Assembly (NCBI RefSeq): GCF_033971905.1
Contig: NZ_JALBUT010000004.1
Coordinates: 136,942 to 200,941 of the forward strand
DNA from: Intestinicryptomonas porci
Lineage (GTDB): Bacteria; Verrucomicrobiota; Verrucomicrobiia; Opitutales; Intestinicryptomonadaceae
Direction of reading: 5' to 3'
Length of the DNA stretch: 64,000 nucleotides
The stretch's first letter is position 1, and each line of letters begins with the position of its first letter. Below the pieces are notes generated by a model. The model saw only the letters and a program-made list of their open reading frames with translations. It searched no databases and was not told the origin of the DNA. Shown here piece after piece: positions 1-64,000 of the stretch. The translations under genes were made by a program, and so were the position numbers.

Positions 1-2579
1 CAGGCGCGGCAAACGGATACAGCTCTTACGGCAACCAAATCGGCTTGGCGACAGGGCAGGTTACGGAAATTTACCACCCGGGTTATGTCGCAAAGCGCAT
101 GGAAATCGGCGCGGTGGTTGCCGCCGCTCCGCGCAAAAACGTGTTTAGAGGCGTTCCGTCGGTCGGAGACTCGATTCTTCTTGTCGGCGGCAGGACGGGG
201 CGAGACGGCATCGGGGGCGCAACAGGCTCTTCAAAAGACCACAATGAAAAGGCTTTGGACAATTCCGCCGAAGTTCAGAAGGGCGACGCTCCAATGGAGC
301 GCAAATTGCAGCGTCTTTTCCGCAATCCGAACGCAAGCGCAATCATCAAGAGATGCAACGACTTTGGCGCAGGCGGCGTTTCTGTTGCAATAGGCGAGCT
401 TGCGCCGTCTCTTGAAATAAATTTGGACGCTGTCCCAAAAAAATACGACGGCTTGGATGGCACGGAGCTTGCAATATCGGAATCGCAGGAAAGAATGGCG
501 GTTGTAGTCGATAAAAACGACGCTGAAAAGTTCGTGAAATACGCGGCTGAGGAAAACCTCGAATGCACGCTTGTCGCGGTTGTAACCGATACGGGCAGGC
601 TTGTCATGAAATGGCGCGGAAAGCCCATAGTTGATATTTCGCGCGAATTTTTGGATACCAACGGTACGACCGCTTCCGCGCGCGCCAAAGTTGAAGCACC
701 GAAAGATGACACTCCGTTTAAAAATCCTAATCTGGATGCTTCAAGGCAGGAAGACTGGCTGAAAGTCATGTCGTCTTTAAATTGCTGTTCGCAAAAGGGC
801 TTGGTTGAAAAATTCGACTCTTCAATCGGCGCATGCACCGTAAACCATCCTTACGGCGGCAAAAATTTGTCAACTCCCGCCGATGCGATGAGCGCGAAAA
901 TCCCCCTTCTTTCGGGGGACACCAAAACCGGCACGATTTTTTCTTTCGGATTCAATCCCGATATTTCCCTTTGGAGCCCCTACCATGGCGCGATTTATTC
1001 CATTTTGGAAAGCGTTGCGAAAATCGCGGCAAACGGCGGCGACGTAAGAAAAATCAGGTTTACTTTCCAGGAATATTTTGAAAAGTTGCGCGACAACCCC
1101 GCAAGGTGGGGCAAGCCCCTCGCGGCTTTGCTTGGCGCGTTTGAAGCACAGATGCGCTTGGGCTTAGGCTCTATCGGCGGAAAGGACTCGATGTCGGGTT
1201 CGTTTAACGAAATAGACGTTCCGCCGACTCTCGTAAGCTTTGCAATCGTTCCATGCAATGTCGAAAACGTCATTTCCCCCGAATTTAAAAAAGCGGGGTC
1301 TGATGTCGGCGTGATTGAAATATCGGCGGGCGTTGACTTGGTTCCGAATTTCGACGAGGCCATGCAAAAATATTCCGCGCTCTTTGAGGCGATAAAGGCG
1401 AAGAAGGTTTTGTCGGCAAAAGTCGCGCGTTTTGGTGGAATTGCGGAAGCGGTTGCTGTTATGGGCTTTGGAAACGGCATCGGTTTTGAATTTGACAAGT
1501 CGTTTGAAAAAAATCCGTTTGCCCTGAACTGCGGCGCAATAGTGGTCGAGCTTGCAGACGGAGTTGCTTTTGAGGAAGTTTGCGCAAGCCCGCTTGGAAA
1601 GACATTGAGGGAAAATTCCATTCTCTTTAAAGGCTCCAAAATCGACTTGCAAAAGGTTTTTGACGCATACACTTCAACTCTTGAAGATATTTTCCCGACA
1701 AAGGCCGCCGAGCCGCAGGGGGAAATCGCAAAGATTGAATACGAGCCGAAGCAGGTGTTCCTGGCGGAATCTAAAATAGCAAAGCCCAAAGTTTTCATTC
1801 CTGTATTCCCCGGAACGAACTGCGAATACGACACTGCAAAGGCGTTTGAAAACGCGGGGGCGAAGTCGGACATATTCGTTTTGCGCAACAATTCAAATTC
1901 CGACATCGAATATTCGATTGAAGAAATGAAAAGGCGCATTGACGAATCCCAGATTTTGATGCTCCCCGGCGGATTTTCGGCAGGGGACGAGCCTGCGGGG
2001 TCCGGCAAGTTTATTGCGGCGGTATTTAGAAACCCCAAGCTTTCCGACAGCGTAATGAGGCTTTTGAAAGACCGCAAAGGCTTGATTTTGGGCATTTGCA
2101 ACGGCTTCCAAGCCTTGATAAAATTGGGTCTTGTTCCGTTTGGCGAAATCAGACCTCTTGCGGAAGACGCTCCGACGCTGACTTACAACAACATCGCGCG
2201 CCACGTCAGCTGCTATGTGCGAACCCGCGTCGCAAGCCGCCTTTCTCCGTGGCTTTCAAAATGCGAAATCGGGCAAATTCACACAATCCCTGTTTCTCAC
2301 GGCGAGGGGAAGTTTGTCGCCTCAAAAGAGATGCTTGAAACCCTTGTAAAGAACGGGCAGGTTGCGACGCAGTATGTCGATTTAAACGGCAATCCGTCTG
2401 CCGATATAAGGTATAACCCCAACGGCTCTATTCAGGCGATAGAGGGCATAACAAGCCCATGCGGGTTGGTGTTCGGCAAAATGGGACATACCGAACGCTT
2501 TGGCTCCAATGTCGGAAAGAACGTTTCGGGAGATAAAATCCAGCCGATTTTTGAAGGTGGCGTGGAATATTTCAGATAA
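1..2579 (+). CDS. purL: phosphoribosylformylglycinamidine synthase, single-chain large form; C-terminal part only, the 5' end lies upstream of the window
   Basis: The reading frame is open from base 3. AIR-synthase-like repeats are followed by a C-terminal class-I glutamine amidotransferase domain (LMLPGGFSAGDEP... GICNGFQALIKLGL). The product ends in ...GGVEYFR. Confidence 0.85.
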   Translation, partial: GAANGYSSYGNQIGLATGQVTEIYHPGYVAKRMEIGAVVAAAPRKNVFRGVPSVGDSILLVGGRTGRDGIGGATGSSKDHNEKALDNSAEVQKGDAPMERKLQRLFRNPNASAIIKRCNDFGAGGVSVAIGELAPSLEINLDAVPKKYDGLDGTELAISESQERMAVVVDKNDAEKFVKYAAEENLECTLVAVVTDTGRLVMKWRGKPIVDISREFLDTNGTTASARAKVEAPKDDTPFKNPNLDASRQEDWLKVMSSLNCCSQKGLVEKFDSSIGACTVNHPYGGKNLSTPADAMSAKIPLLSGDTKTGTIFSFGFNPDISLWSPYHGAIYSILESVAKIAANGGDVRKIRFTFQEYFEKLRDNPARWGKPLAALLGAFEAQMRLGLGSIGGKDSMSGSFNEIDVPPTLVSFAIVPCNVENVISPEFKKAGSDVGVIEISAGVDLVPNFDEAMQKYSALFEAIKAKKVLSAKVARFGGIAEAVAVMGFGNGIGFEFDKSFEKNPFALNCGAIVVELADGVAFEEVCASPLGKTLRENSILFKGSKIDLQKVFDAYTSTLEDIFPTKAAEPQGEIAKIEYEPKQVFLAESKIAKPKVFIPVFPGTNCEYDTAKAFENAGAKSDIFVLRNNSNSDIEYSIEEMKRRIDESQILMLPGGFSAGDEPAGSGKFIAAVFRNPKLSDSVMRLLKDRKGLILGICNGFQALIKLGLVPFGEIRPLAEDAPTLTYNNIARHVSCYVRTRVASRLSPWLSKCEIGQIHTIPVSHGEGKFVASKEMLETLVKNGQVATQYVDLNGNPSADIRYNPNGSIQAIEGITSPCGLVFGKMGHTERFGSNVGKNVSGDKIQPIFEGGVEYFR

Positions 2580-2605
2580 AAAAGAAACGGTGTTTCCATT
2601 TTTTG

Positions 2606-2640
2606 AGGCGGACTGTTTTTTAGTCCGCCTTTTTGTTTTT
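2606..2640 (+). terminator. rho-independent terminator after purL
   Basis: A perfect 9-bp stem aggcggact/agtccgcct with a 7-nt loop is followed by ttttgttttt. Confidence 0.7.
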
Positions 2641-2872
2641 CGCTTTATAAAAAACGCGCGGGGAATGCGGTTTTTTGCTAAATTGCAACTATTTGATTTA
2701 CATCGTCTTGTGAAATATTTTAAATTATTTTTTTAATTATTTGACAAAACCTCTATTAGTGCATTGAGTGTATTTAAAACGAGATTGTAGCACGCTTGAA
2801 AACGGTTTTTAAGCGAGGTTTTTTTATCCCCGTCTTGTTTTAAGTTTTTAGTTCAGAAAGGCAAAAAAAGAA

Positions 2873-5800
2873 ATGGCAAAAATCATAGTGGACGGCAATG
2901 TCGCTTTGGACTTGGGCAAACGCCCCGCTAAAATCGGCTTTAAAATAGACAGGCACTTTACCAAAAAAGGAGTTTGGGCTTATGACACGGCCGAGTGGGT
3001 CAGAAAGGACATTAAAATGTTTGCGGGCGGAGAAATCACATTCTCTCGCGAAAATGTCGAAGTTCCCGCGCATTGGGGCGACAACGCCCTCAAAATCACG
3101 CTCAGCCGCTATATTTTCGGTAAAGAGCCGAAAACTCCCGAATACGAAGATTCCGTAAAGCAGATTTTTGACAGAATTGCCAACACCTACACGGTTTGGG
3201 GCTATCAGCTTGGTTATTTTGACGGCGACGAAAGCGCGCTTAATTTCAACCAGGAAATGAAGTATATGCTCGTCCACCAGATGTGGGCTCCGAACAGCCC
3301 CGTGTGGTTTAACATCGGGCATTGGGAGCAGTGGAGATGGGGTCGTCCCGACTTGCGCAAAATTCTCGCGGGCAAAGGAACTGAAACTTTCTACGGCGCG
3401 GAAAACAAAAAAGGCGGCGTCGATGCCGTAAAGGCTGAAAATTCTTCCGAAAATCCGCAGGCTTCCGCTTGCTTTATTTTGGGAGTGAAAGACTCAATGG
3501 AATCGATTTTGCGCCACCAGTACACTGAAGGCTGCATATTTTCGAGCGGTTCGGGGGTCGGCATAAACATATCGTCTCTAAGAAGCGACGGCGAGCCGAT
3601 AACGGGGAAGGGTGTTGCATCAGGCCCTCTTTCGTTTGACAGGGGCTGGGACAAAATGGCAGGCGCAATCAAGTCGGGCGGCAGAACAAGAAGAGCTGCG
3701 AGAATGGTTGTGATGTATTCCGACCATCCCGATGTTTTTGAGTTTGTGAACACCAAGTTCAAGCAGGAGGAAGTCGCAAAAATCGTATTGCAGGAACACA
3801 ACGTCCAGCGCGGACTCCGCAAGCTTGCCGAGCAGAAGCTTCAAGACGGAAATCCCGAAGAAAAAATCGCCGCCAAGATGGTTCTTTCAATGCCGTTTGT
3901 CGTTGACAAGTCTTACGGCGCGGGCGCGGAAGACTTGCTTTACGGTCAAACTCTTTCAAACCAGAATGCAAACCATACCGTTTCAATGAAGTCGGGCTTT
4001 TGGCTCGCCTTCAAAAAGGGCGAAAAATACGCGACTCGCTGGATTTCCGACCCATCGCACATTGTCCGTAAATACGCCCCGATGGAGCTTTTGGAAATGA
4101 TGGCAAAAGCTATCTGGAACAACGCGGAGCCGGGTCTTCACAATAACGACATCATAAATTTCTGGAGCACATTTGCAGACGAAGTTCAAATTGAAACGTC
4201 AAATCCGTGCTCTGAATATTTGGGACCTCTTTTCAGCTCATGCAATTTGAGTTCTTTCAATATTTTGCGCTTTTATAAAAACGGAAAGTTTGAAATTGAA
4301 AAGTTCATGCACGCATCGCGCATGGCGATGATTGCCGCCGACATCAATATTACAAAGGGCGGTTTCCCGATAAAGGAAATTGCCGTAAACACTGTTGCCT
4401 ACCGCACCACCGGCATAGGGCTTGCTAACATAGGCGGTCTTTTGATGTCTTTGGGAATTCCCTACGACTCCGCAAGAGGCAGGGCGATTGCGTCGTCGCT
4501 TGCCTCGCTTCTCACTTCAAACTGCTACAATTTCAGCGCGAAAATGGGCGAAATGCTCGGCAATTTCTCGAAATACCACCTGATAAAAGGCAGCATGAAG
4601 AGGGTTCTTAACATGCACACTTTGGCAAACGAGGAATTGAAGTCGGTAATCGGAATGAAGACTTCAAACAGGACGATAAGCGACTTGCCGCAAACAGAAT
4701 CTTTCACCGCCGAAGATGCCTTGCGCGGCTTCCGCCTTTCAATCGGCGAAAACAAGGTCGAGCTTGGCGACGAATGGAAAGACGTTGTGCAAAAAGCGGG
4801 AGAGCTTTGGAACGAAGTGCGCGCGTCAAAGAATTTCAGAAACAGCTTCGTTACCTGCATTGCGCCGACAGGCACGATTTCCGCGCCCCTTGGAATTTAC
4901 GAAGAGGGCACTACTTCCGCAGAACCCGAATATTCGCTCGTAAAATACAAGCTTCTGGCGGAGGGCGGCACGATGGTTCTCATAAACGGGCTTGTCCCCG
5001 TTGGCTTGGCGCGTCTTGGATACACGTTTGAGCAGATTGCAACAATCGTTGCCGAAGTTTCGGGTCTTACAGGTCTTGAAAACTTCTTGGAATCCCGCAA
5101 GATAAAGGGCAGGCTCGACATTTTGCAAAATTTGAAAGACGGCGGCGCAGTCTGCATGGAAATCGCCTCCCGCACCTCTTTGTTTAAGAGCGACGAAGAA
5201 TACAAGGCATTTTACAAATCGCTTCGAGCGGCTTCCGAAAAGGGCAAGCTTTCCCCGAGCGACTTTTCGATTTATTCGGGGTGCGGGCACATGGAGGGCA
5301 TTCCGTGGGTCGGCGAGGAAACTCTGCGCGTATTCGACTGTGCGAACAAACCTTTCGGCGCAGAACGCTTCATTAAAACAGAAGGCCATTTGAGAATGCT
5401 TGGGGCTTTGCAGCCGTTCATATCGGGCGCATCTTCAAAAACAATCAACATGCCAAGCTCTGCGACAGAGCGCGACATCGTCGATTCAATGATTGACAGC
5501 CACGAAATGGGCATCAAGTGCATTGCAATTTATAGAGACGGCTCAAAGGCTAATGCGGTTTATTCCACAAACTTGAATTCCGCAGAAATTCAAAATGCCT
5601 GGAACGACGTCGTAAAATCCGCAACCGAAATCAGAAAAGAGGAGCACGCAAACCCGATTCGCAAGAAGCTGCCTTACCGCCGCTGGGGTCAGACCATAAA
5701 ATTCTCGATTGGCGACAACATAAACGGCTTTATGACAGTCGGCATCGCAGACGACGGCAGATGTGCCGAAATTTTCGGCAGATTGGGGCAGGGCGGCTCT

Positions 5801-6298
5801 TTTATAAACGGTATGTTCGACGCATTCTGCAAGGCATTCTCAATCGCGCTCCAATACGGAATTCCGTTTGACGACTTCATCCAGTCGTTCCGCTATCTTT
5901 CGTTCGATCCGTCGGGCTGGGTAAAAATCGGCGATTATGACGACGAATACAAGCCCGACATCCATACTTGCAAATCAATCGTTGACCTTCTGATGCAGCT
6001 TTTGGATTGGATGTTCCCCTCTGAAAACGGCAGAAGATTGCGCTCGCTCGAACAGTCTTACATAAACACTATGTTTTCAAGCGGCACAAACACAATGTCG
6101 ATAAACAACATATCGCCAATGCAAACGGAGCTTTCGTTTATCTCGCAAAAGTCCGCCAATGCGCCGAAACCTGCCGAAAAAGTCGATATGAGAACCGCCA
6201 TGACATGCCCGAAGTGCGGCTCTTATGCCTATGTCTTCGACGGCAAGTGCCGCTCTTGCAGGGACTGCGGATATAAAGACGGCGGGTGCGGAGCATAG
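2873..6298 (+). CDS. nrdJ: adenosylcobalamin-dependent (class II) ribonucleotide reductase, long form with a C-terminal zinc ribbon
   Basis: The 1141-aa product carries the active-site Cys loop SNPCSEY and a class-II-like CIAPTGTISAP motif. It ends in a Cys4 ribbon (CPKCGSY...CRSCRDCGY). No nrdB-like partner is adjacent. Confidence 0.75.
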   Translation: MAKIIVDGNVALDLGKRPAKIGFKIDRHFTKKGVWAYDTAEWVRKDIKMFAGGEITFSRENVEVPAHWGDNALKITLSRYIFGKEPKTPEYEDSVKQIFDRIANTYTVWGYQLGYFDGDESALNFNQEMKYMLVHQMWAPNSPVWFNIGHWEQWRWGRPDLRKILAGKGTETFYGAENKKGGVDAVKAENSSENPQASACFILGVKDSMESILRHQYTEGCIFSSGSGVGINISSLRSDGEPITGKGVASGPLSFDRGWDKMAGAIKSGGRTRRAARMVVMYSDHPDVFEFVNTKFKQEEVAKIVLQEHNVQRGLRKLAEQKLQDGNPEEKIAAKMVLSMPFVVDKSYGAGAEDLLYGQTLSNQNANHTVSMKSGFWLAFKKGEKYATRWISDPSHIVRKYAPMELLEMMAKAIWNNAEPGLHNNDIINFWSTFADEVQIETSNPCSEYLGPLFSSCNLSSFNILRFYKNGKFEIEKFMHASRMAMIAADINITKGGFPIKEIAVNTVAYRTTGIGLANIGGLLMSLGIPYDSARGRAIASSLASLLTSNCYNFSAKMGEMLGNFSKYHLIKGSMKRVLNMHTLANEELKSVIGMKTSNRTISDLPQTESFTAEDALRGFRLSIGENKVELGDEWKDVVQKAGELWNEVRASKNFRNSFVTCIAPTGTISAPLGIYEEGTTSAEPEYSLVKYKLLAEGGTMVLINGLVPVGLARLGYTFEQIATIVAEVSGLTGLENFLESRKIKGRLDILQNLKDGGAVCMEIASRTSLFKSDEEYKAFYKSLRAASEKGKLSPSDFSIYSGCGHMEGIPWVGEETLRVFDCANKPFGAERFIKTEGHLRMLGALQPFISGASSKTINMPSSATERDIVDSMIDSHEMGIKCIAIYRDGSKANAVYSTNLNSAEIQNAWNDVVKSATEIRKEEHANPIRKKLPYRRWGQTIKFSIGDNINGFMTVGIADDGRCAEIFGRLGQGGSFINGMFDAFCKAFSIALQYGIPFDDFIQSFRYLSFDPSGWVKIGDYDDEYKPDIHTCKSIVDLLMQLLDWMFPSENGRRLRSLEQSYINTMFSSGTNTMSINNISPMQTELSFISQKSANAPKPAEKVDMRTAMTCPKCGSYAYVFDGKCRSCRDCGYKDGGCGA

Positions 6299-6320
6299 TT
6301 TGTTTTGCAAAATTTTAAAG

Positions 6321-6348
6321 GCGGACGCTTTTTGCGCCCGCTTTTTTT
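6321..6348 (+). terminator. probable terminator after nrdJ
   Basis: gcggacgc-tttttt-gcgcccgc forms an imperfect 8-bp stem (1 mismatch) followed by a T7 run. Confidence 0.45.
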
Positions 6349-6399
6349 GTCTTTGTAAATTCTTATAAAGCTTGACGATTGGGGGATATAAATCCATTT

Positions 6400-7584
6400 T
6401 ATATGCCCATTGTTATTATGAATTTCGGGCTGTCAGATTTGGGCATTGTTTGCGCGTTGGGATGCGGAAAAGAGGAGGTTTTAAAAAACGCCGCATCGTC
6501 TTCCACGGCGGGAATGTCAAAGTCTGAAACCATCATAAAAGGCGGGCAAACTTTTTTGGGAGAGGCGAACTTTCCCCTGCCCGAAATTGAAAATCCGCGA
6601 TGGAACACGAGGTGCAACCGCCTTGCGCTTTCTGCTGTTTTGCAGATTGAACATAGCGTGAGATGCGCGGTCGAAAAATACGGAGCCGGCAGGGTCGGAG
6701 TGGTTGTCGGGTCGAGCAACACCGGAATGCGCGAGTTCGAGGAGGAGTATTTTTATTTTTCACAAAAAAATTCTCCTAAAAAACCATTTGCCTGTCACGG
6801 AGAGCTTGGGAATGTCGCGGAATTTATAAGCGGATATTTTAATCTTTCAGCCCCAAGCTATACCGTTTCAACGGCTTGCTCGTCGTCTGCAAAGGCGTTT
6901 GCTTCCGCGGAAAGAATGATAAAAAACAATGTGTGCGACGCGGTTATCGTCGGGGGCGCGGACAGCATTTGCAAATTTGTTGTTAACGGATTTTCGGCGC
7001 TGGGCGCAACAAGTTCCGAGTTGGCAAATCCAATGAGCGCAAACCGCTCGGGCATAAATATCGGCGAGGGCGCGGCGATGTTCCTGCTTTCAAGGGAAAA
7101 TTCGCAAATCTTTTTGGCAGGAGTTGGCGAAAGCTCCGACGCCTATCATGCGACAAGCCCCGACCCGACAGGCGAGGGCGTGGCTCTTTCAATGAGAAAC
7201 GCCCTTCAAAACGCGGGGCTTACTCCGCAAGAAATTGATTATGTGAACTTGCACGGAACTGGCACGGTTTTTAACGATTCTATGGAAGCCAAAGCAGTGT
7301 ACGGCGTATTCAAAGACGAAGTTTTATGCTCCTCCACAAAGGCTTTGACGGGGCATTCGCTTGGGGCGGCGGGTGCGGTCGAAGCCGGATTATGCTGGCT
7401 TATGATGTCGGATTTAAACAAGGAAAACGCGCTTATCGAGCATGTTTATGACGGCGAGTTTGACAAAAAAATTGCGCCGATTTCCCTTGTAGGTAAAAAC
7501 ATGTTTAAAAAGGTAAAATATGCGCTCAGCAACTCTTTCGCCTTTGGCGGAAGCAATGCGTCCGTAATTTTGGGAAGGATTTAA
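6400..7584 (+). CDS. beta-ketoacyl-ACP synthase I/II family, APE-type cluster KAS
   Basis: Active-site Cys sits in STACSSS; the His motifs are in LHGTGT and GHSLGAAG; the C-terminus reads FAFGGSNASVILGRI. The ORF track starts at 6379, but the first ATG with a plausible N-terminus is 6400 (MPIVIMNFG). Confidence 0.8.
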   Translation, partial: YMPIVIMNFGLSDLGIVCALGCGKEEVLKNAASSSTAGMSKSETIIKGGQTFLGEANFPLPEIENPRWNTRCNRLALSAVLQIEHSVRCAVEKYGAGRVGVVVGSSNTGMREFEEEYFYFSQKNSPKKPFACHGELGNVAEFISGYFNLSAPSYTVSTACSSSAKAFASAERMIKNNVCDAVIVGGADSICKFVVNGFSALGATSSELANPMSANRSGINIGEGAAMFLLSRENSQIFLAGVGESSDAYHATSPDPTGEGVALSMRNALQNAGLTPQEIDYVNLHGTGTVFNDSMEAKAVYGVFKDEVLCSSTKALTGHSLGAAGAVEAGLCWLMMSDLNKENALIEHVYDGEFDKKIAPISLVGKNMFKKVKYALSNSFAFGGSNASVILGRI

Positions 7585-7585
7585 A

Positions 7586-8050
7586 ATGTATGAGCTTGAA
7601 GAGTTGTTGCCGCACGGCGCGCCGATGATAGTTTTAAGCGGTGTAAGAAGTTGCGATATCGAAAATTCAAAAGTCGAAACATTCTTCACTGTTTCTTCTT
7701 CCGACGTTTTTTTTGATGAAAATTCGGGCGGAGTGCCGTCTTGCTTTGCTCTCGAATACATGGCGCAGTCGATAGCCTGTTTCGTTGGAATTTTGGGGAA
7801 AAGCAAAGATGCGTCGTTTAAGCAGGAAATCGGCTTTGTCTTGGGAACTCGCAAAATGGATTTGAATATTCCTGTGTTTGAAAATTCAAAGACTTACAGC
7901 GTCAGAGCCGAAAAGGTGTTTTTCGACGAAGAGATGGCTTCGTTTGAATGCGCCATTTTCGACGAAAACAATTTTGAATGCGCCTTGGCAACGGTTAATG
8001 CATTCAAGCCCAAAAACCCGTTAAAATTCTTAAATCAAAACAATGAATAA
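7586..8050 (+). CDS. hotdog-fold (3R)-hydroxyacyl-ACP dehydratase-like protein
   Basis: The 154-aa ORF starts 2 nt after the KAS stop. Its size and position are typical of FabA/FabZ-like dehydratases in APE clusters. Confidence 0.55.
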   Translation: MYELEELLPHGAPMIVLSGVRSCDIENSKVETFFTVSSSDVFFDENSGGVPSCFALEYMAQSIACFVGILGKSKDASFKQEIGFVLGTRKMDLNIPVFENSKTYSVRAEKVFFDEEMASFECAIFDENNFECALATVNAFKPKNPLKFLNQNNE

Positions 8051-8771
8051 GCGCGTACTTATAACCGGCGCAAGCAGGGGCATAGGAAGGGCAATCGCCT
8101 TGCGTTTGGCTTCCGACGGCGGCTTCGACTTGGCCTTGCATTGCAATTCAAACATTTTAGCTGCAAATTCCGTTTTGGAAGAGGCAAAAAAACTCGGAGC
8201 GAACGCCCATATCCTTCAATTCGACATATCCGACCGCGAAAGCGTGAAAAAATCCCTCGAAGCCGACATGGAAAAAAACGGCGCGTTCTGGGGAGTTGTT
8301 TTGAATGCGGGAGTGAATGCCGACGCGCCTTTCCCCATGCTTGATTCAAATATGTGGGACAGGGTTTTGCGCACGAATTTGGACGGATTTTACAATGTTC
8401 TTTCACCGATTGTGATGCCGATGGTAAGCGAAAGAAAAGGCGGCAGGATTGTCGCTCTCACTTCGGTTTCGGGCATTGCGGGCAACAGGGGGCAGGTTAA
8501 TTACAGCGCGTCAAAGGCGGGAATAATCGGTGCTGCGAAGTCGCTTGCATTGGAGCTTGCAAAGCGTTCAATTACGGTAAACTGCGTGGCTCCGGGCGTC
8601 ATAGAAACCGACATGACAAAAGATTTGCCCTTTGAAGAGGTTAAAAAGCTGATTCCCCTCAGGCGTTTCGGCAAGCCCGAAGAGGTTGCAGGGGCAGTAT
8701 CGTTTTTGATGGGCGAAGACGCCGCGTACATTACGCGCCAAGTAATTTCAGTAAACGGAGGTTTGATATGA
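8043..8771 (+). CDS. 3-oxoacyl-ACP reductase (SDR family, FabG-like)
   Basis: The N-terminus reads MNKRVLITGASRGIGRAIA (a TGxxxGIG Rossmann motif), and a YSASKAG catalytic Tyr/Lys motif is present. The gene overlaps both neighbours by 8 bp and 4 bp (ATGA). Confidence 0.85.
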   Translation: MNKRVLITGASRGIGRAIALRLASDGGFDLALHCNSNILAANSVLEEAKKLGANAHILQFDISDRESVKKSLEADMEKNGAFWGVVLNAGVNADAPFPMLDSNMWDRVLRTNLDGFYNVLSPIVMPMVSERKGGRIVALTSVSGIAGNRGQVNYSASKAGIIGAAKSLALELAKRSITVNCVAPGVIETDMTKDLPFEEVKKLIPLRRFGKPEEVAGAVSFLMGEDAAYITRQVISVNGGLI

Positions 8772-9997
8772 ATAGAAGAGTTGTCGTGACGGGAATGGGC
8801 GCGATAAGCCCTCTCGGAAATTCGGTCAAGGAAAATTTCGACAGACTGCATGTCTATGAAAACAAAATCGAAGTTTTGGAAAGCCTCAAAGAATACAGCG
8901 GGCTGAATTCCAACCTCGCAAGCGTCATAAAGGATTTTAAAATACCCGAACGCTATTCGCGCAAAACTCTACGCACAATGGGCCCCGTGTCGGTAATGTC
9001 GCTTTTTGTGACAGAGCAGGCTCTCGAACAGGCGGGGATTGAGCAGGGCGGGGAGCTTATCCGCGGCGGAAGGCTCGGCGTTGCGTACGGTTCGTCGTCG
9101 GGTTCCGTTGAGCCTCTTTTGGATTTTTATTCGATGATAAATACGAAAGTCGTGCGCAACATCACATCTTCAACCTATATGAAGATGATGCCGCAGACTA
9201 CCGCCGTTAATATCTCGCTTTACCTGAAAACAACGGGCAGAATAATCCCGTCGGGAACCGCCTGCACTTCGGGCAGCCTTTCTATCGGATACGCCTACGA
9301 AGCCATAAAATACGGTCTTCAAGACGTGATGATTGCAGGGGGGGCGGAAGAATTCAGCCCGACGCAGGTTGCCATATTCGACACTTTGTACGCCACAAGC
9401 TCAAAGAACGAAACGCCCAAAAAAACGCCCTCTCCCTACGATGCCGAAAGGGACGGACTTGTTATAGGCGAGGGCGCGGCTACTCTCGTCTTGGAAGAGT
9501 ACGAACACGCGAAGGCAAGAGGCGCGAAGATAATTGCCGAAGTCGCGGGGTTTGCCTCAAACACCGACGGAACGCATATGACACAGCCAAACGCGCACAC
9601 AATCCAAGCCGCAATCGAAAAGTCGATGGAATGCGCGGGGGTGGATTCTTCCGAAATATGCTATGTAAACGGGCATGGAACAGCGACAACACAGGGGGAC
9701 ATTGCCGAAACAACCGCAACCGCCGCCGCTTTCAAACGCCCCATGCCAATTTCTTCGATGAAAAGCTACATAGGGCATTCTCTCGGCGCATGCGGCGCAA
9801 TCGAAGCGGCAATGACAATCGAAATGCTTAATTCCGACTGGTATATGCCCACTCTCAATTTGAAAAATGTCGATTCCGCATGTGGTGAGCTTGACTACAT
9901 AATAAACGAGGGCAGGGTTATTCGCGGAGAATATGCCATGAGCAACAATTTCGCCTTTGGCGGAGTCAACACTTCTCTTATATTCAAGCGGCTTTAA
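8768..9997 (+). CDS. beta-ketoacyl-ACP synthase II-like (FabF/FabB family)
   Basis: The N-terminus MNRRVVVTGMGAISPLGNS is classical for this family. The catalytic residues lie in GTACTSGS (Cys), VNGHGTAT (His) and GHSLGACG (His). Confidence 0.85.
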   Translation: MNRRVVVTGMGAISPLGNSVKENFDRLHVYENKIEVLESLKEYSGLNSNLASVIKDFKIPERYSRKTLRTMGPVSVMSLFVTEQALEQAGIEQGGELIRGGRLGVAYGSSSGSVEPLLDFYSMINTKVVRNITSSTYMKMMPQTTAVNISLYLKTTGRIIPSGTACTSGSLSIGYAYEAIKYGLQDVMIAGGAEEFSPTQVAIFDTLYATSSKNETPKKTPSPYDAERDGLVIGEGAATLVLEEYEHAKARGAKIIAEVAGFASNTDGTHMTQPNAHTIQAAIEKSMECAGVDSSEICYVNGHGTATTQGDIAETTATAAAFKRPMPISSMKSYIGHSLGACGAIEAAMTIEMLNSDWYMPTLNLKNVDSACGELDYIINEGRVIRGEYAMSNNFAFGGVNTSLIFKRL

Positions 9998-10911
9998 GAT
10001 TTAAAGAAGTCGAAAAAATTAAACCACTGCAAGGGGGTATCGAGAGCGGATTTTTCCAAAAACGCGGCGTATTCCCTTGCGAGGTTTTCTCCGCGCCTTT
10101 TTGACTTTGCAAACTCTGCCATTTTGATTGTCGCAAAATATTTTCCATTTTTTTCCGCGCAGTTTGCGAAAAACACGGGGCGTTTTAGCATTTCGGCAAG
10201 CTGGAAAACTCCGCTTGGCAGATTGCATTTTTTGCCCAAAACAATTTCTTCGAAAAACTTTTCGGGGGCGCGTTTTGAAAGCCTGTCGCCCGCTGCGATA
10301 ATCAAATTTCCCCGTTCAAGCTCGGCGTCAAGATGTCCGAAAGTCGCGATGTTTATGTTTGAGACGTCCAAGAAATGGAAAGAATTTTCTTTTGATTTTG
10401 AAAGAAATTCCGTTCTGAAAATAGATTCCGACCAATTTTCGACAAGGGCGAAGATTTCGGGTTTTCGCGTTCCGAAAGCCGCCGCTCCGTTTGTGCCGAG
10501 AACTTCAAAATTGCCAATGTGCGAAAAAATCAAAAATGCGCCTTTCCCCGAATTTACAAGCGTTTTAAATTCTTCCGCGTCGTGGGAATTTTCAAAAAAA
10601 ACGCAATTTTTCGGAATGCGCCCCGACAGCGAAAGCATTTTATCGAGCATCGAAAGCGCGTAGTTATAGATAAGCCTGAAAACTCTCGGCTTGGTCGGAC
10701 TTATTTCTCTTCTTTTTTCAAATTCGTTCAAAACGCCGAAAAATTTTTTTGCGGAAGTTCTCGCTTCCGCCAAAAACGGGTATGCGCAAACGACAATGAA
10801 AAATATCAGAAACCGCGCGGCTCTGCGCCCAAAAACAATGCAAAACCACCAGACGATTTTTATCCTTAAAACGCCCGCGCATTTCTCTTTCTGGTTGAAC
10901 CATTCGCTCAT
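9994..10911 (-). CDS. LpxL/HtrB-family (lipid-A-type lauroyl/myristoyl) acyltransferase, ApeD-like
   Basis: SHIGNFEV matches the HxGNxE/HX4D-type motif of the LpxL family, and the N-terminus is a membrane anchor. Its stop codon overlaps the convergent KAS stop. Confidence 0.65.
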   Translation of the reverse strand: MSEWFNQKEKCAGVLRIKIVWWFCIVFGRRAARFLIFFIVVCAYPFLAEARTSAKKFFGVLNEFEKRREISPTKPRVFRLIYNYALSMLDKMLSLSGRIPKNCVFFENSHDAEEFKTLVNSGKGAFLIFSHIGNFEVLGTNGAAAFGTRKPEIFALVENWSESIFRTEFLSKSKENSFHFLDVSNINIATFGHLDAELERGNLIIAAGDRLSKRAPEKFFEEIVLGKKCNLPSGVFQLAEMLKRPVFFANCAEKNGKYFATIKMAEFAKSKRRGENLAREYAAFLEKSALDTPLQWFNFFDFFKS

Positions 10912-13013
10912 TTTTCCTCCGCAAGAAAAAGCGATATGAAATATGCAAATCCAAGCCCGAGGGCGAGCATCTCTCCGATGGAGCTTATCGCCTTAAACGA
11001 CGTGAATGCAAGCGCGCCAAAGCCGATTATGCTTGTCGCAAAAGAAATAAACACGGCGTTTTTTGTAAGCGTGGAATTATTTGAATAATGGAAAATAGAA
11101 TAGTCTATGCCAAGCCCCATTAAAATAAATAGAGCCAAGATATGGAATAAATTTACGTTTGCGCCTAAAATCCAAAATATGAAAATCGGAAGCCCTGCCG
11201 ACAAGACCACGGGCAAAATCAGTTTGAAAAAACTCCTTCTGAAAACGAGCGCAAACATTGCGGCAAGCGCAAGAAAACTTGCCGCAATTAAAGCCGCCGA
11301 AGATTTCATGTATGAGTCAAAAATGCCGTTTAGAAATTCAGGGGGCGAAAACGTTTCAAGAGCGCAGTTTTCGTCTTTGCCCACGGGAATGATTGCAGTC
11401 CAACTGCCGTTTTCTCCGTGAAGCATGCTTGAAACGGCATCTTCAAAAAGCGTGCCTTTAAGATCTTCGATTTTAAGCGGCTTTTGCCCTTTGGGCATTT
11501 CAAATTTTTTGTTTGCGCCTATTGATTTTTGGAGCTTTTCGGCGTATTTTTCGTAAAGGTTTTCAATAAGCCTTTTGTTTTTTTCCTGGCGATTTAAAGA
11601 CGGGATAAATCTTGAAATTCCGCTTGCGCCGGCGTTTTCTTCGCATGTCAAAATACTGTCTATCGAAGAGCCTTTTATTATCGCAAGCTTCTTTTCTGTG
11701 TCCTTGAATATTTCAGAAAGCGACTTCTCCTGTAGGAGCAAGTCTTTATCCGGAACGTAAAGATCCGTTGCCTGAGTTTTGAATTTTGCAAAAATCAGCC
11801 CCGAAAGCGACGCCGACACAAGCGCAATTACGGCAATGTTTTTCAGCCTGCCCAGTTTCGGGATGGGAATTTTCAATACCGACTGATTGAAATCGGGCTT
11901 CAATTTTCTTACAATCAAAGGATAGAAAAACCTCACAAATAAATACGATGAAATCAACCCCGCAATGGAAAATACCGAGATTTCTTTAAGCAAGTCGAGG
12001 CTTGAAAAATACAAGACCGCAAAGCAGACAAGCGTTGTCGCGAGCGTTTTGTTCAAGGGCTTTTCGATGCTTTTAAAGGCGTCTTCGGGGGAGAATTTTT
12101 TGCATGCGGAAAAATAATGGTATGAATAGTCAACAGAAAGCCCAATCAAACTTGTCGCAAAAATCAGGACGCATACATGGGGTTTATCAAAGAAAAATAC
12201 GAGGGTAGCAAGCGCGAATACAAAGGAGGAACATAGAGATATTGCCATCGGCAAAAATATTTTGGCTGTTCCAAACGCCCAATAACCCAGCGCAAAAACC
12301 AAGGTCAAAGAAACTGCCGAAAGAAAATTTATTTCGCTTTTTGATTTTTTCGACACTTTTAAGCTGTGTATGCGTGCACCGCTTTTATAGACTTCCAAAT
12401 CTTTGTTTTTTAGATTTTCAAGATTTTCAATTTTGCTTTCGAGTTCGGCGTCGGTTAAATTCAGCGTATTTAAAATCGCCGCCGCGTAGAATTTTCCGCC
12501 TTCTTCCTTCTCCAAAAAACCGTCCGACATTTTCCAACCGCCGCCGTATTCGAGGAGGCTTTTAACGTATTCTTCCAATAGAAAGAAAGGGTCTTTTGAA
12601 ACCTTGAAAATCGAGGCGCGGTAGGGGGATAGAATTTTTCTTTTTGCTTCGCTTAAAATTTTTTCTCCTCCGCCGCTTTCGATTATTGCCGCGCTCTCGG
12701 GGGAAAGAATATAGCTTGAATGCTCTAAAAGAAGCGTTTTTGCCGCGTTTAATTTTTCAGAATTGTCCCTTTCAACCCCAAGGATTTTCGCGGCTTTTTC
12801 TTTTGCGGCTTCCAGCGTTTCGCGGTTTTCTGACGCAAGGACAATTCTTATTTTCGAGGAATTGTTTTTTATGAAATCAAGCTCCGCGCTCTTGTTTTTG
12901 CCGCTTGCAAGCTCAAAAATTCCATACTCGAAATCAATAGGCACGCATAGCAGAAAAAGCGCGGAAAGCGCAAAAACCGCGGCGTATATAAATCTGAAAA
13001 TGGTGTCTTTCAA
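10908..13013 (-). CDS. MMPL/RND-superfamily exporter
   Basis: The 701-aa product has two blocks of multiple TM helices separated by a large soluble domain. This is the usual position of an MMPL exporter in APE-type clusters. Confidence 0.6.
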   Translation of the reverse strand: MKDTIFRFIYAAVFALSALFLLCVPIDFEYGIFELASGKNKSAELDFIKNNSSKIRIVLASENRETLEAAKEKAAKILGVERDNSEKLNAAKTLLLEHSSYILSPESAAIIESGGGEKILSEAKRKILSPYRASIFKVSKDPFFLLEEYVKSLLEYGGGWKMSDGFLEKEEGGKFYAAAILNTLNLTDAELESKIENLENLKNKDLEVYKSGARIHSLKVSKKSKSEINFLSAVSLTLVFALGYWAFGTAKIFLPMAISLCSSFVFALATLVFFFDKPHVCVLIFATSLIGLSVDYSYHYFSACKKFSPEDAFKSIEKPLNKTLATTLVCFAVLYFSSLDLLKEISVFSIAGLISSYLFVRFFYPLIVRKLKPDFNQSVLKIPIPKLGRLKNIAVIALVSASLSGLIFAKFKTQATDLYVPDKDLLLQEKSLSEIFKDTEKKLAIIKGSSIDSILTCEENAGASGISRFIPSLNRQEKNKRLIENLYEKYAEKLQKSIGANKKFEMPKGQKPLKIEDLKGTLFEDAVSSMLHGENGSWTAIIPVGKDENCALETFSPPEFLNGIFDSYMKSSAALIAASFLALAAMFALVFRRSFFKLILPVVLSAGLPIFIFWILGANVNLFHILALFILMGLGIDYSIFHYSNNSTLTKNAVFISFATSIIGFGALAFTSFKAISSIGEMLALGLGFAYFISLFLAEEK

Positions 13014-13552
13014 AGGGTTTCTTTAAATTCAATTTTTATTATGGTTCCGTTCGCGAGTTCGAGTCGGCATTTTTCAAGACCGGATTTTCCAAAGCAAAGA
13101 GTTGCCGATTCAAGCCCGTTTTTAATTTTTGATATTTTGGGTAAAAGTTTTATTACGGTTTCGACGTCTTCGTCTTTTAAAATTTCCGTTTTAAATTTGT
13201 CTTCCAAGTCCGAAAAATCCCCTTTGAAGAGCTTTGAGTTGCCTATGCCGAATTTTTCAAGAGACTGCCTTTTTGTCCCGCTTGAAGACGATATTTCGTA
13301 AAATTTGTCGGACGCAAAGAATGTAAATTCGTTTGGCGAAAGATTTTTCCATGTAATGCCGACTCCATGCTCAAAGCGAAAAACGCCTATGCTTTTTACG
13401 CTCACGCCAATATCGGGCATTTCCTTTTCAAGAACAAAAGAACCGATGGCAAGCTTTTTATCGGCGGCAAGTTTTTGAAGCCTCGCGGGGATTTCAGCGG
13501 CGAAAGCTTGCGCCAAGAAAAATGTCAATAAGAGCGTCAATAAAAATTTCAT
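13010..13552 (-). CDS. LolA-like outer-membrane lipoprotein carrier-fold protein
   Basis: A signal peptide (MKFLLTLLLTFFLAQAFA) precedes a ~160-aa soluble domain. Context matches the ApeG-like component. Confidence 0.45.
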   Translation of the reverse strand: MKFLLTLLLTFFLAQAFAAEIPARLQKLAADKKLAIGSFVLEKEMPDIGVSVKSIGVFRFEHGVGITWKNLSPNEFTFFASDKFYEISSSSGTKRQSLEKFGIGNSKLFKGDFSDLEDKFKTEILKDEDVETVIKLLPKISKIKNGLESATLCFGKSGLEKCRLELANGTIIKIEFKETL

Positions 13553-13947
13553 TGTAAAATCCGTTCTTTTATTTTTGCGGGCAGTTCAAAGCATGATGTC
13601 TTTGATTTAATGTTTACGCACATCTGTTTTGTTTCTGCCGAGCATATTTTTTCGCCGCTTTTGAAATCTTTTGCGATGTATTTTATGTGCAGGAAATTTT
13701 CGCTCGGAACAATCTTTGCAGATACTGAAAGCTCCTGTCCGAACTCAGAAGGGCTTATGTATTTTACGCTCATCTTGACCACAGGGAAAGCGTATCCGAG
13801 CCTTTCCATTTCGCGGTAGTCAAGCCCGATTTTTTCGAGCAGGGCGCATCTTGCCTTTTCAAAATATTTTATATAGTTTCCGTGCCAAACCACCTGCATT
13901 GGGTCGAGATCGTAAAACGGAACTTTTATTTTTACCGACGCTTCCAT
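13549..13947 (-). CDS. 4HBT/YbgC-like acyl-CoA/ACP thioesterase
   Basis: The 132-aa hotdog protein begins ...YDLDPMQVVWHGNYIKYFEKAR, which matches the thioesterase family. Confidence 0.7.
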   Translation of the reverse strand: MEASVKIKVPFYDLDPMQVVWHGNYIKYFEKARCALLEKIGLDYREMERLGYAFPVVKMSVKYISPSEFGQELSVSAKIVPSENFLHIKYIAKDFKSGEKICSAETKQMCVNIKSKTSCFELPAKIKERILQ

Positions 13948-14657
13948 ATAAAAATTTTCTCTTTTAAAAATTTAAAAATCCCTTCGGCGCAGAGCAGGGC
14001 ATGCAGTGCGGAAATCGACGCGTTGTCTTTTATCATTCTGAAATTCGACGCTCCGTTTTCGGGATACTTTACAGCTACATCCATGTTTATTATTTGGCAT
14101 CCCGCCCGCGCAAGGCGGACGATGATTTCGATATCAAAGCCCATCCGCGCAAATTTAAGGCTATGCATAACCTCTGAAACTTTCTTCAGTGGATAAATCC
14201 TAAATCCGCACATGGCGTCGCGTATTTTTACCCCCGGAACTTCAAGGGCAACCCAGAAATTCGTAATTTTCCTTCCGTAAAACCTCGAAGCGGGAGCATT
14301 TTCGTAAACAGGGCATCCGTTTATAACGGCATCTGGATTTTCCACCGACGCCTTTTTGAAGTCTTCAAATGAGCCAATGCCGTGCTGTCCGTCCGCATCT
14401 ATTTGGAATACATGCGTAAAACCAAGCTCGCGCGCTTTTTCTGCGCCGCGGCAAAAAGCGGCTCCCTTTCCGAGATTTTTTTCATTTTTTGCAAAAATAA
14501 GCCCGTTTTCTTTTGCGAGGCTTTCAATCTCATTGGCTTCGCGGCTTCCGTCATCGACGAGTATCACGGGTGCGCCGAGCGACAGCAGTTTAGGCAAAAA
14601 CTCCTTAAACTGTTCTGCATGGTTGAAAATGGGAACTACTATTGCAAGATTATGCAT
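13932..14657 (-). CDS. family-2 glycosyltransferase
   Basis: The N-terminal motif APVILVDDGSRE and a DxD motif (QIDADGQH) are present. Confidence 0.75.
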   Translation of the reverse strand: MHNLAIVVPIFNHAEQFKEFLPKLLSLGAPVILVDDGSREANEIESLAKENGLIFAKNEKNLGKGAAFCRGAEKARELGFTHVFQIDADGQHGIGSFEDFKKASVENPDAVINGCPVYENAPASRFYGRKITNFWVALEVPGVKIRDAMCGFRIYPLKKVSEVMHSLKFARMGFDIEIIVRLARAGCQIINMDVAVKYPENGASNFRMIKDNASISALHALLCAEGIFKFLKEKIFIWKRR

Positions 14658-14660
14658 TTT

Positions 14661-16325
14661 TCAAAATTCCAAAACTCCCGAAGAACAGGGAAGCCCTTGT
14701 TTTGAATAGGAAAACGTGCAGGAATTTTCCCCGTTTTTTATTGAAAGCAAGACAATTTCGCGCGGTCTTATTATGTTTGAAAATTTCAGCCTTTTTACAC
14801 GCTTGGGATAATCGGTTTTGTCAAAAAGCTTTTTTGCAAAGTTAATGGCAAAGTGGAGCTGGATAGCCCCCGGCAAAATTTTTGCCATCGAGAAATGTCC
14901 GTTAAAATACGCGCTCTCGGCGGCAAAAAATATTTCCATATCCGCGCCAAAGTCGTGTTTTTTTATGTCGCAAATTATTGGCTCTTCCGTCTTCAAATTA
15001 AAATTTTTTTTAATTTCGCCCTTTAAAATTTTGCCCTGAGCGTTCGTCGGAATTGAATTTACAACCTTTATTTTTCGGAGAGAAAATTTGGAGTAGAAAC
15101 TTTCTTTTACGCGCCTGTTTATTTCGCTTAGAAGTTTCAGGCGACCGTTTTCCATAAAAAACCGCCTGCCTTCGGAATTTAAAACAATAAGCGCCCTAAG
15201 CGCATTGCCATCAAAATCCACATGGCAGTTTTCGACAAATTCGTGCGCCAAAACCGCATTTTCCATATCGGGAATATTAAGCTGTGTTTCGCCGATTTTA
15301 ACGAGCCTGTCTATGCGCCCGAAAAAATTAAATTTTCTTCCGCCGCAAAAAATTTCCACGATGTCGTTCGTCTGAAATTCTCCGCCGAGCGCGTAGGGGG
15401 ATTTGGCGAGCAGGCATCCCCGAGCGTCAATGCCGATTTCAACTTCCCCAAAAACGCTCCAAGAATCGGAAACGCCTCTGTTTCTGCTTGCAATGCCGCC
15501 GCTTTCGGTGCTTCCGAAAATCTCCGTGGGAATTGCGCCCCAAATTTCCTTTGCATCGGCGCATGCCTTTTCTTTCAAAAGCCCGCCGCTTGTCGTGATT
15601 GCAGCCACATTTTGCGGGAAATCGTAAAGCTCGCGGTGCCTTGCGACAGCTTCGATGAAAGACGGCGTTGTTATAAACAAGACTTTCTGATTTTGCTTTT
15701 GAATTGCAATAAGTGTTTCAGGATCTCTTATCGTTATTGAATGCGCGGGCATTTTTAGCGACATCGGATAAAGAAGCCTCCAAAGCATTCCATACAAATG
15801 GAAAGGCTCGCAAGTCGAAACCACCGCGCAGTCTTCAAAACGCCCCATGATACTTGCGCTGTTTTTAGTTTCATCGCTTAGAGTTGCGAAGGTTTTTTCA
15901 ATCATCTTGGGCGCGGATGTGGAGCCCGACGTAAAAAAGCACACCCTGCTTTCGCGCATATTTATAAAATCGAATTCGCATTCGGGAAGGTCTTTGGGAA
16001 TGTCGAATAAATTTGCAGAAAGCGTTTTCTTGTTGGTTATTACGGGCAGATTTTCGCTTTTTGAAAAATCTTCCGCCATCTTTTCGGAAGATGGAAGCAT
16101 GACACGCTTTTTTGCCTGCAAGAGCGCAAAGAAAAGCGTTGCAAACAAAACGGCGTCGCCTTCGACGTACAATACAAAATCTTCATGTTTGCTCCCTGCG
16201 AAATGCGAAGCGTATCTTGCAACGTCTTTTTTCATTTGCCCAAACGAAACCGAACCTTTTTCAAGCTTGAAAGCGGCAAAGTCTGAAACATTTTCCGTAA
16301 AGAAATTTTCGGGGCTAACAAACAT
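14661..16325 (-). CDS. AMP-dependent ligase (adenylation enzyme) fused to a C-terminal FabZ-like hotdog dehydratase
   Basis: The N-terminal part has adenylation motifs (FFTSGSTSAPK, FGSTESGG). The C-terminal ~130 aa carry YFNGHFSMAKILPGAIQL, resembling the FabZ motif FxGHFPxxPxMPGVL. Confidence 0.7.
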   Translation of the reverse strand: MFVSPENFFTENVSDFAAFKLEKGSVSFGQMKKDVARYASHFAGSKHEDFVLYVEGDAVLFATLFFALLQAKKRVMLPSSEKMAEDFSKSENLPVITNKKTLSANLFDIPKDLPECEFDFINMRESRVCFFTSGSTSAPKMIEKTFATLSDETKNSASIMGRFEDCAVVSTCEPFHLYGMLWRLLYPMSLKMPAHSITIRDPETLIAIQKQNQKVLFITTPSFIEAVARHRELYDFPQNVAAITTSGGLLKEKACADAKEIWGAIPTEIFGSTESGGIASRNRGVSDSWSVFGEVEIGIDARGCLLAKSPYALGGEFQTNDIVEIFCGGRKFNFFGRIDRLVKIGETQLNIPDMENAVLAHEFVENCHVDFDGNALRALIVLNSEGRRFFMENGRLKLLSEINRRVKESFYSKFSLRKIKVVNSIPTNAQGKILKGEIKKNFNLKTEEPIICDIKKHDFGADMEIFFAAESAYFNGHFSMAKILPGAIQLHFAINFAKKLFDKTDYPKRVKRLKFSNIIRPREIVLLSIKNGENSCTFSYSKQGLPCSSGVLEF

Positions 16326-16851
16326 CTTTTAAAGCCTTTCTACGCGCCAGGTATTCGAAAAAAAACATGAGCACAATTAAAATGTAAGACAAAAATCCGT
16401 TGAATGCCGCCCAAACTTCATTCGACATAAAAACGGTCGCAAGAGAACACATGGCGAGGAAAAACATAAACACCGCCCAGGCGAAAGTCGCCTTGCGCGC
16501 GTATTCTACCCCCTTTTGGGGGAGTGCTCCGCGCATTTTTTCGCCGATAATCTGAACGAGAGGCTTTTTTTTAAGCGAAAGCGCAAATACTGCCATTACG
16601 GTGAAATTCATCACAACGGGATAGAACTTGACCAACTCCGCCCTGCCAAGAACCGCCGAAAGCGCGATGACCGAAATCCCGCCAACAAGCAGGATTTTTT
16701 GGCGGTTTATGAAAAAGCCAAGCAACACCGCGATAGTCAAAACGGCAACCGCCGCTTCGCCGCATCCGCTTTTTATCGCGAAGAAAACCGCAAACGGATA
16801 GCATGCAACGACGGCGGCCGCAATGGCTTTTACTGGCGCGCTACTTTTCAT
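16315..16851 (-). CDS. integral membrane protein of unknown function (cluster-associated)
   Basis: The 178-aa product has 4-5 predicted TM helices. It overlaps both neighbours by 11 bp. Confidence 0.45.
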   Translation of the reverse strand: MKSSAPVKAIAAAVVACYPFAVFFAIKSGCGEAAVAVLTIAVLLGFFINRQKILLVGGISVIALSAVLGRAELVKFYPVVMNFTVMAVFALSLKKKPLVQIIGEKMRGALPQKGVEYARKATFAWAVFMFFLAMCSLATVFMSNEVWAAFNGFLSYILIVLMFFFEYLARRKALKDVC

Positions 16852-17092
16852 TCACAAGCTTTTCGACAATATCGACCACTTCGCCAAACGTTCTGATTTT
16901 CTTGAAATCTTCCGGATTTACGCGCTTTTTTGTCTTTTGCTGCAAGCGCACCACCAAATCGACCGCGTCTATCGAATCCAAATCAAGTTCCGTAAACAGG
17001 TTCGTGGAGTCGCTTATAGAGCTTTTTTCGCATTCAAACTCTTCGGAAAGAATGTCTTTTATAGAATTTGCAATTTCTTCTCTTGTTGCCAT
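16841..17092 (-). CDS. acyl carrier protein
   Basis: The 83-aa product has the phosphopantetheine attachment motif LDLDSIDAVDLV. Confidence 0.85.
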   Translation of the reverse strand: MATREEIANSIKDILSEEFECEKSSISDSTNLFTELDLDSIDAVDLVVRLQQKTKKRVNPEDFKKIRTFGEVVDIVEKLVNEK

Positions 17093-17096
17093 GTTT

Positions 17097-17369
17097 TTAT
17101 TTTGTTTGGGTTGATAAATTTTTTATGATGTAGTCGGCTATCGTATCCACCGAAAAGAATATTTCGCTGTTGTCTTCAAATTCAGAAAACGTAACGCCGA
17201 ACTTTTTTTTGATTTCCATTCCCAACTCCAAGGCGTCTATAGAGTCCAAGCCCAGTCCGTCCTTGAAAAGCGGGGCTGTCTGCTCTATGTCGTCGGGCGA
17301 CATGTCTTCCAAATTTAGAGCGGTTATGATTAGCTCTTTTACTTGTTCAGATATTTCTTTTTTATCCAT
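17097..17369 (-). CDS. acyl carrier protein (second, tandem copy)
   Basis: The 90-aa product has the motif LGLDSIDALELG. Confidence 0.85.
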   Translation of the reverse strand: MDKKEISEQVKELIITALNLEDMSPDDIEQTAPLFKDGLGLDSIDALELGMEIKKKFGVTFSEFEDNSEIFFSVDTIADYIIKNLSTQTK

Positions 17370-17375
17370 AAGTTG

Positions 17376-18119
17376 TTATATTTTTAAAATTTCCGATATT
17401 TTTGAAGTCAAAATCCTCGACTTTTTCGCGTTGCTTAAATCGGGGTTTGCTTCCGGAAAGATTGGGGCAAATTCTTGAAGCGCAAACTTCACTGTGCGGT
17501 TTGAAACGCTCAGCGGATTGGAGGTCTTCCCCAAAATCAAAGGGTCGCAAGTTATGCGCACGGGAATGACGTGGCAGGCTGTTTTTATCGCAATCCGCGC
17601 GGCTCCCGAATGCACTTTTTTGCGGGGATTGTCGCTGCGCGTGCCTTCTGGGAAAATTATGACATTTATTCCGCTTCTTATCGCGTCCGCCGCCTTGTCG
17701 ATTGATGAAATATCGAACTCCTTTGTGGGAATAAATATGCTCCTTACAATAGGCCTAAGCAAAATATTGCGAAGAAGAGACTCTTTTACGATGCAAACCG
17801 AGTTTTCATAGGAGCTCATCAAAAACACGATGTCAAGCAGAGTGGGGTGGTTTGCGGCAATTACAACTCCCCTGTGCGAAGAGTTCAAATTTTTCTTTTC
17901 AAGCTTTATCAAACGGAAAAACTCCAATCCGCCGACAAAAAATTTCCACGACAACCTTAACGCAGATATTGCATGTTCCTTTGAAAACAGCATGGCAACG
18001 GGAACAACCACTATCCCCATCAAAAAGCCGCCGACTCCGAACAATGCAAAGAATATTGCGGTTAAAACTGAACGCAAGAACGTCATACTGCCGATTTTAA
18101 TTTCAAAAATTTGCCGCAA
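17376..18119 (-). CDS. PlsC-family 1-acylglycerol-3-phosphate acyltransferase-like protein
   Basis: Both family motifs are present (AANHPTLLD for NHxxxxD, and FPEGTRS), after an N-terminal TM anchor. Confidence 0.7.
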   Translation of the reverse strand: MRQIFEIKIGSMTFLRSVLTAIFFALFGVGGFLMGIVVVPVAMLFSKEHAISALRLSWKFFVGGLEFFRLIKLEKKNLNSSHRGVVIAANHPTLLDIVFLMSSYENSVCIVKESLLRNILLRPIVRSIFIPTKEFDISSIDKAADAIRSGINVIIFPEGTRSDNPRKKVHSGAARIAIKTACHVIPVRITCDPLILGKTSNPLSVSNRTVKFALQEFAPIFPEANPDLSNAKKSRILTSKISEILKI

Positions 18120-18742
18120 ATTTCTCCGCCGTTTTCAAAAAAGCATTTTAATTTTTCAAAACTCATCGGCTCTACCGAAAAATTGCCGAATTCGACGCAA
18201 ATTTCGCCGCTTTCGCAATTTTCACAATAAAACGCCAGCCCGCAAGGCGGCGCACTTTCGCCGTCAATCATATCAAGCAGCGGCTCCTGTGCATATACAA
18301 ACAAAACTTTGCCCGTTTCCAAAAAGGCTTCAACCAATCCCGCTTCGAGAGAATTTTCGCCCGCGGCAATGGCAGTGTAGGGAGACTTGTTCTTTTCAAC
18401 AATCGAAAACATACCCATCGGGAAATTGTGCACCGAAGAAGAAAAACCGTTCGGAGAAACGCCCATACCCGAGTTTAAGGAGTCGAAAAGCTTAATGCAG
18501 TCGTTCAAACAGCCGTATCTCGATGCAAAAACAGACTTGTAGCCGCTTTTGCCGCCCGCAAGGGCATTCGCCAATTGAAAAACGATTTTGCCCGTTAGGT
18601 CAAGCTTGCGCCTTGCAAGCATCGGCAAAAACGAAACATCCGGCGACGCTCCTTCAAAAATTTTAAATCCTTTAATTTTAATGGGCATAAAAAATCTTTT
18701 TAAATAACACCCATTAACAATGCAATAATAAAATTCCGCCAT
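18083..18742 (-). CDS. short beta-ketoacyl synthase-like protein (chain-length-factor-like, ApeO-like)
   Basis: The 219-aa protein has a thiolase-fold-like sequence but no catalytic KAS triad. It overlaps the downstream acyltransferase gene by 37 bp. Confidence 0.45.
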   Translation of the reverse strand: MAEFYYCIVNGCYLKRFFMPIKIKGFKIFEGASPDVSFLPMLARRKLDLTGKIVFQLANALAGGKSGYKSVFASRYGCLNDCIKLFDSLNSGMGVSPNGFSSSVHNFPMGMFSIVEKNKSPYTAIAAGENSLEAGLVEAFLETGKVLFVYAQEPLLDMIDGESAPPCGLAFYCENCESGEICVEFGNFSVEPMSFEKLKCFFENGGEICGKFLKLKSAV

Positions 18743-18805
18743 ATAAAGCGCATAAAAATCCCTTATGGAAAATTTTATGCTTTGGGGAACGCAAAAACTA
18801 TTCTG

Positions 18806-19330
18806 CTAATGGCGCATTGCCAAATTTTTTAAATCGGAATAAAATTTAGCATACTCTTTAGAAGTTATCTGCCGCTGAGTGCTTAAAATGAGCATGGGGC
18901 ATTCTCCAAGCCCATACCCATATCCCGGGTGTGAATGTTTATGGGGATTTTCAAAGAAACCGCATTTTTTATAAAAACGCAATCTTGCGGCCGATTGCGC
19001 ATCCGTAATTTTATCTATTTCAAGAACGAGTATTTTATCGGTTGCAGACTTGAATTCTTCCATAATCTTAAAACCATATCCGCGTCCGCGCAAATCTTTA
19101 TTTACGGCAAAATGTTCTATGTATATAAAATTGTCGAAATCCCAATACGAAATAAAGCCTGCAAGCACATTGTTTTCTTCATGGCAAATCAAGTGGTACC
19201 TTTCGCTTTCAAATGCCATTTTTTGCTGAAATTCAGTCCGCTGTTCGGCAAGGGGAAAACTTTCTTCATACAACCTTTTAAATTGCGGATAAATTTTGTC
19301 CGAATTGCTTTTTACCTCAATTTTATTCAT
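18806..19330 (-). CDS. GNAT-family N-acetyltransferase
   Basis: The acetyl-CoA-binding motif LRGRGYGFKIM is present. It is the first gene of the minus-strand cluster operon, with an AT-rich promoter region upstream (19331-19638). Confidence 0.7.
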   Translation of the reverse strand: MNKIEVKSNSDKIYPQFKRLYEESFPLAEQRTEFQQKMAFESERYHLICHEENNVLAGFISYWDFDNFIYIEHFAVNKDLRGRGYGFKIMEEFKSATDKILVLEIDKITDAQSAARLRFYKKCGFFENPHKHSHPGYGYGLGECPMLILSTQRQITSKEYAKFYSDLKNLAMRH

Positions 19331-19638
19331 GACAGATTATAGATTCAGCCTTTATCCGCAATTTACGCAAGCCAAAACAGGCAAATATTATGATTAACCG
19401 GAATACTTATTTTATCAAGGCGTGCAATACCAACGTTTCAATCTCGTTTTAACTCATTAGACATAATATATATTGTGCGACAAATTCGGATTGTTAATTA
19501 TTTGGCTATCAATATGTTTGTTTGTGAGAAATATTGTTTAAAGGCATTTATTTTGCGTGCCATAATCTTTGATTTATCTTGGGAATTTTAAATTTAAGAA
19601 TTGTAATTTAACAGTATTTATTGCAAGAATTTTAGAAT

Positions 19639-20277
19639 ATGAAAAAGTTAAGCGAATTTTTAATTTGTTTCTTCAAGAACATTCCCGCAAGTTCGGACGC
19701 TCAATCGGCGGCGGTTTCAATTTTTAGAATTTTTGCGGGAATTATGATGTTGCCTTACGGCTGGTCGAAAATTCAAAACTATGGCGAGCTTTCCGTAAAT
19801 TTTTTCAATGACCCGATTGGCATTGGCATGTTGCCTTCGCTTTGGCTTACGCTTTTTGCCCAGATTGGATGTGCCGCAATGTTGATTTTGGGCTTACAGA
19901 CAAGATTTGCCGCGTTTGTGCTTTTTATAAATATGGCGGTCGCCACAAAATTCCATTTTTTCGATCCTTTTTTCGTGAAAGCTCTGCCGATATTGTTTTT
20001 GGGCATGTATGCGTTCTTAATGGTTTCGGGCGGCGGAAAGTTTTCTCTCGACAATTTAATTTTTAGGAATGTAAAAACTGAAAATTCCGCGCGTTCAAAC
20101 ATGAACATTTTTTCGCGTTCCGTGAGGATTGCCGTTTGTTTTGTTCTATCTTGGATTGTCTTTTCAAACGCATTTTCGGGAATTTTTAGTTTTCTGATAT
20201 TGGCTTTGGTTTTTGCGCTTTTCGCGAGCGCAATTTACGGATATTGTCCGATAACAGACATTATTAGAAAAAAGTAG
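19639..20277 (+). CDS. DoxX-family membrane protein
   Basis: FAGIMMLPYGWSKIQNYGE is DoxX-like, and 4+ TM helices are predicted. Confidence 0.55.
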   Translation: MKKLSEFLICFFKNIPASSDAQSAAVSIFRIFAGIMMLPYGWSKIQNYGELSVNFFNDPIGIGMLPSLWLTLFAQIGCAAMLILGLQTRFAAFVLFINMAVATKFHFFDPFFVKALPILFLGMYAFLMVSGGGKFSLDNLIFRNVKTENSARSNMNIFSRSVRIAVCFVLSWIVFSNAFSGIFSFLILALVFALFASAIYGYCPITDIIRKK

Positions 20278-20343
20278 TTAATTATAAAAAAGCAAGCTTG
20301 CCTGACGTTTCCATATTTGGAATTTTCTACAAAATATGCACGC

Positions 20344-20390
20344 AAAAAAAACTTCGGATATTTGCAAAGTCCGAAGTTTTTTGATTTTTT
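20344..20390. terminator. bidirectional rho-independent terminator
   Basis: An A7 run, then the stem acttcgg/ccgaagt, then tttttt; it serves the convergent DoxX (+) and GH20-like (-) genes. Confidence 0.65.
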
Positions 20391-20400
20391 TAGCGAACCC

Positions 20401-22113
20401 CTATTCTTCCGTGCGGTTTGCAAATGCCCTCATTGAGCTTTCAAAAAGACCGCCGATTCTTGCGCGCGCAAGCCAAATTTGCTCGTATTGAGAGCGCATA
20501 ACTTTGAGGGTTTTTCGCAAGTTCAAGCTTTGGATTTTTTCATCGTCGCTTGCCCTTGCAACCGTCCATTTTATAAGGTCTGCGGCAAGCGCGATTTCAC
20601 CCTTGCAAACTTCGGCATCGGGGCTGTGAGGCTCCGCCTTTGAGAGAAATTCTATCGCCTTGTTTGCGCCTTCAAACATAGATTTAAAATGTTCTTCCGC
20701 GCCCTGCTCTTTAAGCTCCGCAATTTTCTTTGAGTCGGCAAAGAAAAGTTTGTTATGAAGCGAATGCAATTTCTTTGCGGGATCGCACCTGCCAAGTTCT
20801 GTAAGGGCTTTTGACATGTTTCCGGTCGGGTCTTGGAATACAAACATATCAGCCGCCTTGCAGACATCGGCTTCTTCAAAATCATCGCCCCATGCAGATT
20901 GGGCGAACGCCAAAACCGCAAGCCACATCGCGCACCAAGCCTGATGGTTGCCGTTGTCGCCCCAGTTTGTGAGCATTGCGCCCATTGCCCCCCATTTTTT
21001 CGCGGAAGAGCAAACGTCTTTTACGTTTTGATAGGCTGTATCAAGGCGTATTGCAAAACTGTTCCAAGTATTTGTTCCGCCAACCACGATGAAGTCGCGT
21101 TTTTGGTCGTGCAGAATTTTAGCCTCTTCGTCTATGGGGCTGTCGGGATAATACCCCCAGAGAAGCGCAACCAAGTCTTCGGGAAGCTCTTTTGCAAATT
21201 CAGGCTCTTCCAAGATTACGTCAGCCCAAATGTGAATTCTCTTGCCGTGGTTTTTGGCAAGTTTTGAAAGTTCTTTCACATAGTTTGCGTAAACCTTGTA
21301 TTTGCCGATTTTATCGCATTCTTCCTTCGATCTTCCCGTTCCAAATTCCCACGGCTCGTCGCACCCCGCATTGAAGTTTTTGGATGTGAAGTTCGGCAAA
21401 AAGTCGTCGTAAAGAGAGCCGATGAAATCGAGAGATTCTTTTGACGGATAAAGGGTTGTGGGATACGGGCGTTCGTTGCCCATAGGGTCGATAAACGGAG
21501 CCTCGCATTCGGCAAGATGTTGGTATTCGGGATAGCGAAGCCATCTGTCCATATGCCCCAAGCTGTTCAAATTCGGGACAAGCTCGATGTTCGCGCGGGC
21601 GCAAAGAGCGTCTAAAATTTTATATTGCTGGGGAGTCATCGGAGTGCTGTCGCCCCAAACAAGCTCGTGGTTTTGAAAAGCGAAAGTATGCTCTGTATAA
21701 AGCTCGAGCCTGTTGAACTTGAAAAGCGAAAGCAAATCCACAAGGTAGGCAAGAGTTTGCATCGTCGGGACTTTACACCTGCTTATATCAAGCATAAAAC
21801 CGCGAATTTTAAGCGTTGGCTCGTCAACGATTTTTAGGCATTGCACGCCCTCTTTAGAGCCTTGCGCTATCGCCTGGCGCAAGGTTTGAAATGCCATGCG
21901 CGCGCCCTCTTCACCCGAAGTTCTGATGGTTATGCCGTCTTTTGAAACATCGAGTTCGTACGCCTCTTTGCAGGGTACGGGATATGTCAAATCAAGCTTT
22001 ACTTTTGCGCCCTGCGGAATTCCGGCGGGAGAGAGAATGACATCGCCCTGCTTCAAGGGCAAAAATTCTCCCTCGCGGATTTCAACCGATTTTGGTTTTG
22101 GAAAGAAAAACAT
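20401..22113 (-). CDS. glycoside hydrolase family 20-like protein (beta-N-acetylhexosaminidase-like); no signal peptide
   Basis: KIRGFMLDISRCKV matches the GH20 R-G-x-M-L-D-x-x-R motif, and NAGCDEPWE occupies the position of the catalytic D-E pair. Confidence 0.5.
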   Translation of the reverse strand: MFFFPKPKSVEIREGEFLPLKQGDVILSPAGIPQGAKVKLDLTYPVPCKEAYELDVSKDGITIRTSGEEGARMAFQTLRQAIAQGSKEGVQCLKIVDEPTLKIRGFMLDISRCKVPTMQTLAYLVDLLSLFKFNRLELYTEHTFAFQNHELVWGDSTPMTPQQYKILDALCARANIELVPNLNSLGHMDRWLRYPEYQHLAECEAPFIDPMGNERPYPTTLYPSKESLDFIGSLYDDFLPNFTSKNFNAGCDEPWEFGTGRSKEECDKIGKYKVYANYVKELSKLAKNHGKRIHIWADVILEEPEFAKELPEDLVALLWGYYPDSPIDEEAKILHDQKRDFIVVGGTNTWNSFAIRLDTAYQNVKDVCSSAKKWGAMGAMLTNWGDNGNHQAWCAMWLAVLAFAQSAWGDDFEEADVCKAADMFVFQDPTGNMSKALTELGRCDPAKKLHSLHNKLFFADSKKIAELKEQGAEEHFKSMFEGANKAIEFLSKAEPHSPDAEVCKGEIALAADLIKWTVARASDDEKIQSLNLRKTLKVMRSQYEQIWLARARIGGLFESSMRAFANRTEE

Positions 22114-22118
22114 GGCTT

Positions 22119-23345
22119 TTAGAATGTATGGACAAACAGGCCCGAGCGCAATTTCGGTTCAAACCAAGTGGATTTTGGAGGCATAATCTGACCCGCATCG
22201 GCAATCGCCATGAGCTGTTCGACGGTTGTGGGATACATCGAAAACGCAACTTTGAATTCTCCGCTATCGACAAGGCGTTCAAGCTCCTTTACTCCCTTTA
22301 TGCCGCCTACAAAGTCAATTCTTTCGTCTGTGCGCGGGTCTCCGATGCCAAGAAGCGGAGAAAGCACCCTGTTTTGGAGAAGCGACACGTCCAAAGACTC
22401 AACAGCGTCCAACCCGTCAGTCGAACCGAATGCGAGCGCATACCACTCGCCGTCCAAATACATGTTCACGTTTGTGGGCGATTTCGGCTCTTTTTCAGAT
22501 GTTTTTGAAACTTCGCAAACCTTTTTAAGCTCCGCCAAAAATTCTTCGGGTGTTCTGCCCGCCAAATCCTTCACAACTCGGTTGTAGGGAAGAATTTTAA
22601 GCTGTCCTGCGGGGAAGCAAACCGACAAGAACCAGTTGTAGTCTTCATCACCCGAATGATTGGGGTTCTCTTTTGCAAGATCGCGGGCGCAACGCGCGTT
22701 TGACGCGCTTCTGTGATGTCCGTCGGCGACATATGCGCACGGGATTTTGTCGAAAACTTCAACGATTTCATTCAAAAGTTTCGGATCTGAAATTTTCCAA
22801 ACGCTGTGGCGTATGCCATCGTCTGCGACAAAGTCAAACAAGGCGTCTTCGTCCTTTTTGTTTTCCACGATTTCGTCGAGTTTTGTGCCGTCTTTTACCG
22901 TGAGGAAAACGGGACCCGTGTTGACGCGCAGAGTGCGGGTCAAATTGTAGCGGTCGTCCTCTTTCGCCTTGCGGGTTTTTTCATGCTTTTTGATGACATC
23001 CGCATCGTAATCTTGCGCGCTGAAAGTCGCGACGATGCCTGTTTGGGAATGGCTTCCCATCTGCTGGCGGTATAGGTACATTGATGGGGCGTCTTCCCTG
23101 ATTAAATACCCGTTTTTTACGAGTTTTTCAAAATTTTCCTTCGCATGGTCGTAAACCGCCTGAGTATAAGGGTCGATATTCGGGTCGAGTTCAAGCTCGC
23201 TGCGGACAACGCGCATAAAGCTTAGCGGCTTGCCTTCGGCTTCCTTGCACGCCTGCTTGAAATTTACAACGTCGTACGGAAGGCTTGCGATGTCTTTTGC
23301 CAAGCCGTCTTTTGGTCTTAATCCTTTGAATGCTTTTATTTTCAT
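22119..23345 (-). CDS. DUF1015-family protein
   Basis: The N-terminus MKIKAFKGLRPKDGLAKDIASLPYDVV resembles the conserved DUF1015 N-terminus. The product is 408 aa. Confidence 0.55.
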   Translation of the reverse strand: MKIKAFKGLRPKDGLAKDIASLPYDVVNFKQACKEAEGKPLSFMRVVRSELELDPNIDPYTQAVYDHAKENFEKLVKNGYLIREDAPSMYLYRQQMGSHSQTGIVATFSAQDYDADVIKKHEKTRKAKEDDRYNLTRTLRVNTGPVFLTVKDGTKLDEIVENKKDEDALFDFVADDGIRHSVWKISDPKLLNEIVEVFDKIPCAYVADGHHRSASNARCARDLAKENPNHSGDEDYNWFLSVCFPAGQLKILPYNRVVKDLAGRTPEEFLAELKKVCEVSKTSEKEPKSPTNVNMYLDGEWYALAFGSTDGLDAVESLDVSLLQNRVLSPLLGIGDPRTDERIDFVGGIKGVKELERLVDSGEFKVAFSMYPTTVEQLMAIADAGQIMPPKSTWFEPKLRSGLFVHTF

Positions 23346-23357
23346 ATGTGTTTTAAT

Positions 23358-24299
23358 TTAAAATTCGTCGTCAGATTTTGAAAGGTTTACCTTTTTCAAG
23401 AAATAATACGTGCCGTATGCCAAAAGCACGAGAAGAAGCGTCATTGCGCTGTATGTGTGCCCCCACCAGACGCCCTGCGTCATCATTGTAAATTCGCTCA
23501 TTCCTCCAAGCCCTACAATGACGTTTAAGGGCAGAAAAATGATGTTTATGACCGCGAGCTGTTTCATAAGCACTGAGAGGTTGTTGCTTACAATGGAACC
23601 TCTCGCATCGCTCATTCCAACGAGAATGTTCGTGTATATTTCAGTCATTCGCACGCATTGGTTGTTTTCGACAATGATATCTTCAAGCAGTTCGCTTTCG
23701 GTTTCCGAAAACCCTATTTTTTCAGTGTCGCGCACGAGTTTTGCAAGCAGAACCTTGTTTGCGGTCGTCGCGCTCTCATAGTAGGTCAAGCTTTTGGAAA
23801 GGACGAACATTTCCGTCAAGTGGTGGTTTGAAACCGAAAACTCGATATCTTTTTCTATCCTTGCGGAAATCAATCGTATGATTTTCAAATGTTCAAGGAA
23901 GTGGTTTGTTGCATGGTGTAAAATTCTTAAAATCACTCCCCTTAAAGAACGCGCCCTCAAAGCCCCCCTGCCGTACTCGAAAAGCGGATTTTCCTCGGGT
24001 TGCACGATAATCATTTTGTCGTCAAACAAGAATATGCCGACCGATGTCACGCCAAAGCCAAGCAAGTCTTCCGCCGAATAGTTGCGCGGCTGCTTTAAAA
24101 TTATGGCTATGTGGTTATCCTCAAACTCAACGCGCGAAATCTCGTCGGGGTCAAGGGCGGAATTCAGCGAGTGCGGGTCGATTTGGCAAGTGTCCACAAG
24201 ATACCGCTTCTCTTCTTCCGTCGGGGATATGTAGGAGAATATTGCGCCATTCGGCGATTCTGTTATTTTGCCGTCAACAATTTCAAATGTTTTAAGCAT
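23358..24299 (-). CDS. CorA/2-TM-GxN family divalent cation transporter-like protein (GMS variant)
   Basis: The C-terminal TM hairpin carries IIFLPLNVIVGLGGMSEF where CorA has YGMNFE. Start is taken at ATG 24299 (MLKTFEIV), giving ~314 aa; the ORF track extends to a TTG at 24413. Confidence 0.5.
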   Translation of the reverse strand: MLKTFEIVDGKITESPNGAIFSYISPTEEEKRYLVDTCQIDPHSLNSALDPDEISRVEFEDNHIAIILKQPRNYSAEDLLGFGVTSVGIFLFDDKMIIVQPEENPLFEYGRGALRARSLRGVILRILHHATNHFLEHLKIIRLISARIEKDIEFSVSNHHLTEMFVLSKSLTYYESATTANKVLLAKLVRDTEKIGFSETESELLEDIIVENNQCVRMTEIYTNILVGMSDARGSIVSNNLSVLMKQLAVINIIFLPLNVIVGLGGMSEFTMMTQGVWWGHTYSAMTLLLVLLAYGTYYFLKKVNLSKSDDEF

Positions 24300-24546
24300 G
24301 CAGTTCCCTTTCTTTTCGGCAAACGGCGCCCCGCCCTTGCGTTCCAATAAAAAAGCACCCCAATTCGGGACGTCCGAACCGAGTTTCAAAAAAATGTCGG
24401 GGATTTTTGGCAACTTGTCAAGAAGTAATCAATTCGGGGTAAATTTAAAGCTGTTCGGAAAAAAAAGATTGAATGTTTTTATAAAAAAATGCAAAGTCTG
24501 ATTCTTTAAAAGCTACATTTATTATCAAAGTAAAAATAACAGCACT

Positions 24547-25389
24547 ATGTCTAACCTAACAAAAACCCTGTCGTCGTCGCTTATAAAGAAATTCGTGATG
24601 GCAATTACCGGTTTTGCGTTGGCGTCGTTTTTACTCATCCACATGCTTGGCAATCTCCAAGTGTTGGAAGGCGGCCCGCACGCAATTAACGCTTATGCAA
24701 ACTTCTTGCAGACTCTCCCCTGGGAAATACTGTGGGGATTCCGCCTCGGGCTTGGTTTGTGCCTTGTAATCCACTTTGCAATGGCATATCTGCTCGTAAT
24801 GGAAAACAAGAAGGCGCGCCCTCAAACCTACGCAGTAAAGCAGTCGGTTGTTTCGTCCGCGGCGGCAAAAACAATGATTTATACTGGGACAGTAATATTG
24901 CTGTTTGCCGTAGTGCACATTCTGCACTACACAGTTCTTTGCTTGAACCCCGAATTTAAGTCGCTCGACTGGGTTTGCGGTTCCGGAATGTACGAAGGCA
25001 AAACTTTGCACGACGTTTACGCAATGGTAATTTTGGGCTTTAACAACGTATGGGTAAGCTTGGGCTACATCGTTGCGATGTTCGCAATCGGTTTTCACTT
25101 GGTCCACGCCGTTTCTTCAATGTTCCAGTCGGTAGGTCTCAGAAACGAACAGGTAAGATACAAGCTAAATGCAGTGGCTTTGATTTACGCCGTTGTGATT
25201 TTCGGCGGATTTTCAATCGCCCCCCTCTCCGTTTTGGTTTCAAAATTCACTCCCTGCCAAATTTTGCCCGTCAAGGAAGTCGTAAAGCAATATGAAGAAC
25301 TCGCACCGAAGGCGGAAGGCAAGCCAATCTTTATCGACTACAAGTTCCTTGAATGCAAATCTTGCGACAAGGCTAACCCTGCAAAATAA
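24547..25389 (+). CDS. frdC: fumarate reductase/succinate dehydrogenase cytochrome b subunit (Bacteroides type)
   Basis: A polytopic membrane protein with His-rich TM helices sits immediately upstream of the flavoprotein and Fe-S subunit genes. Confidence 0.7.
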   Translation: MSNLTKTLSSSLIKKFVMAITGFALASFLLIHMLGNLQVLEGGPHAINAYANFLQTLPWEILWGFRLGLGLCLVIHFAMAYLLVMENKKARPQTYAVKQSVVSSAAAKTMIYTGTVILLFAVVHILHYTVLCLNPEFKSLDWVCGSGMYEGKTLHDVYAMVILGFNNVWVSLGYIVAMFAIGFHLVHAVSSMFQSVGLRNEQVRYKLNAVALIYAVVIFGGFSIAPLSVLVSKFTPCQILPVKEVVKQYEELAPKAEGKPIFIDYKFLECKSCDKANPAK

Positions 25390-25401
25390 GAAAGATTTTA
25401 T

Positions 25402-27348
25402 ATGAGTTTCAATTTGGATTCAAAAATTCCCGAGGGGAAAATTTCGGAAAAGTGGGATAACTACAAATTCCACGCCAAGCTCGTAAACCCCGCAAACCGC
25501 AGAAAGTACCATGTAATAGTGGTCGGTTCGGGTCTTGCAGGCGCAAGCGCGGCGGCTACATTGGCGGAACAGGGCTACAACGTTTCCTGCTTCTGCTATC
25601 AGGACTCTCCGCGCAGGGCGCACTCAATCGCAGCCCAGGGCGGCATCAATGCCGCAAAGAATTACCAGAACGACGGCGACTCTATTTACCGCCTCTTCTA
25701 CGACACCGTAAAGGGAGGCGACTTCCGCTCGCGCGAAGCCAATGTTTACCGCTTGGCGCAAGTGTCGAACAACATCATCGACCAGTGCGTGGCGCAAGGC
25801 GTTCCGTTTGCGCGCGAATACGGCGGTCTTCTCGCAAACCGCTCTTTCGGCGGCGCGCAGGTCAGCCGCACATTCTACGCCCGCGGTCAAACGGGTCAGC
25901 AGCTTCTCTTGGGCGCGTATTCCGCATTGGTTCGCCAAATCGGTCTTGGCAAGGTCAAGATGTACACACGCCAGGAAATGATGGAGCTTGTGATTGTTGA
26001 CGGACACGCAAAGGGCATCGTTTGCCGCAACTTGGTAACGGGCGAAATCAAGTCTTTCTCGGCAGACGCGGTTTTGCTCTGCACGGGCGGCTACGGCAAC
26101 GTATTCTACCTTTCGACAAACGCACAGGGGTGCTCTGTTTCCGCGGCTTTCAACTGCTACAGAAAGGGCGCGGGCTTTGCAAACCCCTGCTTTACGCAAA
26201 TCCACCCGACCTGCATTCCCGTCCACGGCGAACAGCAGAGCAAGCTCACTTTGATGAGCGAATCTTTGAGAAACGACGGCAGAATTTGGGTTCCCAAGTC
26301 AAAGGAAAATTGCGGCAAAAATCCGAACGAAATTAAAGAGGAAGACAGAGACTACTACCTCGAAAGAAAATATCCGTCTTTCGGCAATCTTGCTCCTCGC
26401 GACATTTCTTCCCGCGCGGCAAAGGAAGCCTGCGACGACGGCAGAGGCGTAGGCAATGTCGTTGGCGGCGAACGCCGCGGCGTATATCTCGATTTCGCGA
26501 CGGCAATCAAACGCGACGGCAAAAAAGCCATCGAAGAAAGATACGGCAACCTATTTGAAATGTACGAACGCATCACAGGCGAAAACGCATACGAACGCCC
26601 GATGCGCATTTACCCCGCATCGCACTATACAATGGGCGGCTTGTGGGTTGACTACGAACTCCAAAGCACGATTCCGGGACTATTCGTCTTGGGCGAAGCG
26701 AACTTCTCCGACCACGGCGCAAACCGCTTGGGAGCGTCCGCGCTCATGCAGGGTCTTTCGGACGGCTACTTCGTGATCCCCTACACTCTTCCGAACTACC
26801 TCGCCCGCACAGGCGCAGGCAAGCCTTCGACAGACGGCGAAGCGTTCAAGGAAGCCGAAAAGTCGGTAAAGGACAGAATTGAAAAATTCCTCACAAAGAG
26901 CGGTTCAAAAAGCCCGCGCCACTACCATCAGGAACTTGGAAAGATTATGTGGGAATACTGCGGCATGGGCAGAAACGAAGCGGGTCTTAAAAAGGCTTTG
27001 GAATTGATTCCGCAAATCCGCGAAGACTTCTGGAAAGGCGTAAAGGTCGTCGGAGACGCAAACTGCATTAATACCGAGCTTGAACGCGCAATCCGTACGG
27101 CGGACTTTATGGAATTTGCCGAAGTCCTCTGCCTCGACGCTCTCGAACGCAGAGAAAGCTGCGGCGCGCACTTCCGCGAAGAATACCAGTACACAGAAGG
27201 CGACCAAAAAGGCGAAGCAAAGCGCGACGATGCAAACTTCTCGCACGCGGCTGTTTGGGAATACACGGGCTTTGGCAACAAGCCTGTCCGCCATCAGGAA
27301 GAAATTCTGCATGAAGAAGTTAAACCTGTCGTAAGATCGTACAAATAA
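25402..27348 (+). CDS. frdA: fumarate reductase/succinate dehydrogenase flavoprotein subunit
   Basis: FAD-binding [12 protein letters not shown] and the covalent-FAD His region [15 protein letters not shown] are present. Confidence 0.9.
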
Positions 27349-27365
27349 TAAAGAGGTGTATCATC

Positions 27366-28124
27366 ATGAAAATAAATTTAAAAGTTTGGAGACAAAAAAA
27401 CGCCGAATCGAAAGGACATTTTGAAAATTACGTTGTTGACGACATCCACGAAGACACGTCGTTTTTGGAAATGTTCGACATTCTTAACGAACGCCTCGTG
27501 GCGGAAGGCAAAGAAGCCATCGTTTTCGACCACGACTGCCGCGAAGGCATCTGCGGTATGTGCTCAATGACAATTAACGGCATTCCGCACGGCCCCGAAC
27601 GCAAAACAACAGTTTGCCAGCTCCATATGCGCAAGTTCAAAGACGGCGACACTATCGTCGTTGAACCTTGGAGAGCGGGTCCCTTCCCTGTCAAGCAAGA
27701 CTTGGTTGTGTCGCGCGACGCATTCGAGCAAATCCAGCAGGCAGGCGGATTTATTTCAATCCGCACGGGCGCGCCCCAAGACGCAAACGCAATTCCCATA
27801 TCAAAGGAAATTTCCGACAAGTCAATGGACGCCGCACAGTGCATCGGTTGCGGCGCATGCGTTGCTGCATGCCCGAACGCCGCCGCAATGCTCTTTACGT
27901 CGGCTAAAGTCTCCCACCTCAACTACTTGCCCCAGGGTGCGCCCGAAAAAGACAGGCGCGTAATTGCAATGGTTGAAAAAATGAACGAACTGGGATTTGG
28001 CAACTGCACAAACTACGGCGAATGCCAAGGCGTATGCCCCAAAGGCATCACTTTGGATATGATTGCGAAAATGAACCGCGACTACGCCGTCGCAAAGGCA
28101 AAACAGGCCGTGGGCGCGCTTTAA
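27366..28124 (+). CDS. frdB: fumarate reductase/succinate dehydrogenase iron-sulfur subunit
   Basis: Cys clusters for 2Fe-2S (CREGICGMC), 4Fe-4S ([12 protein letters not shown]) and 3Fe-4S ([12 protein letters not shown]) centres are present. Confidence 0.9.
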
Positions 28125-28154
28125 GCCGTTCCTTGCAAAATAATTCCAAACAAA

Positions 28155-28186
28155 AAAGCGGAGCAAATGCCCCGCTTTTTTTTGCG
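28155..28186. terminator. probable bidirectional terminator
   Basis: An A-run, then stem aagcgg/ccgctt, then tttttttt; it lies between convergent frdB and the serpin gene. Confidence 0.45.
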
Positions 28187-28217
28187 TTATGTTTCAAGGA
28201 TTGGCTCAATTTGAAAT

Positions 28218-29384
28218 TTAATCATCATACTGTAAAAACTTTACATCTCCCTTTCCCGTAAAAACGCCTTCTAATATTATGTTTTTGCAAGAAAGCGATT
28301 TAATGTCAAATTTGCGATAATATTCATTAAAGCCAATTACAAAGAAGGCAAAAGGTTCGTTTAGAGAGAAAACATCAGGTTTTTTCCCTCCACCGAAAAT
28401 GCTTGTATATAAATTTGTTGCACTTGCAACTACACCATTTCTATCAAAACGTATCTTATTTTGTGAATTTGTTTGCACAAAGTTTTTTAGCCCCAAAACG
28501 AGTTCCGCATTGAGAGAAAATATATCCTTTACCCCTAACTTTGAGATGGCCTCTATACTGTCTTTTTCTTTTGTGAAAATTTCAAAAGCAGGCATTTTAA
28601 TACGCAACTTTTTTCTTGTTGCCTTGTGGAAGAATTCGTCAAATTCTCCTTCGGTTAAGTCTCTGAAAGAATAACCGTTTTTTGGCTTTGCAAAAAGCAC
28701 ACCGCCTGAATCAAAAAAATTGTCGAATACAAATATAAACTTTTCGTTTTCGAAGTAAAAAGAATGAATATCTTTATACAAAAATTCCACATTCAATGCA
28801 TCGCTTACCGAACGATAAAACATCATTTTTTTGCTTCTATCATAAACTCTCTCCCAAAAACATTTTAAATATAAATTGCTAAACAGGAGCAAATCGAGTT
28901 TTTCAGTAGGAAGATTTATGTCGATTTTCTCGCCCATGCCAAGCGTATGTTTTTCAATGAGATTATTTATTTGTTCTGTTTGGTTTTCAGACAAATTTTC
29001 TACATGATTGATTTTACTAAAAACCGAATCAATAATATCGAGGTCTTTTATCTTTTTAAAAAAGTCTTCAGAGGCAAAAATCGCAACTCTCTTATCTATG
29101 AAATTTATTCTACTACCATGATCTTTTATGATAATTTGAGAGGGATTGTATTCGAAAAACTCATAGGAATTAAAAAGGGCTTCCAATTCTTTCAGAGCTT
29201 TGCCACTTGCAAATTTGGAAAGAATTTCAAGATGGTCGGAAAATAAAAGCGGTGAAACTAAAAAACTATCACCGTTTGAAACTTCGAGCATTTTGTCAAA
29301 ATACGCAAAATTAAACGACTTTTTCCCTGATGCAAATGCGGTAAATATATAAATAAATATCCAAAATATCAAAAACTTTTTCAT
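28218..29384 (-). CDS. serpin-like serine protease inhibitor (secreted)
   Basis: A signal peptide is followed by an N-terminal FLVSPLLFSDHLEIL block, a hinge-like NGVVASATN, and then FSLNEPFAFFVI (compare serpin F-x-x-D/N-R-P-F-L-F-x-I) and a C-terminal IILEGVFTG. Confidence 0.6.
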   Translation of the reverse strand: MKKFLIFWIFIYIFTAFASGKKSFNFAYFDKMLEVSNGDSFLVSPLLFSDHLEILSKFASGKALKELEALFNSYEFFEYNPSQIIIKDHGSRINFIDKRVAIFASEDFFKKIKDLDIIDSVFSKINHVENLSENQTEQINNLIEKHTLGMGEKIDINLPTEKLDLLLFSNLYLKCFWERVYDRSKKMMFYRSVSDALNVEFLYKDIHSFYFENEKFIFVFDNFFDSGGVLFAKPKNGYSFRDLTEGEFDEFFHKATRKKLRIKMPAFEIFTKEKDSIEAISKLGVKDIFSLNAELVLGLKNFVQTNSQNKIRFDRNGVVASATNLYTSIFGGGKKPDVFSLNEPFAFFVIGFNEYYRKFDIKSLSCKNIILEGVFTGKGDVKFLQYDD

Positions 29385-29443
29385 TTCTTCTAAATTTTAT
29401 ATTTAGATAAATGAATAACAAGATTAAAAATGGCAGAATGCAT

Positions 29444-30874
29444 TTATAAATTTCTGTCGGAAGAAATTTTGTAGTTTTTCATTATTCGCGGCAGGGAGTC
29501 TTTCAGATTTTTTATGTCAACGATTATTTTTATTCCGTTATTGCTTTCCATGATGAAAAAGCCTTCGTTTTGCAAATCGTACATTTTAGCAAGCTCTTTC
29601 AGGTTTTTCACTTTTTTGCCGTTTACGGATTTTAAAATCAAGTTTCCGACTCCCTTGTAGCCTTCGGTTGACACGTCGCCCAAAGTTTGCGCAAGAATTA
29701 TCGTTTCTTCGTCGGCGTCGGAGTTTGTCTTTGAGAAAAGAACCGACATTTCATCGGGCACTCTCCGATATTCGTCGAGAAGGCTTAGCGAAAGTTTCGT
29801 AAACACAAAACCGCCGACAAGCAGGTATTCGGGCGATTTGTTGTAGTAGTGCGGCGCAATTTTATGCATTGCGGCTTTAAGTTCCACATCGGCTTCAAGC
29901 TCTTTGCCGTCTCTTAGCAGGCGCAATTTCACGGTGTCGCCAAGGCGCTTGCGGTCGGTTATGACGCCGAATGAAACATTTTCTCCGCTTTCGGCAACTA
30001 CATTTCCGTTGTTTAAAATTTTAAATCCGTCAATCGATAAAATCACATCTCCCTCTTTCAAATTTAAATCGGCATTCGCGAAAGTTTCCACAATCATAAC
30101 CCCGCTATGATGTTTTTTCATCTTCAAAAATCTTCTGGTATCCGCCGACTGCAATGTTTGGTATGTTATGCACAAACTGCCAAACCCTTTTATTTCTCCG
30201 GATTTTACTTCGCTTAAAAAGTGTTTTATGATGTCGGTATGAATCATGTATCCCAGCCCCTCCCCCTCTTTGAAGCCCTGGAATGCAATGCCTACTATTT
30301 TGTTTTTAAAGAGAATGGGGCCTCCGCTGTTCCCCGGATTTATAGCGGCGTCAAGTTGGGCTGCGATATGATTCATGTACGGATATTGGGCGTATTGCAT
30401 TGACTCGATTCTTGAAATAATCCCCTGCGTCACCGAAATGCCGTCTCCGCCCATCGGATAGCCCACAACAAAGACAGGAGTTTGTGCGGGAGGCGTATTG
30501 CCGATTTCAAAAGGTTTAATTCCGTCAAAAAAAGACTTGTCTTCGACTTCGAGCAAGGCGAGGTCGCACTGGTGGTTGACTGCTTTTACTTTTGCAGGCA
30601 CGGGAATTCCGTTTTGCTCGCGTTCAACTGCGATGTAAGTCGCGTCGGCAATATTGTGCGAGTTTGTCAAAATATAGTTGCCTTCTATCACGACGCCGCT
30701 TCCGCTTGCGGCACTCTGTTCACCCGTGCGCCATGGAGAAAAGAAGTCGGGCGAACAGGAAACGGCTTCGATTTTCACAACGCCGCTTAATTGGTTTGAA
30801 TTTTGCGCGGCAGCCTGCAAGGAAAAAACAGCTGATGATAAGATGAGAAACAATCGTTTAAAAAAAATTGTCAT
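29444..30874 (-). CDS. exported trypsin-like serine protease with C-terminal PDZ-like region (HtrA/DegP-like)
   Basis: A signal peptide is followed by catalytic His in LTNSHNI and the Ser motif GNSGGPI. Confidence 0.75.
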   Translation of the reverse strand: MTIFFKRLFLILSSAVFSLQAAAQNSNQLSGVVKIEAVSCSPDFFSPWRTGEQSAASGSGVVIEGNYILTNSHNIADATYIAVEREQNGIPVPAKVKAVNHQCDLALLEVEDKSFFDGIKPFEIGNTPPAQTPVFVVGYPMGGDGISVTQGIISRIESMQYAQYPYMNHIAAQLDAAINPGNSGGPILFKNKIVGIAFQGFKEGEGLGYMIHTDIIKHFLSEVKSGEIKGFGSLCITYQTLQSADTRRFLKMKKHHSGVMIVETFANADLNLKEGDVILSIDGFKILNNGNVVAESGENVSFGVITDRKRLGDTVKLRLLRDGKELEADVELKAAMHKIAPHYYNKSPEYLLVGGFVFTKLSLSLLDEYRRVPDEMSVLFSKTNSDADEETIILAQTLGDVSTEGYKGVGNLILKSVNGKKVKNLKELAKMYDLQNEGFFIMESNNGIKIIVDIKNLKDSLPRIMKNYKISSDRNL

Positions 30875-30990
30875 ATGTCGGAAATTTAAAATTTTACTTA
30901 AATAAATTTAAAAAATATAAATACAAAGCGACGGCAAATAAAATCAAAAAAAATTTGAAATTTGTTTTTCTTAAAAAAAAACTAAAAGAT

Positions 30991-31041
30991 AAAAAAACGG
31001 AGGCGATTAAAGCCTCCGCCTCTGTTCGGTTTTATTTTTTT
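30991..31041. terminator. bidirectional rho-independent terminator
   Basis: An A7 run, then the 7-bp stem cggaggc/gcctccg, then ttttattttttt. Confidence 0.65.
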
Positions 31042-31306
31042 GATATATAAAATCCGCAACATTTTGGAGAAAGAGAGTTTGTCGATTGCAATATCTTGCC
31101 GCACCGAATGCAATGGTATGTATAAACCTGCTGGGCGAAAGAATATATTCCCGCCAAAAACAATGCCGATATTATTGCGATTTTTATTTTTTTTGTCATA
31201 ATTGCCTTCCTGTTTTTAGAGTGTTATACAAGTAATTCGCAAAAACAAAAAAAATCTCACGCATTAAAAAAAATTTTTTTTAAGAAGGAGATAAAAAAAT
31301 GCGCTT

Positions 31307-31337
31307 CGGATTAAATTGTATAAAGCAATTTAATCCG
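31307..31337 (-). terminator. hairpin immediately downstream of the flotillin stop codon
   Basis: A perfect 12-bp stem cggattaaattg/caatttaatccg with loop tataaag is followed, on the minus strand, by a T7 run 6 nt later. Confidence 0.5.
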
Positions 31338-31339
31338 AC

Positions 31340-32662
31340 CTATTTTGAAGCTTTTGGATTTTCCGAAGACGATTTGTCAAGAAATTGCTTTATGAGAGCC
31401 TTGCCCGTATCGGTATTTGCCAAAGCTTCGAGCATACCGCCTATCGCGGTGCCGCCTTTAGGGGAAAAGACTTCCCTTACCGAATTTACGCCGGAATCAA
31501 TATCGCCCGCATTCGCAATGACTTTTATTTGAGCCTTGCCCAAATTTTTTGCCTGTTCAATGCCGACAGCCTGGTTTGCGCGAACTTGTTCTATGCGGAT
31601 TAAATATTCCTGATACGGCTTGTTTTCGCCGATTTTTGCCGCAAGTTCGGTTTGGGCGGTTACGCTTGCAAGCTGGTCAAGCTCTTTTGCCTTTGCCATC
31701 GCCTTGCCTTCGGCTTCTATGCCGCTCGCCTCTTTTTGCTTTGCTGACAAATTGGCGTCGGCTATGGTGGTGATGACCTTTGCCTCCTGTTCCGCCTTGA
31801 TAATTTCGGCTTGGCGCCTTATTTCAGCCTGCTTGACTTCTTGGACTCTCGCAACTTCCATCTCTTTTTCTTTTGTGAGCTTGGCTTGCGAGGCAATTTC
31901 CTGCTGCGCGATTTGGTCTTGTATGCCGACAGCCTGGTTGACTTCCGCCTTCCTTTTGCCGACGGCTTCCGCCGCATCCTGCGCCTTGACTTCGATAATT
32001 CTCTGCGCCTCGATTTCAGCGGTTTTTGCAATTTGCCTGTTCTTGGCGACTTCTATGCGTGATTCCTTTTCAATGTCCGACTTCTTCTTTGCCATTATGT
32101 TTGATATGACCTCTTCGCCCTTCGCGTCGCGAATATCCATAAGCTCGATGTTTTTTACAGGGACAACGCCCCATTCGTGCAACTGGTTTGAAACCGCGTT
32201 CGTAAATTTTTCGCCATAGACAGAGCGTTCCGACATAATGTCTTCAAGCTTCGCGTTCGCCATTATGGAGCGGACTGCGCCTTGAACGATGCCCTTCAAG
32301 TGGTCCTGCAACTCGCCGAAAGAACCGACTTTGTTTGCGGCTTCATTGGTGTCGGCAATTCTAAAAAACGCCTTTATGTCCAAAACAAAGGGAACCCTGT
32401 CTTGGTCGTAGGCTTCGTACGCGTCCAAATTCAAGTCGAAATTTGATACGGGAAGCTCGCGTTTTGTTATGCCGAAAACGGGAATCCATGCGGGAAATTC
32501 GTAATAAACGTTTCCGCCCGCCTGCCCTTTGCCGTATGAAATGGTTTTTCTGCTATACTGCAATATATGCACCATGTTTGTGGGTACAACCCTGCGCAGG
32601 GTAACAATCCACCAAGCAAGCGCAATTATCAATATAATGGGAATAATTATTAGTGCGGTCAT
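31340..32662 (-). CDS. SPFH/band-7 (flotillin-like) protein
   Basis: An N-terminal TM anchor and SPFH domain are followed by a long E/A/K/Q-rich coiled-coil (...EIRRQAEIIKAEQEAK...). Confidence 0.75.
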   Translation of the reverse strand: MTALIIIPIILIIALAWWIVTLRRVVPTNMVHILQYSRKTISYGKGQAGGNVYYEFPAWIPVFGITKRELPVSNFDLNLDAYEAYDQDRVPFVLDIKAFFRIADTNEAANKVGSFGELQDHLKGIVQGAVRSIMANAKLEDIMSERSVYGEKFTNAVSNQLHEWGVVPVKNIELMDIRDAKGEEVISNIMAKKKSDIEKESRIEVAKNRQIAKTAEIEAQRIIEVKAQDAAEAVGKRKAEVNQAVGIQDQIAQQEIASQAKLTKEKEMEVARVQEVKQAEIRRQAEIIKAEQEAKVITTIADANLSAKQKEASGIEAEGKAMAKAKELDQLASVTAQTELAAKIGENKPYQEYLIRIEQVRANQAVGIEQAKNLGKAQIKVIANAGDIDSGVNSVREVFSPKGGTAIGGMLEALANTDTGKALIKQFLDKSSSENPKASK

Positions 32663-32789
32663 ATTTTTATTTTGTTTTGAGAAATTATTACATATATATT
32701 TAACAGTAATTAATCAAGCTTTTAAGAAATCTAAATTTGTAATTTCCCCAAATGTTGAAAGTTTAATCTCCAACTTAAAAAATAGAGTT

Positions 32790-33950
32790 TTAATATCCGG
32801 GACCATACATAATATCAAATTTGTACACGGATTTTGAAGTAAAAACTTCCCCGGGCGTTATCAGGGTCGGCGGGAAAAAGTTTTTTTGGTTTGGTTGGTC
32901 GGGGTGATGCTGTGGCTCAATTACAAAACCCGCATATTTGTGGTAATATTTCCCGTTAGCGCCTTTTATGGTTCCGTCAAACCCCTGCCCTGTGTAAAGC
33001 TGCAGGCAAGGCTCTTCGGTGTAAACTTCGAGAGTTCTTCCGCTTTTGGGGCAGGTTATCTTGCAGGCCAACCCCAAGGTGTCAACGGGTTTGTTCAGCA
33101 CAAAATTATGGTCGTATGCGCCGCCTCCCATTTTTAGGGCGAGCTGCGGATGGTTTACATTAAGCCTCTGTCCTATTGCCATTGAATCCAACGTAAAGTC
33201 AAAAGGCGTATCTTTTACCGAGAGCAAATGTCCTGTCGGTATCAGCTCTTCGTTTACGGGAGTGATATAATTTGCGTTGATTTTTAAATGGTGCGTCAAA
33301 ATACTTCCATTGCCCGCGCCGGCAAGGTTGAAATAAGGATGCCATGTGAGGTTGCAAACCGTAGGCTTGTCAGTTGAGACTTGGTATTCGATGGTAAAGT
33401 TGTTGTCGTTATCGAGCTTGTATATTGCAACGACGTCCATATTTCCCGGATAGCCCATGTCTCCGTCGGGGCTTCTCAATGTAAACTTTACTCCTGCAAA
33501 CTTTTCACCCGACAAATCCTTCCCTTTGATTTCTTCGGCTTTCCAAACTTTTCTGTAAAAGCCCTGAGAGCCTCCGTGCAGGGAATTTTTGCCCTCGTTT
33601 GCGTCAACAGTATAAACTTCATCCCCTATTTTGAACTGCGATTTTGCCAAACGGTTGCCGTACCTTCCGACAATCGGACCCAAAAAGTTCTTGTTCTTTT
33701 CGTAAGAAGAAATGTCAGGGAGATTTAAAACGACGTTTTCAAAATTTCCGTTCTTATCGGGAACAACCACGTCCGTCACTGTTGCGCCGTAAGTGATTGC
33801 CTTAACTTCCATTCCGTTTGAATTTTTTATCGTGTAGCATTCGACTTTCTCGCCGGACGAAGTTGTGCCGTAATATTCGACTTTGACGCTCTGCGCAAAC
33901 AAAACCGCGCAACCAATGACCGCCAGAATTGAAACAATTTGTTTTTTCAT
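32790..33950 (-). CDS. aldose 1-epimerase (galactose mutarotase family), exported
   Basis: A signal peptide precedes a typical mutarotase beta-sandwich sequence (…LHGG.. / …HPYFNL…). Confidence 0.7.
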   Translation of the reverse strand: MKKQIVSILAVIGCAVLFAQSVKVEYYGTTSSGEKVECYTIKNSNGMEVKAITYGATVTDVVVPDKNGNFENVVLNLPDISSYEKNKNFLGPIVGRYGNRLAKSQFKIGDEVYTVDANEGKNSLHGGSQGFYRKVWKAEEIKGKDLSGEKFAGVKFTLRSPDGDMGYPGNMDVVAIYKLDNDNNFTIEYQVSTDKPTVCNLTWHPYFNLAGAGNGSILTHHLKINANYITPVNEELIPTGHLLSVKDTPFDFTLDSMAIGQRLNVNHPQLALKMGGGAYDHNFVLNKPVDTLGLACKITCPKSGRTLEVYTEEPCLQLYTGQGFDGTIKGANGKYYHKYAGFVIEPQHHPDQPNQKNFFPPTLITPGEVFTSKSVYKFDIMYGPGY

Positions 33951-33984
33951 TGCCGTATGAATTTATTTGCTTGATAAAATTTAT

Positions 33985-34023
33985 CTTAAAGAAAAACCGC
34001 AGTTTATGTAAAGAATAAACTGC
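33985..34023 (-). terminator. rho-independent terminator after the lipocalin gene
   Basis: The 9-bp stem gcagtttat/ataaactgc is followed by a T-run on the minus strand. Confidence 0.55.
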
Positions 34024-34049
34024 TTGGCAAATATCGCGGCAATTCTGTT

Positions 34050-34589
34050 TTATTTCGGGATTAAATCTTTGTTAAACAAAAGCTTGGAAACGTCGTAATT
34101 TCGTTCTTTTGCAAGGTTTATGATTTTGTTGAGAGTTTCGGCGTCCATTTGCGGAATTCTCGAAAGTATCCACAAGTACTTTTTGCCGTTTCCGCCAACT
34201 AATGCCCATTGGTAGTCTTCATCCAATTCCAAAATGAAATAATTGGCGTAAAACGGTCTGAAAAAACTAATTCTAAGCTTTGAAAAATCTTTTGGGTCCG
34301 GAGCATAGCCTCTGGCGGAAGCCGAAACCTTGCGCCCGTTTTTGTCGGTTGCGGAATTTATTATAAAAACAGTGCCGTCGCGGTTTAATTTGTAAAACGC
34401 CTGCGAATTGTATTTGCCGCGCTGAAACGAAGTGTCCAATCGGGCGATTTCATGCCATGTACCCATATATTTGTTTATGTCAACATTTCGGGCGGTCTTT
34501 ACATTTGAAAACATTCCTCTGCATGCGAATACGAGAGCCGCAACGCACGCCAAAAGCATAATGATTATCAAAATAATGTTCGCTTCCAC
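34050..34589 (-). CDS. blc: bacterial lipocalin (Blc-like)
   Basis: An N-terminal lipoprotein-type signal is followed by the motif YMGTWHEIARLD. Confidence 0.75.
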   Translation of the reverse strand: MEANIILIIIMLLACVAALVFACRGMFSNVKTARNVDINKYMGTWHEIARLDTSFQRGKYNSQAFYKLNRDGTVFIINSATDKNGRKVSASARGYAPDPKDFSKLRISFFRPFYANYFILELDEDYQWALVGGNGKKYLWILSRIPQMDAETLNKIINLAKERNYDVSKLLFNKDLIPK

Positions 34590-34647
34590 AATTATTTATT
34601 CGGCATTTTTATTGACGCGTAAAAAAATAATATGCTAAAAATAAATT

Positions 34648-35955
34648 ATGAGTAATTTTGAAAAACGCCTGCTTGACAAATTGCCCGAATATTACGATGC
34701 AGGGCTCATTGACACATTCTCGGAACAGCGTTTGAGGAGCTATTTGAGCGAAAAATCAGCAGCTTCGGGGAAATTTTTTACCACTCTTTCAATTTACATT
34801 CTTGCGGCCGCGGTCGCGATTTTGGGGGTATTTTTGCTTTTGCAATATAACTGGGAAAATTTCCAAGACGTTACAAAACTTGTTATCGGCTTTATCCCTC
34901 TTCTTTTTTCTGCGGTTTTCGGAATTTTGTATTTTGCAAAATTTTTTAAGAATGCGCTATTTGCCGACATTGCCGCGATTTTAAACCTCCTCGGGGTAAT
35001 AGCGGCAGTTCTTATAACAAACGACGTGTTTTATCTTTACGGAAGCGAATATCATGCGTGGGCGACCATAATTTTAACAGCCTTGCCGATTCCCTTTATT
35101 TTCAGGTCTTCGCTTTCCGCGCTGTTTTTAATTATTTTGACGCTTTCTAATTCCCATTTTGAAACTGCTGAAATTCAAAATCTCTTTTGTTTTACAAACG
35201 TAATATTGGCGTTTTTTATTTATAAAAAATCATATGACGACACGAGGGCTGTAAATTTTGTTTCGTACATTTTATTGTGCCTAATTTTGCCATTCATATT
35301 TTTTGTTTCCGACATTTTTTCAGCGTTTGTAAATGACGCAACATTTTTTGCGTTGGGAGCCGCAATTCCGCTTTTAAAATTTGCAAAGCAAAAAGAGATT
35401 AAAGATGTTTTCCCGATATGTTTTTCGTGGATTTGGATTATAGCGTTTGTATATATATTTTATTGCGGAAGCGTATATTTTAACACAACGCTTTCCATAC
35501 GCGCTTTTTTTGAAAGCTTAAAAGAAATGCATAATTTGAACTTTCTGGCAATAGGAAGTTTTTATGCGGCAAATTTCTATTTCGTTTGCAAATTTTTCAA
35601 GTCGCTTTTCGACAAGGAAACAAACAAAGCTTATGTAGTACTCTCCGCCGTTGGCTTTTTCCCGATATTTCTTCTTAGCACAATGGAAGAAAAAGTTGAC
35701 ATAAATACGGTACAAAATTTTATTTGCGCCTATGTGTTTTTAAGCGCGTTTGCATTCGTCCTTTCTGCAATAAGGCGCAAGAGTTTCGTACTTTTAAACT
35801 GCGGGTCTTTGCTTGTTGTGGTTTGGGCAGTTTCAAAGTTTTTTAGCGATAATTTGGATTCTCTTTCTGTGTCAAAGTCGCTGCTTATTGCAGGACTAAT
35901 CATTGCCGCTTTAAATTTTAGTTTAAGCAAGCTCTTAAAAAACATCGGGGAATAA
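34648..35955 (+). CDS. polytopic membrane protein, DUF2157-like
   Basis: A short cytoplasmic N-terminal helix-rich segment precedes 10 or more predicted TM helices. No catalytic motif was recognised. Confidence 0.4.
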   Translation: MSNFEKRLLDKLPEYYDAGLIDTFSEQRLRSYLSEKSAASGKFFTTLSIYILAAAVAILGVFLLLQYNWENFQDVTKLVIGFIPLLFSAVFGILYFAKFFKNALFADIAAILNLLGVIAAVLITNDVFYLYGSEYHAWATIILTALPIPFIFRSSLSALFLIILTLSNSHFETAEIQNLFCFTNVILAFFIYKKSYDDTRAVNFVSYILLCLILPFIFFVSDIFSAFVNDATFFALGAAIPLLKFAKQKEIKDVFPICFSWIWIIAFVYIFYCGSVYFNTTLSIRAFFESLKEMHNLNFLAIGSFYAANFYFVCKFFKSLFDKETNKAYVVLSAVGFFPIFLLSTMEEKVDINTVQNFICAYVFLSAFAFVLSAIRRKSFVLLNCGSLLVVVWAVSKFFSDNLDSLSVSKSLLIAGLIIAALNFSLSKLLKNIGE

Positions 35956-35959
35956 TGCT

Positions 35960-36385
35960 ATGAAAAAAATACCGCTTTTAATTTTATTTATAGTTGTAAT
36001 TCTAATACAAGCTTCTCTTCCCTTAAACACAATAACAAGCCAGTACATTACAAGAAAATACGGAGTAGAAGTGCTTGAAGATATTAAAACGGGCAACAAT
36101 CGAATATACAATGATGAACACTATATTAAATTTGGCAAAAATGAAAAGATTTTCCTAAAAAAGGAAGTTGCAGAAATCTTAAAAGATAGGAATGTCAACC
36201 TAAAGACACATAGTATAAAATTAAAAGTCAAAACTTTGGGAGAAAAAAGAAGCATTGAAGATTTGATAATAGAAGGCATTGCCTTGAAAAATCCGTCAAA
36301 AGAAGATTTGGAACTTCTAAAAACCAGACTTTCAAAACAATCCGAAAGCGCACAAAAAAACAGTGATGAAATTTCGGAAAAGTAA
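35960..36385 (+). CDS. small exported Lys/Glu-rich protein of unknown function
   Basis: A signal/anchor (MKKIPLLILFIVVILIQA) is present. The gene starts 5 nt after the upstream membrane-protein gene. Confidence 0.4.
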   Translation: MKKIPLLILFIVVILIQASLPLNTITSQYITRKYGVEVLEDIKTGNNRIYNDEHYIKFGKNEKIFLKKEVAEILKDRNVNLKTHSIKLKVKTLGEKRSIEDLIIEGIALKNPSKEDLELLKTRLSKQSESAQKNSDEISEK

Positions 36386-36401
36386 TACAGTTTTGCCATG
36401 C

Positions 36402-36440
36402 AAAAAAAACCGCAGCGTTTAAACTGCGGTTTTTATTTTA
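36402..36440. terminator. bidirectional rho-independent terminator
   Basis: An A8 run, then stem ccgcag/ctgcgg (loop cgtttaaa), then tttttatttt. Confidence 0.65.
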
Positions 36441-37217
36441 TTAAAAACCTCTCTGGCTCGGCTCTTTTGCAAACGCTATTATCGACTTTAAAACTCTCGA
36501 AGTTTGAGCTTGCGGGTGCTCTTCCAATGCCGCAATAGCGTGCTTGCGCGAAAGCCCCCTCTTGTAAATCGTTTTAAAAGCGTAAAAAGCGAGATTTATT
36601 TCTTCTTCCGAAAAATTATTGCGCTGCATGTTCAGCTTGTTTATGGAACATGGAACTGCGGGGAAGCCGTCCGACATCATAAATGGAGGTATGTCTTTCG
36701 AGCCCTTAGAGCAACCGCCAAGCATCGAATATTCTCCGACTCTCGAAAACTGGTGAAGCCCCGCATTCCAGCCTATAACCGCGTGGTCGTCAACTCTGAC
36801 GTGCCCGCCGAGAGCCGTATGCGCGCTCATAATCACGAAATTACCCACAACACAGTCATGCGCAACATGGCTGTAAGCGATGAAAAGATTGTTATTGCCA
36901 ATTGTGGTAAAAGTGTTGTCGGCAGTGGCAAGATGCGCGGTCGTGTATTCCCTGAATACGTTGTTATCTCCTATTACAAGCCCCGTTTTTCCGCCTTTAT
37001 ATTTAAGGTCGTTTGTCTTGCCCCCGATGAAGGCATACGGAAAAACCTGGTTGTTTTTGCCCATTTTCGTAAACCCGTCAACGGTGGCATGGTGCGCAAT
37101 AATTGTGCCCGCTCCCAGCTCCACTTCCGAGCCTATATAGGCGTACGCTCCAATTTCGACATCGTCTGCGAGTTTTGCTCCGTCCTCAATGATTGCAGTT
37201 GGATGAATTTTCGGCAT
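36441..37217 (-). CDS. lpxA: acyl-ACP--UDP-N-acetylglucosamine O-acyltransferase
   Basis: The N-terminal PKIHPTAIIEDGAKLADDVEIGAYAYIG shows the hexapeptide-repeat left-handed beta-helix, and the product is 258 aa. Confidence 0.85.
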   Translation of the reverse strand: MPKIHPTAIIEDGAKLADDVEIGAYAYIGSEVELGAGTIIAHHATVDGFTKMGKNNQVFPYAFIGGKTNDLKYKGGKTGLVIGDNNVFREYTTAHLATADNTFTTIGNNNLFIAYSHVAHDCVVGNFVIMSAHTALGGHVRVDDHAVIGWNAGLHQFSRVGEYSMLGGCSKGSKDIPPFMMSDGFPAVPCSINKLNMQRNNFSEEEINLAFYAFKTIYKRGLSRKHAIAALEEHPQAQTSRVLKSIIAFAKEPSQRGF

Positions 37218-37231
37218 ATTTTTAAGTTAAA

Positions 37232-38563
37232 TTAGTACGCGCTTGCGGAATCCACGAGGGTAAACATCAATGTCGCCGAGCTTACGGGCTTGCCGCCAAC
37301 TTTGCATACGGCTTCCGCCGTGGCGATTTTGTTGTTTTTCACTTGCATAATTTTCGCCTCGATTTCGAGTTGGTCTCCGGGAATTACGGGTTTTCTGAAT
37401 TTCACCTTGTCCGCGCTCATAAAGAATGCGATTTTCCCTTCCGCGGATACCCTGCGGAACATCAGAATGCCCGCCGCCTGCGCCATTGCTTCGAGTTGCA
37501 AGACGCCCGGCATTACGGGATTTCCGGGGAAGTGCCCCTGAAAGAACGGCTCGTTTATCGTTACGTTTTTAATCGCAGTGATTTCGTCTTCGCCCCTTAC
37601 GTCTATTATGCGGTCTATCATTATGAATGGATAGCGATGCGGCATAAGGTCGATTATTCTGCGGATGTCCAAAAAGTTTTCAGTAAAAATTTTGGTCTGC
37701 GGCAAAGCTTCTTTTTTTTTCGGAGAGGCTTCCGCGTCTTTCATCTGCTCAAAGATTTTAGATGTAAGCTTTGCGTTGAAAGCGTGCCCGGGGCGGATTG
37801 CAATGATGTGCGCCTTCAAGCGGACGCCGAGAAGCGATATGTCGCCCAAAATGTCCAAAATCTTGTGGCGCACAAATTCGTCCTGATAGCGCAAAGGCTC
37901 TTTTGAAAGTATTTTGTCGCCTTTTATCACGATTGCGGAATCCAAACTTCCGCCCTGTATTTTCCCCATTTTAAGAAGAGCCTCTATGTCTTCGTAAACA
38001 GTGAAAGTGCGGGCGGGAGCGATGCCACTTGCATAGGTTTCGGCGTCAATGTCGAGAGAAAGGTGCTGTGTGTGAATTCCGCGGTCGTCTGCGGAAGTGC
38101 AGGTAATTTTAAGACCGTCGTAAGGAAGAGCTATTATCGAACGGTTGCCTTCGCTTATGGAAAGGGGCGATTTGAGTTCGTAATACTTTCTTTCGGCGTC
38201 CTGCTCGACAGGCTCTGCCTGTAAAATCAAATTGACGAACAATTTTGAAGATCCGTCCAAAATCGGAGGCTCGGCGGCGTTCATTTCGACATAAACATTG
38301 TCGATATCCATGCTCCAAAGGGCAGACATTACATGTTCTATCGTATGGAGCTTGACGTGCCCCTGCGCTATGCTCGTGTTGCGTACGAGGTCGTCAACAA
38401 GCTCTATCGACGGCTTTATTTCGGGCTTGCCGTAAATATCCGTGCGCCTGAAAACTATGCCTGTGTTCGCGGGCGCGGGTTTTAGCGTGAGCGTTACATT
38501 GGCGGCAGTGTGCAATGACGTGCCGCTTATGCTTACTTCCCTTAAAATAGTTCTTTGCTTCAT
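37232..38563 (-). CDS. lpxC: bifunctional UDP-3-O-acyl-GlcNAc deacetylase / (3R)-hydroxyacyl-ACP dehydratase (LpxC-FabZ fusion)
   Basis: An N-terminal LpxC fold is followed by a C-terminal FabZ domain with [23 protein letters not shown]. Confidence 0.85.
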
Positions 38564-38779
38564 TATTAAAAATTTAAATTAAAACGTATAAATTTATTTC
38601 GTAAAGCTTTTTGTGTCCGATATATTTATAAAAAGTCGATTTTTTTTGCGACAATATTTCCCCCCGCGGGTAAAAATGGCACATAAAAGAAAAAATCGGG
38701 TACTTGGAAAATTTCAATTAGAAACTTATTATAAGCAATTTAAGAAATTGGCACAAAAAGTGCTTAATATAAAAAACAT

Positions 38780-41335
38780 ATGAACAGCGAAAAATTAACC
38801 GAAAAAACCATAGAAGCGATAAACGCCGCGCGCAACCTTGCGCAGTTGAACGCAAACAGCGAGCTTAACTGCATACATTTGCTTTCAGCCCTCGTTTCTC
38901 AAAAAGACGGCGTCGTGGGCGCGCTTTTGGACAAAACTTACGGCTTGAAGTCCTCAATCGAGATGGGGCTTTCGAGACTCGTAAAAGCCCTTCCCTCTGT
39001 AAAGGGGGCAAGTGGCGAAGTTTATTTAAGCCCGTCATTTTCTTCGGCGATGGCCCGTGCAGAGGCAATCGCAAATTCGATGAAAGACGAGTTTGTTTCA
39101 ACCGAACACCTTTATCTTGCAATTTTGGAAAAGCCTGAACCCTCCGAGCTTGCAAACCTCTTGAAGGCAAACCAAATTTCTTACGACGGCGCGCTAAGCC
39201 AAATCAAGGAAATGCGCGGAACAAGCCGCGTCACAAGCAAAACGCCCGAAGCCACTTACGAAGTCCTTGAAAAGTACGGCTCCGACTTGGTTCAACTAGC
39301 AAAAGACGGCAAGCTCGACCCCGTAATCGGCAGGGACGACGAAATCCGCCGCGTCGTACGCATACTTTCGAGAAAGACAAAGAATAACCCCGTTTTAATC
39401 GGCGAGCCGGGCGTCGGTAAAACCGCGATTGCCGAAGGGTTGGCCCAGAGAATAGTGCGCCAGGACGTCCCCGAAAATTTGAGGGACAAGACGATTTTTG
39501 CACTCGACATGGGCTCACTCATCGCGGGCGCGAAATACAGGGGCGAATTTGAGGAAAGACTGAAAGCCGTATTAAACAAGATAAAGGAAAGCAACGGAAA
39601 AATAATCCTTTTCATCGACGAGCTGCACACAATCGTGGGCGCAGGTAAAACGGAAGGCTCTTTGGACGCTTCGAATATGTTAAAGCCGATGCTCGCGAGG
39701 GGCGAACTGCGTTGTATAGGCGCAACCACCCTTGACGAGTACCGCCAGTACATAGAAAAAGACGCGGCGTTGGAACGCAGATTTCAAAGTGTGTTCGTGC
39801 CTGAGCCGAGTGTTGAAATCACAATTGCCATTTTGCGCGGCATAAAAGAAAGGCTCGAAACCTACCACGGCGTACAAATTCTCGACAAGGCTCTTGTCGA
39901 AGCTTCCGTTTTGTCGGACAGGTACATTTCGGGCAGACAGCTTCCCGACAAGGCAATCGACTTGGTTGACGAAGCTTGCGCGAGAATTAAAACCCAAATG
40001 AACTCGATGCCCGCCGAACTCGACGACATGCTCCGCCAAGTCATGCAGCTTGAAATCGAAGAAGCCGCGCTTTTGGGCGAAAAGAACGACGCCGACAAGT
40101 CCCGATTGGAGGAACTGCGCAAAACCCTCGCCGACTTGCGCGAAAAGTCTTCCGCATTGAAGGCGAGATGGGAAGAAGAAAAGAATACGGCAAATCTGGC
40201 GGGCAAACTCCGCGAACAGCTGGAACAGGCAAACATCAGAATGGCGAAAGCCGAACGCGACTATGACCTGACAACTGCCGCTGAAATCAAGTACGGCGAA
40301 ATTCCTAAACTAGAAGCAGAACTTAAAAAAGCCGAAAAAAAGGCTAAAAAGGACGACAAGCTCGTAAAAGAAAACGTCGGCCCCGAAGAAATTGCGGACG
40401 TCGTAAGCGAATGGACGGGCATTCCCGTAAACAAGCTTGTGGAAAGCGAACGCGAAAAGATTTTGCATCTTCCCGAACTTCTGCATAAGCGCGTCATCGG
40501 ACAGGACGAAGCCATAAAAAGTGTCTCAAACGCCATACTCCGCTCTCGCGCGGGTATAAAAGACCCGAAAAGACCTACGGGAACTTTCATGTTCTTAGGA
40601 CCCACGGGCGTCGGCAAAACGGAGCTTGCAAAAGCCCTCGCCTCAACTTTGTTCGACAGCGAAGAAAACATCGTGAGAATTGACATGAGCGAGTACATGG
40701 AAAAGCATTCCGTCTCGCGTTTGATTGGTGCGCCCCCGGGATACGTCGGCTTTGAACAAGGCGGGCAGCTGACCGAGGCAGTCCGCCGCCGCCCCTACTC
40801 CGTCGTGCTTTTCGACGAAATAGAAAAGGCGCACCCCGATGTCCTCAACACGCTTTTGCAGGTTATGGACGACGGCATTTTGACAGATTCCCAAGGCAGG
40901 AGGGTCGATTTCAAAAACACGGTCATAATAATGACTTCGAATATCGGGGCGCGTTTCATAACAGATGCCAAAATCGAAAAAGACGGATCGCTTAACCGCG
41001 CGTCTTCCGAAGCCGTAACAAGCGAACTTCGCGGATACTTCAAGCCGGAATTCCTAAACAGAATAGACGACATCATAATCTTCAAGGCCTTGACGCAGGA
41101 CCAAATCGAATCAATCGTAAAACTGCACATCGATATGCTGAACAAACGCCTTGCAAGGCAGAAGATTACGATAGAAGTAACAAAGCCTACTCTCGACAAT
41201 CTCGCAATCGAAGGCTACGATCCCGCCTACGGCGCGCGCCCGCTGCGCAGGCTGATTGACCAGAAGATTGAAACTCCGCTTGCACACGCAATTGTTTCAG
41301 GAGAAATAAAAGAAGGCGGCGTCTTTAAGGTTTAA
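38780..41335 (+). CDS. clpB: ATP-dependent chaperone ClpB
   Basis: Two AAA+ modules are present ([15 protein letters not shown] and [15 protein letters not shown]), separated by a long coiled-coil middle domain. The product is 851 aa. Confidence 0.9.
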
Positions 41336-41358
41336 ACTTAAATCCCAAAAACGGAAAG

Positions 41359-41396
41359 GCGGGGACAGCAAAAAGCAGTCCCCGCCTCGTTTTATT
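41359..41396 (+). terminator. rho-independent terminator after clpB
   Basis: The 9-bp stem ggcggggac/gtccccgcc is followed by tcgttttatt. Confidence 0.7.
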
Positions 41397-41411
41397 GACT
41401 ATAAGAAGAAA

Positions 41412-41672
41412 TTATAAAAGCGAATAAAGGAGGTACAAGAAATAGAGTGTTGCCGCAGTGCCCATCAGCATTAAAAGTGAAATGTTAAGCCCCATTTTGT
41501 ACGAGCCGTTGTTTTCGCTTTCGGAAGTATCGACTGCCGTAAAATTCAGCTTGTAAAATCTAAAACACAAGAACGCAAAAATCACAACAAGGCTTGCGGA
41601 GACCAAAAATCCCTGCGAAAACACGACTTCCACAAAGAAATCCCAAAATCCGTATTCCGAGTATGAGTTCAT
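41412..41672 (-). CDS. small two-TM membrane protein (hypothetical)
   Basis: The 86-aa ORF has a purine-rich aaggaaagaaag 5' of the ATG and two predicted TM helices. Confidence 0.3.
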   Translation of the reverse strand: MNSYSEYGFWDFFVEVVFSQGFLVSASLVVIFAFLCFRFYKLNFTAVDTSESENNGSYKMGLNISLLMLMGTAATLYFLYLLYSLL

Positions 41673-41746
41673 CTTTCTTTCCTTAGAAAGAGCCTTCGGG
41701 CTTTACACCCGAAGGCCCCGTATCCTATTTTATACCTATAAAAAAT

Positions 41747-41869
41747 CTACTTTCTTCTGCGGTACGCCGCAAACGCAAGAGCAACCGCACCGAAAATTGC
41801 CGCGCAAGTAGATGGCTCAGCACTCCGCCTTGAACGCGGTAAGAGCTGCTTGCGCTGTTGGAGTCGAAT
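41747..41869 (-). pseudogene. degraded 3' remnant of a PEP-CTERM-type protein gene (no start codon; about 40 codons)
   Basis: The minus-strand translation reads ...RSAEPSTCAAIFGAVALAFAAYRRRK*, against the C-terminus of the 44537-46009 product (VPEPSTYAAIFGAIALAFAAYRRRK*). The last ~37 nt differ at 2 positions. Two in-frame stops lie upstream and no long ORF is present. Confidence 0.6.
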
Positions 41870-41911
41870 TTAACATTGTCAAAGGTTGCGACATAAAGCT
41901 CCAAAGATATG

Positions 41912-41931
41912 CGTATTGTTAATACGGTTGT
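41912..41931. repeat. 20-bp inverted repeat, left copy
   Basis: cgtattgttaatacggttgt is the exact reverse complement of 42049-42068. Confidence 0.8.
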
Positions 41932-42048
41932 TTTTTATAATATTTAATTTGTTGCTTAAAAGCCATTTATGTTATTTACATTGGCAAATGAGGATTTTTC
42001 ACAAACTAAAAAATCCTTCCCAAGCCTTTATTTTACAAATTTTTATTG

Positions 42049-42068
42049 ACAACCGTATTAACAATACG
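42049..42068. repeat. 20-bp inverted repeat, right copy (itself near-palindromic, preceded by ttgaca)
   Basis: acaaccgtattaacaatacg; the core aaccgtattaacaatacggtt is a 21-bp palindrome with one central mismatch. Confidence 0.8.
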
Positions 42069-42121
42069 GTTACCAAAAACCGCCAAATTCATTTAAACAG
42101 AAGGATGTGGTGCAAAAAAAG

Positions 42122-42150
42122 TGCGGCATTTTTTTTGCCGCGCTTTTGAT
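42122..42150 (-). terminator. rho-independent terminator after GH92 (minus strand)
   Basis: Stem gcggca/tgccgc with a T8 loop, flanked by an A7 run on the plus strand (a T-run on the minus strand). Confidence 0.6.
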
Positions 42151-42183
42151 TGCAGCACATTCTAAAATCTTCAAATTTCTGTT

Positions 42184-44436
42184 TTATCTTAATTCGCTTT
42201 TGTTCGGTCTTTCAGACATTTCAAATTCAAGAACCGCTCCCGATTTCAGCTTGTCATGCGTGATATTTAGCTTTTCATGGTTTTCCCCGTTTATTTTAAG
42301 GGATTTTACATACTTGTTTTCCCTCGAATTGTTCTTTGCGATTATCTTGATTTTTTCGCCGTTTTCAAGCGCGATTTCCGCTTCTTCGAAAAACGGAGAG
42401 CCAATTTGGTAAGTCGGCTTTCCGACGTCAGGATAAAGCCCCAACATGCTCCATACGACAAACGCGCTCATCGCTCCGCCGTCCTCGTCGCCCGGAACGC
42501 CCATCAAGTCGTCTCTAAACCAAGTGTAAACAAGCGCGCGCACCGCCTTTTGGGTCTTCCACCCCTTCCCTATCCTGTTGTACAAATACGGGATGTGAAA
42601 AGACGGCTCGTTTCCCATTGAAAACTGCCCGACATTGCCCGTTTGGTCGGGAGCATGGTTTCCCCAAAATCGCCATTTCGGAAGCCCCGTCGGAGTATGG
42701 AATGTGTCGTCCAAATTTTTCTCGAAATTTTCCGCTCCGCCCATCAAGCCGACCAAATCGAGATGCGGAGCGTCCCAGCGGTAGGTCCACGCATTGTTTT
42801 CGTCGTAATAATCCCGAAAGCCCAAGCCGCCTGAAATTCGATAATCGAAAGGCTCGATAAAGTTGCCATCAAAATCTTTAGGATGGAAAAATCCCGTTTT
42901 TTTATTGAACAAATTTTCGGCGTTTTTGGCGCGATAAAAAAAGAGCTTTTTGTTTTCCGAAAAATTGCCGCCCGTTTGTTTTGGGAAATCCCTTTCAAAA
43001 CATTCCAGCATTTTGTATGCGCACCAGTCGTCAAAACTCGCCGCAAGCGTCACCGCAACCGACTGGCGTTTTTCAAATGTATTTACTTCCGACACGCTTT
43101 CCGCTTCTCCCTGTTTTAGCGCGGGAAAATATCCGTTTTTTGAATAAAAATCGTCCAAAACAGTGCGATGCCCGCGATGCCACGGAATAATGCTTTCAGT
43201 CAAAAGAGTGTTGATGGAAAGCGAAACTGCCGCCTTGAAATCAAAGCCTCTGACGCCTTTTTGATAGGCGTCCAAAAAGCTTGCCACAACGTGATTGCCG
43301 TTCATTGCGTGGGCGTCGCCGAAAATCTGCGGAAAAGTCGGCAGCCATTTTTCGGAAGTCTGGTTTGCCATATCAATGTAGCTTTGCAACATTTGCGCCT
43401 CTTTTGAAGGCTCCAATAGGACGCGCAAGGGATGCGATGTGCGGTAAGTATCCCATATCCAGTCGTCGCAATAAAAGGGCTTGTCGGTTTCATGAACCGA
43501 ATTGTCGTATGCGCTGTAATACCTGCCGTATTCGCTAAAATCAATCATGCGCTCGAATGTGCGCCAAAACGAAGTGTAAAAGACGCGCTTCATCTCTTCG
43601 TCGCAGGATTTTATTTTTATTTTTGAAAGGGCTTCGTTCCAGATTTTATTGCCGTTTTCCTTTAATTTTTCGATGTCAAAATCGGCAATTTCCCTTTTCA
43701 AATTATTTTGCGCGCTTTCAAAATCTATGAATGAAATCCCGTATTTTACCGAAACTTTTTGAATTTCGCTTCCAAAATCCAAAACAGCGTCAGCCCCGAG
43801 CTTTGCGACAAACGGCTTCGAGGGCTTCAATAGCGGATTTTTTTCAGGCTTGCGGGTAAAATGATATATTTTTACGTCTTTGGGCTCGGCATCGAACTCC
43901 AACGAAACGTACATTTTAACATTGTCTGCCTTGCCCGTGTTTTGAATTAAATTTATCCTGTTTTTTTCAAATTTGATTTCGCCGCTATCGACTCTTATGC
44001 GGATTTTGCGGACTTCCCCCGCGGGAGAATTTGAAAAATCGAAAGCATAAAGCGCGCTTTTAAAAGACGGCGCAAACTCAACGCCTATTTCCTGCCCGTC
44101 CAAAATGGCAAAATACGAATAAGGCGAAATTTTTTCATTGTCCAAAGTCGAAACTTCGGGAACGGATTTTCCGACAAACGGCAAAATTCCGTTGCCCGAA
44201 AATATGTTGCGGTGCGACGGAGAAACAAGAGAAAAATCTTCAACAACCCAAGTCGCAAAATCCTGCCTTTTCGGATAAACCCTGAGCATGGAGTGCGGAA
44301 GCTGGATTGTCGGCAGGCTCGGCACAAGTGTATGGCTTATGTTGCCCATGTAGGGATTTACATATTTTACATAATCTTCTTGCGCGAAAATTTCGCAAGA
44401 TAACATAATTAAAAAACAAAAAACCACCCTTTTCAT
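42184..44436 (-). CDS. glycoside hydrolase family 92 (alpha-mannosidase-like), exported
   Basis: A signal peptide is followed by the N-terminal motif YVNPYMGN, as in the GH92 VNPFIGT start. The product is 750 aa. Confidence 0.75.
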   Translation of the reverse strand: MKRVVFCFLIMLSCEIFAQEDYVKYVNPYMGNISHTLVPSLPTIQLPHSMLRVYPKRQDFATWVVEDFSLVSPSHRNIFSGNGILPFVGKSVPEVSTLDNEKISPYSYFAILDGQEIGVEFAPSFKSALYAFDFSNSPAGEVRKIRIRVDSGEIKFEKNRINLIQNTGKADNVKMYVSLEFDAEPKDVKIYHFTRKPEKNPLLKPSKPFVAKLGADAVLDFGSEIQKVSVKYGISFIDFESAQNNLKREIADFDIEKLKENGNKIWNEALSKIKIKSCDEEMKRVFYTSFWRTFERMIDFSEYGRYYSAYDNSVHETDKPFYCDDWIWDTYRTSHPLRVLLEPSKEAQMLQSYIDMANQTSEKWLPTFPQIFGDAHAMNGNHVVASFLDAYQKGVRGFDFKAAVSLSINTLLTESIIPWHRGHRTVLDDFYSKNGYFPALKQGEAESVSEVNTFEKRQSVAVTLAASFDDWCAYKMLECFERDFPKQTGGNFSENKKLFFYRAKNAENLFNKKTGFFHPKDFDGNFIEPFDYRISGGLGFRDYYDENNAWTYRWDAPHLDLVGLMGGAENFEKNLDDTFHTPTGLPKWRFWGNHAPDQTGNVGQFSMGNEPSFHIPYLYNRIGKGWKTQKAVRALVYTWFRDDLMGVPGDEDGGAMSAFVVWSMLGLYPDVGKPTYQIGSPFFEEAEIALENGEKIKIIAKNNSRENKYVKSLKINGENHEKLNITHDKLKSGAVLEFEMSERPNKSELR

Positions 44437-44536
44437 AAAAATTTGAAAATAAAAAATAACCGATTTGTCGCAAGCAAAATCAAATAAATATTTTTATTGC
44501 TTGACGAGTTGCGTTTTTTCATTAAAAAATAAATTT

Positions 44537-46009
44537 ATGAAGTTAAAAACTTTATTTTATGCCTCTTTAATATTTACAGGCGTCTCAACAGGGCTTTTCG
44601 CCGCAGACATATGGCGCGCCCCCACCGAAGACGCTCCAGACGGAGATTGGACTGACGGTACTACTTGGGCAAGCGGAAATGTTCCGACAAGTTCCGATAC
44701 CGCCAAAATCGACAAGCTCGAATCCAATACCTATTCCAATTCCGATGTCTCAGTCGGGCGTCTGGATTTGTTTACCGGAAATGTGATTGTTTCGGGAGGG
44801 ACATTTTCGACCTCGGTTTCAATGGTTCGTGCGGGAACCCTCACGATAAGCGGAACGGCAAATTTTCAAACGACATCTGCATTTAATTCGGGCGACGGGC
44901 AAGACCATAGATATATTAGCGAAAACAAAACCGTTATAAATGTTTACGACGACGCCAAAGTTACCGACAAAAATTGGGGCGTTTTGATTGGTGAAGAAGC
45001 AAATACAATAGATTCCGTAGCCAATTTTTACGGCAATTCCGTAATTACGACAGGCAACAACAATGGCGTGAAAATCGGCAATTCGCGAACATGGGCGGAA
45101 TCTGCTACGGCGAAATCCACTTTGAATGTATTTGAAAATTCCACGGTAAACGCCTCCACTCTTTATCTCTATAAAAATGCGGAATTGAACGTTTACGGAG
45201 ACGCCATTTTTAACGCGTCAAACAAGGCTTATTTGGGCGACACGAAAACTAATACGGTTGCCAAGGTCAATTTAAAGGGCAATTCCGTAATGAATTTGAA
45301 AAGCTACTCTTTCATTTCCAATGCGGCAATAGTAACAGTCAGCGAAAACGCAACTTTGAATTTCACGCAAGACCTGTTTGTCGGAACTGCGGACAACAGA
45401 AGTTCCACCAATACTACCTCAGGGCATCTTATATTAAAGGATACTGCAAAACTTAACGCGCCAAGCTGTACTTTGATAATGTACGGCAATGATTCCACAA
45501 TCGAGCTTCACGGCTCCAACATAAAACCTGCCGACGGACAATCTTACATGGTAAACCGCCTCGGTATTACCGAACAGGCCGACAGCATCGGAACGGGAGG
45601 CACAATTAAATTTGTCGCCGACCAAAACGGCATCTCTACGTTTAAAGCGGGCTGGATAGAATATAACAATTCCACCGCGCAAACGGGATACGCCTTGGAG
45701 CTTGATTTCACAAACTTTGCACCTGCGGACGGCGAAGGAACATATTCTTTTAACGTTATTTCCTCGGTAAACAACTGGAACGGAAGAGAAGCCAGCATTA
45801 TGCAAAACTATTTTACTGAAGCCGAAATCGGCAACGAAGATCTTGTAAAAATAATAAAGGCAAACGATGCCGACTCTTACGAATTCTTTATAGCCGACGG
45901 AGGCAGAACATTCGGCATAACATATAATTATGTTCCCGAACCCTCGACATACGCGGCGATTTTCGGCGCGATTGCACTTGCGTTTGCGGCATACCGCAGA
46001 AGAAAGTAA
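44537..46009 (+). CDS. secreted repeat protein with PEP-CTERM-type C-terminal sorting signal
   Basis: A signal peptide (MKLKTLFYASLIFTGVSTGLFA) precedes a Thr/Asn/Gly/Ser-rich beta-helix-like repeat region. The C-terminus is VPEPSTYAAIFGAIALAFAAYRRRK (PEP motif, then a TM helix, then a basic cluster). Start is taken at ATG 44537; the ORF track extends upstream to 44465. Confidence 0.65.
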   Translation: MKLKTLFYASLIFTGVSTGLFAADIWRAPTEDAPDGDWTDGTTWASGNVPTSSDTAKIDKLESNTYSNSDVSVGRLDLFTGNVIVSGGTFSTSVSMVRAGTLTISGTANFQTTSAFNSGDGQDHRYISENKTVINVYDDAKVTDKNWGVLIGEEANTIDSVANFYGNSVITTGNNNGVKIGNSRTWAESATAKSTLNVFENSTVNASTLYLYKNAELNVYGDAIFNASNKAYLGDTKTNTVAKVNLKGNSVMNLKSYSFISNAAIVTVSENATLNFTQDLFVGTADNRSSTNTTSGHLILKDTAKLNAPSCTLIMYGNDSTIELHGSNIKPADGQSYMVNRLGITEQADSIGTGGTIKFVADQNGISTFKAGWIEYNNSTAQTGYALELDFTNFAPADGEGTYSFNVISSVNNWNGREASIMQNYFTEAEIGNEDLVKIIKANDADSYEFFIADGGRTFGITYNYVPEPSTYAAIFGAIALAFAAYRRRK

Positions 46010-46130
46010 GTCTTAATATAACAAGAATTTTAAGCCCTTCGTTTCGGAGGGTTTTTTTGTGCCATAAAAATCTTGTACTGAAACGATTTTTTTATATTTT
46101 GAAAAAAAATTTTAACAATAAAAAGATATT

Positions 46131-46700
46131 ATGAAAAAGCTAAAAACCGTTATTTTCGCCCTGTTTTTATCAATAACGCTGATTGCAATACAGGCACAAT
46201 CTGCATTTGCAATGACACCACGCCCCGGAACCGCCGTTTTGGCGTCAGACCCAAGCGGGCTTGCGCTTAAAAACGCCGTAAAGGAACTCCTGCTTCAACA
46301 AGGTTTTAAAGTGAAAGATTTGACGGGTGAAGAACGCCAAAACTATTTTGACGTCGGATTTAATTTGGGAAAGGAAATGTCCGAAAACGACTACGATTTC
46401 GGATTTGTATTTTGCGGCACGGGCATGGGGGTGAATTTGGTCGCCAACAAATTCAGCGGCGTATTCTGCGCCCTCTGCGAAAGCGTTGAGACAGCCAGGC
46501 TTTCTCGCGTGGTAAACAATGCAAACGTTCTTGCAATGGGTGGAAAAATCGTAAATCCAGAAAAGGCAAAAGAAATGGCACTTGCGTTTATTTCAACAGA
46601 CTTTGCGAAAGACAACGACTTTCTAAACAAATCCTATAACCGCGTTGTAGAGCTATCAAAGGAAATTGCCGAAATAAACGCAAAATCTTCTAAAAAATAA
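46131..46700 (+). CDS. RpiB/LacAB-fold sugar-phosphate isomerase-like protein with an N-terminal signal peptide
   Basis: FVFCGTGMGVNLVANKFSG...LSRVVNNANVLAMGG matches the RpiB core. The N-terminal Asp-His dyad position reads SDPSG instead of CDHAG. A 27-aa signal-like leader is present, with an alternative internal start at 46212. Confidence 0.55.
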   Translation: MKKLKTVIFALFLSITLIAIQAQSAFAMTPRPGTAVLASDPSGLALKNAVKELLLQQGFKVKDLTGEERQNYFDVGFNLGKEMSENDYDFGFVFCGTGMGVNLVANKFSGVFCALCESVETARLSRVVNNANVLAMGGKIVNPEKAKEMALAFISTDFAKDNDFLNKSYNRVVELSKEIAEINAKSSKK

Positions 46701-47497
46701 TGTACGCAAAATTCTGCCTGATTTTAACGCTTCTATGCGCCGCCCCATTCGCGCTTGCGGAAATAAAAGTGCGCCCTTCGATAGACGAAGCCACTGCAAA
46801 TTCTGCGCAGTGGAACGGATTTAAAAAGACAAATTTTAAAGTGGGAAATTGCGCGGCATTCATCGTTGAACCGGAAACTCCGCGTAAAGACAAGGCGTGA
46901 GTATTGCGCCCTGCATGGTGGGGGGCTTTTGCAAATGCCGACCACGAACTTTTGAAGCAGGGTTTTTATGTGGCATTCGTTGACATGTCCTACACGGGCG
47001 CAAGCGAAGAAGCCATGAAAATTTTGGACAATATGTACGATGTCTGCACAAAAAAATACGGCTTGTCAAAAAAAGCAACTCTCGAAGGATTGAGCAGAGG
47101 CGGGCTTTCAAGCCTGATGTGGGCAAACCGTTCGCCGCAAAAACTCGCCTGTGTCTATGTTGACAATCCCGTTTGCGACGTAATGACAATATCCCCGAAT
47201 TTCATAGAGGAAATACGCAGGGAATGGGGCTTGGAGAATATGCAAAACTTCAAGGGAAGCCCTATTCACAACTATAAAAAACTTGCAAAAAGCAAAGTCC
47301 CCGTGCTTTTCATTGCGGGGCTTTTGGACGAAACAGTGCCGAACGCCACAAACGCAAAGCCGTACGTCGAAGCTTTCAAAAAAGCGAAGGGCTCGATAAA
47401 ATATGTTGGGAAACCCGACGGCAAACACCATCCGCACGGCTTGCAAAATCCCGCACTGATTGTGGATTTCATAAAATCGGCGTACGGCAAAATCTAA
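46700..47497 (+). pseudogene. exported alpha/beta-hydrolase (esterase/peptidase-like) interrupted by an in-frame TGA at 46898-46900
   Basis: ORFs 46700-46900 and 46904-47497 are in the same frame. The upstream part carries the signal peptide and the downstream part carries the GLSRGG nucleophile elbow. Confidence 0.55.
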
Positions 47498-47565
47498 TCT
47501 TAAAAATCCGCAGACAATGCGGATTTTTTTTGTAATTTTAAAGAAGTTAATCCGATAAAAAAATT

Positions 47566-47889
47566 ATGAGTATTGAAAAAGTAAATTCACAAAATTTTGA
47601 ACAAGTGTTGTCTGAAAATAAATTCGTGGTATTGGAAGCGTTTGCGACCTGGTGTGGATATTGCAAAATGTTTGCTCCTACATTGGAAAGCGTCGCAAGT
47701 GAATTTCAAGGCAAAGTGAAATTTTGCAAGATAGACGCCGATGAAAACCAAGATTACATAGAAAGTTTGGGTGTTGATTTGTACCCCACCCTGCTATATT
47801 TTAAGGACGGAAAGCAAGTAAAGAAAGTACCGAACGTCTCCACAAAAGACGCCCTTCGTTCGGAAGTTGAAACACTTTGCAATTCTTAA
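47566..47889 (+). CDS. thioredoxin
   Basis: The 107-aa thioredoxin fold has active site WCGYCK (CGYC in place of the canonical CGPC). Confidence 0.8.
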   Translation: MSIEKVNSQNFEQVLSENKFVVLEAFATWCGYCKMFAPTLESVASEFQGKVKFCKIDADENQDYIESLGVDLYPTLLYFKDGKQVKKVPNVSTKDALRSEVETLCNS

Positions 47890-47953
47890 AAACTTTTTTA
47901 TCCATTCAAAACCAACAACTAAAAAGCCAAACAATTTAATGTGCCATAGTGAA

Positions 47954-47987
47954 AGTTGCAGGGCTTCCGTTTCTGCAACTTTTTTAT
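47954..47987 (+). terminator. rho-independent terminator after the thioredoxin gene
   Basis: The 8-bp stem agttgcag/ctgcaact is followed by tttttt. Confidence 0.65.
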
Positions 47988-48050
47988 GGAAAACTGCCTG
48001 TTTGAAGATGCGCAAAGGCATTAGGCGGAGTTGATTATACTCCTTGTTTT

Positions 48051-48086
48051 ATAAAAAACGGGAGACTGCAATTGCAATCTCCCGTG
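48051..48086 (-). terminator. rho-independent terminator after the GH2 gene
   Basis: Stem acgggaga/tctcccgt with loop ctgcaattgcaa is followed on the minus strand by a T-run (plus-strand ataaaaaa). Confidence 0.6.
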
Positions 48087-48118
48087 AAACTTTTATGTGA
48101 AGCTCGTTTTAAGGCAGA

Positions 48119-51100
48119 TTATTCAGCCGCCAAAACTTTGAGCATATTTGAAAGCAGACGCCCCGCGATTGGGTCCGTCAACGCCTTATCGGTGCACATT
48201 TCAGAAACCAGCGCCTTGCCCTTGCCGTCATTTATCTGAATGAGCGGGAAACCTCGCATGGATTCTATTTTCTTTATGCGGTCTTCAGGCTTTCCTCCGT
48301 CGATGTAGGCGTGGATTTTCATCTGACCTGCAAGCTCTTTTACGTTTTCGTTGCGCACGATTTTCAATGTCGCGCTGCAAGCTTTCGGGATTTCACGCTT
48401 GTTGTTGTTGAAGTAGCGAAGCTGCATTTCGCCAATGCCGTTAAATACAGGATCGTCTTCTCGCTCCATTACGACAATATCGCCTTCGGTCGGGATAATC
48501 CAGCTTGTGATGTATTCGGGATAGGTTTTCTTTGCCGCTTCCTTGCTGTTTAGAAACAAAATTCTGCCTCCCTTTTGCTGGAACGAGCGCAGGGCTTTCG
48601 CGTCTTCATCGGAAATATCGACGTTGCCGGAAATCACCAAAACGCTCGAATTTTTGGATTTAAGCAATTCTGCGACATTGTTTACCTTGCGATATTTCAC
48701 GCCCAAGAAGTCCAGTTGGGATTTTGCGTCGTTGCCGTCCAAAAGCACAATGTCGCGCTTGGCTTTGAAGGGGGTTACGCTCCACTGTTTTTTGGCGATA
48801 TTCAAGTCGTACCAATTTTGTGAAATCACCTTTCCGCCTTCCGAAAGCGAAAGCTTCAACTTGGCGGCAACCTTGCCTTTCACGTCGGGAATTTTAATTT
48901 CCGGCTCGATGTATTTGCGACCATAATATTCGATTTCCGGGAAGTTGACAGTTCCGCTTGCCAAAGACTTGCCAGCAACATCAATTGACCAGTTCAATAC
49001 TGTCGGCTTCAACGCTCTGCCCTTTTCGTTGTCGTTTACGACATAAATACGAGTGTGCAATTTTTCGCCCGAATAAACGTTTCTGCCCCAAAGCTCCGCG
49101 CTCACCAAGACGGGCTGCATTGCGCGCTTCATAGCAAAATATGTGGGATAAGGCTCAATGTTTTCGGCGTCGTAGCACTGCCTGAACCATGTCATGTACG
49201 CAAAGTGCATAATGCCCGAAGCCTTTTCGTTTGTCCTGCGCAAAGTTTCCGCAAGTTCGCCCGTAGTAAACGCCTGCGTCTTTAAGAAATAATCGGGATT
49301 TGCAAAGTCGTACGCCTTGTAGCCGATTAGAGTGAAGGGATTTTGGTGAATCAGCTGGTATGAGCGCGTCGGATGCCCCGTTTCGTTGTTGGGATAGCCC
49401 GTTGACATTTCCTGAGAAATCAAAGGTCTGCCTTCCGTCTTAAACGACTTTTGGAATTCGCCGTTGAAGAACTTGAAAACCGTGTGGTCATACCAGTTGT
49501 AGTATGCGTGGTTGTCGTCTATGTCGCCATCGTCAACAGTGCTCATAAAATCCGCACCGAACCTGCGCAAACCGTTTTTATGCATATAGTTGGAGTCGAA
49601 GCATATCGGGCGTGTCGGGTCGATTTTACGGGTTTCTTTCGTTACGTCGGAAATGATGGTAAACTTCTTCTTCGCCCTTTCCAAGTCCGCGTCGAGGTCG
49701 TAAAACTTCATTTCGTTGTTCGTTGTCCAGAAGAGTACTGATGGGTGGTTGCGATACTTTTTGATTACTTGCAGCCATTCGGTACGCCACAAATTCATTA
49801 CGGCGTCGTTTGGAATGGGAGTTGAGTGAATCATAAGCCACGACCAAGTTCCCTCAAAGCTGATTCCTATGCCGTTTCTGTCGGCGGCGGAAACCCAAAG
49901 CTCGTTCCAAGGCGTTGTGTGTGTGCGGGTAATCTGCACATTGCCATCTTTCATCAAAGACATAAATTTATCCGCAAGCTTTTCGTCGTTCGGGCGAAGC
50001 GCAAACGGAATGTGGTTGCCGCCGCGCAACCAGAATTTGCGCCCGTTCAGATAAAGGAAGCCGTCCTTGCGCGCCTCGAATGTGCGGAAGCCCGAAACAA
50101 TGTTTAAAGAATCCAAAACGTTTTTGCCTGACGACAAAGCGAACTTGAAGTCGTACAAATTCGGAGTTGTCGGCTCCCAAAGTTTGGGCTTTAAGTTTTT
50201 GACGTCAAAAGTGAATGTCTTTTCTTCGCCCGCTTTCAAGGTCTGCCCTTTCAATACAGGGGCGGAAAAAATCGATTTGCCATCGGATTTATCGGCAATG
50301 TTGGCAAAAATGTCGAACGTGGTTTTTTTGCTTGAATTATTCTTTGCGGTAAGCTCGAAAGACGCCCCGTCAAGCGAAGGCTTTATAAAGACGTCTTCAA
50401 TTCTGACAGGGTCGGTAATTACAAGCTTTACGGGCTGCCAAATTCCCGCGGGATTGTCGCCGTAGAAGCAGTGCGGAATGTCGGTTACGACTTCCTTGTT
50501 CGCCTGCTTGTCGTCCTTGTTGTCGCCGACATCTTTGCGGACAGAGGAATAGTAATTTTCCATGGCGTCGCTCGTCTGCGCCGCCGCGCCCTGAATGTCG
50601 CGGATAACTTTTACAACAATCAAATTTCTTCCGGCTTTCAATTTGCCCGTTGCGTCAACGTTGAAATCGCCGAACATGCCTATGTGCGAGCCTGCCAATT
50701 CGCCGTTTATGTAAACTTCGGCAGTTTTGGACACCGCGTCAAAGTGAAGCTCCAAATGCTTGCCTTCGATTTCCCTCGGAAGCTCCACCCACTGGCGATA
50801 CCATGCCGCCCCTGTCTTCTTATAGTCGAAAGTGTAATTTTCGCAACGGTCGGTTTCTGACTGGTAATATTTGTCGGAAACGCCCTTCGCTTCGTGCCCG
50901 TTCGCCGCTTTCATTGTTTCGCCGTGAAGCCAAATGCGGATGGGATTCCAAAAGCTCGGAACCTGCATGACATGCCAGTTGTTATCGTCAACGGAAGTCG
51001 AAACCGCCTTGGTCTTGTCGTTTAACTGGTATTCGGGCATAAAGAGCCAGTCTCCGTCAAGCGAAATTTCCGTGCGCGGCTTTGAAACATCGTCCAATTT

Positions 51101-51799
51101 CTTGCCCGCGTACTTTGTGCGTTCCTGCTTGCGCTTTTCTTCCTTTTGGGAATCCGTCAATTTTTGCACAAATTCAGTCTTTGGCTTTATTCCCTTGAAT
51201 GCGTCATCAGGCAAAGGCTTGATTTCAAGATCGTCAAATTCGGTTGAAATCCAGCTGCCGCCCAAAGTCACACCGCCGCTCGGAGCAAGGTCGGAGTTAT
51301 TGTCGATAACGTCAATTCTCGGGAGAATTTCATCGCCCAAAAATACGCGTATGCGATTGCCGCAAACATCGATTCTCATTTTGTACCACTGCCCTACTTC
51401 GGGATGGAAACGCAAGGGGCGCGTAGCCAAAAACTCGTCGGTGCCCATGTACCCGAGGCGCATCAAATAGATTTGGTCGAGGAGTCCGCCCTTGATGCCC
51501 ACGACGTAGCGGTCGAAGCGGTTATTGTTTCTAAACCCCGCCCAGATTTGCACTTGCTCGGCGTCTTTCGGCGCGCGCGCCTTGAAAGAAAACGAGTAAT
51601 TTTTAAGCTCCTTGCCGCCAAAGCATGCGTAATTGTCTTTTGAAACCAAAACGCCGTTTGCAATCTTGGTTTCCCCTCTGCCAACCGTTTCAAGTTTTGA
51701 AGCGGATTTTGAAAAATCATTTTTGTAGGCAAGGTTGTCGGCAAATAAAAACCCCGAAACCAATGCCCCCCCGAACAATAGAAGAGATATTTTTTTCAT
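48119..51799 (-). CDS. large exported glycoside hydrolase family 2 protein with an N-terminal DUF1080/LamG-like domain
   Basis: A signal peptide precedes the GH2 sugar-binding-domain signature EVYINGELAGSHIGMFGDFNVDATGKLKAGRNLIVVKV. The product is 1226 aa. Confidence 0.7.
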   Translation of the reverse strand: MKKISLLLFGGALVSGFLFADNLAYKNDFSKSASKLETVGRGETKIANGVLVSKDNYACFGGKELKNYSFSFKARAPKDAEQVQIWAGFRNNNRFDRYVVGIKGGLLDQIYLMRLGYMGTDEFLATRPLRFHPEVGQWYKMRIDVCGNRIRVFLGDEILPRIDVIDNNSDLAPSGGVTLGGSWISTEFDDLEIKPLPDDAFKGIKPKTEFVQKLTDSQKEEKRKQERTKYAGKKLDDVSKPRTEISLDGDWLFMPEYQLNDKTKAVSTSVDDNNWHVMQVPSFWNPIRIWLHGETMKAANGHEAKGVSDKYYQSETDRCENYTFDYKKTGAAWYRQWVELPREIEGKHLELHFDAVSKTAEVYINGELAGSHIGMFGDFNVDATGKLKAGRNLIVVKVIRDIQGAAAQTSDAMENYYSSVRKDVGDNKDDKQANKEVVTDIPHCFYGDNPAGIWQPVKLVITDPVRIEDVFIKPSLDGASFELTAKNNSSKKTTFDIFANIADKSDGKSIFSAPVLKGQTLKAGEEKTFTFDVKNLKPKLWEPTTPNLYDFKFALSSGKNVLDSLNIVSGFRTFEARKDGFLYLNGRKFWLRGGNHIPFALRPNDEKLADKFMSLMKDGNVQITRTHTTPWNELWVSAADRNGIGISFEGTWSWLMIHSTPIPNDAVMNLWRTEWLQVIKKYRNHPSVLFWTTNNEMKFYDLDADLERAKKKFTIISDVTKETRKIDPTRPICFDSNYMHKNGLRRFGADFMSTVDDGDIDDNHAYYNWYDHTVFKFFNGEFQKSFKTEGRPLISQEMSTGYPNNETGHPTRSYQLIHQNPFTLIGYKAYDFANPDYFLKTQAFTTGELAETLRRTNEKASGIMHFAYMTWFRQCYDAENIEPYPTYFAMKRAMQPVLVSAELWGRNVYSGEKLHTRIYVVNDNEKGRALKPTVLNWSIDVAGKSLASGTVNFPEIEYYGRKYIEPEIKIPDVKGKVAAKLKLSLSEGGKVISQNWYDLNIAKKQWSVTPFKAKRDIVLLDGNDAKSQLDFLGVKYRKVNNVAELLKSKNSSVLVISGNVDISDEDAKALRSFQQKGGRILFLNSKEAAKKTYPEYITSWIIPTEGDIVVMEREDDPVFNGIGEMQLRYFNNNKREIPKACSATLKIVRNENVKELAGQMKIHAYIDGGKPEDRIKKIESMRGFPLIQINDGKGKALVSEMCTDKALTDPIAGRLLSNMLKVLAAE

Positions 51800-52020
51800 A
51801 CGATTGAGAAGTTAAAAATGTGGATATTTAATTCAAGCAAAAACTTTTATTAAAATCAGAAAAAACACTTAGCCTAAAAACCGCGCCTTGTAAATCCAAA
51901 AATACCGGCCCATAAAATCGGACGCAAAAGCAAACGGCTCTCATTTGTCGGTTTTTAAACTTGACCGAAAACGCAAAGCAAATAAATTGAAAAAAATAAG
52001 AATAAAGGAATTTTTTCCGT

Positions 52021-52977
52021 ATGAAAATAGACAACTTGAAAATATTTTCAGGGCGTGCAAACCCTGATTTGGCGAAGAAAATATGCGCGCATCTCTCTGC
52101 GCCGCTCGGCTCTGTCGTGACTGAAACTTTCCCCGACAGCGAAACTTATGTTCAAATTCTCGACCATATCAGAGGCGACGACGTTTTTATCATTCAGCCG
52201 ACCTGCCGCCCCACAAACGACAATTTGATGGAGCTTTTGATAATGATTGACGCCGCCCGCCGCGCATCCGCATCGCGCATCACGGCAGTTGTCCCCTTCT
52301 TCGGCTATGCCCGTCAAGACCGCAAGGACAAGCCCGGAGTCCCAATCACCTCAAAACTCGTGTCAAATCTGTTGGTTGCGGCAAAAATAGACAGAATTTT
52401 AACTCTCGACCTGCACGCCCAGCAAATACCCGGATTTTTCGACATACCCTGCGACCATCTCTATTCTTCGCCCGTTATTTACGACTATTTGAAGAAGAAC
52501 ATGGACATTTCAAACCTCACCGTGTTTTCCCCCGATGTCGGCGGCTTAAAGCGCGCGCAAAGCTTTTCAAAGCTGTTTGAATGCCCCCTCGGCTTCATCG
52601 CAAAACGCAGGGTTAGCGCGGAGCATGTCGAAGCTTCCAACCTCGTTGGGGAAGTTGAAGGCAAGGACATTCTGCTTGTTGACGACATGACGGAAACCGC
52701 AGGCACGCTCGTTGCGGCGGCAAAACTTTTGCGCGAAAGAAATCCGAAGTCGGTAAGAGCTGCGGTATCCCACGCCGTTTTGACGGACAAGGCTTACGAA
52801 CGCCTTTCGGACGGGCTTTTGGACGAGTTAATTGTAACAGACTCCACTCCTCCGAGCCCCAAATACGCGGATTATCCGATAACCGTTTTATCGGTAGCCC
52901 CGCTCTTGGCGGAAGCCATTTTGAGGGTGCACAACAATATGTCGGTTACTTCGCTTTTCAAAATCAAAGGCTTCTAA
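52021..52977 (+). CDS. prs: ribose-phosphate pyrophosphokinase
   Basis: The PRPP-binding loop LVDDMTETAGT is present; the product is 318 aa. Confidence 0.9.
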   Translation: MKIDNLKIFSGRANPDLAKKICAHLSAPLGSVVTETFPDSETYVQILDHIRGDDVFIIQPTCRPTNDNLMELLIMIDAARRASASRITAVVPFFGYARQDRKDKPGVPITSKLVSNLLVAAKIDRILTLDLHAQQIPGFFDIPCDHLYSSPVIYDYLKKNMDISNLTVFSPDVGGLKRAQSFSKLFECPLGFIAKRRVSAEHVEASNLVGEVEGKDILLVDDMTETAGTLVAAAKLLRERNPKSVRAAVSHAVLTDKAYERLSDGLLDELIVTDSTPPSPKYADYPITVLSVAPLLAEAILRVHNNMSVTSLFKIKGF

Positions 52978-52980
52978 AAC

Positions 52981-54744
52981 ATGTCAAACATTTGGTTTCA
53001 CCCTGCCAAGTCGATAGAAAAAATCGCAAGCTCGGTCGCGAAAGAATGCTTTGGAGGCGAATTTGACGCTTCCGTACGCGCCGCAGATCCGCGCTTTGCC
53101 GATTTCCAGATAAACGGCGCACTTCCATTTGCGAAAAAAGCAAAGAAAAATCCGCGCGAAATCGCCTCGAACTTTGTCGAAGAGCTGAAAAAAAGCGGTC
53201 GCTTTGACGAAAGCCTCGTTGAAATTTCAATCGCGGGTCCCGGATTTGTAAACTTCAAGCTCTCTGCCGAATTTCTCTTAAAGTGGCTTGGCAGATACAA
53301 GGGTGAAGCAGCTTTAAAAGACGCCGCAAAAAGTTTTTATAACGGCAAAAAAGTCGTGATAGACTTCCCGTCGCCAAATACCGCGAAACAAATGCACGTC
53401 GGGCATTTGCGTCCGATGGTAATAGGCGAAACAATCCAAAGGCTTCTGCGCTTTTGCGGAGCCGACATGATTTGCGACAACCATATCGGCGACTGGGGAA
53501 CGAACTTCGGAATATTGATTTACGGCATAAAATCCGAAAACTACAAGCTTGACCCAGAAAACGAAAACGCGCTTGAAGACTTGGAAAGAATGTACAAGGC
53601 GGGCTCTGCAAAGGCAAAGGAAGATCCGTCCTGCGCCGACGCCGCACGCGACGAGCTCGTAAAGCTTCAAAACGGGGACCCCGAAAACACCAAACTTTGG
53701 AACGACATCGTAAAAATAAGCAAAATTTCTTTCGACAAAATGTATGAAAGAATGTCGCTTACAATAGACACGACTTTGGGCGAAAGCTTTTACCGCGATA
53801 AAGTCGGCAGAATTTACGATGAACTTACCGAAATCGGTCTCGCATGCGAAGACCAAGGTGCGTTGGTTGTATTTTTGAAAGACCACGAAAGGTTTGCGAA
53901 ACAGCCGTTTATCATACGCAAAAAAGACGGGGCTTCTAACTACGCTTCAACGGATTTGGCAACGGTTTTGTACAGGGTCGAACACTTCGGTGCGGAAGAA
54001 ATTGTTTACGTCACCGACGGACGCCAGCAAGACCATTTCCAACAGCTGTTTTTGACGGTAGGAAAGTGGTTCGACGCAAAAGGATACCGCAAGCCCGAAT
54101 TGCGCCATGTGTGGTTTGGCACAATTTTGGGAGAGGACGGCAAGGCAATCAAAACAAAAAGTGGCGAGCCTGTAAAATTGAAGTCTCTTTTGGACGAAGC
54201 AGTCGCAAGGGCTGAAAAAATCGTATTGGCGAAAACTCCCGACATGCCAAAAGACGAAATCAAAAAAATAGCCGAAACCGTCGGCGTCGGAGCATTGCGC
54301 TATGCGGACTTGTCGCAAAACCGTTCGGGCGACTATGTGTTCTCGTGGGATAAAATGCTCGCCTTTGAAGGCAATACCGCGCCCTACCTGCTTTATGCCG
54401 TCGCAAGAATACACTCGATTTTCCGCAAAATAGGAGTTCAAGAAAATTCCGATTTTGAAAACGATGCGGCAAATCTTGAAACTCCGCAGGAAATCGAGCT
54501 TGCGCGAAAGCTTATCGCGCTTCCGGGCGTGTTTGACTTAACTCTCGCCGAATTGCGCCCCCACCTGCTCTGCACTTATTTATACGAGCTTGCGGGAGTT
54601 TTCTCAACTTTCTACAACGCAAACAAGGTGATAGTGGAAGACAAGGCGGTCATGGCAAAACGTCTGATGCTCTGTGCAAGAACGATGGAAATCCTCGAAA
54701 CCGGGCTTAGACTTCTTGCGATAGAGCCTCTGCAAAAGATGTAA
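52981..54744 (+). CDS. argS: arginine--tRNA ligase
   Basis: The class-I HIGH motif sits in PNTAKQMHVGHLRP, and a C-terminal DALR anticodon-binding region is present. The product is 587 aa. Confidence 0.9.
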   Translation: MSNIWFHPAKSIEKIASSVAKECFGGEFDASVRAADPRFADFQINGALPFAKKAKKNPREIASNFVEELKKSGRFDESLVEISIAGPGFVNFKLSAEFLLKWLGRYKGEAALKDAAKSFYNGKKVVIDFPSPNTAKQMHVGHLRPMVIGETIQRLLRFCGADMICDNHIGDWGTNFGILIYGIKSENYKLDPENENALEDLERMYKAGSAKAKEDPSCADAARDELVKLQNGDPENTKLWNDIVKISKISFDKMYERMSLTIDTTLGESFYRDKVGRIYDELTEIGLACEDQGALVVFLKDHERFAKQPFIIRKKDGASNYASTDLATVLYRVEHFGAEEIVYVTDGRQQDHFQQLFLTVGKWFDAKGYRKPELRHVWFGTILGEDGKAIKTKSGEPVKLKSLLDEAVARAEKIVLAKTPDMPKDEIKKIAETVGVGALRYADLSQNRSGDYVFSWDKMLAFEGNTAPYLLYAVARIHSIFRKIGVQENSDFENDAANLETPQEIELARKLIALPGVFDLTLAELRPHLLCTYLYELAGVFSTFYNANKVIVEDKAVMAKRLMLCARTMEILETGLRLLAIEPLQKM

Positions 54745-54746
54745 AA

Positions 54747-55283
54747 ATGACCATTTCAACCAAAACGGGAGACGAAGGCACATGCTCTCTGATGTTCGGG
54801 GAGAGGGTTTTGAAGTCGTCGCAAAGAGTCTCGGCATACGGGGCTGTTGACGAGCTTTGCTCCGCTTTGGGGACGGTTAAGGCGAATTCAAAATCGGCAG
54901 ATTTCAAGTCTGAAATATCGGAAATTCAAAACGCGCTGATTATGCTTATGACCGAGCTTGCAACCTCGAACAAAAAATACGGCAAGCTTGCCGAAAAGAA
55001 CATAAAACTGCTTTCGGAAACAGACTTGAAAGCCGTCGAAAGCAAGGCTTCGCAAATTGAAAGCGACGGCGAAGTTTTCAAGGGATGGACGCTCGCGGGC
55101 GAAAATGTCTTGGACGCGGAGCTTAATATGGCGCGGACAATATGCCGAAGGGCGGAAAGGGAAATCGTCAAATTAAATTCCGAAGAGCCGCTTCCGCGAA
55201 AATTTATTTTGGCTTACATGAACAGGCTTTCCGACTTGCTTTATCTTTGGGGAGTTCTCGCGGCGAAAAATAAAATTTCTTAA
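54747..55283 (+). CDS. ATP:cob(I)alamin adenosyltransferase, PduO type
   Basis: The N-terminus MTISTKTGDEGTCSLMFGERV matches the PduO/MMAB-type ATR N-terminus; the product is 178 aa. Confidence 0.75.
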   Translation: MTISTKTGDEGTCSLMFGERVLKSSQRVSAYGAVDELCSALGTVKANSKSADFKSEISEIQNALIMLMTELATSNKKYGKLAEKNIKLLSETDLKAVESKASQIESDGEVFKGWTLAGENVLDAELNMARTICRRAEREIVKLNSEEPLPRKFILAYMNRLSDLLYLWGVLAAKNKIS

Positions 55284-55310
55284 ACCGCCTAAAATCCCGA
55301 TAGATTTAGT

Positions 55311-56180
55311 GTGGAAGAAAAAATAGCAATTTTCGGAGGCAGCGGATTTATCGGAAAAGAGCTTGCGCGTTTTTTAAAAAATTCGGGGCATGAAGTCCTG
55401 TTGGCTGACCGTAAAAATCCCGAAAGCCCGCTTTATTGGAATGCAAAAAGCGGAATTTTAAGCAAAAAAATCCTCGAAAACGCAACTGTAGTCATAAATC
55501 TTTCGGGTGAAAATATTTACGGACGGTGGACAAGCAGTAAAAAAAACGCAATTTTGTCAAGCAGAGTCTCTTCGACGGAATTTATCGCAAAAGAAATACA
55601 GTCTTTGAACCGACCTCCAAAGGTGTTCATAACTGCATCGGCAACAGGCTATTACGGAGCAAATCCAAATTTTGAATGCGATGAAAATTCCCCGAACGGC
55701 AACGGATTTCTCGCTTTTGTGTGCGCCCAAAACGAACAAGCCGCAAAAATTGCCTCGAACACGCGCGTAATCACGCTTCGGCAAGGTGTTGTCATAGGCA
55801 AAAACGGAGGAATGGTCAAAACATTAACTCCATTCTTTAAATGTTTTTTGGGCGCAAAAATTTCGGACGGAAACAACTATATGCCGTGGATTTCAATTCT
55901 CGATTTATTGAGAACATACGAATTTTTGATAAAAAACGAATTCATTTTCGGCGCGGTCAACGCAGTATCCCCTCTATATGCAAGAAATGCGGAATTTTCA
56001 GAAGCTCTTGCAAAATATTTGGATAGACCCCTGATGTTTTCCGTTCCCAAATGGATTATCCGCCTTTTTTTCGGAGAAATGGCAAATGAGCTGATTTTAT
56101 CAAATCAAAAGATTTTCCCCAAAAAACTTTTGGACGCAAATTTCAAATTCCATCAACCAAAAATAGAAGATGCACTCTGA
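55311..56180 (+). CDS. TIGR01777 (YfcH-like) NAD-dependent epimerase-family protein
   Basis: The Rossmann motif IAIFGGSGFIGKEL follows a GTG start; the product is 289 aa. Confidence 0.65.
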   Translation: MEEKIAIFGGSGFIGKELARFLKNSGHEVLLADRKNPESPLYWNAKSGILSKKILENATVVINLSGENIYGRWTSSKKNAILSSRVSSTEFIAKEIQSLNRPPKVFITASATGYYGANPNFECDENSPNGNGFLAFVCAQNEQAAKIASNTRVITLRQGVVIGKNGGMVKTLTPFFKCFLGAKISDGNNYMPWISILDLLRTYEFLIKNEFIFGAVNAVSPLYARNAEFSEALAKYLDRPLMFSVPKWIIRLFFGEMANELILSNQKIFPKKLLDANFKFHQPKIEDAL

Positions 56181-56182
56181 AT

Positions 56183-57334
56183 TCAAGCCTTAAAGCAGAG
56201 TTTGCCGCCCGCAAAAACAGCCAAAATGCGTGCGTTTTCGTCCAAAAGCGCAAAGTCCGCCCAAAAGTTTTCCTTAATCCGCCCCACTCCGCTTAAATTA
56301 AGGCTTTCTGCGACGTTTTTAGAGGCGCATTCGGCAATCTTTAAAACATGCCCGCCTGTTATTTTCGCAAAATTTTTAACGGCGTCGTTCATCTTTAAAA
56401 CGCTGCCTGCCAAAGCTCCGCCATCGCAAAGCCTCGCTTTTCCGTTTTTTACCGCTACCTTTAATCCGCCTAAAGTAGAAACGCCGTCTTTGAGCCACGA
56501 TGCCCTCATAGAGTCGGTAATCAAAATAATTTTTTCAAAATTCTTTTTCGCAAACACAAGTTTTAGCATGTCTTCCGAAAGATGTTTTTTGTCGGCGATT
56601 ATTTCAATCCATATATCGTCGAACAACAGCCCCGCCCCCGTAGAGCCTATATCGCGCGAAGTTATTTGGCTTTGGCGGTTCGCAAAATGCGTAATGCCTT
56701 TTAAGCCGAATTTCCGCGCGTTTGAAAACACGCCAAATCCCGCGGAAGAATGGGCGGAGCTTGGGAATATCCCCATATTAGAAATTTCCTTCAAGAAATT
56801 GCAGTCAAAGTCAAGCTCAGGCGCATAGGAAATTTTCTTTATCTTAAAAACATCGTTTAAATTTTTTACAAAGTCAATGTCGCAAGGCTTTAAAAATTCG
56901 GGATTTTGCGCGCCCGCCATTTTCGGATTTACAAACGGACCTTCCAAATGTATCCCCAAGAGCCTCGGCATCGACGAAAAATTCGCCTCTTCGTATTTTT
57001 TTGCGCATTCAAAGGATTTTTTCAGCGTTTCAAAAGGCAGGGAAAGCGTTGCGGGCAAAATTCCCGTTACGCCCTCTTTTAATTTTAATTTTGCAATCTC
57101 GTAAAGCGCATCAAAATCGCCGTCGCAAAAATCAAAGCCCCCCGCGCCGTGAAAATGGCAGTCGATGAATCCCGCGCTCAAAAACGCGCCACCCGCGTCG
57201 AAAACCGACTCTGCATTTTCGTCGATTTTTCTTGAAATGCGGGCAATTTTTCCGCCGTTTACGGAAATATCCGAAGGGCAAAATTCGTCAAATTCGTTTT
57301 TCAAAACGGCGTTTTTTATGATTAAATCATTCAT
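56183..57334 (-). CDS. nagA: N-acetylglucosamine-6-phosphate deacetylase
   Basis: The amidohydrolase metal-binding motif GFIDCHFHGAGG is present; the product is 383 aa. Confidence 0.75.
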   Translation of the reverse strand: MNDLIIKNAVLKNEFDEFCPSDISVNGGKIARISRKIDENAESVFDAGGAFLSAGFIDCHFHGAGGFDFCDGDFDALYEIAKLKLKEGVTGILPATLSLPFETLKKSFECAKKYEEANFSSMPRLLGIHLEGPFVNPKMAGAQNPEFLKPCDIDFVKNLNDVFKIKKISYAPELDFDCNFLKEISNMGIFPSSAHSSAGFGVFSNARKFGLKGITHFANRQSQITSRDIGSTGAGLLFDDIWIEIIADKKHLSEDMLKLVFAKKNFEKIILITDSMRASWLKDGVSTLGGLKVAVKNGKARLCDGGALAGSVLKMNDAVKNFAKITGGHVLKIAECASKNVAESLNLSGVGRIKENFWADFALLDENARILAVFAGGKLCFKA

Positions 57335-57444
57335 AATCCGTAAAAAAGTAAAATTCCATGCCGCGATTTTTGCAATTTTTTATTTGCGCTCATATTCTAA
57401 AAGTTTATCTTTCATATAAAAAAGTCCATACTTAAATTAAAAAA

Positions 57445-59622
57445 ATGAAAATATTTAAAACCGCAATTTATTGGATTGCCGCCCTTTCGGCGTCAGCGCT
57501 TTCGGCAGGCGAAAAAACAGACTTCGTAAATCCGTTTATCGGCACAGCCTACACGGGGCACGCGCTTCCGGGAGCCTGCGTGCCGTTCGGGCTTGTGCAG
57601 GCGTCTCCCGACACGGGCAACAGCTCATGGAAATACTGCTCGGGCTACAACTATGACGACAACAAAATTTACAGGTTTTCACAAACGCACCTAAACGGCA
57701 CGGGCGTCGCCGACTTGGGGGACGCCGCCATAATGCCGCTTCTAAAATGCGCAAAAACCGAAAACTTCCGCAGCTCTTTCGACAAGAAAAACGAAAAGGC
57801 AAGCCCCGGGTATTACAGCGTCTATCTAAACGATGCAAAGGCGTTTGTTGAAATCACCGCAACGGAAAGAGTCGCCGTTTACAGAATTATTTTTGACGAT
57901 CCGCAAAAGGCAATGCTTCTTTTTGACAATCAGTACGGACTGATTTCGGGCGAAAAAACCTTCACCTATAACACAGTTTCGGGCAAGGTGAATTTTGAAT
58001 CTCCCAAACTCATTACCGGCGAGAGAAAAACCAAGATGTGGGTTTCGAGGGAAGTTTACTTCGCCGCCTCTTTCAGCTCCGAAATAAAAGAAAAAAAGCT
58101 TCTGCCGAAAATCCGCGATGATGAAAAGTCGGAGCGTTATGCGCTTGAATTCAACTTGCCCGAAAGCGGGGAGCTAATCGTAAAAATCGCAATTTCAACC
58201 ACGGGAATAGATGGCGCAAAGAAAAATTTGCAGGCGGAAGCCCAAAACCTGTCCTTCGACCAAATTCAAAAAAATTCGCGCGATAAATGGGAAAAACTGC
58301 TGTCCAAAATAGACGCAAAAGGAGACAAGGCGCAGCTTGAAAATTTCTACACGAGCCTATACCGCAATTTTATCCAGCCAAACAACATCGCCGATGTTGA
58401 CGGAATGTACAGGGGCGCGGACGGCAAAGTCGCAAAAGCCCCGAACGGAGCGTACTATTCGACCTTTTCACTTTGGGATACTTTCAGGGCGTCGCATCCG
58501 CTATACACCATTTTGACTCCCGAAAAAGTGGAGGATTTCGCACAATCCATGCTTCTACACTTCGATGCGTTTGGAAAACTCCCAAAATGGACGCTCTGGG
58601 GGCAGGAAAATTACTGCATGATTGCAAACCACTCCATCGCAGTCCTTGCTGAAGCGAACGAAAAAGGCATAAAAATAGACCTGCCAAAGGCTTTGAAAGC
58701 GGCAATAAAAACTTCCGATTTCGGCGATGACTATGAAAAACTCGGCTACTTTCCTTTCGACCAAAAGCGCGGGGCGTCGGTTGCGAGAACCTTGGAATGC
58801 GCCTATGACGACTATTGCGTTTATCTCCTGGCAAGAGCAGCGGGCAATAAAAACGAGTCGGAACGCTTTTTGAAACGCTCGAAGTTTTACAAAAATCTCT
58901 TTGATAAATCTACCGGCTTTATGCGCGGCAAGGATTCAAACGGCAACTGGCGGGAGCCTTTCGACGAATTTAAATTTCCCAACGGGGGCGGTTGCGGAAG
59001 AGACTATATAGAGGGCAACGCCCTGCAATACTCTTGGCACGTCAACCAAGATTTCGACGGGCTGATAAAGCTTTTCGGCGGCAATGAAAAAACCGCCATG
59101 GCTCTTGAAAAACTCTTTTCGGCGGACGAACACAAAGAAGATGCGGGGCATTCGGACGATGCCACGGGAAGAATCGGTCAGTACGCGCACGGCAACGAGC
59201 CGAGCCACCATGTGATATACTCTTTCAGCCTGCTTGGAAAGCCGCACCGCACGCAGGAGCTTGTCCGCGAGGTATTCGACAAGTTTTACATAAACAAGCC
59301 CGACGGGCTTTGCGGCAACGACGACTGCGGGCAGATGAGCGCATGGCATATTTTTAGCGCAATGGGCTTTTATCCGTTCAATCCCGCGTCGGCGGAATAC
59401 GTTTTGGGCGCTCCGCAAATACCCGAAGCGCAAATAAATCTTCCCAACGGAAAAACATTTAAAATGTACGCAAAAAACCTCTCCCCGAAAAACAAGTACG
59501 TCAAAAAAGCGACTTTAAACGGAGTTGAAATAAAGAACGCAAAAATCTCGCATTCCGACATCTTAAACGGCTCTACGCTCGTTTTTGAAATGTCCGACAA
59601 GCCCGATCTGCAAAAGGAATAA
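57445..59622 (+). CDS. glycoside hydrolase family 92 (alpha-1,2-mannosidase-like), exported
   Basis: A signal peptide is followed by DFVNPFIGTAYTGH, the GH92 N-terminal signature. The product is 725 aa. Confidence 0.8.
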   Translation: MKIFKTAIYWIAALSASALSAGEKTDFVNPFIGTAYTGHALPGACVPFGLVQASPDTGNSSWKYCSGYNYDDNKIYRFSQTHLNGTGVADLGDAAIMPLLKCAKTENFRSSFDKKNEKASPGYYSVYLNDAKAFVEITATERVAVYRIIFDDPQKAMLLFDNQYGLISGEKTFTYNTVSGKVNFESPKLITGERKTKMWVSREVYFAASFSSEIKEKKLLPKIRDDEKSERYALEFNLPESGELIVKIAISTTGIDGAKKNLQAEAQNLSFDQIQKNSRDKWEKLLSKIDAKGDKAQLENFYTSLYRNFIQPNNIADVDGMYRGADGKVAKAPNGAYYSTFSLWDTFRASHPLYTILTPEKVEDFAQSMLLHFDAFGKLPKWTLWGQENYCMIANHSIAVLAEANEKGIKIDLPKALKAAIKTSDFGDDYEKLGYFPFDQKRGASVARTLECAYDDYCVYLLARAAGNKNESERFLKRSKFYKNLFDKSTGFMRGKDSNGNWREPFDEFKFPNGGGCGRDYIEGNALQYSWHVNQDFDGLIKLFGGNEKTAMALEKLFSADEHKEDAGHSDDATGRIGQYAHGNEPSHHVIYSFSLLGKPHRTQELVREVFDKFYINKPDGLCGNDDCGQMSAWHIFSAMGFYPFNPASAEYVLGAPQIPEAQINLPNGKTFKMYAKNLSPKNKYVKKATLNGVEIKNAKISHSDILNGSTLVFEMSDKPDLQKE

Positions 59623-59664
59623 AATTGTATTGAAAAAAAACGCATTTGATTTAGCTTAAAAAAA

Positions 59665-60576
59665 ATGAAAAATAATTCCGTTTTAGTTTACGGCTCGGTT
59701 GCTTACGACTCCATAGAAACGCCCTTTGACAAGGCAGAATACATACTTGGCGGCTCCGCATCATATGCGGCGCTTGCGGTTTCTTTCTTTGCGCCCGCAA
59801 ACATAGTGGCTATCGTCGGCTCTGACTTCAAGGAAGACGATATAAGAAGGCTGTCGGCAAGAGGAGTCGGCTTGGAAGGGCTTGAAATAAAAGACGGCAA
59901 ACAGACTTTCTTTTGGAGGGGAAAATACCACCATAATTTCAACAAGCGCGACACTCTTGAAACGCGCCTTGGCATCATGGAAAATTACGAGCCCAAAATC
60001 CCGCAAAGCCTGTGCAATTCGCCCTATGTGCTTTTGGCGAATTCGAGCCCCGAAAGCCAGTTGAAAGTTTTGGACGCAATTAAAAATCCCAAGTTCGTTG
60101 TTCTCGACACCATGAATTTATGGATTGAAATCGCGCAAAAAGAATTGAAAGACCTCATAAAACGCGTCGATTTGCTCATTTTAAATGATTCGGAAGCCCA
60201 AGAGCTTGCGGGTGAAAACAATACTATCGTCTGCGGCGACATTCTTCGCGAAATGGGCGCAAAAAGCGTAATCATCAAAAAAGGCGAACACGGAGCAATG
60301 CTCTTTCACGAAAGCGGATTTTTCACGATTGCTTCATACCCCGTGCGCAAGCTTGTTGACCCTACAGGGGCGGGAGATTCTTTCGCGGGCGCGCTAATCG
60401 GGCATATCGCAAAAGAAGACAAAACAGACTTTGAGTCCATAAAGCGCGCAATGCTTGCGGCAACGGCGACGGCTTCAATAACGGTCGAATCGTTCTCCTG
60501 CCTCAAATTGGAGGAAGAGGGAATTGAAGAAATTAAAAAACGCGAAAACTTCATAAGGGAAATCAGCAGAATATGA
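59665..60576 (+). CDS. PfkB-family carbohydrate kinase
   Basis: The C-terminal ATP-binding motif DPTGAGDSFAGAL is present. Confidence 0.75.
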   Translation: MKNNSVLVYGSVAYDSIETPFDKAEYILGGSASYAALAVSFFAPANIVAIVGSDFKEDDIRRLSARGVGLEGLEIKDGKQTFFWRGKYHHNFNKRDTLETRLGIMENYEPKIPQSLCNSPYVLLANSSPESQLKVLDAIKNPKFVVLDTMNLWIEIAQKELKDLIKRVDLLILNDSEAQELAGENNTIVCGDILREMGAKSVIIKKGEHGAMLFHESGFFTIASYPVRKLVDPTGAGDSFAGALIGHIAKEDKTDFESIKRAMLAATATASITVESFSCLKLEEEGIEEIKKRENFIREISRI

Positions 60577-61832
60577 CGCTTGAAGAAACAGTTTTAGACA
60601 TCGCAAAACGCTCCAGAAAAGCCGCCTTAAAGCTTGCAGTCGCAAGTTCCGAGGCAAAAAATGCGGCTCTTTTGAGGCTCGCCGACTTAATTGAAGAAAA
60701 CGAAGCGCAAATCGTTTCGGAAAACTTGAAGGACTTGGAGGGCGCAAAAGATATTTCCGATGCTTTCAAAGACAGGCTCACCCTAAACCGAAAGCGCATT
60801 CTTGCAATGGCTGAAGGCGTCCGCCAAGTAGCCGCCCTGCCCGACCCCGTCGGCAGAATTTTGGAGGAAAAAACGCGTCCGAACGGATTGAAAATCCAAA
60901 AAATTCAAACCCCGATAGGCGTCATAGCAATCATATTTGAAAGCAGGCCCAATGTTACGATTGACTGCGCGGCTCTCTGCCTAAAAAGCGGCAACGCCTC
61001 TATTTTGCGCGGCGGCAAGGAAGCGTTCAACTCGAACATTTGCCTGTCAAAGCTAATCTCTCAAGCTCTTTCGGAAACGGGTCTTGACGGCGACTGCGTG
61101 CAGATAATCCCAACACCCGACCGCGCGGCGATGAACACCCTTTTGAAGCTCGATTCCTATGTAAACTGCATTATACCAAGGGGTGGAGAAAAGCTCATAC
61201 GCTTTGTCGTTGAAAACTCAACAATCCCCGTCATAAAGCACTACAAGGGTGTCTGCAACATATTTATCGACAAGGATGCCGACGTAAAAAAAGCGGTTGA
61301 AATTTCCGTAAACGCAAAATGCCAGCGTCCGGGCACTTGCAACGCGGCGGAAAACCTGCTCGCTATGCGCGGAGCTGAAAGCGCGTTTTTGGAAGTCGCC
61401 CGCGCGCTTGCCGATAATAATGTGGAAATCCGTGCGACAAAAGAAGTTAAGGAATTTCTAAACAAGCATTCCATTCCGTCTGTCGATGCTTCCGAAGAAG
61501 ACTTTTACACGGAATATTGCGCGCTTGTGATTTCCGCAACATTCGTAAAAGATGTTGACGATGCGATAAAATTCATAAACGAGCATAGTTCGGGACATTC
61601 CGAAGCCATAATAACGGAAAACGAAAAAAATGCCGAAAAATTCCTAAACGGCGTAGATTCCGCCTGCGTTTATTGGAACGCCTCAACGCGCTTTACCGAC
61701 GGCTTTGAATTCGGTTTGGGTGCTGAAATCGGCATTTCAACCGACAAGCTTCACGCAAGAGGTCCCATGGGCTTGAACGAACTTTGCAGCCACAAATACA
61801 AAATTTTCGGCAAAGGGCAAACCAGAAGCTAA
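60573..61832 (+). CDS. proA: gamma-glutamyl phosphate reductase
   Basis: The aldehyde-dehydrogenase-fold ProA region IIFESRPNVTIDCAALCLKSGNASILRGGKEA is present; the product is 419 aa. Confidence 0.85.
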   Translation: MTLEETVLDIAKRSRKAALKLAVASSEAKNAALLRLADLIEENEAQIVSENLKDLEGAKDISDAFKDRLTLNRKRILAMAEGVRQVAALPDPVGRILEEKTRPNGLKIQKIQTPIGVIAIIFESRPNVTIDCAALCLKSGNASILRGGKEAFNSNICLSKLISQALSETGLDGDCVQIIPTPDRAAMNTLLKLDSYVNCIIPRGGEKLIRFVVENSTIPVIKHYKGVCNIFIDKDADVKKAVEISVNAKCQRPGTCNAAENLLAMRGAESAFLEVARALADNNVEIRATKEVKEFLNKHSIPSVDASEEDFYTEYCALVISATFVKDVDDAIKFINEHSSGHSEAIITENEKNAEKFLNGVDSACVYWNASTRFTDGFEFGLGAEIGISTDKLHARGPMGLNELCSHKYKIFGKGQTRS

Positions 61833-61838
61833 AAGTTT

Positions 61839-62495
61839 ATGCGATACATATTCCGCTTGTTCAAAAGAAATCCGATAGCGTTTGTAATTTCTTCAATTCT
61901 CACGCTCGCCACGATGCTGTCAATTATCGCCTCTTTGGCAATAATAATGGTGGCAATTTTGGCGCCCAGAATTTTGCAGGAAGATTTTTCTGAAAAAACA
62001 GGATTCTTTTTGTCAACCGAAAAGCTTTTCGTAAACATAATATCGGGCGAAGTGGAAATAAACAATTTGCGGATTTCCCCTCCAAAAGAGTACAATGAAA
62101 GCAACTTTTTGACGGCAAAGCGCGTGAAGTTCAAAATAGACCCGATAAAATTTTTCAACGGCAAAATTTTGATAACCGAGTTTGAAATGGATGCGGAGCA
62201 TTTAAATTGTGTAAAGATTTCCGCGGCGAAATATTCAATCCGCGATTTTATTTACGCTTTTCCGGGTTTTGCGGAGTTTGCAGACGACGATAAATTCAAA
62301 TCGATTTCCATGATGATAGAAAAAATCGACTATATCGACAAGTCTGACGCAAAAATTCCGCTTCGGTGGACTTCAAAAAAAGAATTTAACATCACTCTAA
62401 ACGACATCAAAAGCCCCACGCTCACAAGAAAAATAGTCGGAGAGGCTCTTGAAGAGTCCGGCGCAAACTTTGTTTTGCAAGGCGTTAACTTATAG
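61839..62495 (+). CDS. membrane-anchored hypothetical protein
   Basis: The 218-aa product has an N-terminal TM helix and then a soluble domain with no recognisable motif. Confidence 0.35.
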   Translation: MRYIFRLFKRNPIAFVISSILTLATMLSIIASLAIIMVAILAPRILQEDFSEKTGFFLSTEKLFVNIISGEVEINNLRISPPKEYNESNFLTAKRVKFKIDPIKFFNGKILITEFEMDAEHLNCVKISAAKYSIRDFIYAFPGFAEFADDDKFKSISMMIEKIDYIDKSDAKIPLRWTSKKEFNITLNDIKSPTLTRKIVGEALEESGANFVLQGVNL

Positions 62496-62503
62496 AAATT
62501 CCC

Positions 62504-63097
62504 ATGATAAAAACAGTAATTCTCGCAAGCGGCAAAGGCTCGAACGCGAAAAAAATCCTCGAATGCCAAAAACTCGGCAAGCTCCCCAACATAGAAATTG
62601 TCGCGCTAATTAGCGACAAAGAAGACGCCAACGCGTTGAAAATAGCCAAGGAATTCGGCGTAAAAAGCGTGTATCTCGACCCCATGAGAAAGGGAGCATT
62701 TTTCAGCGAAGAAGGTGCAAAGTTTTACTTGGAAAACCTCGAATTTTTATGCGCGGATTTTATAGTTTTGGCGGGATTTATGAGAATACTGCCCCCGTCC
62801 ATAACTTCAAAATACGCAAACAAAATCATAAACCTGCACCCGAGCCTCCTGCCTTCGTTCAAGGGGAAGGACGCCATAAAACAGGCGTTTGACTGCGGAG
62901 TAAAAATAACGGGATGCACGGTGCATTTTGTAAATGACGAACTCGACGGTGGAAAAATCATCGACCAAAAAGCGGTTGAAATTATGCCCGAAGACACGCT
63001 TGAAAGCCTTGAAGAAAAAGTGCACGCCGCAGAACATGTCTTGCTACCCTCTGTCATCGCCAAAATAGGCGAAGGCAAAATTCCTTTGGGCAAATAA
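62504..63097 (+). CDS. purN: phosphoribosylglycinamide formyltransferase
   Basis: The N-terminus MIKTVILASGKGSNAKKILE and the formyltransferase motif NLHPSLLPSFKG are present. Confidence 0.85.
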   Translation: MIKTVILASGKGSNAKKILECQKLGKLPNIEIVALISDKEDANALKIAKEFGVKSVYLDPMRKGAFFSEEGAKFYLENLEFLCADFIVLAGFMRILPPSITSKYANKIINLHPSLLPSFKGKDAIKQAFDCGVKITGCTVHFVNDELDGGKIIDQKAVEIMPEDTLESLEEKVHAAEHVLLPSVIAKIGEGKIPLGK

Positions 63098-63128
63098 AAA
63101 GTGCGCGCTTAAAAAACAAGAAGCCGAT

Positions 63129-64000
63129 TTATTCGCTTTTCTTTAAGCGCGGAGCCAAGAATGCCACCGAAAGCCCGACAAGCAGTATAAGCGCAAATGC
63201 GCTTCTAAGTCCAAACGCCTCCGAAACATACCCGATTAGCGGAGGTCCCATCAAAAATCCCAAAAAGCCGATGCTAGAAACGCCCGTAAGCGCAATACCC
63301 GTCGGCAAATTTTTTGACTTGCCCGCAAGGCTGTAGCATAGCGGAACAATGCTTGAAACGCCAAGCCCCACAAGGGCAAACCCAAGAGCAGAAACAATCA
63401 CGCTTGGAACTAAAACGGCGATGAAAAGCCCCGAAGCTATAAGAATACCGCTCGCTTGCACGACCCTTATTGCGCCGAACTTCATCACAAATTTATCGGC
63501 CATAAACCTGCCTGACGCCATCATGCTCATAAAGCAGATAAAGCCGTATCTTATATGGCTTGCGTCGGCTTTTACAACGTCCTGAAAATATATCACGCTC
63601 CAATCAAACATCGTGCCTTCGCAAGACATGCTGCCAAAAGCGATGAAGCCCAAAATCACTATGTATTTGTCGAAAATAAATTTGAATTTTTGTAAAACAG
63701 GCTCTTTTTCGGAATCGGATTTCGGCGCACCGCTTTCCAAGCTTTTGGCGTCGCTTGGCAATAGATGCGGGCGCATAAAAAACAAAGTTAAAACCGCCAA
63801 AACGCCCATCATCGAAAAATGCTGAAACGGAGTTGCGCCCCACTTTACTATTTGGGTTGACGCAAGCCCGCCCAAAAACCCCGCAAGACTCCACACGCCG
63901 TGGAAAGTCGCCATAATGCTGCGCTTGTAGATTTTTTCAACCCCCACAGCCTGCGTGTTTATTGAAATATTGCACAAATTGCAGGCTATGCCGAAAAAGA
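63129..64000 (-). CDS. MFS-type transporter (3' part; the N-terminus lies beyond the window end)
   Basis: Multiple TM helices run from the window edge, and the product ends ...LAPRLKKSE. Confidence 0.55.
   Translation of the reverse strand, partial: FFGIACNLCNISINTQAVGVEKIYKRSIMATFHGVWSLAGFLGGLASTQIVKWGATPFQHFSMMGVLAVLTLFFMRPHLLPSDAKSLESGAPKSDSEKEPVLQKFKFIFDKYIVILGFIAFGSMSCEGTMFDWSVIYFQDVVKADASHIRYGFICFMSMMASGRFMADKFVMKFGAIRVVQASGILIASGLFIAVLVPSVIVSALGFALVGLGVSSIVPLCYSLAGKSKNLPTGIALTGVSSIGFLGFLMGPPLIGYVSEAFGLRSAFALILLVGLSVAFLAPRLKKSE

What the first reader, a model, noticed from the sequence alone, without database searches (positions are those of the whole stretch)
6379..19330. Complete aryl-polyene/flexirubin-like type-II FAS lipid gene cluster (~12.9 kb, 16 genes)
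The cluster comprises 2 KAS, a hotdog dehydratase, a FabG-like KR, a short KS/CLF-like protein, tandem ACPs, an adenylating ligase, a thioesterase, a GT2, LpxL-like and PlsC-like acyltransferases, a LolA-like protein, an MMPL exporter and a GNAT. It is packed with 4-37-bp overlaps. This component set is the hallmark of APE-family biosynthetic clusters, whose products are cell-envelope-anchored polyene lipids. No ammonia-lyase, methyltransferase or DarAB-type genes are present, so the starter unit and final head group are not predictable, and the product could be a new variant in this lineage.
Basis: partly seen in the sequence, partly recalled or inferred. Interest (0 to 1): 0.7.

Follow-up and report, generated by a model that had tools for sequence, protein, structure and literature searches.

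The report
Aryl-polyene lipid gene cluster, gut Opitutales
This is a complete, intact copy of the very common bacterial gene cluster for membrane-anchored aryl-polyene pigment lipids, carried by an uncultured gut or rumen Verrucomicrobium. It is real and correctly recognised, but ordinary apart from a rearranged gene layout.

Summary
Window 6379-19330 carries 16 tightly packed ORFs with the stated domain content, between a class II ribonucleotide reductase and a DoxX gene.

Fifteen of the ORFs match the characterised E. coli CFT073 ape cluster one-to-one: ApeC, D, E, F, G, H+I (fused), J (split into a GT2 and a separate LpxM-like acyltransferase), K, L, M, O, P, Q and R. The best solved-structure matches are the aryl-polyene enzymes themselves (ApeO:ApeC, ApeR, ApeP), well ahead of FabF. 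Catalytic residues are intact, and no enoyl reductase is present.

Absent from the whole window are ApeA, ApeB (methyltransferase) and ApeN (DUF3261, LolB-like). The GNAT is not conserved with the cluster.

The host is an uncultured Opitutales (Verrucomicrobiota), not Bacteroidetes, and the flexirubin-specific tests fail. The layout (split ApeJ, inverted apeOPQR, no B or N) recurs in rumen and gut Opitutales, Alphaproteobacteria, Sphaerochaetaceae and other MAGs. antiSMASH surveys have already called "arylpolyene" clusters in gut Opitutales.

Verdict: a new member of a known kind. The aryl starter, probably 4-hydroxybenzoate, and the final lipid are inferred, not shown. Interest is low to moderate.

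The parts
6379..7584 (+). ApeO-like ketosynthase, the catalytic partner of the KS:CLF heterodimer. The likely true start is near 6418, giving 388 aa as in relatives.
   Evidence: 39% identity, E 6e-93 to E. coli ApeO. Best PDB matches are 6qsp_A (XdApeO, 279 bits) and 7f28_B (AbApeO), against about 160 bits for FabF. PRK09185 scores 445, above its cut-off of 407. Cys-His-His is present.
7586..8050 (+). ApeP-like 3-hydroxyacyl-ACP dehydratase
   Evidence: Pfam ApeP-like scores 43.8 bits, above the cut-off of 27. The best PDB match is 6qsr_B. It is 31% identical, E 1e-18, to E. coli ApeP, and the LPH catalytic His is conserved.
8043..8771 (+). ApeQ-like 3-ketoacyl-ACP reductase (FabG2 type)
   Evidence: 53% identity, E 4e-97 to E. 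coli ApeQ. TIGR01831 scores 361, above 338.85. The flexirubin FlxB model scores 277, below 340. The YxxxK and TGxxxGIG motifs are present.
8768..9997 (+). ApeR-like homodimeric ketosynthase
   Evidence: 52% identity, E 3e-165 to E. coli ApeR. PDB matches are 4ewg (PpApeR, 475 bits) and 7f27 (AbApeR, 450 bits), against 265 bits for FabF. PRK09116 scores 610, above 470. Cys-His-His is present.
9994..10911 (-). Stand-alone LpxL/LpxM-type acyltransferase, equivalent to the C-terminal half of ApeJ. Its 3' end overlaps the apeR-like gene by 4 bp in convergent orientation.
   Evidence: 25% identity, E 5e-21 to E. coli ApeJ residues 248-550. A family profile hits LpxM 5kn7 at E 6e-10 and PatA at 6e-4, with the HX4E motif aligned. 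It has one N-terminal TM segment.
10908..13013 (-). ApeM-like RND/MMPL-type exporter
   Evidence: 24% identity over 668 columns, E 3e-32 to E. coli ApeM. About 12 TM segments fall in two blocks, as in ApeM. There are weak HAE3/HpnN NCBIfam hits, and the L002 orthologue has a weak MMPL hit.
13010..13552 (-). ApeL-like periplasmic LolA-type carrier
   Evidence: It has a signal peptide like that of ApeL. LolA and LolA2_flexi models match over the full length at E about 5e-5, below cut-off. A profile built from gut-clade homologues hits E. coli ApeL at 80 bits, E 2e-25. It sits in the same position, between apeK and apeM.
13549..13947 (-). ApeK-like hot-dog thioesterase
   Evidence: 41% identity, E 3e-33 to E. 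coli ApeK. Pfam 4HBT_2 scores 57.5 bits.
13932..14657 (-). GT2 glycosyltransferase, equivalent to the N-terminal half of ApeJ
   Evidence: 37% identity, E 2e-50 to E. coli ApeJ residues 9-230. Pfam Glycos_transf_2 hit.
14661..16325 (-). Fusion of an ApeH-like adenylating acyl/aryl-ACP ligase (about residues 1-445) with an ApeI-like dehydratase (about residues 446-554)
   Evidence: E 9e-33 to E. coli ApeH and 1e-7 to ApeI. The C-terminal-domain profile scores ApeI at 56 bits against 28.5 for the window's own FabZ. ANL core motifs, including the catalytic Lys432, are invariant. The AF2 model has pLDDT 90, and its nearest folds are aryl-acid ligases: AuaEII, benzoate-CoA ligase, PchD and MenE. 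The best NCBIfam hit is the PYP-type 4-coumarate-CoA ligase at 84 bits, below cut-off.
16315..16851 (-). ApeG-like integral membrane protein (COG4648-type in the literature)
   Evidence: 37% identity, E 3e-21 to E. coli ApeG. It has 5 predicted TM segments. It has no Pfam hit, and neither does E. coli ApeG.
16841..17092 (-). ApeF-like acyl carrier protein
   Evidence: 41% identity, E 1e-21 to ApeF. PRK05350 scores 101.8, above 65. The DSL serine is present.
17097..17369 (-). ApeE-like acyl carrier protein, the carrier of the aryl starter in X. doucetiae
   Evidence: 57% identity, E 1e-27 to ApeE. PRK09184 scores 83, above 70. The DSL serine is present.
17376..18119 (-). ApeD-like PlsC/lysophospholipid acyltransferase. 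The likely start is at 18086, giving 236 aa.
   Evidence: 33% identity, E 9e-18 to ApeD. Pfam Acyltransferase scores 63 bits. It has two N-terminal TM segments, as ApeD does.
18083..18742 (-). ApeC-like chain-length factor, a truncated KS-like protein without the catalytic Cys
   Evidence: Pfam Ketoacyl-synt_2 scores 113.8 bits. The only PDB hits are 7f28_A (AbApeC) and 6qsp_B (XdApeC). It is 29% identical, E 2e-12, to E. coli ApeC.
18806..19330 (-). Adjacent GNAT N-acetyltransferase whose membership of the cluster is doubtful
   Evidence: Pfam Acetyltransf_1 hit. It matches no E. coli Ape protein. It is present next to the cluster only in the 96% relative L001, and is absent upstream of apeC in L002, L007 and L008.

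Best explanation
Window 6379-18742 is a functional aryl-polyene lipid (APE/APEL) biosynthesis and export cluster. It is of the E. coli/Xenorhabdus ape type and sits in the chromosome of an uncultured gut or rumen Opitutales bacterium.

Inferred mechanism, by orthology to the characterised systems:
1. The N-terminal ApeH-like domain of the 554-aa protein adenylates an aromatic carboxylic acid, most likely 4-hydroxybenzoate. It loads the acid directly onto the ApeE-like ACP.
2. The ApeR-like KS and the ApeO:ApeC-like KS:CLF pair extend the chain with malonyl units.
3. After each round the ApeQ-like KR reduces the chain. A dehydratase pair then dehydrates it. That pair is the ApeP-like protein plus the ApeI-like C-terminal domain of the ligase.
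4. No enoyl reductase acts, so a conjugated polyene results. With no ApeB methyltransferase, the ring should stay unmethylated.
5. The second ACP (ApeF-like) probably carries a second conjugated acyl chain.
6. The ApeD-like PlsC acyltransferase, the GT2 and the separate LpxM-like acyltransferase (together equivalent to ApeJ) assemble a glyco-phospholipid carrying the polyene. The ApeK-like thioesterase assists.
7. The RND-type ApeM-like pump, the ApeG-like membrane protein and the secreted LolA-like ApeL move the lipid to the outer membrane.

What is shown here: gene content, orthology, intact active sites, absence of an ER, MT or ApeN, and conservation of the layout in relatives. What is inferred: the starter identity, the chain length, the lipid anchor and the localisation.
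For: One-to-one BLASTP correspondence of 15 ORFs to 16 of the 18 E. coli CFT073 Ape proteins, in the same order C-D-E-F-G-H-I-J-K-L-M. The reciprocal tblastn of the E. coli Ape set against the whole window lands on the same genes for every one of these proteins except ApeL and ApeM, which gave no row.

The best solved-structure matches are ApeO:ApeC (6qsp, 7f28), ApeR (4ewg, 7f27) and ApeP (6qsr), far ahead of the FabF and FabZ matches. The identities of these entries are confirmed in PMC8358021.

Curated model cut-offs are passed for PRK09185, PRK09116, TIGR01831, PRK05350, PRK09184 and Pfam ApeP-like.

Catalytic Cys-His-His, the ACP Ser, the DH His, the KR YxxxK, the ligase core motifs and the acyltransferase HX4E are all present.

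Profile searches link the weakly matching proteins to ApeL at 80 bits and ApeI at 56 bits.

The 15-gene unit is conserved at 52-90% identity per protein in another Verrucomicrobial MAG with different flanks (L002). It is conserved at 40-83% in a human-gut Opitutales MAG (L008).

The ligase model resembles aryl-acid ligases most closely.

The roles of the Ape proteins are taken from PMC8253772, bioRxiv 10.1101/2020.12.19.423268 and PMC8358021.
Against: The ligase is only 24% identical to E. coli ApeH, and no specificity code exists, so the aryl starter is not demonstrated.

There is no 4-hydroxybenzoate-forming enzyme, no methyltransferase and no ammonia-lyase in the ORFs that were profiled, although four ORFs at 60.5-64 kb were not scanned. 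Chorismate lyase was looked for only through Pfam hits on those ORFs.

The LolB-like ApeN and the lipoprotein ApeA are absent, so export may differ.

The ApeI-like domain is just below Pfam's gathering score in a single-sequence scan (25.7 against 28.5).

No product, pigment or expression data exist. Promoter and terminator scans are no better than shuffles.
Confidence: 0.85

Rival explanations
1. It is an APE-type machine, but the product is not an aryl polyene. On this view the divergent ligase primes with a non-aromatic acid or an unusual acid scavenged from the gut. Alternatively, the cluster makes only a conjugated polyene fatty-acyl glycolipid. The product class in this gut-anaerobe clade would then differ from E. 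coli or Xenorhabdus APELs.
For: The ligase is only 24% identical to ApeH and is below every curated NCBIfam cut-off. No methyltransferase or starter-supply gene was found in the window ORFs that were profiled, and tblastn with E. coli ApeB found nothing in the window. The clade has its own architecture: split ApeJ, no ApeN, ApeA or ApeB. X. doucetiae ape enzymes are also proposed to make a non-aryl conjugated C26:5 acyl chain.
Against: The ligase is the positional and best-match counterpart of ApeH. The same H-I fusion occurs in Vibrio and Photobacterium-type clusters and is described for A. baumannii. The nearest folds, and the best though sub-threshold family hit, are aryl-acid ligases. E. 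coli-type clusters also lack a starter-supply gene and take 4-HBA from primary metabolism.
Confidence: 0.12
2. It is a flexirubin-type cluster, the Bacteroidetes sub-family of aryl polyenes in which the polyene is esterified to a dialkylresorcinol.
For: The KR gives a strong but sub-threshold hit to the flexirubin FlxB model, at 277 bits. The 180-aa protein gives a weak hit to LolA2_flexi.
Against: Both hits are below their curated cut-offs of 340 and 125. No DarA/DarB-type genes or ammonia-lyase appear among the cluster or window ORFs that were profiled. Every protein has a better counterpart in the E. coli ape cluster. The host is an Opitutales.
Confidence: 0.01
3. It consists of housekeeping or duplicated type II fatty-acid synthase genes (FabF/FabG/FabZ paralogues) next to unrelated envelope genes, with no dedicated product.
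For: The KS, KR, DH and ACP components all belong to FAS II superfamilies. The KR also passes a generic FabG model, NF004200.
Against: Both KS are below the fabF equivalog cut-off and above the APE-type model cut-offs. The PDB ranking puts Ape enzymes 110-210 bits above the best FabF match. There is no FabI/K/V, FabD or FabH. The housekeeping FabZ sits elsewhere in the window as an LpxC-FabZ fusion. The 15-gene unit moves as a block between different genomic contexts.
Confidence: 0.02

Closest known systems
E. coli CFT073 apeA-R cluster (c1204-c1186) and its X. doucetiae counterpart, whose products are aryl-polyene lipids (APELs)
   Same: It has the same 16 functions, C, D, E, F, G, H, I, J, K, L, M, O, P, Q and R, with C-to-M in the same order. 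The core is KS:CLF + KS + KR + two DH + tandem ACPs + an AasS-like ligase, with no enoyl reductase. It has the same anchoring enzymes (PlsC-type AT, GT2, LpxL/M-type AT, thioesterase) and export parts (RND pump, ApeG, LolA-like).
   Different: ApeH and ApeI are fused. ApeJ is split, and its acyltransferase half has moved to after apeM. The apeOPQR genes are inverted and convergent. ApeA, ApeB (ring methyltransferase) and ApeN (DUF3261, LolB-like) are absent. Identities are only 23-57%. The host is a Verrucomicrobium.
A. baumannii and Vibrio/Photobacterium-type APE clusters
   Same: They have the same ligase-dehydratase (H-I) fusion. The ApeO:ApeC and ApeR crystal structures (7F28, 7F27) are among the top matches.
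   Different: Those clusters keep ApeJ's two halves adjacent and keep ApeN. The Vibrio and Photobacterium loci also keep ApeA and ApeB. All genes lie on one strand (loci L058, L066, L085, L086). Their ApeR is more distant, at 39-45% identity against 52% for E. coli.
Uncharacterised 'arylpolyene' BGCs called by antiSMASH in gut and rumen MAGs (Opitutales CAG-312/Merdousia, Kiritimatiellae RUG572, turtle-ant Opitutales)
   Same: They come from the same host order and habitat (PMC10904984; PMC8277422). Loci L002, L007 and L008 share the window's exact layout.
   Different: Those reports give only a BGC class label. No gene-by-gene assignment or product is available. The window's species has no closer relative than 61% (ligase) among GTDB species representatives.
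Flexirubin clusters of Bacteroidetes
   Same: They share the general APE-type KS/KR/DH/ACP core and a LolA-like protein.
   Different: The window has no DarAB and no tyrosine ammonia-lyase. The Flx-specific NCBIfam models are below cut-off.

Membership tests
APE (aryl polyene) biosynthetic gene cluster family | KS:CLF heterodimer pair (ApeO + ApeC) | tested here: met
   KS1 is 39% identical to ApeO, with 6qsp_A and 7f28_B as top PDB hits. The 219-aa Ketoacyl-synt_2 protein hits only ApeC chains in the PDB and lacks the catalytic Cys.
APE (aryl polyene) biosynthetic gene cluster family | Second, homodimeric KS (ApeR) | tested here: met
   52% identity to E. coli ApeR. 4ewg and 7f27 score 450-475 bits against 265 for FabF. 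PRK09116 is above its cut-off.
APE (aryl polyene) biosynthetic gene cluster family | Two consecutive stand-alone ACPs (ApeE, ApeF) | tested here: met
   The 90-aa protein best matches ApeE (57%) and the 83-aa protein best matches ApeF (41%). PRK09184 and PRK05350 are above their cut-offs. Both phosphopantetheine-attachment (DSL) serines are present.
APE (aryl polyene) biosynthetic gene cluster family | Two hot-dog dehydratases (ApeI + ApeP) | tested here: met
   ApeP-like Pfam scores 43.8, above 27. The ApeI-like domain is fused to the ligase. Its single-sequence Pfam score of 25.7 is just under the gathering score of 28.5. However, the family profile scores E. coli ApeI at 56 bits against 28.5 for the window's own FabZ.
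APE (aryl polyene) biosynthetic gene cluster family | Dedicated FabG2-type ketoreductase (ApeQ) and no enoyl reductase | tested here: met
   TIGR01831 scores 361, above 338.85, with 53% identity to ApeQ. No ER-type domain occurs in any of the 16 ORFs.
APE (aryl polyene) biosynthetic gene cluster family | AasS-like adenylating enzyme that loads an aryl acid on the ACP (ApeH) | tested here: inconclusive
   Homology and position are met (E 9e-33 to ApeH), the ANL motifs are intact and the nearest folds are aryl-acid ligases. Substrate specificity cannot be read from the sequence.
APE (aryl polyene) biosynthetic gene cluster family | RND/MMPL-type transporter (ApeM) with ApeG and a LolA-like ApeL | tested here: met
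   ApeM E 3e-32 with about 12 TM segments. ApeG E 3e-21 with 5 TM segments. ApeL has a signal peptide and a profile hit of 80 bits.
APE (aryl polyene) biosynthetic gene cluster family | Lipid-anchoring enzymes ApeD (PlsC-type) and ApeJ (GT2 + acyltransferase), plus thioesterase ApeK | tested here: met
   All are present. ApeJ is split into a 241-aa GT2 and a 305-aa LpxM-like acyltransferase.
APE (aryl polyene) biosynthetic gene cluster family | Accessory genes of the E. coli type: ApeN (DUF3261), ApeB methyltransferase, ApeA lipoprotein | tested here: not met
   tblastn with the E. coli proteins finds nothing in the 64-kb window. They are also absent from the window's closest relatives, L001, L002, L007 and L008. 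These genes are not among the core genes used to define the family (Fig. 1 legend), so their absence does not exclude membership.
APE (aryl polyene) biosynthetic gene cluster family | [quoted passage not shown] | not testable with these tools
   This needs expression and extraction followed by UV/Vis, LC-MS and NMR.
Flexirubin cluster (Bacteroidetes) | Flx-specific enzymes (FlxB SDR, LolA2), DarA/DarB dialkylresorcinol genes, tyrosine ammonia-lyase | tested here: not met
   FlxB scores 277, below 340. LolA2_flexi scores 22.8, below 125. No DarAB-type or lyase-type domain occurs in the window ORFs that were profiled.
Housekeeping FAS II (FabF/FabG/FabZ/AcpP) | Proteins reach the equivalog cut-offs for fabF, fabG, fabZ and acpP | tested here: not met
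   fabF TIGR03150 scores 222 and 351, below 493.75. TIGR01830 scores 248, below 297.75. FabZ NF000582 scores 16.9, below 113. TIGR00517 scores 36-38, below 70.45.

The most novel reading that the evidence does not exclude
The layout found here marks a distinct sub-family of APE clusters. Its features are a fused ApeH-I, a split ApeJ with the acyltransferase after apeM, inverted apeOPQR, and no ApeA, ApeB or ApeN.

This sub-family is confined to gut and rumen MAGs: Opitutales, rumen Alphaproteobacteria/'Enterousia', Sphaerochaetaceae and 'Spyradosoma', with a looser version in Kiritimatiellae and Lentisphaerae.

Its product could be a structurally different polyene lipid. For example, it might have an unmethylated head group, or one primed from aromatic acids scavenged from plant or tyrosine fermentation. 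It might have a different sugar-lipid anchor, or an export route that works without a LolB-like protein. Its role in presumably oxygen-poor gut habitats would then not be the classical protection against reactive oxygen.
Probability: 0.2. Interest if true: 0.5.

Novelty: new member of a known kind. Interest (0 to 1): 0.25.

Why it matters
Aryl-polyene clusters are regarded as the most widespread bacterial biosynthetic gene-cluster family. Even so, the full lipid product is known from one organism only, and nothing is known for Verrucomicrobiota or for gut-resident, presumably anaerobic bacteria.

This locus gives a clean, complete, gene-by-gene annotated example from an uncultured gut Opitutales. 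It also shows that a particular rearranged layout is shared by several gut and rumen lineages that are not closely related. That sharing hints at horizontal spread within the gut and offers a compact 12.4-kb unit for heterologous expression.

It does not change the understanding of the family. Its value is as a well-defined candidate for finding out what these lipids look like, and what they do, in gut bacteria.

Tried and rejected
- A genome-contig scan with the ligase protein alone found no relative. An exact-sequence look-up of the ligase found nothing. Only an alignment-based scan worked.
- I first assumed a Bacteroidetes origin, from the GC content, the LpxC-FabZ fusion and the Bacteroides-type fumarate reductase. 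The ligase and ArgRS homologues point to Opitutales instead, so I dropped that assumption.
- Pfam at E up to 5 gave nothing for the 305-, 701-, 180- and 178-aa proteins. They were resolved by comparison with E. coli Ape proteins and by family profiles.
- The sigma-70 promoter and intrinsic terminator scan of 6000-20000 was no better than shuffles (24 against 19.1±4.3, and 25 against 25.7±5.5). It says nothing about operon structure.
- Rfam found no RNA family anywhere in the window.
- I considered the GNAT as a possible amino-sugar N-acetylase of the pathway. I rejected it as a conserved member, because it is missing next to the cluster in L002, L007 and L008.
- tblastn of E. coli ApeM and ApeL against the window returned no row. 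This is probably masking of the TM segments for ApeM and weak identity for ApeL. BLASTP and the profile searches do connect them.
- The fold search with the ligase model gives only a generic ANL fold, with aryl-acid ligases on top at 14-18% identity. I treat that as a hint, not a substrate call.
- The GC profile shows the minus-strand operon at 0.39-0.45. That is inside the window's overall range of 0.36-0.52, so I make no claim of recent transfer from composition.

Full report
**1. What is there**

The ORF table shows 16 back-to-back ORFs filling 6379-19330. Four are on the plus strand (6379-9997) and twelve are on the minus strand (9994-19330).

The flanks are ordinary chromosomal genes. Upstream lies a 1141-aa class II ribonucleotide reductase (2873-6298). 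Downstream lie DoxX (19639-20277), a GH20 hydrolase, DUF1015, CorA and fumarate reductase subunits. The stated boundaries are therefore correct.

Pfam and NCBIfam confirm two full-length ketosynthases, a hot-dog dehydratase that passes Pfam's ApeP-like model, and an SDR ketoreductase. They also confirm a Ketoacyl-synt_2 protein, two ACPs, an AMP-binding ligase, a 4HBT thioesterase, a GT2, a PlsC-type acyltransferase and a GNAT.

Four proteins (305, 701, 180 and 178 aa) have no Pfam hit even at E = 5.

**2. Test against a characterised reference**

I fetched the E. coli CFT073 ape cluster (NC_004431 1143000-1163000, locus L006). Its gene-to-function table is published (PMC8253772). I compared every window protein with every Ape protein by BLASTP. 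The result is a clean one-to-one map:

| Window protein | E. coli counterpart | Identity | E-value |
|---|---|---|---|
| KS1 | ApeO | 39% | 6e-93 |
| DH | ApeP | 31% | 1e-18 |
| KR | ApeQ | 53% | 4e-97 |
| KS2 | ApeR | 52% | 3e-165 |
| 219-aa protein | ApeC | 29% | 2e-12 |
| PlsC-type AT | ApeD | 33% | 9e-18 |
| 90-aa ACP | ApeE | 57% | 1e-27 |
| 83-aa ACP | ApeF | 41% | 1e-21 |
| 178-aa protein | ApeG | 37% | 3e-21 |
| 554-aa protein, residues 27-443 | ApeH | 24% | 9e-33 |
| 554-aa protein, residues 473-543 | ApeI | 30% | 1e-7 |
| GT2 | ApeJ residues 9-230 | 37% | 2e-50 |
| 305-aa protein | ApeJ residues 248-550 | 25% | 5e-21 |
| Thioesterase | ApeK | 41% | 3e-33 |
| 180-aa protein | ApeL | 23% | 0.02 |
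| 701-aa protein | ApeM | 24% | 3e-32 |

The GNAT matches nothing. The reverse search, E. coli Ape proteins against the whole window, lands on the same genes for all of these except ApeL and ApeM, which returned no row. It finds no counterpart of ApeA, ApeB or ApeN anywhere in the 64 kb.

The order C-D-E-F-G-H-I-J(N-terminal half)-K-L-M on the minus strand is the E. coli order. There are two differences. The acyltransferase half of ApeJ has moved to after apeM. The apeO-P-Q-R genes are inverted, so the two operons converge and their ends overlap by 4 bp at 9994-9997.

**3. Independent support**

- **Solved structures.** In the Protein Data Bank, KS1's best matches are 6qsp_A and 7f28_B, at 279 and 252 bits, with the best FabF-type match at about 161 bits. 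The 219-aa protein matches only 7f28_A and 6qsp_B. KS2 matches 4ewg and 7f27 at 475 and 450 bits, against 265 for FabF. The DH matches 6qsr_B best.
- **Identity of those entries.** PMC8358021 confirms that 6QSP is X. doucetiae ApeO-ApeC, 7F28 is A. baumannii ApeO-ApeC, 7F27 is AbApeR and 4EWG is a Paraburkholderia ApeR. It also shows that the A. baumannii ApeH has an AasS-like N-terminal part and pairs with ApeP as the dehydratase. The H-I fusion is therefore already known.
- **Curated models.** Cut-offs are passed for PRK09185, PRK09116, TIGR01831 (FabG2), PRK05350 and PRK09184. The housekeeping models for fabF, fabG (TIGR01830), fabZ and acpP are all failed.
- **Weak links firmed up with profiles.** A profile of the 180-aa family from gut loci scores E. 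coli ApeL at 80 bits. The ligase's C-terminal-domain profile scores ApeI at 56 bits, against 28.5 for the window's own FabZ. The 305-aa family profile hits the lipid A acyltransferase LpxM (5kn7, E 6e-10) and PatA (E 6e-4), with the catalytic HX4E aligned.
- **Topology.** It agrees with the assignments. The ApeM-like protein has about 12 TM segments in two blocks. The ApeG-like protein has five. The ApeL-like protein has a cleavable-looking signal peptide nearly identical in form to ApeL's.

**4. Are the enzymes intact?**

Alignments show the following:
- Cys-His-His in both KS, and its absence in the CLF.
- The phosphopantetheine-attachment serine (the Ser of the ACPs' conserved Asp-Ser-Leu motif) in both ACPs.
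- The catalytic His in both dehydratase units.
- The YxxxK and glycine-rich motif in the KR.

Across 21 homologues, the ligase keeps the P-loop TSGSTxxPK, the YGxTE-type motif, the GRxDRxxK motif and the C-terminal catalytic lysine invariant.

None of the 16 ORFs has an enoyl-reductase domain. The chain should therefore stay unsaturated.

**5. Host and relatives**

The ligase's closest relatives are unnamed metagenomic proteins (96% in a Logan/ENA assembly). Next come 'Opitutales bacterium' MAGs at about 60% and a 'Verrucomicrobiaceae bacterium' MAG at 56%.

The window's arginyl-tRNA synthetase is 96% identical to a partial protein from an Opitutales MAG. It is 72% identical to one from a Verrucomicrobiaceae MAG. 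The host is therefore an uncultured Opitutales, not a Bacteroidetes.

- **L001.** The 96% relative has the same cluster, the same flanks and the GNAT.
- **L002.** This rumen-type metagenome contig has the same 15 genes in the same layout, with different flanks and no GNAT.
- **Wider scan.** An alignment-based scan of GTDB species representatives, followed by tblastn with all window proteins, shows that the window's layout recurs. That layout is C D E F G HI Jn K L M Jc plus inverted O P Q R, with no B or N. It is found in sheep-rumen and human-gut Opitutales (L007, L008), many rumen and gut Alphaproteobacteria MAGs, a Sphaerochaetaceae MAG, a 'Spyradosoma' MAG and a Bdellovibrionota MAG.
- **Classical type.** Vibrio, Photobacterium and Psychromonas loci show B (with A in the Vibrio and Photobacterium loci) followed by C D E F G HI Jn Jc K M N O P Q R on one strand.
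- **Third arrangement.** Kiritimatiellae and Lentisphaerae MAGs carry a different layout.
- **The GNAT.** It is absent upstream of apeC in L002, L007 and L008, so I do not count it as part of the cluster.

**6. How it most likely works**

This is inferred by orthology to the systems reconstituted or dissected in X. doucetiae, E. coli and A. baumannii.

1. The ApeH-like domain adenylates an aromatic acid, which is 4-hydroxybenzoate in the studied systems. It loads the acid directly on the ApeE-like ACP.
2. ApeR and ApeO:ApeC extend the chain with malonyl units.
3. ApeQ reduces each round's product, and the ApeI-domain/ApeP pair dehydrates it. This gives an all-trans polyene.
4. The ApeF-like ACP may carry a second conjugated acyl chain.
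5. The ApeD-like acyltransferase, the GT2 and the LpxM-like acyltransferase build the glyco-phospholipid that carries the polyene. ApeK assists.
6. ApeM, ApeG and ApeL export the lipid to the outer membrane.

With no ApeB, the ring should be unmethylated.

The starter remains the weakest step. The ligase is only 24% identical to ApeH. Its best family hit, PYP-type 4-coumarate-CoA ligase at 84 bits, is far below that model's cut-off. A confident AlphaFold model (pLDDT 90) resembles anthranilate-, benzoate-, salicylate- and o-succinylbenzoate-activating enzymes most closely, but only at 14-18% identity.

No starter-supply gene was found among the window ORFs that were profiled. That is also true of the E. 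coli cluster, which draws 4-HBA from UbiC.

**7. Comparison and novelty**

The locus meets every core feature used to define ape clusters: KS apeO/R, ACP apeE/F, CLF apeC, DH apeI/P, KR apeQ and transporter apeM (Fig. 1 legend).

It fails the flexirubin-specific tests. FlxB scores 277 against a cut-off of 340, and LolA2_flexi scores 22.8 against 125. There is no DarAB and no ammonia-lyase.

It also fails the housekeeping FAS II tests.

antiSMASH-based surveys have already labelled 'arylpolyene' clusters in gut Opitutales (family CAG-312, genus Merdousia) and in Kiritimatiellae from human gut MAGs (PMC10904984). The same label has been given in Opitutales bins from turtle-ant guts (PMC8277422) and in a marine Verrucomicrobium (PMC9865893).

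This is therefore a new member of a known and very common kind. What is slightly unusual is the layout shared by gut and rumen lineages (split ApeJ, loss of ApeA, ApeB and ApeN). No product of any such cluster from Verrucomicrobiota or from a gut anaerobe has been characterised.

**8. Verdict**

- The cluster is not flexirubin-like.
- The host is Opitutales, not Bacteroidetes.
- The cluster has 15 genes plus an unrelated-looking GNAT.
- The ligase carries a second dehydratase domain.
- The GT2 and the LpxL-like protein are a split ApeJ.

Interest is 0.25. The most novel reading still open is that the gut-clade architecture makes a chemically distinct polyene lipid with a non-classical starter or role. 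I put that at about 0.2 probability.

Noticed in passing
window 9994-9997: The 3' ends of the convergent apeR-like gene (+) and the 305-aa acyltransferase gene (-) overlap by 4 bp. This leaves no room for terminators between the two operons. The same convergent junction is kept in L001, L002 (3-bp gap) and L008.
   Followed up: partly
window 28218-29384 (-): A bacterial serpin homologue (Pfam Serpin, 57 bits) sits in the lowest-GC stretch of the window (0.36). It lies next to an HtrA-like protease at 29444-30874.
   Followed up: no
window 36441-38563 (-): Housekeeping lipid A genes are present: LpxA and an LpxC-FabZ fusion protein. This is where the cell's ordinary FabZ sits, separate from the ape dehydratases.
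   Followed up: partly
window 2873-6298 (+): A 1141-aa class II (B12-dependent) ribonucleotide reductase with a TSCPD domain lies directly upstream of the cluster. Rfam finds no cobalamin riboswitch, or any other RNA family, in the whole window.
   Followed up: partly
L001 3346-6926 versus window 19330-20401: The 96%-identical relative carries extra genes between GH20 and the GNAT: HxlR, two Lumazine_bd_2 proteins and a 328-aa ORF without domains. The window lacks them, which indicates a strain-level indel next to the cluster.
   Followed up: no
loci L024-L061 (Kiritimatiellae/Lentisphaerae MAGs), e.g. L046, L050, L055, L057, L072, L076: A third cluster layout was seen: E F G, then a ligase-DH matching only residues about 120-554, then (L) M Jc, then O P Q R C D on the same strand. 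No GT2 or thioesterase hit was found in it.
   Followed up: no
window 24547-25389 (+) and 44465-46009 (+): Two sizeable ORFs (280 and 514 aa) have no Pfam hit. The first lies just upstream of the fumarate reductase flavoprotein gene and may be its membrane subunit.
   Followed up: no
window 42184-44436, 48119-51799, 57445-59622, 20401-22113: The window holds several glycoside hydrolases: two GH92, a 1226-aa GH2 and a GH20. This is consistent with a glycan-degrading gut Opitutales lifestyle.
   Followed up: no

Follow-up and report, generated by a model that had tools for sequence, protein, structure and literature searches.

The in vivo targets of prokaryotic serpins are largely uncharacterised (PMC8201313), and a conserved pair of serpin and protease genes would have given a handle on them. 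The first-pass annotation of a 64,000-nucleotide stretch of Intestinicryptomonas porci DNA (hereafter the window) proposed such a pair: a gene for a serpin-like protein of 388 residues, located directly downstream of a gene for an HtrA-like protease. Are the two products a cognate protease and inhibitor, or did the genes become neighbours for another reason? The features on which the answer depends are collected in Table 1.

Table 1. Features of the serpin–protease locus (positions are those of the window).
Feature	Position	Strand	Details and basis
Hairpin and T-run 3' of the serpin gene, AGCGGGGC-ATTT-GCTCCGCT-TTTTT, with an A-run alongside	28152..28176	-	Read from sequence
Serpin gene	28218..29384	-	388 aa; highly divergent member of the serpin superfamily; Pfam, AlphaFold2, Foldseek
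Serpin 12-residue insertion, residues 354-365, between s4B and s5B	28290..28325	-	Projection onto alpha1-antitrypsin and 73 distant serpins
Serpin reactive-centre loop, residues 324-336, NLYTSIFGGGKKP	28377..28415	-	Segment with pLDDT <50, and alignment
Serpin hinge P17-P9, R315-N-G-V-V-A-S-A-T323	28416..28442	-	Alignment with 73 distant serpins
Predicted Sec signal peptide of the serpin, residues 1-19, MKKFLIFWIFIYIFTAFA followed by SG	29328..29384	-	Read from sequence
Intergenic spacer, 59 bp	29385..29443	-	Contains the deletion junction (29439-29442) and a promoter-like site
HtrA serine protease gene, Deg2/Deg9-type, with signal peptide	29444..30874	-	476 aa; Pfam, NCBIfam and PDB matches
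Protease second PDZ domain, PDZ_3 type, residues 341-474	29453..29854	-	Pfam PF17815, E 1.9e-29
Protease first PDZ domain, residues 252-332	29879..30121	-	Pfam PDZ_2, E 1.2e-7, 32.4 bits against a cut-off of 27
Protease chymotrypsin-fold catalytic domain, residues 53-214	30233..30718	-	Pfam Trypsin match; His73, Asp104, Ser183

The identification of the 388-residue protein as a serpin, which had been made from a region resembling a reactive-centre loop, was borne out. Both minus-strand ORFs lie precisely at the positions given for them, and the strings quoted for the two proteins (NGVVASATN, FSLNEPFAFFVI, IILEGVFTG, and GNSGGPI) are all found in them. The protein matched the Pfam profile PF00079 with 57.4 bits (E 1.9e-15, gathering cut-off 27) over profile positions 3–353 of 370, and matched PDB serpins at E 5e-8. 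An AlphaFold2 model built from the four-sequence family alignment was unusable (pLDDT 39.8), and a 77-sequence alignment was used instead; the resulting model had a pLDDT of 83.8 and a pTM of 0.84, and residues 322–333 were its sole stretch with pLDDT below 50. A Foldseek search with this model placed native alpha1-antitrypsin on top (E 1e-19, probability 1.00, TM 0.65–0.68) and also matched tengpin and miropin (5ncs). There were 415 PDB matches at E <=0.001, and all 50 among the matches listed were serpins. The model thus predicts a serpin fold in which the reactive-centre loop, located between s5A and s1C, is exposed. Both the profile score and the fold, whose lack the annotation had named as grounds for abandoning the serpin, are present.

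The neighbouring protein matched Pfam Trypsin_2 (E 1.6e-25), PDZ_2, and PDZ_3 (E 1.9e-29), which agrees with the exported trypsin-fold protease with a PDZ region described in the annotation; all of the Serpin, Trypsin_2, and PDZ models suggested there as a check matched far beyond chance. The catalytic triad His73/Asp104/Ser183 lies in the motifs TNSH, QCD, and GNSGGP, located at 70, 102, and 181, respectively. Among PDB entries, the protein matched Arabidopsis Deg9 (5il9, E 5e-80) and Deg2 (4fln, E 9e-75), with alignments reaching residues 469–475, i.e., through the PDZ_3-type domain. The NCBIfam Do-family model matched with E 3e-39, under its cut-off, and the protein likewise stays below the curated cut-offs of the models for bacterial DegP/DegQ/DegS. 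On the basis of the triad and the PDZ domains, both of which were found, we assign the protease to the HtrA/DegP family (MEROPS S1C), Deg2/Deg9-type. Like DEG2 and DEG9, with which it aligned over the full length, it consists of a catalytic domain, a PDZ domain, and a PDZ_3-type PDZ domain. Unlike the Arabidopsis enzymes, it is bacterial and carries a signal peptide, and its recurrent genomic partners in relatives are an ECF sigma factor and a kinase, as described below.

Both proteins are predicted to be exported, as had been claimed. Their N-termini display one or two basic residues, a hydrophobic stretch, and an A-x-A-type site, with apparent cleavage between MKKFLIFWIFIYIFTAFA and SG in the serpin and between MTIFFKRLFLILSSAVFSLQA and AAQ in the protease. 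The signal peptide of the serpin contains no lipobox cysteine. Its mature N-terminus, GKK(E)SFNFAYFDKMLE, is identical in 4/4 family members, and the leader is variable; at the other end, a 7-residue acidic tail (residues 382–388) is encoded 3' of the family-specific 12-residue insertion. No signal for export across, or anchoring in, the outer membrane was recognised in the serpin, and its host bacterium is presumably diderm; access of the serpin to lumenal proteases is therefore only putative.

A scan of the spacer for promoters and terminators found a promoter-like TTGTTA-16-TAAAAT at 29421–29394 and no terminator-like site, and the two genes may therefore now be co-transcribed. The hairpin beyond the serpin gene is probably a bidirectional terminator common to the serpin gene and the convergent sdhB. 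It was absent from the output of the consensus terminator scan, probably on account of its one G-T pair. No tRNA genes were present at the locus.

The sequence of the serpin combines a conserved hinge with a fast-changing loop. In an alignment with 73 distant serpins, the hinge keeps Gly at P15 and small residues at P12–P9. P17 is Arg (4/73; Glu in 65/73) and P14 is Val (6/73; Thr in 50/73). The hinge motif of inhibitory serpins at P17–P9 is E-x-G-T-E-A-A-A-A, in which P15 is Gly and P12–P9 are small and uncharged (PMC8233489). Judged from the alignment, the hinge of the window serpin would still permit loop insertion. Its residues are identical at 13/13 positions in the relative with a 79% identical serpin and at 11/13 in the relative with 59% identity. 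The dN of the loop is 0.70 compared to 0.285 for the whole serpin, a 2.4-fold difference (comparison of the window with L001). Within the loop, Phe330-Gly331 is invariant across the family and likely represents the P1 or P2–P1 position. Counted from the hinge, P1 is G331, which aligns with Met358 of alpha1-antitrypsin. Gly331 would be an unusual P1, and Phe330 as P1 would need a loop shorter by one residue. The dN/dS values of 0.12–0.20 against the relatives indicate that the serpin is under purifying selection and is a functional gene.

The core of the protein is far less canonical. Of 53 positions that are canonically conserved in serpins, it retains only 22, compared to 28–49 (mean 40.7) in the 73 distant serpins. 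The shutter is changed at four positions (N49S, S56L, N186S, and H334S) and the breach at three (E342R, K290A, and G192C), with S53 of the shutter and W194 of the breach retained; the conserved shutter and breach residues of inhibitory serpins are thus not preserved as a set. Similar deviations in a Streptomyces clade have been read as possibly non-inhibitory (PMC8233489).

Database searches suggested that the serpin is a tiny isolated lineage. Among 5.8 billion clusters, only three relatives were found, with identities of 98, 79, and 59%, and a word-indexed homology search with the family profile returned the same three and no more. When 1.84 billion representatives were scanned in full with an HMM, only the protein's own cluster and one fragment scored above 200 bits, the next match being at 78 bits. 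A scan of a genome collection yielded only one MAG contig and a metagenome scan one further locus; no relatives were found in 2.9 million viral contigs. Nothing could be learned from the names of the clusters to which the nearest distant serpins belong. The lineage is among the most divergent visible in very large databases, and it offers a test of how far the shutter and breach can change with an insertion-compatible hinge kept.

The serpin gene is also compositionally foreign. Its GC content is 31.6% (GC3 30%), against 44% for the protease gene, 51–54% for sdhA/sdhB, and a comparison level of about 45%. The gene/window GC ratio is 0.70, in a range that a survey of bacterial serpins found to be rare (PMC8233489). 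In addition, backgrounds that are 84–92% identical share a serpin allele with 99% identity, which implies recent exchange. Composition and phylogeny both point clearly to recent horizontal exchange of this bacterial serpin, a situation that was found to be rare in a large survey.

The origin of the gene adjacency became apparent from related loci. In L002, protease and serpin are separated by 7.2 kb that are missing from the window. In blastn, window positions 30787–29443 correspond to L002 positions 1389–2733 and window positions 29438–27528 to L002 positions 9947–11856; the breakpoints are clean, and only 4 bp of the window between the two blocks were unaligned. L004 and L011, which are independent assemblies, share this junction, and the deletion form is found in three backgrounds between which the flanking genes diverge by 8–16%. 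This persistence shows that it is no transient accident.

The two genes have different companions in the relatives. Downstream of the protease lie genes for an ECF sigma factor, a small ORF, and a Ser/Thr kinase; a NERD helicase and an integrase are frequently present as well. The sigma factor and the small ORF were found 3' of proteases with 95, 85, and 71% identity, the sigma factor was found downstream of the protease in L005, L007, L008, and L009, and the sigma factor together with kinases appears again beside a protease orthologue with 52% identity. The conserved upstream neighbour of the serpin is a gene for a membrane protein of 118–125 residues (L001, L002, L003, and L010), which precedes the serpin even in the relative with 59% serpin identity. 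No genes of the block from the sigma factor to the 118-aa protein were found anywhere in the window. In L002, the block from the sigma factor to the serpin has a GC content of 32–39% throughout. The 54-bp upstream region retained by the serpin of the window, within which the promoter-like site survives, is 92–94% identical to those of the relatives, compared to only 84% for the coding region. The cargo next to the serpin differs between strains. Among the cassette proteins (233–241, 118, 501, and 411 aa), the sole signal was a weak CsgG-like match of the 501-aa protein, with nothing further above threshold in Pfam, NCBIfam, or PDB.

We propose that the serpin is part of a low-GC accessory block of gut Opitutales-like bacteria (Verrucomicrobiota). 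In the related genomes, this block is situated between the core HtrA gene and sdhB, in the order ECF sigma factor, small ORF, Ser/Thr kinase, NERD/UvrD helicase, integrase, variable cargo, 118-aa membrane protein, and serpin. In the lineage of the window, a single deletion of ~7.2 kb removed the block except for the serpin and 54 bp upstream of it, leaving the serpin 59 bp behind the stop codon of the protease. The reverse history, in which an integrase-borne element was inserted between an ancestral protease–serpin pair, was rejected on three grounds: the sigma factor and small ORF remain 3' of the protease in relatives with as little as 71% identity, the 118-aa gene sits ahead of the serpin even at 59% serpin identity, and the serpin has the low GC content of the block. 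A repeat finder gave only AT-rich chance matches as att-like direct repeats around the 7.2-kb block, and for this reason the 11/15 similarity of the breakpoint sequences CAGAAATTTGTAAAA and CAGAAAGTTGCAAGA is not claimed to be significant. Since protease and serpin became neighbours through the deletion, their adjacency is an accident of genome history and not a conserved module.

The proposal of a self-contained proteolysis-control module, in which the serpin regulates the adjacent HtrA in the same compartment, did not survive these comparisons; we consider it improbable, and the two proteins are probably not a matched protease/inhibitor pair. Several features would suit such a pair: the genes are on the same strand, 59 bp apart with no terminator-like site between them, both proteins have a signal peptide, the chymotrypsin fold of HtrA is the fold trapped by serpins, the junction is kept in three diverged backgrounds alongside the 99%-identical serpin allele, and the L002 serpin is still in the corresponding interval, at a distance of 7 kb. 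However, the adjacency is the product of a deletion, and the conserved partners of the protease are the ECF sigma factor and kinases. The interval from the protease to sdhB is fully spanned in L007 and contains no serpin, and no serpin was found in the fetched flanks (1–6 kb on the downstream side) of protease orthologues with 58, 52, and 45% identity (L012, L014, and L016). Conversely, the serpin cassettes of L001 and L010 have no protease within the 1.2–1.9 kb upstream of them, and in L011 an intact serpin adjoins a protease with an in-frame premature stop. Adjacency is thus not conserved beyond the immediate lineage (L001, L002, L010, and the sigma-bearing loci), nor do the genes co-occur, with 1948 protease homologues at E <1e-30 against three serpin relatives. 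There is also a 13-point gap in GC content between the genes. HtrA proteases prefer aliphatic P1 residues (Val, Ile, Leu, and Ala), with which the conserved Phe-Gly of the serpin is at odds, and Deg2/Deg9-type enzymes form cages with active sites facing inward, which a 42-kDa serpin could hardly reach. We found no literature report of a bacterial serpin–HtrA gene pair. A still smaller chance is given to the idea that the deletion created a new operon, in which the acquired serpin is co-expressed behind HtrA and which spread because the serpin tempers or redirects HtrA; such a spread is conceivable because the arrangement occurs in three backgrounds (8–16% apart) with the 99%-identical serpin allele. 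If true, the operon would be a protease–inhibitor module caught at its origin and, to our knowledge, would provide the first bacterial serpin for which an endogenous target is identified. As it was the deletion that paired the genes, the locus gives no handle on serpin targets, and it cautions that the adjacency of two genes in one genome is poor evidence that they function as a pair.

As to the function of the serpin, we lean towards a reading that joins the above results: a divergent, Sec-exported serpin, brought next to the protease by a deletion, which acts as a suicide inhibitor of exogenous proteases. A stand-alone exported inhibitor of this kind, in a gut Verrucomicrobiota bacterium, is its most likely role. 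That it inhibits proteases, which residue is P1, what it targets, and where in the cell it ends up are inferred as follows. After export, the serpin would act as a suicide substrate, the target protease attacking the exposed loop around Phe330-Gly331, and the small-residue hinge (G-V-V-A-S-A-T) would insert into sheet A and thereby trap the protease. The likeliest targets would be exogenous chymotrypsin-fold proteases in the gut lumen, derived from the host or other microbes. Roles against exogenous proteases have been reported for other gut and oral bacterial serpins (PMC8233489).

Alternatively, the protein may have kept the fold and lost the stressed-to-relaxed transition, serving in binding or in a carrier or chaperone-like role, possibly with the 118-aa membrane protein. 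We regard this as rather unlikely, although the low count of canonical positions (22/53), the systematic shutter and breach changes, which are invariant within the family, the family-specific insertion and acidic tail, and the conserved membrane-protein neighbour (L001, L002, L003, and L010) are all consistent with it, and the divergent Streptomyces serpins are a precedent for such a reading (PMC8233489). Against it, P15 Gly with small P12–P9 residues, an invariant hinge, and a fast-diverging loop would fit the signature of an inhibitory serpin, P14 and P12–P10 carry no bulky or charged residue, and the lineage of the window lost the membrane-protein gene and has an intact serpin that is nearly identical across strains. 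That the serpin is instead cargo of a mobile or defence island, directed at phages or competitors and not at host enzymes, for example by neutralising an attack-linked serine protease, seems to us a long shot. Its place at the edge of a low-GC block with an integrase and a kinase and NERD/UvrD helicase pair, the match of that pair to the candidate defence models PD-T4-6/C3a189 and RTasNERD-Hel/C3a187, the variability of the neighbouring cargo between strains, and the recent exchange of the 99% allele across 84–92% backgrounds would fit an island function. Yet PADLOC gave no match for the serpin, the 2.9 million viral contigs held no relatives, the Sec signal puts the protein outside the cytoplasm, unlike most known defence effectors, and in the lineage of the window the serpin was kept although the other genes of the block were lost.

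The closest host-associated counterparts of the putative inhibitor are miropin of Tannerella forsythia, the siropins of Eubacterium siraeum, and the Bifidobacterium longum serpin (Group T of Spence et al. 2021; PMC8233489). Like these, the window serpin is predicted to be exported from a host-associated anaerobe and has the serpin fold, an exposed loop, and a small-residue hinge; by analogy, it is presumed to protect against exogenous serine proteases. It differs from them in Arg at P17, Val at P14, the changed shutter and breach, the 12-residue insertion between s4B and s5B, the acidic tail, the lack of a lipobox, and a GC content that is anomalously low relative to the genome. Its identity to any other serpin is about 14–22%, and its 22/53 canonical positions lie outside the range of 28–49.

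Ecotin of E. coli is a periplasmic, Sec-exported serine-protease inhibitor that is thought to shield the envelope from exogenous chymotrypsin-fold proteases and not to regulate the cell's own. It acts as a dimer that binds tightly and reversibly, in contrast to serpins, which are suicide substrates; with unrelated fold and mechanism, it could serve only as a functional analogue of the window serpin. The best structural match was the archetypal inhibitory serpin, human alpha1-antitrypsin (SERPINA1; 8pi2), and the model of the window serpin is native-like with a disordered reactive loop. The two proteins share S53, P54, W194, F208, P255, P289, G344, P369, and F370 at an overall identity of 17.7%. 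The window serpin lacks the end of helix D (alpha1-antitrypsin residues 99–106) and has Arg and Ala in place of the Glu342-Lys290 pair, and the P' side of its loop is longer by about 3 residues.

The 388-aa protein matches the Pfam Serpin profile (PF00079) with 57.4 bits (cut-off, 27 bits; E = 1.9e-15) over profile positions 3–353 of 370, and matches PDB serpins at E of about 5e-8. A first AlphaFold2 model, built from the four-member family alignment, was unusable (pLDDT 39.8). A second model, using 77 aligned sequences including distant serpins from the full HMM scan, gave a pLDDT of 83.8 and a pTM of 0.84, with values below 50 only at residues 322–333. A Foldseek search of PDB with this model produced 415 matches at E ≤ 0.001. 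All of the 50 listed matches were serpins, including tengpin and miropin, and the top match was native alpha1-antitrypsin (E = 1e-19, TM 0.65–0.68). The presence of both the profile score and the fold led us to conclude that the protein is a serpin, as the first-pass annotation had proposed. Both open reading frames of the proposed serpin–protease pair occupy exactly the stated span on the minus strand and contain every quoted peptide string, and by inspection of the sequence each N-terminus is a plausible Sec signal peptide, consistent with the suggested export.

The serpin adds a highly divergent member to a superfamily whose bacterial representatives are already known. A search of 5.8 billion protein clusters yielded only three relatives (98, 79, and 59% identity). 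Of 1399 hits in an exhaustive HMM scan covering 1.84 billion representatives, none exceeded 200 bits except the serpin's own cluster and a single fragment, and the next best scored 78 bits. Its identity to other serpins is 17–22% (17.7% to alpha1-antitrypsin), and it keeps 22 of the 53 canonical conserved positions, compared with 28–49 (mean 40.7) in the 73 best distant matches. Alignment with the canonical positions showed that several conserved shutter and breach residues of inhibitory serpins are changed: N49S, S56L, N186S, and H334S in the shutter and E342R, K290A, and G192C in the breach are fixed within the family. In addition, the end of helix D is missing, the P' side of the loop is about three residues longer, 12 residues are inserted between s4B and s5B, and the C-terminal tail is acidic.

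The protease is a typical HtrA of the Deg2/Deg9 type. Its Pfam matches bear out the trypsin fold with PDZ domains, His73, Asp104, and Ser183 lie within the expected motifs, and Arabidopsis Deg9 and Deg2 align over the full length (E = 5e-80 and 9e-75, respectively). The identity of its homologs decreases smoothly through MAGs labelled Opitutales and Victivallales.

Features of the locus and of related loci (L numbers) from other assemblies
Feature	Location	Strand	Remark
Serpin gene, 388 aa	28218–29384	-	59-bp spacer separates it from the protease gene
HtrA protease gene, 476 aa	29444–30874	-	Pfam Trypsin_2, PDZ_2, PDZ_3
Sigma factor/small-ORF region	L002:2796–3770; L005:9499–10509; L007:8191–9025; L008:9532–10372; L014:7626–8482		
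Ser/Thr kinase (convergent), NERD/UvrD helicase, tyrosine integrase	L002:3912–7507; L005:10604–14201; L008:10378–15230		Low-GC block absent from window
Secreted 233–241-aa protein, 118–125-aa multi-pass membrane protein, serpin cassette; related 411-aa protein in L005	L001:485–1846; L010:8–1072; L005:15698–16933		

The two genes had been proposed to form a cognate protease/inhibitor module. Their same-strand adjacency stands, but their conservation as a module does not, and comparative evidence says that the adjacency is secondary. In the related locus L002, whose serpin and protease are 79% and about 95% identical to those of the window, the two genes are 7.2 kb apart. The intervening block encodes a 47-aa ORF, an ECF-type sigma factor, a 44-aa ORF, a Ser/Thr kinase, a NERD/UvrD helicase, a tyrosine integrase, a 501-aa protein, and a 118-aa membrane protein, none of which was found anywhere in the 64-kb window. 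In blastn, window 30787–29443 corresponds to L002 1389–2733, ending at the protease stop codon, and window 29438–27528 corresponds to L002 9947–11856, beginning 54 bp ahead of the serpin ATG; the breakpoints are clean, with only 4 bp of the window (29439–29442) unaligned. The junction is real rather than an assembly artefact, because it recurs in two independent assemblies, L011 and L004, the latter a MAG from yak caecum with the label Opitutales.

The sigma factor and small ORF directly follow the protease in L005, L007, and L008/L009 (95, 85, and 71% protease identity, respectively), with a different upstream context in L008/L009, and a sigma factor with kinases adjoins the 52% identical orthologue of L014. 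The 118/125-aa membrane-protein gene (37% identity between the two forms, E = 1e-24) directly precedes the serpin in L001, L002, L003, and L010, even though the L001 serpin is only 59% identical to that of the window. The GC content of the serpin gene (31.6%) is like that of the block (32–39%) and unlike that of core genes (44–54%). On these comparisons the event was a deletion; insertion of the block into an ancestral pair was rejected on the same grounds.

Recombination has evidently moved the serpin allele between diverged backgrounds. Three backgrounds carry the deletion form; their flanking genes are 8–16% different from those of the window, but their serpin alleles are 99% identical. The serpin and its downstream spacer (window 28125–29384) are 99% identical to L004:1423–2681 and L011:1490–2748, whereas the flanking sdh and protease genes there are only 84–92% identical; such a mismatch indicates that this allele spread recently by recombination. 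L002 displays the reverse pattern (flanks 95–98%, serpin only 84%). The retained 54-bp segment upstream of the serpin contains a promoter-like TTGTTA-16-TAAAAT and is better conserved than the coding region (92–94% and 84%, respectively), so that the serpin has probably retained a promoter of its own.

Inhibitory competence is plausible but uncertain. Of the canonical ExGTEAAAA motif (PMC8233489), the hinge (R-N-G-V-V-A-S-A-T) retains the P15 Gly and the small P12–P9 residues but has Arg at P17 and Val at P14. Purifying selection acts on the gene (dN/dS 0.12–0.20), hinge conservation within the family is 11–13 of 13, and the loop changes non-synonymously 2.4 times faster than the whole protein; a conserved hinge with a fast loop is the usual pattern of inhibitory serpins. 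Within the loop, Phe330-Gly331 is invariant in the family. Counting from the hinge would place P1 at Gly331, and Phe330 could be P1 only if the loop were one residue shorter. The conserved hinge and the fast-changing loop weigh against a non-inhibitory protein, which the changed shutter and breach positions would favor and which we consider rather unlikely.

The evidence best supports an exported serpin that stands alone and was gained as accessory DNA; it would most likely inhibit exogenous proteases of the chymotrypsin fold in the gut by serving as their suicide substrate. Ecotin is a functional analogue of this role. The role would also be analogous to that of miropin, siropins, and Bifidobacterium serpins (PMC8233489). 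A cognate regulator of the adjacent HtrA appears improbable. The scan for terminator-like sites found none between the two genes, both proteins are predicted to be exported, and the deletion form has reached three backgrounds, but the adjacency arose secondarily and each gene occurs without the other. The protease-to-sdhB interval of L007, which is fully spanned, contains no serpin; none was found in the fetched flanks, 1 to 6 kb downstream, of protease orthologues at 58, 52, and 45% identity; and L001 and L010 carry the serpin cassette with no protease within 1.2–1.9 kb upstream. (The L005 contig ends too early to judge serpin presence.) Moreover, 1948 protease homologs below 1e-30 contrast with three serpin relatives. 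The L011 serpin is intact and 98% identical, and the protease gene beside it has GCCTAA in place of GTGGAA (L011:785–790), an in-frame TAA stop where the window encodes Glu263; in this single Logan contig, the change may reflect a genuine pseudogene or faulty assembly. Literature searches yielded no conserved serpin–HtrA module.

A role tied to a mobile or defence island appears as improbable as the cognate-regulator reading. The block kinase matches the PADLOC models PD-T4-6, mad6, and C3a189 and the helicase matches RTasNERD-Hel and C3a187, which suggests a candidate anti-phage defence pair; the serpin, however, has neither a PADLOC match nor a relative in viral contigs.

In relatives, the HtrA gene recurrently lies before or beside an ECF-type sigma factor (218–229 aa) and a 44–65-aa ORF, with Ser/Thr kinases alongside. 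The HtrA–sigma factor association holds for protease identities between 95 and 52% and is reminiscent of sigma/anti-sigma signalling under protease control, as in DegS/RseA/sigma-E; this partner was lost in the lineage of the window. The three-gene cassette of secreted protein, membrane protein, and serpin is conserved. Neither of the first two products matched Pfam, NCBIfam, or PDB; the secreted one shares about 60% identity with the N-terminal part of a 411-aa L005 protein with a C-terminal glycine-rich hydrophobic stretch. Upstream of the protease, an ORF of about 54 aa (31034–31198, minus strand) begins like a signal peptide, contains four cysteines (…YHCIRCGK…SPKCCGF…) and is followed by a strong terminator-like hairpin (31023–30993); in L002 and L005 this position is instead taken by a coiled-coil, lipoprotein-like ORF of 116 aa. 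A DUF2157-type membrane-protein gene (34648–35955, plus strand; GC 36.7% versus 41–48% in its neighbors) keeps its position in L005 and L007.

Follow-up and report, generated by a model that had tools for sequence, protein, structure and literature searches.

The window, that is, the whole 64,000-nt stretch of DNA analysed here, carries between clpB and a GH92 gene a short minus-strand frame at 41747-41818 that translates to EPSTCAAIFGAVALAFAAYRRRK*. Translation and alignment place this PEP-CTERM sorting tail, (A)EPSTCAAIFGAVALAFAAYRRRK with its stop codon at 41747-41749, over 41747-41820 (-). As the sequence-only reading had it, there is no start codon in the frame of the tail; in-frame stops appear ∼40 codons upstream in the translation. 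On the other side of GH92 lies an intact gene for a 490-aa PEP-CTERM protein (44537-46009, +; TIGR02595 20.9 bits, above the cutoff of 16), and its 3′-end forms with the tail a 71-nt inverted repeat of 86% identity that flanks GH92 (arms 41748-41818, -, and 45938-46008, +). The match has E=4e-18 in blastn within the window, and a 56-nt degenerate pattern finds exactly these two places in the window with 0 expected (none in 100 shuffles); the similarity previously described as ∼37 nt with 2 mismatches is therefore real and longer. The fragment alone scores 14.1 bits against TIGR02595, below the cutoff of 16, and so falls under the curated threshold for a PEP-CTERM sorting domain (TIGR02595/PF07589). 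Its motif reads AEPS, the first P having been lost at a deletion junction, and the hydrophobic helix and the terminal RRRK are kept. No exosortase was found among the window ORFs scanned.

Downstream of the remnant, a strong stem-loop (41689-41719, -; -27.8 kcal/mol, z=-4.8) lies between its stop codon and an 86-aa ORF; a terminator-like hairpin had been proposed at 41707-41731, and the hairpin exists at the corrected position. The stem-loop is kept downstream of the tails in L082, L085, L092 and the second module of L083 (M2, below), where L-numbers denote the contigs or genomes compared. The 86-aa ORF (41412-41672, -), with two hydrophobic helices, is the conserved downstream neighbour of a strain-variable slot and gave no family match. 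It is kept in six strains, with variable sites by codon position of 5/1/12, mostly third, and is absent from the L081/L095/L101 alleles. A search of 41300-42250 against Rfam returned nothing near threshold.

We then compared the locus among strains. Exact-protein look-ups matched ClpB and RpiB of the window and gave no match for the GH92, 490-aa and 86-aa proteins; the ClpB look-up led to sister-strain contigs with 100% identical ClpB and the same gene order. In sister strains a 512/513-aa PEP-CTERM gene stands intact at the position of the remnant and in its orientation, which bears out the earlier view that a PEP-CTERM paralogue adjoining GH92 has decayed, and answers the comparison with orthologous loci that had been proposed as a check. 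The intact protein has a signal peptide (MKNTQKIIVALGTSLLFQGAYVFA), FxxN/GGA repeats and a tail ending in ...IPEPSTCAAIFGA(V/I)ALAFAAYRRRK, and it matches Pfam Chlam_PMP at 29 bits (cutoff 20.6). In these FxxN/GGA-type repeats, above the Pfam cutoff, and in belonging to a multi-copy, variable family, the parent resembles the chlamydial polymorphic membrane protein (Pmp) adhesins, whereas it is anchored by a PEP-CTERM tail instead of an autotransporter beta-barrel.

Against the gene in L083, the window aligns as three colinear blocks in the right order between clpB/86-aa ORF and GH92. The first (41935-41893) is 5′ flank and UTR, 100% identical to L083, and includes a 5′UTR stub of the 513-type allele at 41893-41911 (-) (CATATCTTTGGAGCTTTAT, by alignment to the intact alleles) with a -10-like CATATC at 41906-41911. 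The second (41894-41819, -), a 76-nt internal piece of the PMP-repeat gene, corresponds to codons ∼154-178 (ATFDNVKFDSNSASSSYRVQGGVL) and to L083 12551-12476 at 98.7%; through this block, read in another frame, the remnant extends beyond the limits first given to it, up to 41894. The third (41820-41743) is the tail and matches L083 11543-11467 at 93.6%. Missing between the first two blocks are 484 nt, comprising part of the 5′UTR, the ATG and codons 1-153, so that the window has lost what comes after the stub in intact alleles, namely the TATAAT box, the start codon and the signal peptide. Between the last two blocks 932 nt are missing, from codon ∼178 to ∼487, up to the PEP motif. Because 932 is not a multiple of 3, the 76 nt of body and the 74-nt tail that are left stand in different frames. 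Neighbouring blocks overlap by 2 nt at both junctions (AT at 41893-41894, CT at 41819-41820), which indicates that two deletions at microhomologies gave rise to the window allele. The idea that a V-PEPS motif had been broken by the loss of 1 nt (GTGCCTGAG to GTGCTGAG) was rejected, as the intact allele shows the 932-nt deletion.

Colinear with the intact gene at the orthologous position, with neither start codon nor signal peptide and with its frame disrupted, the remnant is an ordinary pseudogene. From these alignments, 41747-41911 (-) is almost certainly what is left, after two deletions, of a dead gene for a secreted PMP-repeat PEP-CTERM protein of ∼513 residues. Whereas the parent and neighbouring genes have the full PEPS...RRRK signal, the remnant has lost, besides the first P, the signal peptide and the whole passenger domain, and only 25 residues of one Pmp-type repeat survive. 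Homology search with the repaired 54-aa remnant returned just 4 short tail-bearing ORFs. In the one close relative found by a genome scan with GH92, a related species (L001, an Opitutales MAG and the closest species-level genome; GH92 87% identical), the whole 848-nt interval 41336-42183 is absent and the GH92 stop lies 60 nt from the clpB stop.

Just upstream of the remnant lies an inverted repeat with perfect 19-nt arms (41912-41930 and 42050-42068; 0 expected by chance) that bounds a short intergenic segment. The arms belong to 19–21-bp palindromic sites, inverted with respect to each other and enclosing ∼140 bp (41912-42068), and each is a near-palindrome of the form AACCGTATT-N3-AATACGGTT whose centre, AAC or GTT, is opposite in the two. 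On the gene strand the candidate proximal recombination site (41912-41930) reads CAACCGTATT-AAC-AATACG, two half-sites that form a near-palindrome around an asymmetric centre. The candidate distal site (42050-42071) reads AACCGTATT-AAC-AATACGGTT on the + strand and is a perfect 9-3-9 palindrome; reverse-complementing the proximal centre gives the distal one. Between them lies the putative invertible segment (41931-42049), with a TTGACA at 42046-42051 (+) that points away from the remnant in the orientation of the window, which we call state A. The GH92 gene is separated from this element by its own intrinsic terminator (GCGGCAAAAAAAATGCCGC plus a T-run; 42123-42141, -).

Both orientations of the segment occur in nature, as seen between samples. 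At this locus state A was found in L082, L084, L085, L083 and L101, and the inverted orientation (state B) in L081/L094, L095 and L096; between samples, six contigs are in state A and three in state B. One and the same allele, 97.5% identical between L101 and L081, has the segment in opposite orientations in these two contigs. A second locus elsewhere in the genome, with a 72%-identical homologue, behaves likewise, with state A in L103 and state B in L104; the gene is 95.8% identical between them. The same site pairs, 139–142 nt apart, stand upstream of two further PEP-CTERM genes (M2 in L083 and M3 in L091), and a fifth module begins downstream of the gene in L108. The four modules that could be aligned keep the sites, a TTGACA at one end of the segment and CAT(A/T)(T/C)(T/C)TTT outside the proximal site, and the rest of the spacer diverges; the resulting consensus is CGTATT-N3-AATACG in pairs ∼140 nt apart with a flanking TTGACA. 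No such sites were found upstream of the more distant homologues P0009 and P0010 (37% identity). When metagenomes were scanned with the 19-mer arm, one genuine locus (L101) was recovered, together with a chance match within a coding region (L102).

These observations suggest that the ∼140-bp segment is probably a site-specific inversion switch (inverton) whose recombinase is encoded elsewhere and whose orientation differs between samples. Some details allow another reading, in which the palindromic sites are transcription-factor operators and the inversions are rare short-repeat accidents that became fixed in lineages, with no programmed phase variation. A recombinase gene was found neither within the 64-kb window nor in the fetched flanks, the orientation polymorphism was seen only between samples, and every contig with state B at the locus has one and the same mutated site: in all three copies (L081 12354-12372 region, L095 and L096) the proximal half-site CCGTATT has become CAATATT. 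The mutated half-site may have locked the orientation of these copies, and one old inversion, later fixed, would explain them. In addition, the half-site flanks of L103 and L104 deviate from the simplest prediction of a crossover at the centre. However, inversions whose limits coincide exactly with the sites are found at two independent loci, one allele stands in both orientations in L101 and L081, the pair spacing is held at 139–142 nt with opposite centres, and an asymmetric TTGACA is kept in four aligned modules whose spacers have otherwise diverged. There is also a direct precedent for such switches in Akkermansia (PMC11892184). The operator reading is thus unlikely, and we retain the inverton as the preferred explanation.

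The conserved motifs at the ends of the segment suggest how the inverton could act. When each module was flipped in silico into state B, TTGACA and CAT(A/T)(T/C)(T/C) came to lie 17 nt apart and to face the gene. Orientation B would therefore set the conserved TTGACA exactly 17 nt from the CATATY outside the site and create a sigma-70 promoter directed at the gene. A promoter consensus scan found a match of 10/12 in L104 (state B), none in L103 (state A) and nothing in the switch of the window (state A). On balance, these motif comparisons favour state B as ON and state A, that of the window, as OFF. The assignment could be reversed or wrong, because the -10 hexamers are weak (3–4 of 6) and the 513-type alleles have a separate TATAAT 24 nt before the ATG. 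If the assignment holds, the window would be in the OFF orientation, and its switch would now control only the remnant and possibly the 86-aa ORF, which would be the sole intact gene downstream of it in the window.

In classical invertible promoters, such as fimS of E. coli and the capsule promoters of Bacteroides fragilis (Mpi/Tsr), the whole promoter lies inside the segment. As there, inverted repeats bound a segment with promoter elements upstream of surface-structure genes, and a repeat consensus common to several loci implies a common recombinase; in contrast to those systems, only the TTGACA is inside here, and the site itself would form the 17-nt promoter spacer. Invertons of Akkermansia muciniphila, reportedly first described by Jiang et al. 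in 2019, are the closer likeness. That species is likewise a member of the Verrucomicrobiota from the gut, and its invertons (∼150–190 bp) show the pattern seen here: they are short, intergenic and numerous, share one inverted-repeat motif, stand upstream of PEP-CTERM sorting-domain or beta-helix surface proteins, and do not necessarily have an invertase next to them. The likeness is one of description, motif sequences aside, the present arms being 19–21-bp palindromes. The present element differs from those of Akkermansia in belonging to another order (Opitutales-like, uncultured) and in a promoter that appears split, with the -35 inside the segment and the -10 outside. Counted per genome, invertons are most frequent in Verrucomicrobia, a phylum represented in the dataset concerned by Akkermansia alone (PMC10028968). 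Akkermansia inverton group 138, which has one shared inverted-repeat motif, is enriched near PEP-CTERM sorting-domain and autotransporter-type proteins and flips over time in mice (PMC11892184), whereas the orientation differences reported here are between samples only. An inverton next to PEP-CTERM genes is thus already known in Akkermansia, and the present one is in a different, uncultured order; its split-promoter layout and the cassette-like slot behind it may be variants of the known Akkermansia kind.

Among strains the contents of the slot between clpB and GH92 vary: it may hold a gene of the 513 type, one of 329 aa that is unrelated to it, a gene of a third type, or remnants. A 512-aa gene occupies it in L081, L095 and L101; an 85-aa ORF, a short decayed gene and a 513-aa gene in L083; and an 85-aa ORF with the unrelated 329-aa PEP-CTERM gene in L082, L084 and L085. 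In L092/L093 a third allele type, whose gene also occurs in L091, lies beside the 85-aa ORF. The alleles share their 3′ flank, consisting of the 85/86-aa ORF where present, the stem-loop and the tail, and their 5′ flank, which reaches from GH92 to ∼10 nt beyond the proximal site; the allele-specific DNA begins at that point and ends in the tail. The tail of the window is a mosaic whose 5′ half is of the 513 type and whose downstream flank is of the type found beside the 85/86-aa ORF, which indicates recombination between tail copies. L083 keeps both tail types as direct repeats ∼440 nt apart, and the flanks of the window are ∼99% identical to those of strains with the 329-aa allele, yet its remnant is of the 513 type. 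This arrangement points to the slot as a probable recombination hot spot; the homology for allele replacement and deletion is, we infer, supplied by two conserved parts, the tail and the upstream element.

Further rearranged or decayed copies were seen in these contigs. Between the 85-aa ORF and the 513-aa gene of L083 (10892-11475) lies the second complete switch module (M2), whose two sites are at 11236 and 11375. After it comes a degraded mini-gene with a signal peptide, a frameshift and a PEP-CTERM tail, a deletion derivative of the L091/L092-type gene. In L091 an in-frame TAA (5716-5718) splits a PEP-CTERM gene of ∼428 codons into calls of 275 and 58 aa (P0003); the 58-aa call is also present in L092/L093, and the upstream context in L091 (YchF, ResB, CcsA) is unlike that of the window. 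Five independent assemblies (L086-L090) end 34–84 nt past clpB, as might be expected if single samples contain strains that differ at the variable slot. Contig L108 starts (1-30) and ends (1897-1938) with the same distal-site sequence (AATACGGTTGTCAACAAAAATTTGTAAAA), which implies tandem units of switch plus PEP-CTERM gene that break assemblies.

The inverted repeat around GH92 had originally been taken to mean that the remnant is a local copy of the 3′-end of the 44537-46009 gene, placed there by duplication or inversion around GH92 and then degraded. Its one favourable point is that repeat itself, 71 nt at 86% on both sides of GH92. In a matrix of the 72-nt tails, the remnant matches the tails of the 512/513-aa genes at 67/72 and that of the neighbour at 61/72, and non-allelic tails of the lineage match one another at 55–65/72, so the likeness to the neighbour does not rise above background. 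When the 513-aa parent, a different protein, is compared with the 490-aa neighbour by BLASTP, the alignment is confined to the last 25 residues, i.e. the sorting tail, and nothing is shared beyond it. A second match to the neighbour (41880-41904 versus 45695-45719; LELYVATF versus LELDFTNF) was set aside as chance level (blastn, E=0.3). Because 61/72 lies within the background and the tail alone is shared, the 86% similarity is lineage-wide nucleotide conservation of PEP-CTERM tails. Neither a duplication nor an inversion of the gene is needed, since the intact gene of sister strains has the orientation of the remnant and its decay is accounted for by two microhomology deletions. Of the original interpretation, then, the decayed paralogue stands and the duplication from the neighbour and the gene inversion do not; an origin from the neighbouring gene is highly improbable. 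For annotation, nucleotide likeness between PEP-CTERM tails is accordingly no sign of recent local duplication.

An assembly artefact, in which sequences of mixed strains in a metagenome were collapsed or joined into a chimera, might be suspected where assemblies so often break (L086-L090 just after clpB, L096 and L108 inside the switch), but it is hardly credible given junctions with only 2 nt of identity, far under any assembler k-mer, three blocks in correct colinear order, and comparable natural remnants in other samples (the M2 mini-gene of L083 and the in-frame stop of the L091 gene).

Taken together, the locus is very probably best explained as a double-deletion remnant whose slot varies between strains and is preceded by a probable inverton, presumed to be OFF. 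The remnant itself, yet another surface-protein gene that has decayed, is of little importance. Its context is of more use: it reveals, in an uncultured Verrucomicrobium of the gut, a slot for surface proteins that varies between strains and is probably phase-variable, and it extends the link between invertons and PEP-CTERM proteins beyond Akkermansia. A wider scheme can be proposed only tentatively: an uncultured, Opitutales-like lineage of the human gut may use split-promoter invertons at multiple loci (-35 inside, -10 outside, the site as 17-nt spacer), with the 5′ inverton and the 3′ PEP-CTERM tail as portable homology handles by which whole bodies of surface proteins are swapped, stacked in tandem or deleted from one strain to another, the window allele being a decayed product. 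The site consensus can be searched for in genomes and reads, which would lead to a map of the regulon and to the recombinase.

Several other features of the window were recorded. At 46700-47497 (+), an S9/alpha-beta-hydrolase gene is broken by an in-frame TGA (TGG to TGA, 46901-46903). The gene is intact (265 aa) in L082, L095 and L099, and in L081 it carries an independent 1-nt deletion a few codons from the position of the window TGA; it has therefore been inactivated more than once. A cluster at ∼6379-18742 encodes ketoacyl synthases, an ApeP-like dehydratase, a ketoreductase, a thioesterase, a GT2 protein, an AMP-ligase with an ApeI-like domain and an acyltransferase, and resembles an aryl-polyene-like lipid biosynthesis locus. 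The minus strand also carries a bacterial serpin gene at 28218-29384 and a fused LpxC-FabZ gene at 37232-38563.
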